Shown in pieces: positions 1-32,000 of a stretch of DNA of 32,000 nt. Source of the stretch: Halogeometricum borinquense DSM 11551. GTDB lineage: Archaea > Halobacteriota > Halobacteria > Halobacteriales > Haloferacaceae. The stretch is taken from positions 30,001 through 62,000 of the forward strand of contig NC_014736.1 of the NCBI RefSeq assembly GCF_000172995.2, in the 5' to 3' direction. Numbering within the stretch: position 1 is the first letter of the stretch; every line of letters starts with the position of its first letter. The translations under genes and the position numbers were made by a program. The notes under the pieces are model-generated. The model saw only the letters and a list, made by a program, of their open reading frames with translations, had not been told where the DNA came from and did no database searches.

Positions 1-92
1 GTTCGGCTGGAATACCTCACGCCGTCATTCTCACGTTCGCATGGTTGCTGTATTCAAGTCGGTGAGCGCTGATCTCTTGTATTCTTGGCGTG

Positions 93-2156
93 TCAGTCCT
101 CCACCTCGAATAACGGATTGGGAACTGTCGTCCGCGGCTGTTCACCGCCATCGCCGCTGATACGCATGGCAGTCAGCGGCTTGTGTCCCAGTTTCGGTGC
201 GAACAGCGAATCGCGGTCCGCCGAAACGCGGTCATCAGGGACTGATCCGTCGGCCGCTAAGTTGTCAAACACGTTCTCACAGCACCGTCTGACCAGCGAC
301 CAGCAATCAGTTTCGGAGATGGGCTCCGTGGCGGTGAGACGAGCGACTAGTTCTCCCAAATGGTTCTGGAACAAGGCATACCACAACTTTTCTCGGGCCG
401 CTTCGGGATCTCTCGTACAGACGTCAGACCCTGGGTACGGGTCAAAAGAGACATCGAGTCGCGGTTCAAGCAGTCGGACATCACCGAAGTCACTGACGAG
501 TGCACCCGTGGGCTGACCGTTGTCGAACACGACGGCTGTGTTCTGGAGGTGGGCCTCCAGCCCAATTCCGTGCTTTATGAGGAGCGTCAGCGGACCCGGG
601 ACGACGGCGTCGAGATACGACGAGAGGAACTGTTTGACGGTCTCATCCCGGTCCATCGTTGCTTCGTTGTCGGCGTAGGTGTCTAAGAGCGCCGCGAGCA
701 CTGATTGCTCCCCCAGCGGCGGACAGGAGAGAACGCTCGCAGCCGTCACCGCCTGCTCTGAGTCTCCGACAATCGGATGCGTCGCGGGATGGGGACGAAT
801 CAGCGCGCCCAAGTGCCGGACAGCGTCGTACCCGTCCCCATCGGGATGCGGACCATCGGGTGGATAATAACACGCGGCAGCCGGTTCGGAGCGGACTCCG
901 AAGCGCTCGAAGGACTCGTTTTCGCACTTTTGTTTGACGATTCGGCCGAGTTGCGGGCCATCAGCGACGACGTTTGGCGACAGCGTCCGAACGGCGTTCG
1001 TCGTCTGGACGCCGATGGCGAGTTTGAGATGGGGCGGCGTCGCAAGCGACGTTTCAGCAGAACTGGGGACGACCGTCCGCAGCGAGAGCAGCGGCGTCGC
1101 CGACCGCGAATATTCCGAGATAGGAACGACGCGTCCCGCTTGACAGGCGTCGGCATATCGGTCCGGGACCACGTGTCTGAACTGCCAGGGGTGAACGGGG
1201 AGAACGGCGTACTCCTCGCGTCCGTGACCGGCGGGTAGTGACTCGTCAACCGCGGCAGCCAGACCGGGAAACACAGAGTACAGCCGTTCGGTCAATGAGA
1301 TTCCGTCAGCTGACACCGAAAGTGTATGCGGGTTACGAACAGCGACGAACCGGAGTTGGATCGAGTCGGTAAACTCAGGAGCAAACGATAGCGACTCAGT
1401 CGGTGACATGTTGCGCCGAAGCTTTGCACCCGGATGAATCGGATGGCCACCGATCACTAACCGATCAAAGAAAGCCGACGCGTCAGCGGCGGGGCGTGAC
1501 CCCTGCCCCGTCGGTCGCGGCGTTCGGTCGAGAGTATCCCACAGGACCCGTCGGCCGAGATACGCCAGCGCGAGGTTGGCGACGCTTTCACCGACCTCCG
1601 AACGGAAGCGTTCGGCGTCATTGACTGTCGAAAACGCCCCCTGCTGTTCAAGGAGCGTTGCAACCACTTCGGGAGTATCAAGCGGCTCAACACGTCCCTG
1701 CCGACAGATCACGGCCCAACTGCCGAACTGGAAGCGGTCAAATGCCCCGTGTGCGAGAACGGGCGCGACGACCGAGGCCCCTGCGTCGGGAAACGGAATC
1801 ACGAGTAGAGACTCGGCGTCGTCCGAGTCTGGGAGTTGGTCTATAAAAGTTACATCGCGTGCGCCCGGCACCTCGTTGATAGTCGCCGCAATCGAAGCGC
1901 CCCCGGCGGTGACCGTCACCGGGTCAGGGATACCCGCCGGAGCGTCTCGCGCCAAGCCACCGAGCACCCGCTCTCGGACCGACCGCCGGGCTGGAACCAA
2001 CGTACGCCGGTACTCCTCGTCCGGCGGGGTCGAAAGGTCGTACTGCTCGGCGTAGTGATACGCCGCTGGCAGCGCTTCGCGTTCGAGATCTGTCAGCGCC
2101 GCGTGGTCAAGGGCGGAACTCTCGTCGGTGCCGTCGCGCCAGAGGCGTCTCGTCAT
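93..2156 (-). CDS. IucA/IucC-family NIS siderophore synthetase (687 aa)
   Basis: Intact ORF. Family hallmarks LPVHPWQFRH and GIGLEAHLQNTAVVF are present. Palindromic operator/TATA lies 10-29 bp upstream of the ATG. Confidence 0.85.
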   Translation of the reverse strand: MTRRLWRDGTDESSALDHAALTDLEREALPAAYHYAEQYDLSTPPDEEYRRTLVPARRSVRERVLGGLARDAPAGIPDPVTVTAGGASIAATINEVPGARDVTFIDQLPDSDDAESLLVIPFPDAGASVVAPVLAHGAFDRFQFGSWAVICRQGRVEPLDTPEVVATLLEQQGAFSTVNDAERFRSEVGESVANLALAYLGRRVLWDTLDRTPRPTGQGSRPAADASAFFDRLVIGGHPIHPGAKLRRNMSPTESLSFAPEFTDSIQLRFVAVRNPHTLSVSADGISLTERLYSVFPGLAAAVDESLPAGHGREEYAVLPVHPWQFRHVVPDRYADACQAGRVVPISEYSRSATPLLSLRTVVPSSAETSLATPPHLKLAIGVQTTNAVRTLSPNVVADGPQLGRIVKQKCENESFERFGVRSEPAAACYYPPDGPHPDGDGYDAVRHLGALIRPHPATHPIVGDSEQAVTAASVLSCPPLGEQSVLAALLDTYADNEATMDRDETVKQFLSSYLDAVVPGPLTLLIKHGIGLEAHLQNTAVVFDNGQPTGALVSDFGDVRLLEPRLDVSFDPYPGSDVCTRDPEAAREKLWYALFQNHLGELVARLTATEPISETDCWSLVRRCCENVFDNLAADGSVPDDRVSADRDSLFAPKLGHKPLTAMRISGDGGEQPRTTVPNPLFEVED

Positions 2157-2165
2157 ATGGGCAAG

Positions 2166-2185
2166 TTTTTAGGCTGGCCTAAAAA
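2166..2185. promoter_or_regulatory. Palindromic operator copy 1: TTTTTAGGC-TG-GCCTAAAAA
   Basis: Perfect 9+9 bp inverted repeat read directly. It sits at -10 to -29 of the 93..2156 start, so the T-rich arm occupies the expected archaeal TATA position of a leaderless gene. Confidence 0.8.
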
Positions 2186-2240
2186 TTGTTTCTGATAGAT
2201 TTGTTGATATGAGGGGCCAGTTCCGTGTCGGTGTTTGTCT

Positions 2241-4157
2241 TCAGTCATTGCTCAACGATGGCTGTGACGCCCGTTCGAAGAAGTCGTCGGGAAGGGATTC
2301 GATTTCTCCTGCTTGGACGCCCCAGAGGTTCGCATAGAGGCCATCTTCAGCAAGCAGTTCTTCGTGACTCCCGCGTTCGACGATCTGTCCGTCATCGAGG
2401 ACGAGGATGATATCGGCGTCCTTTATTGTCGACAGTCGGTGGGCGATAGCGACGGTGGTTCGATCAGCAGTAACTCGTTCGAGCGAACGCTGGATCAGTG
2501 CCTCAGTCTCAGTGTCAACGCTTGCTGTCGCCTCGTCGAGTACGATGATATCTGGGTCCTGAAGGACCGCACGAGCGAGCGCGATACGCTGGCGCTGCCC
2601 ACCGGAGAGTTTCACACCGCGCTCGCCGACCTGGGTATCGTATCCGGACGAAAGCTCTTCGATGAACGCATGGGCCTCAGCGACTCTCGCGGCTTCTCGG
2701 ACCGCCTCATCGCTTACTTCGAATCGGCCGTACCGGATATTCTCCGCTACTGTTCCGTCGAACAGCACCGTCCCCTGACTGACGTAGCCGATCGATTCAC
2801 GGAGGTCTCCGAGGCGGATGTCTCGCACGTCGTGGCCGTCAACGCGGACAGCACCCGTATCAGCATCGTAGAGCCGTAAGAGCAGCTTTGCGACCGTGGA
2901 CTTCCCAGCACCGGTCGGCCCAACTAGCGCGATTGTCTCCCCCGGCTGAGCGGTAAAATCGACGCCGTTGAGGACCTGTTCGCCGTCGTCATACTCGAAG
3001 TTTACGTCATCGTACTCGATTCGGCCGTTGGCAGAGTCAAGCGCGACGGGGTCGGAAGCATCGCGGACACGGACCGGAACGTCGAACAGACCACAGATAC
3101 GTTTGCCCGAGGCTCGCGCGTTTTCGTACCAGTCCACGATGTTCGACAGCTGTGCGAGAGGCGCAGTGAGCTGTTGGACCAACAAGATGAACACGACGAA
3201 GTCGCCGACGCTGAGTTCACCGGAAAACCCGGGAGGCGGTCCGGAGAACACCCAGACGCCGCCGACAACGAACGTCGCGAGTAGGGAAGCGCCGGTCAGT
3301 AACTTCATTCCCGGCCGATAGAGGAAGGTCAATTTTGAGACGTCCACTCTGGCCTCGAACAGATTGTGCGAGACCTCGTCCATTCGCTCGTTCTCGTGTG
3401 CGGCCGTGTTCGCCGTCTTGACCAGCTCTATCCCGCTGATTCCGTTCTCGATTTGTGTGTTCAGGTTCCCGATTTCAGCGCGCAACCTGGCATATCGAGG
3501 CTCGACGAGACGCATAAACCACCAAGTGAAACCAACGAGGAACGGGACGGCGACGAGCGTTACCACGGCAAGTTGCGTGTTCGTGTGGAAGAGTGCAGCT
3601 GAAATCCCGACAACGATGGCGAAAATACGGACGCTCTGGCTCAAAGCGTTGTCGAGAAACCGCTCTAAGTTGGATGCGTCGTTATCGAGAACGGACATGA
3701 TCTCCCCGGTCTGCGTATTGTCGAAAAAGGACATGTCCAAGCGCTGGAGTCGCTCGTAGGCGTCCGTTCGGATCTCGTACAACACTTTGTACGCGAAGAC
3801 GTTCATCGCTACGCCTCGGACCCACGTCAGTGAGGCCGTCGTCACGAGCGAGGCCGCGACGAGTGCGGCCGACAGCCAGAACTGGGTCGTCTGTTTCGTG
3901 GGGAGCCACGCCACCGGTACCAGCGGCAGGCGATAGGGACTCGGGTCGCTGGTGAAGACAGCGTCAATAGTCGTTCCGAGTACGAGTGGGGTTACAAGCG
4001 TTGCGCCGTGAGCGCCGAGGCTGGCGAGCAGTCCCAGTGTGAGCCATTTCGCCTCCGGCCGGCCGTATTCTCGGAACAGGCGGAAGAGCGGACTCGTCAC
4101 CAGCTCTTGATGAGCGCCGAGTTCCCGCTCGTTGGGATCCGGTTTGTCCGAACTCAC
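2241..4157 (-). CDS. ABC transporter, fused permease/ATP-binding exporter (MsbA-like); probable siderophore exporter
   Basis: N-terminal six-TM-type domain, Walker A GPTGAGKST and signature LSGGQRQRIALARA. GTG start. Embedded in the NIS cluster. Confidence 0.9.
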   Translation of the reverse strand: MSSDKPDPNERELGAHQELVTSPLFRLFREYGRPEAKWLTLGLLASLGAHGATLVTPLVLGTTIDAVFTSDPSPYRLPLVPVAWLPTKQTTQFWLSAALVAASLVTTASLTWVRGVAMNVFAYKVLYEIRTDAYERLQRLDMSFFDNTQTGEIMSVLDNDASNLERFLDNALSQSVRIFAIVVGISAALFHTNTQLAVVTLVAVPFLVGFTWWFMRLVEPRYARLRAEIGNLNTQIENGISGIELVKTANTAAHENERMDEVSHNLFEARVDVSKLTFLYRPGMKLLTGASLLATFVVGGVWVFSGPPPGFSGELSVGDFVVFILLVQQLTAPLAQLSNIVDWYENARASGKRICGLFDVPVRVRDASDPVALDSANGRIEYDDVNFEYDDGEQVLNGVDFTAQPGETIALVGPTGAGKSTVAKLLLRLYDADTGAVRVDGHDVRDIRLGDLRESIGYVSQGTVLFDGTVAENIRYGRFEVSDEAVREAARVAEAHAFIEELSSGYDTQVGERGVKLSGGQRQRIALARAVLQDPDIIVLDEATASVDTETEALIQRSLERVTADRTTVAIAHRLSTIKDADIILVLDDGQIVERGSHEELLAEDGLYANLWGVQAGEIESLPDDFFERASQPSLSND

Positions 4158-4361
4158 GAGCGCAACTCACCTCGTTCGTGCTGCATTTTCGGGGTTACAC
4201 CGTCAGTTCCGATGCCGATAGCTGAGATGCCGTGACGGGGGACAAACGGCAATCTATCTAGCCAGCCGCTCCCGTCTGTTTCGCAGGGTGCGAACTCAGA
4301 GCTAGTAGTCACACTCGCCATCGTCATCCGTCGCTTAGCATGTTAGCCATCATCAGTCCGA

Positions 4362-4802
4362 TCAGAGGCGGCCCTGAATGATCTCTTTCTCTCGCTGGCA
4401 GTCGAAAAGCTGTTTCTCAGCGGCTGCTTTCGGGAATCGCTCGGATTCGAACTCACCGAACTTGTCGGGATGCAGCCGTTGGGCGACCAATCCGGTTTGA
4501 TGGAGGTTTACCAGCGGCCCCTGCGAACCAAACGCACCGGGATAGACGTTGCCTTCCCTGACAGCTGTAAGCAGTCTCCCGACCGGTTCCATGCAGGCCT
4601 CGTAGCTCGCCGAGGGAGCCATCTCGTCGGTCGTCGTGGCCGTCGTCGATTCGGTTGTGAGTGTTTGACTACTGGATTCGGGGATTTCACCGGTCCTCCC
4701 GTCGGCTCCGCCAGTGAATGCGCAACCGGCCAAACCGGCGGTGAGTGTCGCGTTTGTCCCCGCAACGAACTGACGACATGTAGTTCGATAATCACTTGCC
4801 AT
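4362..4802 (-). CDS. Internally deleted paralogue of the siderophore-type substrate-binding lipoprotein (146 aa); possible relic
   Basis: Lipobox LAGC and a S/T-rich linker are present. The C-terminal ~65 aa align with the C-terminus of the 28948..30144 protein (GPLVNL..VAQRLHPDKFGEF..QLFDCQR versus GPVIDL..VAMQLFPDEFGEW..QLFDRQR). The middle ~250 aa are missing. Confidence 0.5.
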   Translation of the reverse strand: MASDYRTTCRQFVAGTNATLTAGLAGCAFTGGADGRTGEIPESSSQTLTTESTTATTTDEMAPSASYEACMEPVGRLLTAVREGNVYPGAFGSQGPLVNLHQTGLVAQRLHPDKFGEFESERFPKAAAEKQLFDCQREKEIIQGRL

Positions 4803-4805
4803 GAG

Positions 4806-4822
4806 TTTTAGGCACGCCTAAA
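4806..4822. promoter_or_regulatory. Palindromic operator copy 2: TTTTAGGC-AC-GCCTAAA
   Basis: Read directly. It lies 4-20 bp upstream of the 4802 start. A separate TATA-like TAAATAT (minus strand, 4824-4830) lies just upstream of it. Confidence 0.75.
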
Positions 4823-4877
4823 CATATTTAGTTCTTCTTGTTCTCGCAGGCCATCAAATATGACGGCGGTTTGTGAG

Positions 4878-6731
4878 TCATTTCCCATTCAGATTGTGGA
4901 GTGGATTAGAGACGCTTCCGTGGGTTGCCACGTCCGGACGCGTGCTGGTGTCCTCGTAGCCGTGTCTTACCATGCGATTACGGTTGAGACAGTACTTTTT
5001 GAATCTGGGCTGGTACAGATCGAACAGACTGAACCGGTCTTCAAATTCAGGGAATCGAGACTGGTATGCATCCATGGCTGAACGGACTTGGCCCCAAAAC
5101 CGCTCCTCGGGGTAGTCGTGGTGGCGAGCTAGCAAGTCGGCGACGTATCGAAACACACCGACAAACAGCGTTCCGACCATCCGGTGACACAGCGATTCTG
5201 GCGGAATCTGGTGAAGGATATGATGCTTATACCGGTCATCGTCTCGGAGTTCGTCCGGGAGTGCGGCCGCCAGTTCAGGGAAGTCACGGTCTGTAATCGC
5301 AACTTCGTCCACGAAGTCCTTGACAGCGATCCGCGTCGGACGACCGTCATCGTGTATGAGGACGACGTTTGTCCCGTGGGGCATGAACACGAGCCCGTAC
5401 TTGTAGAGATAGTGAAGTAGCGGATTGAGAAGCACCTCGAGGAACTCGTCGATCCAAGCGGTAAGTTCGAGGCCCGCCCGGTCTGCGAGTCTCGTGGCAA
5501 TCGGTGTGCCGTCGAAGTCCTCGTGCAGCAGTGCAGCCAGAGTGAGAGGGCGCTCGTCGTCGTCGATCAGTGACAGCACGCTCTCTCGCCAAACGCACCC
5601 GAGCAGTTCGTGGTACTGGTAGGGAGCGTCGTCGAACTGCGAGAACAGTGGGTGTTCGTAGTTAATGCTGGCAATCTCCCCGGGGAGGAGTAACTCACAA
5701 TCGTCGCGGAGGAAGGTATCGTTGTCACGAACCGACTTGATGAACGCAGTCACCCCCGGCGCGGCTTCGGCTTGCTCGCCTAGGATACCACGGTAGACGT
5801 TGGTGTTGAGGACCCGAATGGGGAGTTTCACGTGGTGCTTCTCGGGAGTAGTGGTATTCGAGAACGTCCGGATTGACTGCTGGGGGAGATACTCGTCAGG
5901 CCCCTTGCCCAGCGGGACAATGGCGTCAGTGGCGATATCTCCAGCGAACAACTGCACGATACTGTCGTTCCACTGCCAGTCGTGAACGGGCAGGAACAAG
6001 TACGCTGCCGGGTCGAGGCCGCGGTCGAGTAGCTGTTCCCGGAACTGCTCGTAGTACTCGCCCAGTTCATCGGCGATCAGGGCAGTGTGCTCAAGTCCCT
6101 CGACGGACTGGAACGTTCCGCGCTCACGGCTCACCGCAACCCACGAGAGACGCTGTGGCTCTTTCGACTCGGGCGCGTACTGGAGGTAATCGTCGTAACC
6201 GAACCCGATCCGACCCTTATTGTACGTGTACCATGGGTGGCCCTCCATCTCGCCTTCGACTTCTGCGTAGGGAAAATCGAGTATCGAGGCGGCTTCGCAC
6301 TGATTTTTTCGGGCGCGAATGTGGGCGTCAGCGACGAGTGTATTGTTGTACTCCCGAACGAGGTGGGCCGCGGTCGTCGGGTCGACGCCGATGTACTCGC
6401 GTGCGTCGAGGAAAAATTGGATCGGGTCGCCCGCCGAGTGCCATTCGGTCCCATCGTCGCGCCGATGGACTGATCCCTCCCGAATTCGGTAGCTATCGAG
6501 CGGTCGCCGTTGAGCCTCGAACCGGTACTCGATACCGTCTGTGAGCGTAAGGTGGTACCGCGTCCACGATTCGCCGGGTTCGTCGTCGCCCGCCGGTACA
6601 GTCGTTGTCGCCGCCGGCGTCACCACGTCTTCGTACATGAACTCCGCGAGGACCTTCCGAAGCAAGTTACCGTTGACAGTCGTCCAGACATCTTCGGAGA
6701 GTGCCGAGTCAAGTCGGTCAAGATTCTCCAT
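4878..6731 (-). CDS. IucA/IucC-family NIS siderophore synthetase (617 aa, IucC-like)
   Basis: Motifs LPVHDWQWN and GLVFMPHGTNVVLI. GGAGG-like SD precedes the ATG. Confidence 0.85.
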   Translation of the reverse strand: MENLDRLDSALSEDVWTTVNGNLLRKVLAEFMYEDVVTPAATTTVPAGDDEPGESWTRYHLTLTDGIEYRFEAQRRPLDSYRIREGSVHRRDDGTEWHSAGDPIQFFLDAREYIGVDPTTAAHLVREYNNTLVADAHIRARKNQCEAASILDFPYAEVEGEMEGHPWYTYNKGRIGFGYDDYLQYAPESKEPQRLSWVAVSRERGTFQSVEGLEHTALIADELGEYYEQFREQLLDRGLDPAAYLFLPVHDWQWNDSIVQLFAGDIATDAIVPLGKGPDEYLPQQSIRTFSNTTTPEKHHVKLPIRVLNTNVYRGILGEQAEAAPGVTAFIKSVRDNDTFLRDDCELLLPGEIASINYEHPLFSQFDDAPYQYHELLGCVWRESVLSLIDDDERPLTLAALLHEDFDGTPIATRLADRAGLELTAWIDEFLEVLLNPLLHYLYKYGLVFMPHGTNVVLIHDDGRPTRIAVKDFVDEVAITDRDFPELAAALPDELRDDDRYKHHILHQIPPESLCHRMVGTLFVGVFRYVADLLARHHDYPEERFWGQVRSAMDAYQSRFPEFEDRFSLFDLYQPRFKKYCLNRNRMVRHGYEDTSTRPDVATHGSVSNPLHNLNGK

Positions 6732-6808
6732 TATATCCCCTCCTCGGACAACCGAGACGATGCGGACGGTCCGACGCGTTCGTACCGTGTCGTGGCATAT
6801 GCCATCAG

Positions 6809-6826
6809 TTTTAGGCTAGCCTAAAA
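6809..6826. promoter_or_regulatory. Palindromic operator copy 3: TTTTAGGC-TA-GCCTAAAA
   Basis: Perfect 8+8 palindrome, 78-95 bp upstream of the 6731 start (leadered gene). An adjacent 12-bp palindrome TGGCATATGCCA lies at 6794-6805. Confidence 0.75.
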
Positions 6827-6911
6827 TAACAAAAGTGTTTTGGCACTGACACCGTATCGGACGAGACGAGCGATCAGAGTCGTGCGGCGAACTCCGATAT
6901 CCACGAGAAAC

Positions 6912-6931
6912 TTTTTAGGCATGCCTAAAAA
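6912..6931. promoter_or_regulatory. Palindromic operator copy 4: TTTTTAGGC-AT-GCCTAAAAA
   Basis: Perfect 9+9 palindrome at -22 to -41 of the 6953 ATG. The A-rich arm sits at the TATA position. Confidence 0.8.
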
Positions 6932-6952
6932 CGTAGCGATACGGAGATTCGA

Positions 6953-8293
6953 ATGACGCGTACCAACGCAATCGATGAGCGGTGTACCGATGGGAAGGTT
7001 GACCTCGTCCGACTGTTGTTCGTCACGCAAAGCGGAGCGGTCCGAGCGCACGCGGTCGATTCCTCGAAGGTCGAGTCAGCGGTCCAGACCGGGGTGACGA
7101 TTTCGGAACTGGTTCAGACGTACAATGCGCTCGGGCGGCGAGACAAGAGCGGCCAGTTCGATGCCGCGGGAGAAGTTAGGCTCCAGCCCGATCCGACGAC
7201 GTTCCAAGTGCTACCCTACGCCGAGCGAACCGGAGCGATGCTGTGCAACATCGAGACGCTCGACGGTGATCCGTGGCCCATCGACGCCCGTTCCTCGTTG
7301 CGAGCGCTCGAACGTGACCTTGCGGATGCCGGCCTCTCACCGAACGTCGCCTTCGAGAGCGAATTTCATCTGTTCAAACAGGGGCCGAACGAAGAGGTTC
7401 AACGCGTGGACGAACGCGGGGCCTACGCAACAGCGAGTACACGCGAAACCCACGAGACGATTCTCGCCATCGTTGACGCACTTAAGGCTCAAGACATCTC
7501 CGTCGAGAAATACTACCCGGAGTACGCCGCCGGGAAACACGAAATCGTCACCGGACACCGATCCGGACTCCGGGCGGTCGATGAGTACGTCCTTCTTCGG
7601 GAGACGGTTGACAGCGTCGCACGGGATCACGGGTACCAATCGACGTTCGTCCCGAAGCCGTTCGACAATTCGACGAACGGGTGCCACATCCACGTCTCTC
7701 TGTGGGACGACGGCAACGCCATGTACGACCCGGAGCAGAAGGAACTGAGTCAGACCGGCCGGCAGTTTATCGCGGGAATCCTTGAACACGCACCCGGTCT
7801 CTGCGCGCTCACCGCACCGACAGTCAACTCCTACGCTCGGTTGCGTCCCCAGATCGGTGCGGCCGCGTTCGTCTGCTGGGGGCGGGAGAACAGGGAGGCG
7901 CTCGTTCGCGTCCCGGCCCCAGATTCAGGGGACCCGGAGGGATCGACGCGGATCGAGTTCCGGGCGGCCGATAACACTGCGAACCCGTACGTGGCACTCC
8001 TTGGACTCCTTGCAGCCGGGTTAGACGGTGTCGAGCGCGACCTTGAACCACCGGAACCGGTCACCGTAGACCCCGGAAATCTCTCAGAGAAGGAACGGAC
8101 TGACCGCGGTGTCAATCGACTCCCTCGCACGCTCGGACAGGCACTTGATGCGCTCGAATCAGATGCAACACTACGGGACGCGCTCGGGGCCGATCTATGC
8201 AAGGCATATCTAGGTGTCAAACGAAGTCACTGGGAGGCGTTCACCCGAAGTGCAAACTCCTGGAAGCGCGATCGACTCCGAAGCATCTACTGA
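6953..8293 (+). CDS. Glutamine synthetase family protein (type I-like; gamma-glutamyl-polyamine synthetase-like)
   Basis: 446 aa. GS catalytic-domain signatures are present ([39 protein letters not shown]). Confidence 0.8.
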
Positions 8294-8408
8294 GTTCGAA
8301 CAGCCGCGTACAGGCATTCATACCGGGAATGAGAGTACTTCGCACCAGAAGTGACCCCTAATTGTGAAATATTGCTAATAAGTTTGCCTGTACCAACACA
8401 CTTTTGAA

Positions 8409-8427
8409 TTTTTAGGCTAGCCTAAAA
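8409..8427. promoter_or_regulatory. Palindromic operator copy 5: TTTTTAGGC-TA-GCCTAAAA
   Basis: Read directly, at -9 to -27 of the 8436 ATG. Confidence 0.8.
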
Positions 8428-8435
8428 CACAGTTC

Positions 8436-9845
8436 ATGCGGGAAAACCTGTCAGATCAACGACTCGCATCATCGTCCAACTCACCGGCGCGATACAACCA
8501 ATCGAACGAACGACTCAGGCGAAGCCAGGCCGAGCGCGAGTCCAGCGCTCGAACGTACCCACGGTCGTTACCGTTCGCCGTCAAACATGCTCAGGGTGCC
8601 GAGATCGTAGACGCAGACGGCGAGACGTACATCGACTGTCTCGCCGGGGCTGGCACACTCGCCCTCGGGCACAACCACCCCGAAGTAACACAAGAGGTCG
8701 AACGGTTACTGGCCGAGGACCGACCGCTCCACACTCTCGACGTGACGACTCCCGAAAAGGAGGCGTTCGTAGACGCGTTATTCGACAGCCTTCCGGACGA
8801 GTTCACAGATACCGCGAAGGTGCAGTTTTGCTCGCCCGCGGGCACGGACGCCGTTGAGGCGGCACTCAAGCTTGTCAAGACATCGACTGGTAATCGGAGC
8901 GTCCTCGGATTCCAAGGCGGTTACCACGGGATGACAAGCGGCGCACTCAGTCTCATGGGTGACACGGACGCGAAAGAGCCGGTTCCCGGGTTGATGTCAA
9001 ACGTCCACCACCTTCCGTATCCGGATCCGTACCGGCACCCGTTTGGACTCGACGCGGACGGGCACGAACCCGTGAGTCACTTCGCCGAGCGCGTACTCGC
9101 CGACCCCGAAAGTGGCGTCACCGACCCCGCCGGGCTGATCGTCGAACTAGTCCAAGGAGAGGGCGGCGTGAACCCCGCTCCTGACGAGTGGGTCCGAGAG
9201 ATCCGGCGAATCACCGACGAACACGACGTCCCGATGATCGTCGACGAAATCCAGACCGGCATGGGTCGGACGGGCGAGACTTGGTCGTTCGAGCACGCCG
9301 ACATCGTACCTGACGTACTTACCTGCTCGAAGGCAATCGGCGGCGGCCTCCCGCTCGCGGTTGTCGTCTACGACGAGGAACTCGACGTGTGGGAACCCGG
9401 TGCGCACGCTGGTACGTTCCGCGGTCATCAGCTTGCAATGGCGGCCGGTCGGGTCACGATTCGGCATGTTGTAGAGAATGACCTCGATGAACACGCTGCC
9501 GAGATGGGCGAGCGGCTCCGCGAACCGCTCGCGGACCTCGAACGCCGCTTCGACGCAGTCGGGGACGTGCGCGGCCGCGGGCTGATGCTCGGCGTCGAGT
9601 TCGTCGATACAGCGACCGAGACACCCGACGGAGAAGTACCCCCACCGGATGGCGATCTCGCGTCGGCGGTGAAGTCCGAGTGCTTCGACCGCGGCCTCAT
9701 CATCGAGACCGGTGGCCGCGACTCCGCAGTTGCGCGGTTCCTCCCGCCGCTGACTATCACCCGGAATCAAGTTGACGAGATTGCCGACCGATTCCGGGAG
9801 GCCGTCGAGGCAGTCGTCGAAGGCGACTCCGGGGTGACATCATGA
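8436..9845 (+). CDS. dat: Diaminobutyrate--2-oxoglutarate aminotransferase (class III PLP aminotransferase)
   Basis: 469 aa class III aminotransferase pattern (GGYHG, DEIQTGMGRTG, CSKAIGGG). Its stop overlaps the next start (ATGA). Confidence 0.8.
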   Translation: MRENLSDQRLASSSNSPARYNQSNERLRRSQAERESSARTYPRSLPFAVKHAQGAEIVDADGETYIDCLAGAGTLALGHNHPEVTQEVERLLAEDRPLHTLDVTTPEKEAFVDALFDSLPDEFTDTAKVQFCSPAGTDAVEAALKLVKTSTGNRSVLGFQGGYHGMTSGALSLMGDTDAKEPVPGLMSNVHHLPYPDPYRHPFGLDADGHEPVSHFAERVLADPESGVTDPAGLIVELVQGEGGVNPAPDEWVREIRRITDEHDVPMIVDEIQTGMGRTGETWSFEHADIVPDVLTCSKAIGGGLPLAVVVYDEELDVWEPGAHAGTFRGHQLAMAAGRVTIRHVVENDLDEHAAEMGERLREPLADLERRFDAVGDVRGRGLMLGVEFVDTATETPDGEVPPPDGDLASAVKSECFDRGLIIETGGRDSAVARFLPPLTITRNQVDEIADRFREAVEAVVEGDSGVTS

Positions 9846-11470
9846 GCTTCCAAGAAGCCGAAGGAAACGAGAGCGCCCCCGACGGGACGGCAACTGACGC
9901 CGTTGACGGGCAGACGCTCGCTGAACGAATGTTCATCGGAACACCGGCCGGAAACGACGCCTACATAGCGGCGATAGACCGTTGTCGTGATGCGGTACTC
10001 TCGGCAGTCGGCGAGGCGGACAGGCCGTACTCGGGATCGACGTACGCGGAACATCGGGAGCGGCTCACTCAGGACACGATTCCTGAGTCGGGTCGGAAGA
10101 TCGACGAAGTGATCGAAGATCTCGCCACAGACGTACTCGAAGAGTCGGTGTATCCGAGCGACGAAGCCTGTAGCGCGCATTTGCAGTGTCCGCCGATGGT
10201 GCCTTCACTAGCCGCCGAGGTGGTGTTGTCGGCACTGAACCAATCGATGGACTCGTTCGACCAAGCGCCCGCTGCGACGGTCCTCGAAGAGCAGGTGATC
10301 GATGACCTCACTTCGCTGTTCGGCCTTGGAGACGGCGCTGATGGCGTCTTCACGTCGGGAGGGACTCAGTCGAATCTCCAAGGGCTGCTACTCGCCCGCG
10401 AACACTATGTCGCCGAGGTATTCGACCGCTCAGTAAGAACGTCGGGTCTGCCGCCAACAGCAGAGAAAATGCGGATACTGACCTCCGAAGACGCACACTT
10501 TACCGTTGCGCAGGCGGCCGCCCAGCTTGGACTTGGTGAGGACGCCGTTGTGACGGTCCCTACAGGTGACGCCCACCAGATGGACCCCGACGAACTGGCC
10601 GACGAACTCGCCCGGCTGAAACAGGCAAACTGCCACCCATTCGCGCTCGTTGGGACGGCCGGAACAACCGACTTCGGAAGCGTAGACCCACTCAACGACC
10701 TCGCAGACCTCGCCGACGAACACGACCTCTGGTTCCACGTGGATGCGGCCCTGGGCGGAGCGCTCGCGCTGAGCGAGACTCACGCCGGAAAGCTCGATGG
10801 CATCGAGCGAGCGGACTCACTCACTGTCGATTTTCATAAGCTGCTGTACCAACCGATTTCCTGCGGCGTCTTTCTACTGTCCGACGGAGACAAGTTCGAG
10901 TTGATGGGGCGAAACGCCGCCTACCTCAACCCGAAAAGCGATCAGGTCTCGAATCTCGTCTCGAAATCGCTTCAGACGACACGTCGTTTCGACGCGCTGA
11001 AACCGTACGTCGCATTTCGGACACTCGGACGTGAGGGGATGGCGGCACTGGTCGATCGGACGGTCACTCTCGCGGATCGAGCCGCATCGCTCATTCGCTC
11101 AGATCCGGGTTTCGAACTGTCCTGTCCGCCGACGATCAACATCGTTACGTTCCGATACACGCCGGAACGCGACCACCCCGCGAGGTCGCCCGATGAGTGG
11201 GCTGATCGAATAAACCGTCGGGCCCGGGACCGACTGCTCGCGTCCGGATGCGGTGTCGTCGCCCGCACCGAAGTTGACGGGTGCGTCCACCTGAAGCTCA
11301 CGCTGATGAATCCGCGCACCACGGTCGCAGACATCCGCGAACTCCTGCTCACGCTGAAGGGGTACGCCGCTCAGGCAGAGACCAAAGCGATATCCAACCA
11401 TGGGATAGAATCCGACGACAGACTCGATTTCGCTCCAGTCTGCGGATCCGCTGACGAGGAGAGCCGATGA
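9842..11470 (+). CDS. PLP-dependent group II decarboxylase, L-2,4-diaminobutyrate decarboxylase-like
   Basis: 542 aa. PLP-lysine motif DFHKLL and SGGTQSNL. ATGA overlaps with both neighbouring genes. Confidence 0.8.
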   Translation: MSFQEAEGNESAPDGTATDAVDGQTLAERMFIGTPAGNDAYIAAIDRCRDAVLSAVGEADRPYSGSTYAEHRERLTQDTIPESGRKIDEVIEDLATDVLEESVYPSDEACSAHLQCPPMVPSLAAEVVLSALNQSMDSFDQAPAATVLEEQVIDDLTSLFGLGDGADGVFTSGGTQSNLQGLLLAREHYVAEVFDRSVRTSGLPPTAEKMRILTSEDAHFTVAQAAAQLGLGEDAVVTVPTGDAHQMDPDELADELARLKQANCHPFALVGTAGTTDFGSVDPLNDLADLADEHDLWFHVDAALGGALALSETHAGKLDGIERADSLTVDFHKLLYQPISCGVFLLSDGDKFELMGRNAAYLNPKSDQVSNLVSKSLQTTRRFDALKPYVAFRTLGREGMAALVDRTVTLADRAASLIRSDPGFELSCPPTINIVTFRYTPERDHPARSPDEWADRINRRARDRLLASGCGVVARTEVDGCVHLKLTLMNPRTTVADIRELLLTLKGYAAQAETKAISNHGIESDDRLDFAPVCGSADEESR

Positions 11471-13272
11471 CGGGAGTAAGTGCTAGCTGTGATACGGCGG
11501 CCGACCGTGCGGAATCGGCGACGTTGCACGCGTTCCTGAACTGCTACCTTCGGGAGACAGAGACGGGCGAGATTGTTGACCGACAGACGGTTCTCTCAGA
11601 ACGGGATACTGAAGGCGACGCAGTCTGCATCCCGTTCCCACAACAGGGAGTTGAAGTGGTCGTGCCACTGCGCTACGAATCACCAACGGGTCGGCACCTG
11701 TTTGACCTGCCCGCCTACGCGCGGGAAGATACGGACGCTGAACTCAAGCCGCTTGACGCAGGAACGCTCGCAGCGCTTGGTCGGCGAGAACTTGCTCTTA
11801 CGGCCGATGAAGCTGATCTGACTGCTGGGAGCGACTTACTCAGACGGGTGCTCGCGTCACGGCGCACCATCGAACAGTTCGTTCGTGAGAATGACGATAC
11901 GGTCCGTGCTGCGGACACCGAAACGACGTTCTGCGAGGCCGAACAGTCGCTCGTCTATGGCCATCACCTGCATCCGACCCCGAAGAGCCGGGAGGGGATT
12001 GCTGACCACGAGGCGCGTGCGTATGCACCCGAACTCGGCGGGGCGTTCCAGCTTCGGTACTTTGCTGCCGACCGAGACCTCGTCTCGCAGTGGTTCGCCG
12101 GCGATGTGAGCAGTACCGAATGGATCCGGACCGGACTTGACGAGGCAGAAGCCGACCTGCCCGACGTGGCCGAGCGCGTACTCGCCGACGGATACGAACT
12201 CGTTCCGACTCATCCGTGGCAGGCATCGTATCTCAGGTCACAGCCTCACGTCGAGCAGGCGCTCGACCAAGGATCGATCATCGACCTCGGTGCGTTCGGC
12301 CCGACGTTTTATCCAACTTCGTCGGTTCGCACGCTCTGGTCACCGGCCGCGCCATTTATGGTGAAGAGTTCACTCGCAGTGGAGATCACGAACTCAGAGC
12401 GCACGAGCAAAGTGTCGGAACTCAAACTCGGTGTGGCGGCAGCGGAACTGCTCGACACTGGCTTCGGTGACCGACTAGCCGAGCGCTTCCCACGATTCTC
12501 CGTCGTGAGGGATCCGGCGGCGCTGACTCTCGACCTCGGCGACGGTTCCGAATCAGGGTTCGAAACGGTTCTCAGAGAGAACACGTTCCGCGGCGAGAGT
12601 GCGCGAAACGTCACACCCATCGCGGCGCTCTGCCAGGACGGTATCGACGGTCCATCACGTCTCGCGCGCGTGGTAAGTGCGCTCGCCGAACGGACAGGGC
12701 GGCCGACGAGCAACGTCACGCGGGAGTGGTTCTGTAAGTACATGGCCGTCACACTCAGCCCTGTGGTGTGGACGTACTTCGAACTCGGAATTGGGCTTGA
12801 GGCCCACCAGCAGAATGTGCTCATTCGACTCGACAGCGACGGCTGGCCAGCCGAAGGGTTCTATCGGGACAACGAGGGCTTCTTCGTGCCCGAATCGCGT
12901 CGCAGCGATATCGACGCCTGGCTTCCCGGCGTCTGTGATCGTATCGAGACGGTCTGTCCCGACGAAACGGTGGATGATTGTGTGCGCTATTACGCCGTTC
13001 TCAACAACGCCTTCGGCGTGATCAACGCACTCGGTGTTGCCGGACTGGTTGACGAAACGGCACTCCTCGAAGACCTACGCGCAGAGCTTGACTACTTTGC
13101 CGAATACGAACCGCCCGCGTCAACTCTCGTCACCGACCTACTCGAAGAACCAACCGTCCCGTGCAAGGGCAACCTCCGCACACGGTTGGAGGGCCGCGAC
13201 GAACTAGCAGCATCACTCGAAGAAGAGTCTGTCTACGTCGATATCGAGAATCCGCTCGTCACGAGGCTGTGA
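11467..13272 (+). CDS. IucA/IucC-family NIS siderophore synthetase (601 aa)
   Basis: Motifs VPTHPWQASYL and GIGLEAHQQNVLIRL. Translationally coupled to the decarboxylase gene. Confidence 0.85.
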   Translation: MTGVSASCDTAADRAESATLHAFLNCYLRETETGEIVDRQTVLSERDTEGDAVCIPFPQQGVEVVVPLRYESPTGRHLFDLPAYAREDTDAELKPLDAGTLAALGRRELALTADEADLTAGSDLLRRVLASRRTIEQFVRENDDTVRAADTETTFCEAEQSLVYGHHLHPTPKSREGIADHEARAYAPELGGAFQLRYFAADRDLVSQWFAGDVSSTEWIRTGLDEAEADLPDVAERVLADGYELVPTHPWQASYLRSQPHVEQALDQGSIIDLGAFGPTFYPTSSVRTLWSPAAPFMVKSSLAVEITNSERTSKVSELKLGVAAAELLDTGFGDRLAERFPRFSVVRDPAALTLDLGDGSESGFETVLRENTFRGESARNVTPIAALCQDGIDGPSRLARVVSALAERTGRPTSNVTREWFCKYMAVTLSPVVWTYFELGIGLEAHQQNVLIRLDSDGWPAEGFYRDNEGFFVPESRRSDIDAWLPGVCDRIETVCPDETVDDCVRYYAVLNNAFGVINALGVAGLVDETALLEDLRAELDYFAEYEPPASTLVTDLLEEPTVPCKGNLRTRLEGRDELAASLEEESVYVDIENPLVTRL

Positions 13273-13279
13273 ACACAGC

Positions 13280-13298
13280 GGACGGAGAGCTGCCGTCC
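13280..13298. terminator. Hairpin GGACGG-AGAGCTG-CCGTCC between convergent genes, followed by TTTT (13312-13315)
   Basis: Read directly. Function as a terminator is only inferred from its position between convergent stops. Confidence 0.25.
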
Positions 13299-13314
13299 CG
13301 ATAAGGAGGGATTT

Positions 13315-13989
13315 TCAGCGCTCGCGATTCAATTCGGCAATGCGATCATTCGCACCGGAGATCTCCGCGAGCGACTCACCGTCGTAGAGACGCTCTATGA
13401 GTTCGGACTCTGCTCCGTCGTGTCTCGCGTAGCGTTCGATGGTCTGATCAATCTGCTCCCGTGAGACGAACACGACTCCGTCTTCGTTTCCGATTGCGAT
13501 GTCTCCTGGCCGGACCACCGCACCACCGACCTGCACCGGTACGTTGATATCTCCACCCAAGCTTTCGGTCAGGCGCTGGACCGTCCTGTTGGTCCGTGCG
13601 CGGGCAAAGACTGGAAATCCGATCTCGTTGATTGCTGCGGTATCGGTCACGGCACCGTCGATAACGACACCTCTCACTCCATTCGCGACGGCCGCGTGCG
13701 TGGTGATTTCGCCCCACGGTGCATTTGTCTCGTGTCCGCCCATCTCGATGACAATGACGTCTGTCGGCTGTGCCAGTTCAATCGCTTTGTGCACCATCGT
13801 CCCATCCACAGGGGGAATTCTCACGGTCAGCGCCGACCCGACTAGCTCTGCGTCCTGAGCCGTCCGCATGAACTCGATTTCCGGAGACGAGTGTCCGAAG
13901 TGTTTGTGATGGCCGAGTTCGTTCGGGTCCACGTGTTCGAGGGAGCGCAACTGTTCGTCGTCGGGCCGGTTGATCTCTCCGATTACCAT
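13315..13989 (-). CDS. RraA-family protein (HMG/CHA aldolase / oxaloacetate decarboxylase-like)
   Basis: 224 aa. RraA-fold pattern GGHETNAPWGEITTHAAVANGVRGVVIDGAVTD. Confidence 0.7.
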   Translation of the reverse strand: MVIGEINRPDDEQLRSLEHVDPNELGHHKHFGHSSPEIEFMRTAQDAELVGSALTVRIPPVDGTMVHKAIELAQPTDVIVIEMGGHETNAPWGEITTHAAVANGVRGVVIDGAVTDTAAINEIGFPVFARARTNRTVQRLTESLGGDINVPVQVGGAVVRPGDIAIGNEDGVVFVSREQIDQTIERYARHDGAESELIERLYDGESLAEISGANDRIAELNRER

Positions 13990-14082
13990 CGTGACACCGT
14001 CCGAGAGATGCGTCGCTGGTCGAGCGGGTTGCTTTCGCGCATGTGGTTTATTGGGATGCTAAAGTCCAATAAAGCCATCGAG

Positions 14083-14100
14083 TTTTAGGCCGTCCTAAAA
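14083..14100. promoter_or_regulatory. Palindromic operator copy 6: TTTTAGGC-CG-TCCTAAAA (one arm mismatch)
   Basis: Read directly, 94-111 bp upstream of the 13989 start. Confidence 0.65.
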
Positions 14101-14418
14101 TATTTCGACAGTTCGAACCGACCGAGCCTCGCGACGAACGGGAGGTGGTCTAGATTTCGTAGACGAGAGCTAGTTGGTAGCTTTCCATCCACTGGGGGGA
14201 CCCCAGGAGTATCGCATACTAGGAAAACGACCGAGTAGTCAGCCATCGGTTTGCGGATGAGGGGACAGCATGGACCCCACTAAATCCACTTTGATTTAGT
14301 GACCTATAACAAAGTGATTGGTGGGAGCTGAGAATAGGTCGAATTCGGGAGAAAGAGGTGCGAAATAGCCCGGGTTTGTATTCTATGAAGTATATAGAGC
14401 TATATCAAAAATTGGGGA

Positions 14419-14484
14419 GAATGAAGTTCACAGTTTCGGGGGATAGGCTATTTTCGCGTGTTTTCCGGGCGAATCGCGGCTCGA
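14419..14484 (+). repeat. Diverged, indel-bearing copy of the ~57-bp intergenic repeat (see 20721 and 28871)
   Basis: Shares GAATGAAGTT with the 28.87 kb copy. Shares GCGTGTTTTCCGGGCGAATCGCGG with GCCTGGTTTC-GGCCGAATCGG of the 20.72 kb copy. The middle part is poorly conserved. Confidence 0.45.
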
Positions 14485-14615
14485 ATGGGCCACGTTAGTG
14501 AGATCTCAGCTATACTTCTCGGATTAATCCCAGCAAGTGGGCGGAAATGCGTCAGAATTCGAGGTCTCGCAAAGCGTTACCACTCACGATAGGCGGCCTG
14601 AGTCGGCGTTAAGCG

Positions 14616-16214
14616 TTAATCCGGCGGAATCAGTGCTAAACAGACCAACTCGACACACTCGCCAGCTGTCAGAACCGGAGCGTAGTCTATCTCACCGCCG
14701 ACACCAGCTTTTAACAAGAAATCGGTAAGCCGACAGATATTGTGCAGTAGCACCGCAAACACAAAGTAGAACAGTCGCATTCGGTAATATTCGGTAATCC
14801 TTGGACGAGGTCTTCGCCAAGAAGTCGTTCTTGATGCTCTTGTACTCGTTCTCGATCTGCCAGCGACGACTGTACCGGCGGCAGAACGTGTCAGATTCCT
14901 TGGGGCTGACTGAGAGGTTCGTCGCAAAGACCGCTGTTCCATCTCCTTTCGTCGAGGGGACGTACAGAAACTGCATCGTGTGCGAGCCCTGCTCGACGTG
15001 GACAGAGGCCGATTCAACTGCGACTTCTTGCCCATCTTCATCCATCGTCTCTATGTTCTCGCGTTCGGCACTGTGAATCCGCTTCGGAATGAGGTAGTTC
15101 ACATCGAGGTTCGAGAGCGTCTGGTACACCGCTTTCGAGTCAAACTCTCGGTCGCACAGCACCATCTCAATCGGGACGTGCTCCTGTGCACGTCGAACGA
15201 GTCGTCGGACGACACGGTGAACCCGATTCGGTGGATTCTCGTCCCACGACGAACTCTCACGGACAGGTTCGACAGCGAGAATCAGCGGGATGTTCCACCC
15301 AACAATCGAGAGCGTAGCGAACTTGAATGCTCGACCTACGCCGTCCTTCGTCCCGCTAACCATCGGCATTCCCTCTACGTTCCCAAAGTAGCGAATGGTC
15401 GTGATGTCAATCGCGACGGTGACAGGACGACGAAACGAGGATTCCGATTGAAGCACTGAAAGCAACTGTCCTGTCGCTTGTTGAAATCCATCGAGTAGTC
15501 TCTCAGGATCAAATTGCTTGACGGCTCTGAGGTGGGTGTCTCCGTGGGGATCGTACTCTTTGCCTCGTCGGAACTTAAACCGGGCCGCCCCCTGTGGAGT
15601 ACCACAGCCAACCATCCCAATAAACGTCTGAAGCTCAAAGAATCGCGTGTCGTCATACGTCGTGTTCTGAGCTCTCTCAGAGTCGAACGGACCGAAGCCG
15701 TGCTCACGAGCGAGACGGGTTGTACGGTAGATTTCTTCGTCAGAAAATTCGGTAGTGTTCTCAGCCGAGTCAGTAGTCTCTTCTGATGACTGCTTGACTT
15801 CCTCCAGTGGCCGGACTTCGGGAACTGAGTGGTTCTCGTTGTGAATCTCCTTGACTACGCAGTGTGCACTGGCAGTAACATACCCACGAACATCGTCATC
15901 AAAGCGATTGCGCCACGTTCGAGAGATAACTGACTCGTTAGGAATTTGGTCGAGACCGAATACGTCGGCAAGTTCTGGATGGCGTGTGAGAGACCGATAG
16001 CTGTCTCCAGTGATTTCCAGATAAACAAAGAGCTTGAGCATCCCGTGGAATGGGTACGACGCGGGATGCCACTCTGGGTAGCCGTCTTCAAGCGTCTCGA
16101 CCTGGAGTTCGAGGTCGGTGAGCGCATCGCAGAAGGCTGTCCTTCACGGAGGTGTTTGCGAAGTTCGAGAGCAGCGACGAATGCATCAGTTAATCGGCGG
16201 CCACGCTGTTCCAT
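14616..16214 (-). mobile_element. IS4-superfamily insertion sequence (minimum extent = disrupted transposase gene; ends not defined)
   Basis: DDE transposase with the Y-x2-R-x3-E-x6-K signature (YSRRWQIENEYKSIK). I could not identify terminal inverted repeats. Confidence 0.7.
14616..16214 (-). pseudogene. IS4-superfamily DDE transposase with two frameshifts
   Basis: The coding sequence is split over three ORFs (15855..16214, 14692..16041, 14616..15041). The first and last are in the same frame. The frame changes near 16128-16146 and again at a 10-bp tandem duplication, ATTCGGTAAT x2, at 14779-14798. Confidence 0.75.
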
Positions 16215-16326
16215 CAGATAGTCTTATCATCAGATAGGCAACAACCGTGATGGCTCTTTTTGCTTGGTGACGATCCGCTACAAACAGGGAGCCAACTTAA
16301 CATAGCAACCGAACAAGACCTACATC

Positions 16327-16566
16327 ATGGACGAGAGATTCTACGACGCGTATCAGCGGATCTGGGAGCCACCGGGGACCGACGAAGTACGTGTCCAAAT
16401 GGGTCAGGAATCTGCATTCAAAACAAACCTCTACAACGCCATCCGAGATCTCGGTCTCGACAGAGACCACCACCGAATCACGAATAGAGGTCTATCCCAG
16501 AAATTTCACGAAGGGCTCATCGAGATAGCCGAAACGCAAGGGATAGACCTCCCGAAGACGAGTTGA
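16327..16566 (+). CDS. Hypothetical protein (79 aa)
   Basis: ORF with plausible composition only. No family recognised. Confidence 0.3.
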   Translation: MDERFYDAYQRIWEPPGTDEVRVQMGQESAFKTNLYNAIRDLGLDRDHHRITNRGLSQKFHEGLIEIAETQGIDLPKTS

Positions 16567-16610
16567 TCGTTCCCTTTCAGACTAAGAAGAACGAGATTTT
16601 CTCGAATTGG

Positions 16611-16889
16611 TTAGGGGCACCACCGGACACGTACATGCTTGTCTTTCCGATAATGATACGGAGCAAGCATTTCCCAGATGAAGTCGAGCTGGATATTGAA
16701 TCCCTTCTCTTCGAGCGAGTAGAGGTCCTGTCGCTTCTGGCGTTTCGTCCGGTAGCTGTAGACGTGGACGTCGGGGTACTCGACGACGCCATATCGGACG
16801 AAGTCCTGCCAGTCGATCCCGACAGGCATCCCCGTTATGCCCACAATCAATTCTCCAACTACCTTATCTACACATAGCGGATAGTTCAT
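16611..16889 (-). CDS. Hypothetical protein or gene fragment (92 aa)
   Basis: More protein-like than the overlapping plus-strand ORF. No family recognised. Lower-GC segment. Confidence 0.25.
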   Translation of the reverse strand: MNYPLCVDKVVGELIVGITGMPVGIDWQDFVRYGVVEYPDVHVYSYRTKRQKRQDLYSLEEKGFNIQLDFIWEMLAPYHYRKDKHVRVRWCP

Positions 16890-16998
16890 TGTTATTCAGG
16901 TGTTGAGCAAATGTCAGGAACTGAACTCTACGGGGATTCCTAATTAATTTGGCAGTAAGTAACGTAAATACATTCCCGGGGGAATGGGCTGATGCAGT

Positions 16999-17886
16999 AT
17001 GCAAGACCAATCCAGACGGCAGTTCCTGAAGAAAGCAAGCATCGCTACCGTCGGCGCAGCCACAGTCGGGTCCGTGATGACTGGTCCTGCGCTCGCGTAC
17101 AACAAGGACTTCCGGGATGAAGTCGGGAACCTCCTCTCCGAGGGGAAAGTCGAGAAGGCAAAAAAGAAGCTCAACGACGAAGGCATCGACTTCTCCGTGA
17201 CGGAGTACAATACCCTCTACAGTGGTGACGCCGAAGTCGTCAACGACGAGGGTGAGATCGTCGCGGACGACGAAGACGAGTTCAATCCCGAGGACTTCTC
17301 TGGGTCCGACAGCGGAAACAGTACCGCAGACGAGGGCAACGGGATTACGCCGGACACCTACAAGCCGCCGGGAGACGACTCCAACACCAACTGCGCCCTC
17401 CTGGTGTCGAATGTCGGTGGAGACGAGTACGACGTCTACTACAGCTGGTCGATGGACAAGCGGTCGTATGTCGACGACACGACCAACGAGTACAACGGCT
17501 GTGGTGCTGACGGGGCCGGAATTTTCTGGCCGACGGAGTACTTCAACACGCCGTCGACGGGCCGTGACAACTTCTACGACTACGACAGCGACCGGATCAG
17601 CTACGACCAGTGGGAGCCCCGTGGTGGGATCTCCGCGAAAGTCGACGACCCGAACCGGAACGTCGACGCACCTGACACCTACTCGGATGCGTTCTCCACG
17701 CACGTCATCGCCGCGAAGGATGGTGCAGACACGCAGAACTTCATCGGTCAGTACGAGCACACGTGGGTCGGTGCTCTTACGCCCTGTGTTGGCGTGAGCG
17801 TCAGCATCTCGCTGGGTCCGTTATCACTGAGTACGAGCGGGACGCCGTACACGTGGAAGATGCCGGCCTCGGAGACGCTGCCCTAA
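16999..17886 (+). CDS. Tat-secreted acidic hypothetical protein (295 aa)
   Basis: Twin-arginine signal MQDQSRRQFLKKASIATVGAATVGSVMTGPALA. The mature part is strongly D/E-rich. The antisense 298-aa ORF is a shadow. Confidence 0.7.
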   Translation: MQDQSRRQFLKKASIATVGAATVGSVMTGPALAYNKDFRDEVGNLLSEGKVEKAKKKLNDEGIDFSVTEYNTLYSGDAEVVNDEGEIVADDEDEFNPEDFSGSDSGNSTADEGNGITPDTYKPPGDDSNTNCALLVSNVGGDEYDVYYSWSMDKRSYVDDTTNEYNGCGADGAGIFWPTEYFNTPSTGRDNFYDYDSDRISYDQWEPRGGISAKVDDPNRNVDAPDTYSDAFSTHVIAAKDGADTQNFIGQYEHTWVGALTPCVGVSVSISLGPLSLSTSGTPYTWKMPASETLP

Positions 17887-17965
17887 GAGGTTTAAGACTG
17901 GCTGCTAGATTCTTATTCGCTACATTCCGCCCCGTCAGAGCTGTACGAGGTAATAAGCAACACAC

Positions 17966-18490
17966 ATGTCCCCGAAAGAAACTATCGCTGCCCTCGGTGT
18001 CTTCGGCATCGCAGCACTGCTCGTGACCGCAGGCGTCTTCGTCACCGCTCCAGGCGTCTTCGGCATGTTCACCGGGCCATCCGAACAGGCCCAAGCAGAC
18101 ACCTCGCTCACTGTCGTTGACGCCGGCTGCGAATCAACGCTCACTCAAGAATCGTCGTTCAAAACCAACCAGACTTTCGAGAAAACCGGTATCCTCTACA
18201 CGGACTCGGAAACGCGGAACCTCTCCACCAAGACAACGCACACCGACCGAGAGACCATGACCGCGTTCAACGTCACCGTGTCCGCAACTGACGCGAACAC
18301 CTCCACAAGCTCCGACTCCCCGTGCGGGAGCGACGAGCGATGGGGTGTCGTGTACAACCTCAGCGTCGATGTCCCTGACGTCGACAACGCCGCCGTTGCA
18401 GTCATCCACAACGGGAACGTGTCCGGCTGTGGCGTCTGGACTGGCGACCTCCCGTCGTACTGCGAGCCGAAGCCGTCTGCGGCCTACTAA
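17966..18490 (+). CDS. Membrane-anchored or secreted Cys-containing hypothetical protein (174 aa)
   Basis: N-terminal hydrophobic helix IAALGVFGIAALLVTAGVFVTAPGVFGMF followed by an acidic S/T-rich ectodomain. Confidence 0.6.
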   Translation: MSPKETIAALGVFGIAALLVTAGVFVTAPGVFGMFTGPSEQAQADTSLTVVDAGCESTLTQESSFKTNQTFEKTGILYTDSETRNLSTKTTHTDRETMTAFNVTVSATDANTSTSSDSPCGSDERWGVVYNLSVDVPDVDNAAVAVIHNGNVSGCGVWTGDLPSYCEPKPSAAY

Positions 18491-18642
18491 CTCAGTAACC
18501 CTCCTCAACATTTCTTTAACAGTAGTTGCTAGCGCGGTTTATTTATCCGGAGTTACCTCTGAAACTGACTTGGTTGAATGTAAGTTGGAATGCGTATCTA
18601 CTGAATGAGGGCTAACTCAATGTACCCTCCACGCGACAGCAT

Positions 18643-18843
18643 TTAATAGGGTTTGAGATATTGTCGGAATTCCGGTTTTGCGTCTTTTTTAATTTCCGCC
18701 TTTGTCTTTTCTTGTTCAGCGTTGTTGTAGTCGGGGACTACAGTTCGAAGCTGGTGGGCAGTTTTTACCTTCGTATCAAGGTCTCCTTCGCTTGCGCTAC
18801 CAGTCCCTATAACTGAGAGTGAAACGCCAGCGGCCGCAATCAC
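18643..18843 (-). CDS. Small Lys-rich secreted-type ORF; the Tat motif lies upstream of the only canonical start
   Basis: The open frame runs 18643..18939 and encodes NITRRKALSVIAAAGVSLSVIGTGSAS. The first ATG/GTG/TTG is the GTG at 18843, inside the hydrophobic region. The locus is AT-rich. Confidence 0.3.
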   Translation of the reverse strand: MIAAAGVSLSVIGTGSASEGDLDTKVKTAHQLRTVVPDYNNAEQEKTKAEIKKDAKPEFRQYLKPY

Positions 18844-19211
18844 GCTTAGAGCCTTGCGGCGTGTGATATTGGTAGATCTCTCCGTCGCTTTTTCCTCCGG
18901 TTTTGTGGTATGGATGCGATACCAAATAGCTCCGATAATTTACTAAAATTACATTATGTGACATGATTATTATAAAATCTTGGTGTAGCAATCATAGGAT
19001 GAGTTAGCTTTCAGTGGTTTTCCTCACTCAGGAAAGTCCAGCACCGTCGCCAGAACCAGCAATTATCAGGTGGAATATATTGGTCGGAGGTGGACAAATC
19101 ATGTGAGCAACTACCGATAGCCCCTCACTGTTCAGTCGGTGAACGGCCACTCAGTGGTTGAACGAACGGACAGCCGCTAACGATTTTACTCTGGAGGGAG
19201 ACTCAACCAAT

Positions 19212-19526
19212 ATGAACGTCAAACGAGAAAGCCCACTGGAAGGCGTCCCCGACAGATACGACGGTCTCGCCGCAATCCTCGCTGCCGTGATTCTCGGCTG
19301 GGGATTCCTGTACGCAATTCGCCCAATCCTCGGGTTTATCACCGCAGTTGCGGTACTCTCAGTGTATGCGGTCATGAGAACCGCAGACTACGCCCACGCC
19401 GCTATGGTCGTCATCGCGTGGCTGCCCGTCTTTGTGGGGCTCGCCGGCTACGGCCTCCCGGGAGTACTCACTGGGGGCGTCCTCGGAGCCCTCATCTACG
19501 CCATCTACACTCGCACTACTAACTGA
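19212..19526 (+). CDS. Small integral membrane protein (3 predicted TM helices)
   Basis: The ORF track starts at TTG 19158. The in-frame ATG at 19212 precedes the hydrophobic segments. Confidence 0.55.
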   Translation: MNVKRESPLEGVPDRYDGLAAILAAVILGWGFLYAIRPILGFITAVAVLSVYAVMRTADYAHAAMVVIAWLPVFVGLAGYGLPGVLTGGVLGALIYAIYTRTTN

Positions 19527-19631
19527 CCCTCCAGCCACGCAAACCGGTCTCCTGAACCGCCGGCGTCGTAATCGTCGTCGAGAACCCACGCGGCTCGGGG
19601 AAAGCAATCACGATACCAAGTCAGGATTTCC

Positions 19632-19745
19632 ATGAACCGACGTGAATTCCTCGCAGCGACAGCCCTCACCACTTCGATTACGGTCGCCAGTGGCTGTCTC
19701 GGAACCCAACAAGCAGGCGTCGAAAAAACCTCAGGAACAGGTTGA
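19632..19745 (+). pseudogene. 37-codon stump: Tat signal plus lipobox only (MNRREFLAATALTTSITVASGCLGTQQAGVEKTSGTG)
   Basis: Translated by hand and below the ORF-track cutoff. It ends 4 bp before the convergent protease gene stop. Confidence 0.45.
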
Positions 19746-19749
19746 GAAG

Positions 19750-20457
19750 TTAGAGGATGAGGTTGTATTCGCTGTCTTTGTGATACCAGGCGTGCCCGGC
19801 AGCTGACGAACCGATACTACGTTCATCTCCGGGAGTGCAGGTCTCCTGTTCACCGCTCCCAATGAAATGTGTCGTGTGAGCGGCGAGAACCGCGTAGTTG
19901 ACGCCGCCGATAGTCTCGATTCGGTAGATCGGCCCACCAGAATCACCTTTCCCAACATCGATCCCATCGACAATAATGCCGTGTCCGTCGAGATCGTTGC
20001 AGTCGCCGCTGATGGTCTTCTCCATCCCGGTGATGGTCCCAGTCGTCTGTCCGGTCGTCACGCCCATCTTCCGAACATCACGGCGCTCTGCGACGAGTTC
20101 ACTGACGGCGTCTTTCGGATGCCACCCGGACACCAGTTGCGTTGAGTCCTCCTCAGAGATCTCTTGGCTCAGGTCGATGCTGCCGTTGGTTTTCTCGAGG
20201 AGGACGAAGTCAGCGCTCGTATGGGATTCAGCGACAGTACCGAAGTCCTGGTTGTACTGAGTAGCAGTTTCGCCGGTTTTCGATTGGCAGGCTTTGTTTT
20301 CCCACAGGTGGCTAGCGGTCAGTAGCCGTTTGTTACCGTGTTCGTCTTTGACGGGGAAGCCGGCGGTCCCCCAGCCGGTGTAGGACTCGCTTATCGTATA
20401 GGTCCGTGTTGAATGTATGGAACAGATTTGGAGCTCCCAAAAATGTATCTGGTTCAA
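19750..20457 (-). CDS. S1 (chymotrypsin/streptogrisin-like) serine protease without recognisable signal peptide
   Basis: Catalytic triad context: LLTASHLW (His), SADFVLLE (Asp), GKGDSGGPIY (Ser). Confidence 0.7.
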   Translation of the reverse strand: MNQIHFWELQICSIHSTRTYTISESYTGWGTAGFPVKDEHGNKRLLTASHLWENKACQSKTGETATQYNQDFGTVAESHTSADFVLLEKTNGSIDLSQEISEEDSTQLVSGWHPKDAVSELVAERRDVRKMGVTTGQTTGTITGMEKTISGDCNDLDGHGIIVDGIDVGKGDSGGPIYRIETIGGVNYAVLAAHTTHFIGSGEQETCTPGDERSIGSSAAGHAWYHKDSEYNLIL

Positions 20458-20720
20458 GACTACTGAAAAATAGGGAATCTAGCTTCATCCCCGTACCATA
20501 CCTCATCATTTGTCTGATGGCTCTTTCACCAGCATCAAACAACATCCTATTCCCAGCGTGTTTGATTAACAGGGACTATGTTGCTCTTTGAGTCGACGGA
20601 ACGTAGTCTGCGGTGCCTAAAAAAGAAACCTGTAATACCATAATTGGATATGTGACTGATAGATAATTAACCTAATGTGAAAATAAGATACGCAACAGAA
20701 CCCAAACTCCGAAACTATGG

Positions 20721-20777
20721 AAGTTGAGACTACAGCGGGTTTAGCGGGGCTGTAATGCCTGGTTTCGGCCGAATCGG
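20721..20777 (+). repeat. ~57-bp intergenic repeat, copy A
   Basis: About 48/57 identical to 28871-28927 in the same orientation, by manual alignment. Confidence 0.8.
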
Positions 20778-20865
20778 AGAGCGGAATCTGCTTCTGACCG
20801 CTTTCAGAACGGCCATTGTTGTTCCCCAGTCAACTAATTCAGGGGATTAGCGAGACTCCGGATAG

Positions 20866-21096
20866 TGTCGCACTCAGACGCCGCGCTATCGCGGAGAGAT
20901 TCCCGTTACTATCCGATTTGACAGGATCAGTGTCGGAAGAGATGCCGGACGGGTCACGTGGGTCGATATACTCTCTTCATTTGAGCAAGCTCAGACGACG
21001 ATTTCCAGTGAGACATTTCTCCTCGGTGCCGGTGACGAGCAAGTGTTTGCACAAACAACCAACGGAACTCTATACGCTCTCACTCAGCCATCATAA
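20866..21096 (+). pseudogene. Possible 3-prime fragment of a PQQ-like beta-propeller repeat protein
   Basis: The open frame lacks a start and ends ...GRVTWVDIL...TFLLGAGDEQVFAQTTNGTLYALTQPS*. The blade-like G-x-LYAL motif is recognised from memory only. Confidence 0.25.
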
Positions 21097-21263
21097 CGCG
21101 AGATACTACGGTAACAGACAACAGCTAGCAAGCCTTCATCCTCGGAGTCAAGTCAAGGGAAATCGAAGATTTCCTATATCCAGCAAATCGCAGAGCGATT
21201 TGCGAGACCCCGAGGCACTCGGCCTGCTCCGCCTGTAGATTCCGGTTGGCTCGTACAGATCAG

Positions 21264-21613
21264 CTACTGCAACTCTTCGGCGAGGGCAGCGACCGCTTCG
21301 TCGACAAGCTCACTCTCCACCTGTCCTTGCCAGAAGTCGATATCCTCGTGGTCGATCGATTGGACGCCCCATGGGACGATTCGACTCTCGTCGGGCGTCC
21401 CACCACGCAGCCATTTCTCTTCGGGAATATCGATGAGGCCGTCCATCCAGGATTTCGTCGTCAATGTCAGCGCAATCTGCTCGCCGTGGAATGATCGGTC
21501 GTCGTGATTCGAGAGAATGAGCCACGGTCGGGCATCTTCCTCGCCTTTGAACGGGTCATCACCGTAGACGACGTCGCCCCGCTCAAGAATCGGGGTTCTT
21601 TCTCGTCAGTCAC
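21264..21613 (-). pseudogene. PemK/MazF-like type II toxin with no in-frame canonical start (apparent 5-prime frameshift)
   Basis: The conserved frame 21264..21605 encodes ILERGDVVYGDDPFKGEEDARPWLILSN... It is preceded by an in-frame TGA. The GTG overlapping the upstream stop (GTGA, 21610-21613) is in a different frame. Confidence 0.55.
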
Positions 21614-22002
21614 TGCTCGTTCTCCACACTCGGGTGTGGCTCACTGGGTGCGTGTTCGCGCCATGACTCCTTGTCTTCGTCACCGAGTTGCTCGTTGAAC
21701 AGAGCGGTCGCCCGTTCGTAGCCGCTATACCCGTCGAGTCGCTCGGTGTCGTCAGTCACGGCCCAGTACGTTGCCTTGTGTTCGACCAAGTTACGGTCCT
21801 TTAATCGTGAGAGCGCAGTGCTCACTGCCCCCTCGTCAACGCCGATCTGAGAAGCAATTTCGCGAGCCTTGAACGCCCGATGCTTGTTGGCGGCGAGAAA
21901 CCCGAGGACCTGATCAGGGACCGAAAGATCCGCGAGCTCGTCCTCGCTCGTGTTCTCGAATGTGTCTCGGTCGATGGACATCGTTGAAAGAAGGTACGTC
22001 AT
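21610..22002 (-). CDS. Winged-helix (MarR/TrmB-like) DNA-binding protein, putative antitoxin/regulator
   Basis: 130 aa. wHTH segment KAREIASQIGVDEGAVSTALSRLKDRNLVEHK. Lies immediately upstream of the toxin frame. Confidence 0.65.
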   Translation of the reverse strand: MTYLLSTMSIDRDTFENTSEDELADLSVPDQVLGFLAANKHRAFKAREIASQIGVDEGAVSTALSRLKDRNLVEHKATYWAVTDDTERLDGYSGYERATALFNEQLGDEDKESWREHAPSEPHPSVENEQ

Positions 22003-22436
22003 CCGCTGTAAAGGGTGTTAGGCATGAAAGCTACGAAATTGCTGAAGGTGAATCACTGTCTATCGCGAAGGAGTTTGAAGCCAGATGTTGCTCAAGAAAT
22101 TTCAACCGAAAGAAGAACGAACTAGCCGGTAGGTAGGTGTGCGAACTTACGAAGAAATGGAACTCCAAGGCACCAATTCACGAAAGATTAGACGCACTCT
22201 GATGACGCCAAGTGAACGCTCTTTCAAGAGCAACAACGAGAGGTTCTATCGACATTCTCATGTTCGAATCATCGGCGTGCAATAGTTCTGACATCTGCTT
22301 GCAGGGCGTCAAGAGAACTGCGGTCGTACAGAGGAGTTGAGTCGTACACTGGCCAATTGACAGTTGATTTTTCGGAACGTGCTGAAAGACATCTCTTCGA
22401 GAGGTCCTTGTTTGCCCAGTACGATTTCCGGAGCAG

Positions 22437-24842
22437 CTAGTCGTCTGCGACAGCCTGAGCGTTCGGCATCTCCGGATGTGCTTCGGTCTGTTCGGACACT
22501 GGCATCCACTCCAAGGACTCCTCGTAGTGGAAGACGCGGTGATCCTGAGTCGGATCGACGACTGTCAGTGAGAGCCAGTTGTTGTCCAGAATTTCGGTCA
22601 GTTCCTCGTGGTCGGCCAGGATGTCTGTGATCCGCTCGACCGGCGCATGGACGACCGTCGAGAGGCGGAGCGGTTGATGGTACGGTTCACGGTCTGCGAT
22701 CATCAGCGACTGGAGCGGGAGTCCAGCCATCAGGTCGCCGCCGTTGCCCTGATAGACGCCGACGTTGCCGACTGGATTCTGGGTCACCTTCGACCCGCTG
22801 CCGTAGACGGCGTTGTCGACCGTGGAGAAGTAGTACTGGGCGTTGATCCACTGGGTGACGACCATGGGGCCAGTCAAGATGGCCTCGAGCGCGTCTCCGT
22901 TGGGGTCAGTCGACCAGTCGTACGAGTGGAGGAATGCACGCCCGTCGAGATCACAGCCGCTGGTCAACTCGCGGGGGCCGATCACGAAGCCAGCGTTGCC
23001 AGCCAGCCCCCACTCGGGACGCGTCTCGGCCCAGTCGGCGGCACGACGTTCCGTCTCGGTGACGCCGGTCGAGCCGTCGGCGCCCATCGCCTCTGCGCGC
23101 TCGGTAGTCGCGTTCTCGCGAGCCGTCGTGAGGTCCGTACGTAACTGGTCGAGGTCGTCCGAGTGGCTCTCTGGCACGTCGTCCACGAACAGTTCTACTT
23201 CGTCGGTCGTCGTGTTGTGCTGTCCGGCAACGAAGATCGTGTCCTCGGGGATATCGAACCCACGGTCGCGGAGTTCGGCCCTGACAGCCTCGTCGTTACA
23301 GACTTTCGCGAGGACACGAGCACTCGGGCCGCCGGGGTTGCCCGCACAGGCACCGCAGTCTAGACTCGAGTCGTAGGGGTTGTTTGCCGTCTCGCTGGCG
23401 TGGCCTGTGAAAACGACGAGGCGACTGAACTCCTTGAAACCCATCAAATCGAAGGCAGTCGCAGCATACTCGACCTGCTCCTCGTGGGTCAGCCCTACCG
23501 ACAGGTCGCCGGAGTAGGTGTGCTGGTGGTGGACCAACGGCTCACAGAACTCGTGGTCGTCGGGCACCAGCTCGGCGGCGGCGTCGATCAGGTCATGGAC
23601 GCGCCCGGGAACGAGCGTCCGGGCCGCGAGTGAGAGCCCATAGCCGCTCCCGGCAGTCTCGACGTATCCGTAGGCGGTGGCGGCATTGGCTTCCAGTATC
23701 TCGATGACGTCGGCGGCGGCCGCACGCATGCCGGACCGGCGGTCATGGCGTGCCTGCGTGTCGTCGTCAGTCGGACAGTCGATGATGTGATGCTGTGGGT
23801 CGAGAATCGGTGGACAGACATCGACCGACACGTCGTCGTCGTATCCTTGGTACTCCATCGGGATGCCGAAGAAGCCAGCGTACCCGTGGGTCTCGTAGTC
23901 GCCCGTTGCCTCGATGTGACGACGGATGACCTCCGAGCGGGTGTCGATACAGAAGACCAACTGAGCGTCCGGGCGGCCCGACGTATCGCTGTCGTCCATC
24001 GACTGACTCTGGGCCGCGACGGTCCCGACGAGGTCTTCGCGGTAGGTCGCTTCCCACGCACGCAGAAACGCCTGAGCGAGGTCATCCGCCGGGTTCGTGT
24101 TGCTAACATCGTTCGAGGGCTCGATGTTGGCGTCGACGGCATCCAGCAGTGCCAGACGCGCCGCAAGGTATCCTTCCAGCGAAATCGGGTACGTCGACTG
24201 CCATGCACCCTCGTCCTCGGCGCGCTGCTTGATGAACCTGGTCCAGCCCGGGAGCGCAGCCAATTGCTCCTCAAAGATGGGAACCCACTGACTCTCAGGG
24301 TACGACTTCAGGACCGCCTCAATAACCTCGATTGGCGCTTCGGGCAGGTCGGCGACGACCCCCTCGTCGGGGATGTCACTGTCGTATTCGGCCATTCCAC
24401 GGAAGGCGGTGTAGAACCCCGCCTCGCGGTTCGGCATCGACCAGTGGGCGCTCCCCTCGTCGAGGAAGGCCGATAACCACTTGGTCAACACTTTGTCGAC
24501 GTGGTCCGCGGCAGTGTCAGCGTCACCGTTCACGGCGTCGGCCGCGTCGGCCATACGGTCGAGTAACGTCTCGGGGTCGTCCGCGTAGCCTGCCTCGGTG
24601 AGCTCTTCTTCGAGGATCACCCGGTCGATCTGGCCGCGTTCCAGCGCCGTTCCGAACGTCTGGGCACTGGGGAAGCCACGGCCGCCTAGCAAAGTAGCTG
24701 CCTGTTCGACGGCCTCCCCGAACGGCTGGTCCTCGAACCCCGCGAGGGGGTTGGCCGTCACGAACGAGTGGATGGGCCAGAGGGAGCCGACGGTGGTCGC
24801 TGCTTCATCGATGCTGTCGCGGATGGCGGATTCAGTACTCAT
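22437..24842 (-). CDS. dabA: DabA (DUF2309/UPF0753), carbonic-anhydrase-like subunit of the DAB inorganic-carbon pump
   Basis: 801 aa. N-terminal WPIHSFVTANPLAGFE. Beta-CA-like Zn motif FCIDTRSE, plus a downstream GHASE...CGACAG. Overlaps dabB by 11 nt. Confidence 0.85.
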   Translation of the reverse strand: MSTESAIRDSIDEAATTVGSLWPIHSFVTANPLAGFEDQPFGEAVEQAATLLGGRGFPSAQTFGTALERGQIDRVILEEELTEAGYADDPETLLDRMADAADAVNGDADTAADHVDKVLTKWLSAFLDEGSAHWSMPNREAGFYTAFRGMAEYDSDIPDEGVVADLPEAPIEVIEAVLKSYPESQWVPIFEEQLAALPGWTRFIKQRAEDEGAWQSTYPISLEGYLAARLALLDAVDANIEPSNDVSNTNPADDLAQAFLRAWEATYREDLVGTVAAQSQSMDDSDTSGRPDAQLVFCIDTRSEVIRRHIEATGDYETHGYAGFFGIPMEYQGYDDDVSVDVCPPILDPQHHIIDCPTDDDTQARHDRRSGMRAAAADVIEILEANAATAYGYVETAGSGYGLSLAARTLVPGRVHDLIDAAAELVPDDHEFCEPLVHHQHTYSGDLSVGLTHEEQVEYAATAFDLMGFKEFSRLVVFTGHASETANNPYDSSLDCGACAGNPGGPSARVLAKVCNDEAVRAELRDRGFDIPEDTIFVAGQHNTTTDEVELFVDDVPESHSDDLDQLRTDLTTARENATTERAEAMGADGSTGVTETERRAADWAETRPEWGLAGNAGFVIGPRELTSGCDLDGRAFLHSYDWSTDPNGDALEAILTGPMVVTQWINAQYYFSTVDNAVYGSGSKVTQNPVGNVGVYQGNGGDLMAGLPLQSLMIADREPYHQPLRLSTVVHAPVERITDILADHEELTEILDNNWLSLTVVDPTQDHRVFHYEESLEWMPVSEQTEAHPEMPNAQAVADD

Positions 24843-26320
24843 TGTAGTCCTCCGTGGAAGTCAGTAGGGTGTTCGATGACGGTTGGGTGGCGTTCAGCAG
24901 TGCCACGTAGAGACGCTGGCTGTCCTCGTGGATGCCGGTCTCTATCGCGACGTAGATGCCGACGAAGGTGACCGCGATGACGCCGTGGAGCAGGGTCAGT
25001 TCGGTCGTTGCCGTGCTGACAGCTAGGAGGCCCGAGACGCCTTCGTAGACAACTGCGTAGATGACGATGGCCGGGAAGAACACCAGCGGGACGGCCCCGT
25101 AGCGGGCGAGTGTCGGAAGTGAGGTATGCTGGACCGCGCTGCGGGCCGCGTGGAGCGTGGTGAAGACGACGAAGAAGGTCAACAGGAGGCCGCTGTCGAC
25201 GCTTGCTCCCTTCCCCGTCAGCACCGTGAACACCACGCCACCGGCGAGACCGGTCAGCAACGCCACGACGAAGCCGACGGCACTCGTCAGAGGGCCGATC
25301 GTGTGCTCGGTGGTCTCGCTCGGACTCGTGTGTTCGACCTGTTCGCCCGAACTGAGGAACTGATAGGCCTTGTAGAAACCGTGCAGGATGAGGTGGGTGA
25401 TCGCAGCCCCGAAGAAACCGAGGCCGGCCTGCATGATCATGAAGCCCATCTGACCGACCGTCGAGCAGCCGAGTTTGCTTTTGATGTCCGTCTGGACCGA
25501 CTTCAGGAGCTTCCCGCCGCCAGCACTCGCCGCGCCGACGGCGACCACTGCGAGCATGAGCGTGGAGTCAACCGTAATGACCGGGGCGAAGCGAGTCAGC
25601 AGGATGCCGCCCGCGTTGACGAATCCGGCGTGCATCAGCGCAGACGCCGGCGTCGGTGCGGTCATCGAGGAGAGCAGCCAGTTGTGGAACGGGATGAGGG
25701 CGGACTGGATCATTGCCGCGAGCACGAGCGCGCCGGCGGCGACCAGCCACACCGAACCACCGAGCGTGTCGGCGGCCGCGCCGATTCCGGAGACCGTCGT
25801 CGAGCCGGTCGCCCACCACAGCGCTGTCAGCGCAATCCCAAGCAGTACGCTACTGGCGATAAAGTACCTGCGAGCGACCCGTCGCGGCGGCCTGTGCCTG
25901 TTTCCAGCCCTCGTTGATACCGATGAGCTCGGCCATCACCAGACCCATCGCCGCCCACAGGAACCCGAACAGTACGACGTGGTCGGCCGCGACGAGTGCC
26001 ATCACGGCTGCGGTGAATCCAAACATAGCGAGGAAGAACCTCGTTTTGTGGGTGCTACCGGCCATGTAGCGGCGCGAGTAGCTGTGAACGATACCGCTGA
26101 AGAAGGTGACCACCACCCACATCAGCACAGTCAGGCCGTCGATGGCAACCAATCCAGGGATTTCCCAGACATCACCAAACCGGATTCTGGCGATGAGGAC
26201 GACGATACTCGCGACGAACAGCGACCACACGAGCCACGTTAGTGCAACGGGCACGAACGGCGAATCTACCGTCGTGTCCGGGAGCGCTCCGACTGTCGGT
26301 TTCGAACTGTGTCCTGACAT
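24832..26320 (-). pseudogene. dabB: DabB (NuoL/MrpA-like proton-conducting membrane subunit) interrupted by a 1-nt frameshift
   Basis: Two ORFs (25850..26320 and 24832..25752+) belong to one NuoL-like protein (IPFHNWLLSSMTAPTPASALMHAGFVNAGG). The total span is 1489 nt, which is 3n+1. Dropping one C from the CCC run at 25878-25880 gives ...QAQAAATVARRYFIASSVLLGIAL... Confidence 0.7.
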
Positions 26321-26401
26321 CGTTCAGCTCATCGTACGACGTATTGCGGCACCCGAGATGACCCCGACGGGTCCGCTCCTGGTCGAAGTTGCCTTCTTTT
26401 T

Positions 26402-26444
26402 GAACAGAATAGTTGTTAAAGCTGTCTATATTCACATTCTGTTC
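26402..26444. promoter_or_regulatory. 9-bp inverted repeat GAACAGAAT-N25-ATTCTGTTC with an AT-rich spacer upstream of dabB
   Basis: Read directly, 82-124 bp upstream of the dabB ATG. Any regulatory role is inferred. Confidence 0.35.
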
Positions 26445-26509
26445 CCCGGATGGGGATTATAGAACATTATGGTTACTCAGCGGTGCGCGGAGACGTCCGG
26501 TAGCGGGGG

Positions 26510-27109
26510 TCAGGTCAGGAGGCTTGCGACACGTATCGACGCATCGTCGGGGAGATGAGCCCGGATTGTGGTCGGGTCTGTCGCACCGTCGAAAGCGACC
26601 AGATACTGCTTGTCTGGGAACGAACTGTACGCACCGTCTTGATCGTGAACGTAGCCAGCGACCGTCACCGACGAGGGGAGTACCTGCTGGAGAAATCGGA
26701 CTTGTTGGCGGACATTGTACTCGACGAGTCGGTACTGTACCGTCTGAAGCGGCAACGATTCCGTCAAGACTCCCTCCTTGAACCCCTCTCCGACGAGCGA
26801 GCGAAGCGGATCCGTGTGTCCCACAACGAGGACCGCTGTGATGTCATGCTGGGTTCTGCGGTGTTCGATAGTGCTGTCTGGAACGGTTTTCCCCTCGTAT
26901 CGCTCCTGTGTCTGATTTCCGAGAGTCTCAACGCTAACGGCGTTCCAGGTAGTGTCAACTGGCCACAGCGGTCCCCGGAGCTTGCAACTGCTCATCGAGC
27001 ACGAGACGACGAGTGCCGTTTGCGTATCCGATTCACGTCCCATGTCGTTTCGAGACCCGGCCCATTCTTGGACTGACTCGATGACAGATTCGAGAGCGTC
27101 CCCGTTCAT
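26510..27109 (-). CDS. Beta-carbonic-anhydrase-like protein with non-canonical active-site residues
   Basis: 199 aa. VVSCSMSSC aligns to CSDSR, LVVGHTDP aligns to GHxxCG, and the C-terminal AGYVHD...LVAFDGAT resembles the HGWVYD...AAFDGAT of CynT-type beta-CAs. The alignment is from memory. Confidence 0.55.
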   Translation of the reverse strand: MNGDALESVIESVQEWAGSRNDMGRESDTQTALVVSCSMSSCKLRGPLWPVDTTWNAVSVETLGNQTQERYEGKTVPDSTIEHRRTQHDITAVLVVGHTDPLRSLVGEGFKEGVLTESLPLQTVQYRLVEYNVRQQVRFLQQVLPSSVTVAGYVHDQDGAYSSFPDKQYLVAFDGATDPTTIRAHLPDDASIRVASLLT

Positions 27110-27255
27110 TCTACACTATGCCACCGCCGCTCGGACCCACTACTGTCACCATCGGTTTTCTTCGACCAGTTTGATCTTGAGCCAGCATTACTTTACCGGA
27201 ACGTTCGATATACACATACAGAAAATCATATCGTTATTGGCGTGGGGGTACTGGT

Positions 27256-28272
27256 ATGGAAGCACTCTCGGGAACTCTCCTCGTCGGCCGGTCGTTCGAG
27301 CCGATGCGGGGTCGTGTTGTCGTCGAAGACGGTCAGATCGAGCGTATCGAGGAGACAGAAACGACATCGACCGATATCATACTGCCGGCGTTCGTCAACG
27401 CTCACACGCATCTGGGTGACTCCGTTGCGAAGGAAGCGGCTATCGGGCTGTCGCTCGACAAAGCAGTGGCACCGCCGGACAGTCTGAAACACCGACGATT
27501 GGCGGCTGCTGACCGTTCCGACCTCGTATCAGCGATGCGCCGGACGCTCCGATTTATCGAGCGAACGGGGACGGTCTCCTGTTTGGACTTCCGGGAGTCC
27601 GGAACTGCCGGAGCACGCGCGCTCCATGAGGCGGCAGCGTCCGTTTCCCTTGACCCGTTCATCTTCGGGAGCGGAAAGAAGTCCGTCCTCGATGTTGCCG
27701 ATGGGTACGGAGCCTCCGGGGCAAACGACGGCGACTTCACCGAACAGCGTGCTGCCTGCCGGAAACGCGACGTGCCCTTTGCGATCCACGCTGGCGAACC
27801 CGACGCGACCGACATCCATCCGGCACTCGATCTGGAGCCGGACCTCCTCGTCCACATGGTGCACGCAGAACAGGACCACCTGCAACGAGTTACAGAGCAG
27901 TCAGTCCCAGTGGCAGTCTGTCCGCGCGCGAACACCGTTCTCGACGTTGGAACCCCTCCAGTACGGGAATTACTCGATCACACGACGGTCGCACTCGGGA
28001 CTGACAACGTCATGTTGAATCCCCCGTCGATGTTCCGGGAGATGGCGTACACGGTGAAACAGTTCGACGTTACCGCCCGAGAGGTGTTACGGATGGCGAC
28101 GACGGCCGGTGCCGAAATCGTTGGACTCGATTGTGGTGTCATCGCTCCCGGCCGGCGCGCAGCACTCCTCGTCCTCAACGGTGACTCGGACAATCTGACG
28201 GGCTCTGTTGATCCAGTACAGGCAGTCGTTCGTCGCGCGACCGAGTTGGACGTCAAACGTGTCCTCGTCTAG
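27256..28272 (+). CDS. Metal-dependent amidohydrolase family protein
   Basis: 338 aa. N-terminal metal motif PAFVNAHTHLGD, later HAGE and GTDN motifs. Confidence 0.75.
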   Translation: MEALSGTLLVGRSFEPMRGRVVVEDGQIERIEETETTSTDIILPAFVNAHTHLGDSVAKEAAIGLSLDKAVAPPDSLKHRRLAAADRSDLVSAMRRTLRFIERTGTVSCLDFRESGTAGARALHEAAASVSLDPFIFGSGKKSVLDVADGYGASGANDGDFTEQRAACRKRDVPFAIHAGEPDATDIHPALDLEPDLLVHMVHAEQDHLQRVTEQSVPVAVCPRANTVLDVGTPPVRELLDHTTVALGTDNVMLNPPSMFREMAYTVKQFDVTAREVLRMATTAGAEIVGLDCGVIAPGRRAALLVLNGDSDNLTGSVDPVQAVVRRATELDVKRVLV

Positions 28273-28754
28273 GAATCGTCTCCTGTCTGCGTCTTGGAAT
28301 TGAACTTTCCGAAGGGCGTCGTCTCGTGACTCCGAACGAGGACCTCGTCGGCAACGGTGAGCCCCATATCGAGAAGTTCCTGTGCAACGGGTGTAACGTC
28401 GCTGTCCGTCTCGCCGACTGCAGTGACTAGGAGGTTCTGTTCACCAGTGACCAACTCCTGGACTGATACCACGCCATCGATGGCCAGAATATCGGAGACG
28501 AGGTCACCACGTTCGGGAATCGCAGCGGTACAGTAAAGCAGCATTCGGAGCGGATAGCCTGATTTCTGATAATCAACGCTGGCGCTGTATCCTTTGATTA
28601 CGCCGTCGGATTCGAGACGCTGAATGCGCTTGCGGACAGTACTGTCGGAGGTACCGGTCCGCTCCGCGATGTCTCCGGACGACATGTTTCGGGCGTCTTC
28701 TTGGAGTGCATACAGGATCGCTTTGTCGACATCGTCGATCTTCTCGTCAGTCAT
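28269..28754 (-). CDS. Lrp/AsnC family transcriptional regulator
   Basis: 161 aa. HTH DDVDKAILYALQEDARNMSSGDIAERTGTSDSTVRKRIQRLESDGVIKGY plus a C-terminal RAM-type domain. Confidence 0.85.
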   Translation of the reverse strand: MTDEKIDDVDKAILYALQEDARNMSSGDIAERTGTSDSTVRKRIQRLESDGVIKGYSASVDYQKSGYPLRMLLYCTAAIPERGDLVSDILAIDGVVSVQELVTGEQNLLVTAVGETDSDVTPVAQELLDMGLTVADEVLVRSHETTPFGKFNSKTQTGDDS

Positions 28755-28870
28755 ATCAGTGTGTCCGCGACAAAGCCACTTTACCTTTGTACGTTGCTCG
28801 GGCTTTCAACAGAACTCTCTGCTCTTTCTTCCCTGTGGTCCCCAACGGGGTCTATCATACAGTAAGAATG

Positions 28871-28927
28871 AAGTTGAGACTATAGCGGGTTTATCGAGGC
28901 TGTGATGCGTGGTTTCGAACGGATTGG
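28871..28927 (+). repeat. ~57-bp intergenic repeat, copy B
   Basis: AAGTTGAGACTATAGCGGGTTTATCGAGGCTGTGATGCGTGGTTTCGAACGGATTGG versus copy A AAGTTGAGACTACAGCGGGTTTAGCGGGGCTGTAATGCCTGGTTTCGGCCGAATCGG. Confidence 0.8.
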
Positions 28928-28947
28928 TGTTCAGGAGTTGGAGGTGG

Positions 28948-30144
28948 TCAAACGTCGCCGTTGATGATATCCGCGACTCGCTGGCGGTCGAATAGCTGGT
29001 TTTCCGTGGGGATATCGTCGATAGTGCCCGGCCACTCGCCGAACTCGTCGGGGAACAATTGCATCGCGACCGCTTCCGCCGAGAAGAGATCAATCACCGG
29101 TCCCATATTCGTCCCGGCAGAACGGACGAAGTTATCGTTTTGCACGGCGGTCAGTTGGCTCATCGTTTCGTGATTTTTGGCTGCTTCGACGGTTTCTTGA
29201 AACGTTTCGTTGTCCGACTTTGTCAAATTATCAACTAAAGCGATATACTCTGGGTCTACCTCAAGGAGTTTTTCGTATCCAATCTTCTTGTACGGAACGT
29301 ACGTCTCCCCTTTGAACGCAGTGTCGACGCCGAGCTTACGGAAGGTTCTGGTGTCGTTTCTGAACGCATCGATATTTGCCGCCATGAACCCCTTCCCATC
29401 TACATTGAACCGAATGATGAAGGCCCCGACAGTCGGGCTGTCATCCGGGAGTCGTGACTGAATCTCGGTAAATACCGAGTCCTTGAGGTCAACCCATGCT
29501 TCGTACTGTGCCTGACGCTGGAAGATTTTCGCCGCCTTCTCGAAGGCTTCGTAGAGTGTGTAGTAAGGATCGCGGTCGTATGGGAATCGAATCAGCGACC
29601 CCAGAATCGGGCCGACGTTCTGCTCGATTTCCTTGAGATCGCTGTCATCCCACCCAGAGTACCGCTTGAGTATCCGCGGATCCATCAAGTGAACATCGGC
29701 GTCCACTTCGTAGAAGGCTTCTTTGTCAAATTCCGATTCGCTGGATTCCAACAGCGGTTGCACGGAATCCAGATCAACATCGATATCCGGAAGCGCTTCG
29801 TAATACTTCAGTTGCTCTTGTTCAAGCGACATCATTGCTGCCGGCTGGATACCCAATGCCATCGCAATATCCATCCAAGCCCCAGGAAAACTCGCGTACG
29901 TTTCGGGCACTTCCTCGAATGTATTGGTTCCAGCAGGTTTAACGGTCACATCATACGGTGTTGACGCATCGTTTGCTGCTGTGGACTCGCCGTTTGTTGT
30001 TGACTCTGCCGCGGTGCTATCTGCCGACGATGCATCGTCGTTGCCGAGACAGCCCGCAAGCACTCCACCGCCAAGAATGCTGCAGCCAGCTTTCAGTACA
30101 TCTCTGCGCCTCGGGACTCCGTATGAGATATCTCGGTCTTGCAT
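28948..30144 (-). CDS. ABC-transporter substrate-binding lipoprotein, iron-siderophore type (Tat signal plus lipobox)
   Basis: 398 aa. RRRDVLKAG...LAGC followed by a S/T/A-rich linker. It has its own copy of the palindromic operator. The family call rests partly on context. Confidence 0.65.
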   Translation of the reverse strand: MQDRDISYGVPRRRDVLKAGCSILGGGVLAGCLGNDDASSADSTAAESTTNGESTAANDASTPYDVTVKPAGTNTFEEVPETYASFPGAWMDIAMALGIQPAAMMSLEQEQLKYYEALPDIDVDLDSVQPLLESSESEFDKEAFYEVDADVHLMDPRILKRYSGWDDSDLKEIEQNVGPILGSLIRFPYDRDPYYTLYEAFEKAAKIFQRQAQYEAWVDLKDSVFTEIQSRLPDDSPTVGAFIIRFNVDGKGFMAANIDAFRNDTRTFRKLGVDTAFKGETYVPYKKIGYEKLLEVDPEYIALVDNLTKSDNETFQETVEAAKNHETMSQLTAVQNDNFVRSAGTNMGPVIDLFSAEAVAMQLFPDEFGEWPGTIDDIPTENQLFDRQRVADIINGDV

Positions 30145-30145
30145 A

Positions 30146-30165
30146 TTTTTAGGTCAGCCTAAGAA
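30146..30165. promoter_or_regulatory. Palindromic operator copy 7: TTTTTAGGT-CA-GCCTAAGAA (degenerate)
   Basis: Read directly, 2-21 bp upstream of the 30144 start. A separate TATA-like ATATAAAA (minus strand, 30168-30175) lies upstream of it. Confidence 0.65.
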
Positions 30166-30418
30166 GCTTTTATATGTTGTGTTTTTGTTGTCTAGCTAAA
30201 AGCAGCGTGACTCTCCACCCCGCCGTGGCCGAACAGCGGAGTCCACCGTATGAATCACCAGACTACCGATGTAATCAAAGCACGAATCACGACCTTACGC
30301 AACCAATCTTCCTTAGAATCGTGCTTCATCCGCGATCAATAGAATTGGTTATTTTACTGTTGATGTCAATAGATCTGGTTCGGAACATCTTTCTTCTAAC
30401 TTGATAATCACATCGTAT

Positions 30419-31204
30419 ATGCTGTTAGAGTCGCTCGTTGTGCTATTCGCAGGGATTGGTGCCGGTGCCGTCACTGGTCTGATCGGTGCATCCGCAGTGG
30501 TGGTTGTGACTCCAGTTCTCATCACAGTTCTGGGGTACAACCCGTACACAGCAATCGGGATTAGTCTCGTAACAGACGTGTTCGCGTCATCTGTCTCCGC
30601 GGCTACGTACTGGCGGAATGGAAACATTCGAATTCGAGGGGGCCTCACCATCGCCTTCACAGCGGTTCTCGCGGCTGTCGTCGGGAGTTGGCTGTCCGGT
30701 GACGTGGATCCGACGACGCTCGGTGGGTTGTCCGGGGTCGTGATTTTACTTATGGGCGTCTCGTTCACACGGAAATCGCTTAACGAACGGCTCGAGTCGT
30801 TTCGAGAGACCGCCGACTTATCCGCTGTCCGGGAACACAAGACGGTCGCCTCGGCACTCGCCGGAGGCTTCATCGGAACGATGACCGGCGTCTTCGGGGC
30901 TGGTGGCGGAGTTATGATTCTCATCATTCTCACGTTCATCCTCGAGTACGAGGTTCACACCGCCGTTGGTACGTCCGTCCTGATCATGATTTTCACGGCG
31001 CTCTCCGGCGGTGTGAGCCACTTTATCGTCGAGTCAGCTGTCCCGTTCGCCGCGCTGGGGATCAGTGGTATCGGTGGCATCGTCGGAGCCTTCCTCGCTG
31101 CACGGTACGCGAATCTGGTATCCGAAGAACGGCTCTCGACTGTTATCGGTATGACGTTCGTCGGTCTCGGCGGGTTCGTTGTCCTCCAGCGACTTCCGTT
31201 TTGA
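30419..31204 (+). CDS. TSUP/TauE-SafE family (DUF81) membrane permease
   Basis: Polytopic and Gly-rich, with internally duplicated G-x-GGG motifs (GIGAGAVTGLIGAS; GVFGAGGGVMIL). The ORF track starts at TTG 30401; the ATG at 30419 is preferred. Confidence 0.7.
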   Translation: MLLESLVVLFAGIGAGAVTGLIGASAVVVVTPVLITVLGYNPYTAIGISLVTDVFASSVSAATYWRNGNIRIRGGLTIAFTAVLAAVVGSWLSGDVDPTTLGGLSGVVILLMGVSFTRKSLNERLESFRETADLSAVREHKTVASALAGGFIGTMTGVFGAGGGVMILIILTFILEYEVHTAVGTSVLIMIFTALSGGVSHFIVESAVPFAALGISGIGGIVGAFLAARYANLVSEERLSTVIGMTFVGLGGFVVLQRLPF

Positions 31205-31399
31205 ACCGTCCGGAAGTAAACGCGCTGGGTCCTGGTCTCAGCGGGCAGGATGGGAAATATCCCACAGAAAGGCGGTTAATCGGCCTGCTACAAGCACAGG
31301 AACTATCTATACCCAAGATCCACAGTTGAGTGTAGATAGCGACGGTTTAGACAACTAAGGAAACACATAGTTGTCTGCAGACTGGTTATACGGATATCG

Positions 31400-32000
31400 A
31401 TGTACACGGTCGCAGACCTAGCGATCAACAACCGGCTCCAGACCGTTGAATACGATCTCAAGCTTGAATCGGCGCTTCGCCAGATGTTCGAGAATAGCTA
31501 TACTCAGGTCGGCGTTGAACGCGACGACGAGCTAGTCGGTATCGTTACGTACAGATCTGTTATCCGAACATTATTGGCGTTTCACCAGTTGGAAGTCGAT
31601 CAAAAAGGGTTAGACAGAATCTCGGTAGGGGCGGCAGTTGAAGATGTACACACAATTAGCGAGGATGAGAATATTCTCACAGTATTCGATGCGCTCGCGG
31701 AACACACGTATCTAGTAGTTATCCGAGACGACGAGTGGCGAATCCTCACCGATTACGACCTCCTGACGAGATTGAAACAAATGCTTGAACCATTTCTGCT
31801 GATCGAATCGATCGAGATGCGACTACGGGAGATTTTCGAGCGGGTATTTGGAGACGCGCTTTCGGACCGACTGGCCGAAACGTTTGGAGAGGAGCATCCG
31901 CTGCCAACGCCGACATCTGTCGAACACTGTAGCTATGCACACTATGCTCAGTTTATCTCGATTCACTGGGACGAGTTTGAGTCACTCTTCGACGATCAGC
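31400..32000 (+). CDS. CBS-domain pair protein with an additional C-terminal domain (partial, runs off the window)
   Basis: Hand-translated open frame from ATG 31400 with no stop to the window end. CBS-like strands LVGIVTYRSVIRTL and WRILTDYDLLTRL. Confidence 0.6.
   Translation, partial: MYTVADLAINNRLQTVEYDLKLESALRQMFENSYTQVGVERDDELVGIVTYRSVIRTLLAFHQLEVDQKGLDRISVGAAVEDVHTISEDENILTVFDALAEHTYLVVIRDDEWRILTDYDLLTRLKQMLEPFLLIESIEMRLREIFERVFGDALSDRLAETFGEEHPLPTPTSVEHCSYAHYAQFISIHWDEFESLFDDQ

Follow-up and report, generated by a model that had tools for sequence, protein, structure and literature searches.

Within the window, the 32-kb stretch of Halogeometricum borinquense DNA analysed here, a short palindrome, TTTTAGGC-NN-GCCTAAAA, lies in front of genes for non-ribosomal-peptide-independent (NIS) siderophore synthesis and of a siderophore-type binding-protein gene (Table 1). 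The aminotransferase gene dat, the PLP decarboxylase gene and the third IucA/IucC gene form an operon in which stop and start codons overlap. The far side of box 6, away from the RraA-like gene, consists of degenerate, IS-disrupted DNA.

Table 1. Palindromic boxes, the genes behind them and neighbouring features of the window
Feature	Position	Strand	Sequence or match	Relation
Box 1	2167..2184	.	TTTTAGGCTGGCCTAAAA, 0 mismatches	10 nt 5' of ATG 2156 (minus)
Box 2	4806..4823	.	TTTTAGGCACGCCTAAAC, 1 mismatch	3 nt 5' of ATG 4802 (minus)
Box 3	6809..6826	.	perfect copy	77 nt 5' of ATG 6731 (minus)
Box 4	6913..6930	.	perfect copy	22 nt 5' of ATG 6953 (plus)
Box 5	8410..8427	.	perfect copy	8 nt 5' of ATG 8436 (plus)
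Box 6	14083..14100	.	TTTTAGGCCGTCCTAAAA, 1 mismatch	93 nt 5' of ATG 13989 (minus)
Box 7	30147..30164	.	TTTTAGGTCAGCCTAAGA, 2 mismatches	2 nt 5' of ATG 30144 (minus)
IucA/IucC-FhuF NIS synthetase, 687 aa	93..2156	-		target of box 1
Truncated SBP (4362-4802) and ABC exporter (2241-4157)	2241..4802	-		unit of box 2
IucA/IucC-FhuF NIS synthetase, 617 aa	4878..6731	-		target of box 3
Gamma-glutamylputrescine-synthetase-like (GS-like) gene	6953..8293	+	NF045547 equivalog, 734 bits	target of box 4
dat (class-III aminotransferase), PLP decarboxylase, 601-aa IucA/IucC	8436..13272	+		operon of box 5
RraA-like/aldolase-family gene	13315..13989	-		target of box 6
Peripla_BP_2 siderophore-type substrate-binding lipoprotein, 398 aa	28948..30144	-		target of box 7
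24-codon upstream ORF	6731..6805	-		begins 3 nt past box 3; TAA stop overlaps iucC ATG (TAATG)
31-codon upstream ORF	13983..14078	-		begins 4 nt past box 6; stop overlaps RraA-like start (ATGGTAA)
TATA-like element of box 2	4824-4831		CTAAATAT	abuts upstream side of box 2
TATA-like element of box 7	30168-30175		ATATAAAA	immediately upstream of box 7
Lrp/AsnC regulator gene	28269-28754	-		directly downstream of the binding-protein gene of box 7

A pattern search of the window returned exactly seven matches to the palindrome at up to two mismatches. Relaxing the search to three mismatches added no further copy in the window, and 100 dinucleotide-preserving shuffles of the window gave no match at all. 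The sequence-only reading, which had reported seven copies and held that they could not be due to chance, was right on both counts; the places it gave are correct, with exact ends that differ by no more than 1-2 nt, and the copy at 4806, which it listed without mismatch, carries one. The core TTAGG-N4-CCTAA is present in seven exact copies and in none with one mismatch, so that the real sites stand cleanly apart from the background of the window, and a single isolated half-site, GCCTAAAA, lies at 20615. All seven boxes are intergenic and each faces a start codon, at 2-93 nt, as had been claimed. The further claim that the boxes mark siderophore-related units and nothing else also holds: no box was found between 14.1 and 30.1 kb of the window or, at up to four mismatches, in 18 kb of flanking DNA (9.9 kb on the left and 8.1 kb on the right; draft assembly), which leaves no copy at a non-iron gene in about 50 kb of window and flanks.

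This palindrome equals a box that has been documented in Haloferax volcanii, where ChIP-seq of the DtxR-family regulator TroR yielded the reporter-validated motif TTTAGGC-NNN-CCTAAAA (Martinez Pastor et al., NAR 2024, PMC10783522). In that species, (i) TTTAGGC-NNN-CCTAAAANAN is present in all 32 of the 32 intergenic TroR ChIP-seq peaks, (ii) TroR represses iucABDC-bdb-dat in the presence of iron according to RNA-seq and reporter mutagenesis, and (iii) repression of the siderophore operon is lost when both of its boxes are mutated (PMC10783522). The H. borinquense sites match the TroR consensus in seven of seven cases, with 0-2 mismatches over the 16-position palindrome. Very probably, they are operators for TroR, the iron-sensing DtxR-family repressor of haloarchaea, and a new instance of this already documented switch; the earlier proposal of an iron-responsive DtxR-type operator is thereby borne out. 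The observations behind this reading are the identity to the validated box, the placement in promoters, the conservation at orthologous promoters and the association with iron genes across Halobacteria.

No DtxR-family gene was found in the 32-kb window by searches that included a genuine DtxR probe, in agreement with the sequence-only reading. This is expected, since in Hfx. volcanii troR is chromosomal and the siderophore cluster lies on pHV3. The sequence-only reading had left the regulator open; by homology, it would be the H. borinquense TroR orthologue. In the proposed switch, an iron-bound TroR dimer would recognise TTAGGC-NN-GCCTAA between T/A runs, each box overlying the core promoter of a single unit, be it one within the NIS siderophore cluster or the binding-protein gene. 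TroR sitting on the box would block the assembly of TBP/TFB or of RNA polymerase, i.e. repression would act by steric occlusion. Iron would be the signal for the seven units: when it is scarce, TroR would leave and all seven would fire together.

The boxes are conserved at orthologous promoters. In Halostagnicola and Halostella, they persist in the divergent region between iucC and GS as well as in front of dat and SBP genes, and the intergenic DNA around them differs; the box also lies at a conserved distance from the GS-like gene, 22 nt in H. borinquense as against 21 and about 23 nt in two relatives. On pHV3 of Hfx. volcanii, HVO_B0047 is preceded by tandem boxes with a spacing of 36 bp, of which the proximal lies 3 nt before the ATG. 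The TroR-type box is also present before dat on pHV3, and on pNRC200 of Halobacterium salinarum dat has a tandem pair in front of it. Furthermore, species-representative genomes were scanned for exact matches, enrichment being judged from a sample, the first 120 matches listed. Halobacteria account for 67 of these 120. The 60 genes lying within 200 nt of the haloarchaeal boxes listed include 13 Peripla_BP_2 genes, 13 RGP-family genes, five DUF5059/cupredoxin genes for cupredoxin-type iron proteins, four dat genes, two genes of SBP_bac_6, a family of extracellular solute-binding proteins, and one DtxR-like gene, the latter behind a box in Natrinema. Outside Halobacteria, 36 genes flank the identical palindrome among the matches listed; eight of them are DtxR-family genes, four Nramp and two ZnuA, and these loci lend support to a DtxR-family binder.

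Two registers of the box relative to the start codon can be distinguished, with assumed transcription start sites. In class A, to which boxes 2 and 7 belong, 1-5 nt separate the box from the start codon, and BRE/TATA is found directly upstream of the box; in class B, this gap is 10-12 nt and the TATA position is taken by the T-rich arm of the box itself, as at box 1, whose distal arm falls at about -28 to -22. Among the matches listed, 40 of the 60 box-adjacent haloarchaeal genes begin within 12 nt of the box, and the perfect copies in this sample mostly lie 1-12 nt before start codons. The start codon of class A probably heads a leaderless transcript. Such registers fit repression through occlusion of the core promoter, and if the class B reading is true, the T-rich arm would itself be the TATA box and TroR would rival TBP directly.

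At regulated genes that begin another 75-170 nt downstream, the ATG next to the box is the start of a short upstream ORF (Table 1), which is probably leaderless. In three genera this ORF precedes iucC and in two others dat, with 24 codons in each case, and its stop codon overlaps the main start codon as ATGA or TAATG. Before iucC, its length and the stop/start overlap are kept in Halostagnicola and Halostella, and its peptide is not conserved. The overlap suggests a conserved termination-reinitiation route by which leadered iron genes could be read from a leaderless-type transcript. At the boxes 22, 77 and 93 nt from annotated starts, a leaderless geometry hinges on this reading of the upstream ORFs. 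That a fixed two-register architecture of TroR boxes, together with short box-proximal upstream ORFs coupled by termination-reinitiation, extends across Halobacteria is a tentative proposal, with the chances somewhat against it. If true, such an architecture has been missed by the summary of the literature, which has the TroR motif roughly 100 nt ahead of start codons (PMC10783522). The short upstream ORFs, apparently coupled to the main genes, are one of two side observations of greater interest.

Another DtxR paralogue, Idr- or SirR-like, could bind the boxes here with the same metal-dependent logic of repression. Haloarchaea carry 1-6 DtxR paralogues, and siderophore genes of Hbt. salinarum, the species whose dat is preceded by the same boxes, have been credited to Idr1/Idr2 and to weak motifs of another kind (PMC3074139), so that the assignment of paralogues may vary among genera. 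However, ChIP-seq in Hfx. volcanii gives the exact motif to TroR, the targets of TroR include idr, and the DtxR-like gene of Natrinema sits behind a box. The following speaks against the SirR-type candidate of the sequence-only reading: the haloarchaeal SirR (Mn) box, TTTwGAnnnnTCwAAA, which controls Mn uptake (Nramp, MtsABC), is distinct, and as a SirR/MntR box it had no match at up to one mismatch in the window. A paralogue other than TroR is unlikely.

It is very unlikely that these copies represent a generic element, of a strong-promoter or TATA-containing type, or a dispersed repeat, which would accompany the genes without being recognised by a regulatory protein. The T-rich arm of the palindrome is able to take the TATA position, and boxes 3 and 5 lie within an inverted promoter duplication of 44 nt at 84% identity (6808-6851 and 8385-8428), but within the window the box is limited to siderophore-linked units, the 67 haloarchaeal loci among the matches listed mostly adjoin iron-uptake genes, mutagenesis in Hfx. 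volcanii shows dependence on TroR, and the same palindrome occurs at metal-regulator loci of other phyla. A dispersed repeat or MITE was rejected, the five other copies having nothing in common outside the box and short stretches of BRE/TATA. Binding by the Lrp/AsnC regulator, whose gene follows the box-controlled SBP gene, is the least credible of all: the weak wHTH resemblance that the protein bears to the N-terminal domain of DtxR, at 25.8 bits against a cut-off of 26, is generic, since 18 HTH families match, the genuine DtxR probe misses the protein, the box persists in genomes and at loci that have no such neighbour, and the experimentally known binder in Hfx. volcanii is TroR. This earlier candidate has no support and is not needed.

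The TroR box can be set beside other boxes of the DtxR type. The DtxR/IdeR 19-bp iron box of Corynebacterium and Mycobacterium is TTAGGTTAGSCTAACCTAA, and the 19-bp DtxR box consensus, TTAGGTTAGCCTAACCTAA, contains a TTAGG-N4-CCTAA-type unit twice, overlapping with a 5-bp offset. The sequence-only reading had correctly noted the 4-nt gap between half-sites; it is no departure from the DtxR box, as had been thought, since the 14-bp unit occurs twice within that box. TTAGG/CCTAA half-sites, regulator family and repression of iron uptake in the presence of iron are all shared. In contrast, the haloarchaeal box is a single 14-bp unit that T/A runs extend to an 18-bp palindrome, which would imply that it takes one dimer and not two, and it acts on an archaeal TBP/TFB promoter instead of a sigma-70 promoter. 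A classical DtxR/IdeR 19-bp box, with outer arms 9 nt apart, was rejected: all seven sites are spaced by 4 nt, and none of the seven box sequences shows another register shifted by 5 bp. The SirR box is likewise a palindrome of T-run, 4-nt spacer and A-run bound by a DtxR paralogue, with a GA/TC core as against AGGC/GCCT in the H. borinquense boxes.

The mechanistic model adopted for these boxes, where geometry suggests the mechanism, is MDR1 of Archaeoglobus fulgidus, a metal-dependent DtxR homologue whose operators reportedly lie across the TATA box or just past it and whose binding is said to block polymerase recruitment, as Bell et al. are reported to have shown in vitro in 1999. The MDR1 operator differs, being given as GTT-N8,9-AAC (PMC3074139). 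In Bathyarchaeia, Bacteroidota and others, the exact TTTTAGGC-NN-GCCTAAAA adjoins DtxR-family genes with a FeoA/SH3 domain as well as Nramp, ZnuA and cation-efflux genes; the apparent targets at these DtxR/MntR-type loci are Mn/Fe transporters and autoregulated regulators, not siderophore clusters. That DtxR/MntR loci of bacteria carry the very same palindrome is the other side observation of greater interest.

The closest known system is that of Hfx. volcanii, a member of the same family, Haloferacaceae, with which H. borinquense shares (i) the sequence of the box, (ii) its targets, namely a dat-led siderophore operon, siderophore binding proteins and an idr-like gene, and (iii) its placement beside TATA; at HVO_B0047 of Hfx. 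volcanii, 3 nt separate the proximal box from the ATG. The two differ in layout and gene content. In H. borinquense, the NIS cluster comprises five or six separate units, each under a single box of its own, whereas Hfx. volcanii has one hexacistronic operon, with tandem boxes at HVO_B0047. Unlike that of Hfx. volcanii, the H. borinquense cluster is devoid of GNAT and N-hydroxylase genes and comprises three IucA/IucC genes, a gamma-glutamylputrescine-synthetase-like gene and an RraA-like gene.

A pattern search of the window with TTTTAGGCNNGCCTAAAA, allowing up to two mismatches, retrieves exactly seven palindromic boxes (see table), located within 1-2 nt of where the sequence-only reading had placed them, and the same search finds no match in 100 dinucleotide-preserving shuffles of the window, which bears out its view that such a recurrence exceeds chance. 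No further site appears in the window when the tolerance is raised to three mismatches, and the 14-bp core TTAGG-N4-CCTAA is present there in seven exact copies and in none with a single mismatch; since there are neither near-miss cores nor additional three-mismatch sites, the boxes form a discrete class and not the tail of a distribution. A single isolated half-site lies at 20615. The flanks of the window (9.9 kb on the left, 8.1 kb on the right), recovered from the draft assembly GCA_000337855.1, contain no box even at four mismatches. A protein identical to the 687-aa IucA/IucC is encoded on contig AOHT01000001.1 of this draft. As computed from alignment anchors, this contig stops at the IS element, near window 16.4 kb, so that the window itself derives from a more complete assembly of the organism; PMC3783009 assigns AOHT00000000 to Halogeometricum borinquense. 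The region is not present in the PLSDB plasmid collection, where the best match is 80% identical, and a sigma-70 promoter/terminator scan of the window, irrelevant to archaeal promoters, gave background-level counts.

The genes called in the sequence-only reading are confirmed by Pfam and NCBIfam, and one box is found in the upstream intergenic DNA of every one of seven units. Ahead of the ABC exporter lies a fragment of 146 aa that aligns, over its C-terminal half, with siderophore binding proteins. No box is present between 14.1 and 30.1 kb, as had been noted; the genes there encode an IS transposase, secreted proteins, a MarR-like protein, DabA/DabB, an amidohydrolase and an Lrp/AsnC protein. 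In dabB, the window has one extra C relative to the draft contig AOHT01000002.1, through either a sequencing error or a frameshift at strain level; as a result, the 495-aa DabB (Proton_antipo_M) falls into two ORFs of 306 and 156 aa. A direct repeat of ~58 nt is also present in intergenic DNA, one copy closely following the SBP gene and another lying near the IS element; it could represent an IS end or a miniature element.

Boxes, genes and other features, in window positions unless an L-number (a locus outside the window) is given
Feature	Position	Strand	Mismatches	Distance to start (nt)	Class, basis or remark
Box	2167		0	10	class B
Box	4806		1	3	class A
Box	6809		0	77 (iucC ATG)	
Box	6913		0	22 (GS-like gene)	
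Box	8410		0	8	intermediate
Box	14083		1		
Box	30147		2	2	class A
IucA/IucC-FhuF synthetase	93-2156	-			Pfam/NCBIfam; 687 aa
ABC exporter	2241-4157	-			Pfam/NCBIfam
IucA/IucC-FhuF synthetase	4878-6731	-			Pfam/NCBIfam
Gamma-glutamylputrescine-synthetase equivalog	6953-8293	+			NF045547, 734 bits
dat + PLP decarboxylase	8436-11470	+			Pfam/NCBIfam
IucA/IucC-FhuF synthetase	11467-13272	+			Pfam/NCBIfam
RraA-like gene	13315-13989	-			Pfam/NCBIfam
Peripla_BP_2 binding protein	28948-30144	-			Pfam/NCBIfam; 16 kb away
24-codon upstream ORF	6731-6805	-			behind box 6809
31-codon upstream ORF	13983-14078	-			behind box 14083
Short upstream ORF	L125 ~11073-11145				
Short upstream ORF	L126 ~11008-11080				
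dabB	24833-26320	-			extra C at 25880
Direct repeat, ~58 nt	20720-20777; 28870-28927				84% identical; shorter related stretch 14418-14442
RGP-family gene	L015:2457-3632; L053:529-1707; L103:92-1270; L105:576-1730				nine further loci
DUF5059 gene	L111:1270-3759; L104:3890-6361				three further loci

The motif is the published TroR box of Haloferax volcanii, and the proposal that it is the operator of an iron-responsive DtxR-type repressor is supported. Indeed, (i) ChIP-seq of the Hfx. volcanii TroR protein (DtxR family) yielded 'TTTAGGC-NNN-CCTAAAANAN' in 32/32 intergenic peaks, (ii) deletion of troR in this species derepresses the siderophore operon iucABDC-bdb-dat in iron-replete medium, and (iii) mutation of both tandem boxes of P_hvo_B0047 abolishes the iron-dependent repression of the reporter (PMC10783522). 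The palindrome TTTTAGGC-NN-GCCTAAAA is the same string as this TroR motif, spelled in full. The box is an operator type that has already been characterised, here in a species for which we know of no earlier description of it. A 2015 comparative genomics study of archaeal DtxR regulons by Leyn and Rodionov, cited in PMC10783522, may already have predicted it.

The window lacks a DtxR-family gene, as the sequence-only reading had stated: its six-frame translation contains no homologue when probed with a genuine DtxR protein, one of those encoded at the non-haloarchaeal loci described below, and another DtxR probe has its sole match in the Lrp wHTH, at 13.8 bits. A different DtxR paralogue is a less probable binder of the boxes in H. 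borinquense. In earlier work on Halobacterium salinarum, the regulation of siderophore genes was ascribed to Idr1/Idr2, but the motifs linked to them are weak and different. The neighbouring Lrp/AsnC gene, previously put forward as a candidate regulator, gains no support, the DtxR protein probe detecting no homologue in the window, and an Lrp operator is rejected. The Hfx. volcanii SirR (Mn) box, TTTwGAnnnnTCwAAA, is a different motif with no match in the window, and a SirR box is rejected as well.

The exact palindrome, searched in one genome per species, matched at least 120 stretches. Halobacteria, which make up well under 1% of the genome collection, account for 67 of the 120 matches listed, in more than 20 genera. 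When ORFs facing away from each haloarchaeal box were called, 60 genes among the matches listed were found to start at most 200 nt away. According to Pfam, these include genes for Peripla_BP_2 (13/60), RGP (PF03214; 13/60), DUF5059 (5/60, four with a C-terminal cupredoxin), Aminotran_3 (dat; 4/60) and SBP_bac_6 (2/60), an extracellular solute-binding protein family that we take here to be iron(III)-type SBPs, and one DtxR-like gene (Fe_dep_repress; 1/60), which fits TroR repressing idr; the other families among these matches are singletons, which are expected since a palindromic site may regulate one side only. The box thus favours iron genes among the matches listed, which answers the refuting condition named in the sequence-only reading, a similar density before unrelated genes. 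A generic promoter or repeat element is excluded because the targets are specific and because the copies share no extended similarity. A MITE or repeat is rejected too, the one exception to this being a promoter duplication: 6808-6851 and 8385-8428 have 44 nt in common (inverted, 84%), which in the iucC and dat promoters take in the box together with the BRE/TATA upstream of it, and one of these promoters seems to be a copy of the other.

The 53 non-haloarchaeal matches among the 120 listed, meant as a chance control, proved not to be random; unusable as a null, they count as supporting evidence. Their 36 flanking genes among the matches listed include those of DtxR-family regulators with Fe_dep_repress, Fe_dep_repr_C and FeoA domains (8/36), Nramp transporters (4/36), ZnuA-type binding proteins (2/36) and cation-efflux proteins (2/36). 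The eight DtxR-like genes belong to Bathyarchaeia (L002, L043), Bacteroidota-type MAGs (L009, L051, L082, L101), an Acidobacteriales MAG (L034) and a Calditrichia MAG (L078), and a FeoA/SH3 domain is found in these regulators adjoining the identical 18-bp palindrome. This suggests a DtxR/MntR-type operator common well beyond haloarchaea and, because the same palindrome adjoins DtxR-family genes in other phyla, a binder of the DtxR family is independently supported.

Orthologous promoters carry the box in other haloarchaea. The pHV3 record assigns Haloferax to the Haloferacaceae, the family to which H. borinquense also belongs. On pHV3 (L123), boxes at 7215 and 7251 lie 36 bp apart, the second ending 3 nt before the HVO_B0047 ATG, and further boxes are found at 8553 and 8862, the latter preceding dat. 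The 457-nt gap between the SBP gene (HVO_B0047) and dat holds an unannotated 35-codon ORF, opened by an ATG 2 nt past the near-perfect box at 8553-8570. On Hbt. salinarum pNRC200, a tandem box pair, 35 bp apart, precedes dat. In Halostagnicola larsenii and Halostella pelagica, two boxes are kept in the orthologous iucC/GS divergent region, the sequence between them not being conserved, and one or two are present at dat and one or two at SBP genes.

Alignment of the promoters at the start codons of the 60 flanking genes among the matches listed reveals two geometries. In class A (26/60), 1-5 nt separate the box from the start codon, a TATA-like stretch of 8 nt (TTATAT, CTATAA, TTTTAT) abuts the box upstream, preceded by BRE-like cGGAA/cGAAA, and in many promoters a second, weaker box lies ~36 bp upstream, as at HVO_B0047. 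In class B (13/60), this distance is 10-12 nt and a separate TATA is lacking, its position (-29 to -22) being taken by the distal arm TTTTAGG, with ACCGaCAG ahead of the arm. The spacing of box 6913 recurs as 21 and ~23 nt in two relatives. If class A transcripts were leaderless and started at the ATG, the TATA would be centred at about -25 and the box would extend from about -20 to -3. The repressor could then block TFB/RNA polymerase recruitment just downstream of the TATA, as the DtxR homologue MDR1 reportedly does in vitro, and in class B it would compete directly with TBP. The placement of the boxes is directly visible in the aligned promoters, and the two-register geometry fits the usual archaeal mode of repression, which would here act sterically on leaderless starts.

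In 13 sampled species among the matches listed, the RGP-family gene lies 10-12 nt behind a perfect box (class B). Its product (~393 aa, cytoplasmic, highly conserved) looks like a conserved, unexplained iron-regulon member; it has no NCBIfam name, and a literature search for RGP, haloarchaea and iron gave nothing relevant. Secreted DUF5059 proteins of ~825 aa (four with a Copper-bind match) are also encoded directly behind boxes, and the two sequences inspected, with repeated HE-rich motifs and a C-terminal plastocyanin/halocyanin-like domain, are reminiscent of EfeO-type iron-uptake components.

Short ORFs follow two of the three boxes in the window that lie further from their genes. A 24-codon ORF begins at an ATG 3 nt past box 6809, and its TAA stop overlaps the ATG of iucC (TAATG); in Halostagnicola and Halostella, a 24-codon ORF with an unrelated peptide occupies the same place and ends in ATGA. 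Similarly, an ORF of 31 codons begins at an ATG 4 nt past box 14083 and terminates across the start of the RraA-like gene, in ATGGTAA. Seven sampled haloarchaeal boxes among the matches listed combine an ATG at most 12 nt away with a main gene at 15-200 nt, and in 6/7 the short ORF terminates precisely at position +1 of the main start codon (ATGA), against 25/310 (8%) for the background of out-of-frame upstream ATGs in the same loci, orthologous cases not being independent of one another. ORFs of 24 codons precede dat in Haloarchaeobius and Halogeometricum pallidum, a DtxR-like gene provides the case in Natrinema, and Hbt. salinarum dat has the same stop/start overlap (GTGA); in all, an ORF of 24 codons precedes iucC in three genera and dat in two others, and the peptides are not conserved. 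Short ORFs beginning 2-6 nt past a TroR box, with a stop that runs into the main start codon (ATGA, GTGA, TAATG or ATGGTAA), were observed in the window and in L026, L050, L097, L003, L024, L031, L124, L125 and L126. The distant-box promoters would also be class A, with transcripts beginning at the start codon, and translation of the main gene may be coupled to the short upstream ORF by termination-reinitiation. Alternatively, translation of the main gene could be initiated via an SD-like route, as SD-like GGAGG motifs precede the main starts. Rfam gave no matches in the window, so the leaders of 75-93 nt correspond to no known RNA element.

The classical DtxR consensus TTAGGTTAGCCTAACCTAA reads TTAGG-N4-CCTAA at positions 1-14 and TTAGC-N4-CCTAA at positions 6-19; the 19-mer therefore consists of two 14-bp units that overlap, one shifted by 5 bp against the other, which matches the two bound dimers reported in DtxR-tox operator crystal structures. 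The haloarchaeal box corresponds to one such unit, extended by T/A runs, and would accommodate one dimer. The difference in half-site spacing drawn by the sequence-only reading (4 versus 9 nt) therefore holds for the box, with its 4 nt, but not for the 19-mer, which itself contains the 4-nt-spaced unit twice.

The experimentally defined TroR regulon is thereby carried from Hfx. volcanii to H. borinquense, and the same box marks iron-uptake genes in many haloarchaeal genera among the matches listed; no new kind of regulation is opened by this finding. As a marker, the box allows genes to be placed in the iron regulon, namely, in H. borinquense, the gamma-glutamylputrescine-synthetase-like gene, the RraA-like gene, the truncated SBP/exporter unit and the distant orphan binding protein, and, elsewhere, the genes of RGP-family and DUF5059-cupredoxin proteins. 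Modest but testable additions are the exact promoter registers, the putatively coupled upstream ORFs and the presence of the palindrome at DtxR/MntR loci in other phyla. The box also helps to delimit an unusual NIS siderophore cluster which, unlike the single operon of Hfx. volcanii, consists of five or six single-box units. Unlike its schizokinen-type counterparts in Hfx. volcanii and Hbt. salinarum, the H. borinquense cluster (window 93-13989) lacks GNAT acetyltransferase and N-hydroxylase genes, contains three IucA/IucC genes and adds a gamma-glutamylputrescine-synthetase equivalog and an RraA/aldolase-like gene; from this gene content, its product is probably a siderophore other than a schizokinen-type hydroxamate.

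Follow-up and report, generated by a model that had tools for sequence, protein, structure and literature searches.

Why should a gene of the glutamine synthetase (GS) family lie within an archaeal siderophore cluster, and what would its product contribute there? The question is raised by a stretch of 32,000 nucleotides from Halogeometricum borinquense DSM 11551 (hereafter, the window), located on a 210-kb contig of a genome that comprises six contigs and is 99.99% complete.

A GS-fold ligase between NIS synthetase genes

The gene in question (6953-8293, + strand) is an intact open reading frame encoding 446 amino acids with the Gln-synt_N_2 and Gln-synt_C domains. It is flanked by a divergently oriented IucC-type synthetase gene (4878-6731, - strand) on one side and by the dat-ddc-iucA genes (8436-13272, + strand) on the other, in agreement with the first-pass annotation, which had described a full-length GS-type enzyme between two NIS synthetase units. 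The protein scores 734 bits with NF045547, the equivalog model of γ-glutamylputrescine synthetase (cut-off 650), and 284 with the GlnA model TIGR00653, below the cut-off of 429. The NF045547 model also captures a sister clade with a distinct genomic context. The closest characterized relative is the ortholog GlnA-2 of H. mediterranei (P0031, AFK19394.1, HFX_1688), which is 61% identical and of equal length. An AlphaFold model of the ligase, built with 65 homologues, has a mean pLDDT of 86 and matches GS-I structures at a TM-score of about 0.9; its flap (residues 293-301) is of low confidence, and therefore the model contributes the fold only and no claim is made about pocket size.

All metal, ATP, and glutamate ligands of GS-I (E129, E131, E212, E220, H269, R321, R339, R344, E357, and R359) are kept in the ligase as E135, E137, E190, E197, H245, R296, R314, R319, E335, and R337, respectively. 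The ammonium site and flap residues D50, S53, Y179, and E327, a check of which had been proposed in the first-pass annotation, are all replaced, by S51, L53, A157, and G302, and all four are intact in the canonical GlnA of the same genome (C1:2805260). The same active-site substitutions are found in H. mediterranei GlnA-2, for which 18 of the 19 positions listed in Table 2 of PMC8394153 agree with our residue numbering. Glutamine synthesis is thus unlikely, given that the ammonium-site residues are replaced in the ligase but kept in GlnA, and that the ortholog has no GS activity. The idea that the enzyme is a true glutamine synthetase resupplying the nitrogen that the aminotransferase withdraws, offered earlier as an alternative, draws on the GS fold and the intact ATP, metal, and glutamate ligands, but we consider it extremely improbable, since the four ammonium-site residues are gone, the ortholog with the same residue pattern lacks GS activity (PMC8394153), the TIGR00653 score is below the cut-off, and the genome already has a canonical GlnA. 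A canonical GS role was ruled out by the residues together with the ortholog data. The family cut-off, the characterized ortholog, and the active-site residues instead support the prediction, anticipated in the first-pass annotation, that the enzyme is an amine ligase. The NF045547-type family itself is already named, with one member characterized, and is not new here.

A third GS paralog was found on the same replicon as the ligase gene (G000:C4:13197-14207, L002). Its residue at the E327 position is Trp, it lacks a TroR box, and it is likely a different amine ligase.

The siderophore cluster of the window

The closest solved relatives of the type C synthetase (4878-6731, - strand) are DesD, AlcC, and IucC. 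On the other side of the ligase gene, dat (8436-9845, + strand) encodes a diaminobutyrate-2-oxoglutarate transaminase scoring 681 bits with PRK06938 (cut-off 671) and 502 with TIGR00709 (cut-off 402). It is followed by the group II PLP decarboxylase gene ddc (9842-11470, + strand), whose best match is the DABA decarboxylase RhbB, under the RhbB family cut-off, and by the gene for a type A synthetase similar to IucA (11467-13272, + strand), citrate-activating by homology. A third, divergent NIS synthetase (93-2156, - strand) has as its best NCBIfam match the rhizoferrin synthetase FslA, with scores of 135 for FslA and 71 for SbnC that are well under the cut-offs; none of the three NIS synthetases of the window reaches the NCBIfam cut-offs for SbnC, SbnF, or FslA. 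A fused ABC exporter similar to MsbA (2241-4157, - strand) probably exports the siderophore. An RraA-like protein of the HMG-aldolase family (13315-13989, - strand), preceded by a TroR box (14083-14100), recurs in related clusters. Neither N-monooxygenase (PF13434) nor IucB-type acetyltransferase (PF13523) matches were found in the 99.99% complete H. borinquense genome, a gap already pointed out as a question (PMC3102087).

Several additional features of the window were observed. A 146-aa remnant of a siderophore-binding protein (4362-4802, - strand; TroR box at 4806-4823) is internally deleted and lacks most of residues 60-298 of its 396-aa ortholog; an intact copy with its own TroR box, 81% identical to the L004 ortholog, is located on another replicon (C2:357975-359174). 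The right edge of the cluster is marked by an ISH3/IS4-like transposase (14692-16041, - strand) in a lower-GC stretch. At 24832-26320 (- strand), the DabB-like protein that partners DabA (22437-24842) comes in two separate open reading frames with N-terminal and transmembrane Pfam domains, which suggests a frameshift or nonsense change, and a periplasmic-binding-type protein (28948-30164) has its own TroR box at 30147.

Candidate TroR boxes

The window contains seven candidate sites, versus 0.01 expected by chance, each located just upstream of a gene start. They match the TroR motif TTTAGGC-NNN-CCTAAAA, through which TroR keeps siderophore genes repressed in Haloferax volcanii when iron is replete (PMC10783522), and regulators of the DtxR family, to which TroR belongs, are present in this genome. 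The ligase gene is preceded by the perfect 20-bp palindrome TTTTTAGGCATGCCTAAAAA (6912-6931), whose last base is 21 nt ahead of the ATG. Its position is where the ligase gene would be expected to have its TATA box, which suggests that the two overlap. Perfect 18-bp palindromes precede the divergent IucC-type gene (6809-6826) and dat-ddc-iucA (8410-8427), and another predicted box is found upstream of the third NIS gene (2167-2184). The ligase had been described as driven by its own perfect operator: the palindrome is indeed perfect and the gene probably falls into the iron regulon, but the box is the predicted operator of a repressor rather than a driver (PMC10783522), and in its perfection it is matched by the 6809 and 8410 boxes. 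The assignment of the ligase to the iron and siderophore regulon is supported by the motif, by conservation of the box in the ligase subclade, and by RNA-seq co-repression of the ortholog.

An iron-linked clade of haloarchaeal ligases

Among 401 haloarchaeal genomes sampled, 40 carry an NF045547 member above the family cut-off. The ligase tree contains a clade of 35 rows (support 100/99; H. mediterranei is counted twice) in which each locus has at least one box, versus 0 of 15 rows in the sister clade. NIS synthetases are present in 25 of the 26 genomes of the boxed clade versus 1 of 15 of the sister clade, against a background of 102 of 401; the lone boxed-clade genome with no NIS match, G310, is 94% complete. 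The window ligase and GlnA-2 belong to a subclade of 21 rows (100/100), and in 21/21 of these the start is preceded by the box at a distance of about 12-26 nt. Members of the sister clade carry Trp at the E327 position and Cys at Y179 and have no NIS neighbors; most of 80 metagenomic relatives share these two residues. By these sequence comparisons, the iron link, which is new here, is a property of a haloarchaeal ligase clade tied to siderophore loci.

A bacterial precedent for an NIS-linked ligase was sought and not found: neither an NIS gene nor a box was seen in the short flanks of the best 80 metagenomic relatives (40-48% identity) or of 14 loci from non-haloarchaeal genomes, short enough that this does not amount to absence.

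A separate ligase subclade (L072, L073, L074, L084, and L096), also with TroR boxes, is accompanied by an amidase, an IucB-like acetyltransferase, an HpcH/HpaI aldolase, and often a MOSC protein, and is a possible module for degrading or remodelling siderophores. A type C synthetase is missing from about 20 of the haloarchaeal genomes with NIS matches; all but one of these lack the monooxygenase too, and some, perhaps rhizoferrin-like, encode just one synthetase.

GlnA-2 of H. mediterranei

In its published description the ortholog was assigned to polyamine catabolism, and no connection with iron was made. GlnA-2 is a glutamate-putrescine ligase with no GS activity, deletion of its gene results in poorer growth on putrescine, and a promoter fusion shows similar activity across all media (PMC8394153), observations that fit a catabolic role. 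The protein was not detectable in yeast-extract medium, whereas defined media did yield it; FeCl3 in the basal medium is 0.5 mg/L. In RNA-seq under denitrifying, anoxic conditions, glnA2 and glnA3 change by -4.05 and -5.37 log2FC and the iuc operon by -6.0 to -7.1, with glnA unchanged; iron transporters fall along with glnA2 and glnA3, the repression of which the authors left unexplained (PMC11218638). This co-repression of glnA2 and iuc was observed under anoxia, not under iron-controlled conditions.

GlnA-2 shares with the window ligase its length, active-site substitutions, subclade, and a TroR box at the same position. The genomic contexts differ: the window ligase lies in a cluster with three NIS synthetases, whereas glnA-2 is not beside the iuc operon. 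On the H. mediterranei chromosome (L055, 7098-15933), glnA-2 and glnA-3 form part of an iron module with genes for two binding proteins, a ferritin-like protein, a MATE transporter, a deacetylase, and an RraA-like protein, and eight TroR-like boxes occur in this locus. L078 and L085 contain the same module inside complete NIS clusters.

Co-occurrence with IucC and absence of hydroxamate genes

Type C synthetases, called at a best PF04183 E-value of 1e-67 or better, are present in 82 of the sampled genomes. Ten of these, H. borinquense included, have no monooxygenase; all ten likewise have no acetyltransferase, and all ten carry the ligase. Among the 72 genomes with the hydroxylase the ligase is found in 15 and absent from 57. 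The Fisher p for this association, 1.5e-6, overstates its strength, as seven of the ten hydroxylase-less genomes are from one genus; the ten represent four genera and about four to five lineages on the tree. The ligase is not a strict replacement, since 15 genomes keep the hydroxamate genes as well. In four hydroxylase-less genomes no ddc homolog was found with the query used, so 1,3-diaminopropane cannot be the sole acceptor in the family, and DABA or another amine would serve there.

The IucC proteins linked to the ligase subclade form a clade of their own (16 rows, SH-aLRT 100), separate from the IucC of standard dat-ddc-iucABDC operons. The ligase and IucC trees have 8 of 13 splits in common (Mantel r 0.92). 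Some of the groupings cut across families; one shared group, uniting three of them, points to transfer of the two genes as a unit. At the level of these trees, the co-phylogeny shows joint inheritance, not shared chemistry. In G367 the sole type C synthetase gene adjoins the ligase gene, and dat-ddc-iucA-acetyltransferase-monooxygenase is on another contig. The sister IucC clade has a deacetylase-MATE module that occurs either with the ligase or, in ligase-less genomes, with an additional synthetase of type A, as though the two amide-forming enzymes could substitute for each other. An ABC, MFS, or MATE exporter is encoded in most ligase loci. The earlier idea of a building-block step in siderophore synthesis thus gains from the IucC co-phylogeny and from the presence of the ligase in every sampled hydroxamate-less IucC cluster; the substrate and product are predicted, and 1,3-diaminopropane would be one acceptor among others.

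Five hydroxamate clusters in ligase-less genomes (L104, L115, L125, L126, and L136) encode two type A synthetases; deacetylase and MATE genes are also present in four of the clusters. Another tailored siderophore is possibly produced by these clusters.

The ligase could also act on surplus diamine formed by derepressed dat and ddc, for detoxification, storage, or as the start of PuuA-like degradation, the γ-glutamylated product staying outside the siderophore. Iron co-regulation and linkage to dat would be expected equally in that case, and the ortholog takes putrescine and is needed for full growth on it (PMC8394153). We nevertheless regard this role as doubtful: the ligase is missing from most NIS genomes, as seen for the 57 hydroxylase-positive IucC genomes, H. 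volcanii scores under the NF045547 cut-off, and the dedicated IucC clade and the invariable presence of the ligase in hydroxylase-less clusters would be left unexplained. In addition, no PuuBCD-type oxidase, dehydrogenase, or γ-glutamyl hydrolase was found among the annotated neighbors of the ligase in the window, and a search for a PuuD-like hydrolase (Peptidase_C26) in five genomes, including this one and H. mediterranei, gave partial matches only (E-value 1e-10 or weaker).

Proposed role of the ligase

We propose, with a probability of roughly 0.6 and on the strength of genomic comparison, that the ligase caps a diamine arm of the siderophore with a γ-glutamyl group in place of the hydroxamate ligand. 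Under iron limitation TroR would leave its box and the ligase gene would be transcribed together with the NIS cluster, as the motif demonstrated in H. volcanii suggests. The enzyme would then use ATP to form γ-glutamyl phosphate and transfer the glutamyl group to a primary amine rather than ammonium, the reaction established with putrescine for the ortholog. The acceptor is presumably one of the siderophore building blocks, with 1,3-diaminopropane (or DABA) from dat and ddc, either free or citrylated, as the most likely candidate. Such γ-glutamylation would cap one end of the diamine with an α-amino-acid iron ligand and leave the NIS enzymes just one free amine to act on, a task that falls to the N-hydroxylase and acetyltransferase in schizokinen-type pathways. 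The linked type C synthetase would couple the γ-glutamyl arm to the citryl core formed by IucA, giving a citrate-diamine polycarboxylate with a γ-glutamyl arm, which the ABC transporter would export. A molecule whose assembly would call on all three synthetases is, at a guess, γ-Glu-DAP-citryl-DAP-citryl. In genomes with both the ligase and hydroxamate genes, a mixed siderophore would be expected.

Alternatively, the ligase might work after uptake, on amines freed from own or foreign siderophores or in re-acylation of a deacetylated hydroxamate arm. Sister subclades adjoin binding proteins, an amidase, a MOSC protein, an HpcH aldolase, or a deacetylase, and G310 has the ligase with no NIS match. 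This seems improbable for the window ligase, since none of those hydrolases is encoded in its cluster and its subclade pairs with IucC and exporters; the amidase-linked subclade suits such a function better.

The capping proposed here resembles both the hydroxamate arm of schizokinen and the C5-linked 2-oxoglutarate of staphyloferrin B and achromobactin. The type B synthetases attach 2-oxoglutarate via its C5 carboxyl, which is the bond that a GS-fold ligase makes with glutamate. Staphyloferrin B and achromobactin biosynthesis have in common with the window cluster three NIS synthetases, diamino-acid supply, a decarboxylase, an aldolase-fold protein, and no hydroxamate. Their decarboxylase has an alanine-racemase fold, whereas that of the window is of group II, and no GS-fold enzyme is known in these pathways. 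Carboxylate siderophores of haloarchaea were reportedly described by Dave in 2006; the present reading does not draw on that report.

Comparison with known systems and implications

E. coli PuuA and Streptomyces GlnA2 and GlnA3 share with the window ligase the GS fold, an altered ammonium site, and ligation of glutamate to amines (PMC8998196), but they begin a catabolic pathway, whereas for the window ligase no downstream genes of that kind turned up among the neighbors, and it is under a predicted iron operator. The H. volcanii iuc operon (dat-bdb-iucABDC), for which schizokinen was proposed as the product, likewise combines dat, a decarboxylase, type A and C synthetases, and TroR boxes (PMC7407949, PMC10783522); the H. 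borinquense cluster differs in having no N-monooxygenase or acetyltransferase and in the additional ligase, third NIS synthetase, RraA-like protein, and ABC exporter. No GS-fold enzyme of an NIS pathway or siderophore cluster was found in the literature searched, the scope of which did not extend to the DtxR regulon study PMC4285986. Taken singly, the enzyme family, operator, and type of cluster have all been described before; no description was found of the three together, with an NIS-tied GS-fold ligase complementary to hydroxamate genes.

Whether a GS-fold ligase has been recruited as an assembly enzyme of NIS siderophores, supplying γ-glutamyl for hydroxamate in an undescribed archaeal siderophore class, with GlnA-2, which carries the annotation of first glutamate-putrescine ligase in archaea, serving primarily in iron acquisition, is in our estimate an evenly balanced matter. 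If true, GlnA-2, described as a putrescine-degrading enzyme, would be recast as an iron-acquisition enzyme. For the half of the haloarchaeal NF045547 members that is linked to iron, the family name may also mislead. Two questions from the literature would become testable, one of them the strong repression of glnA2 and glnA3 under anoxia (PMC11218638), and a deletion strain of the ortholog (HM26 ΔglnA-2) is already available.
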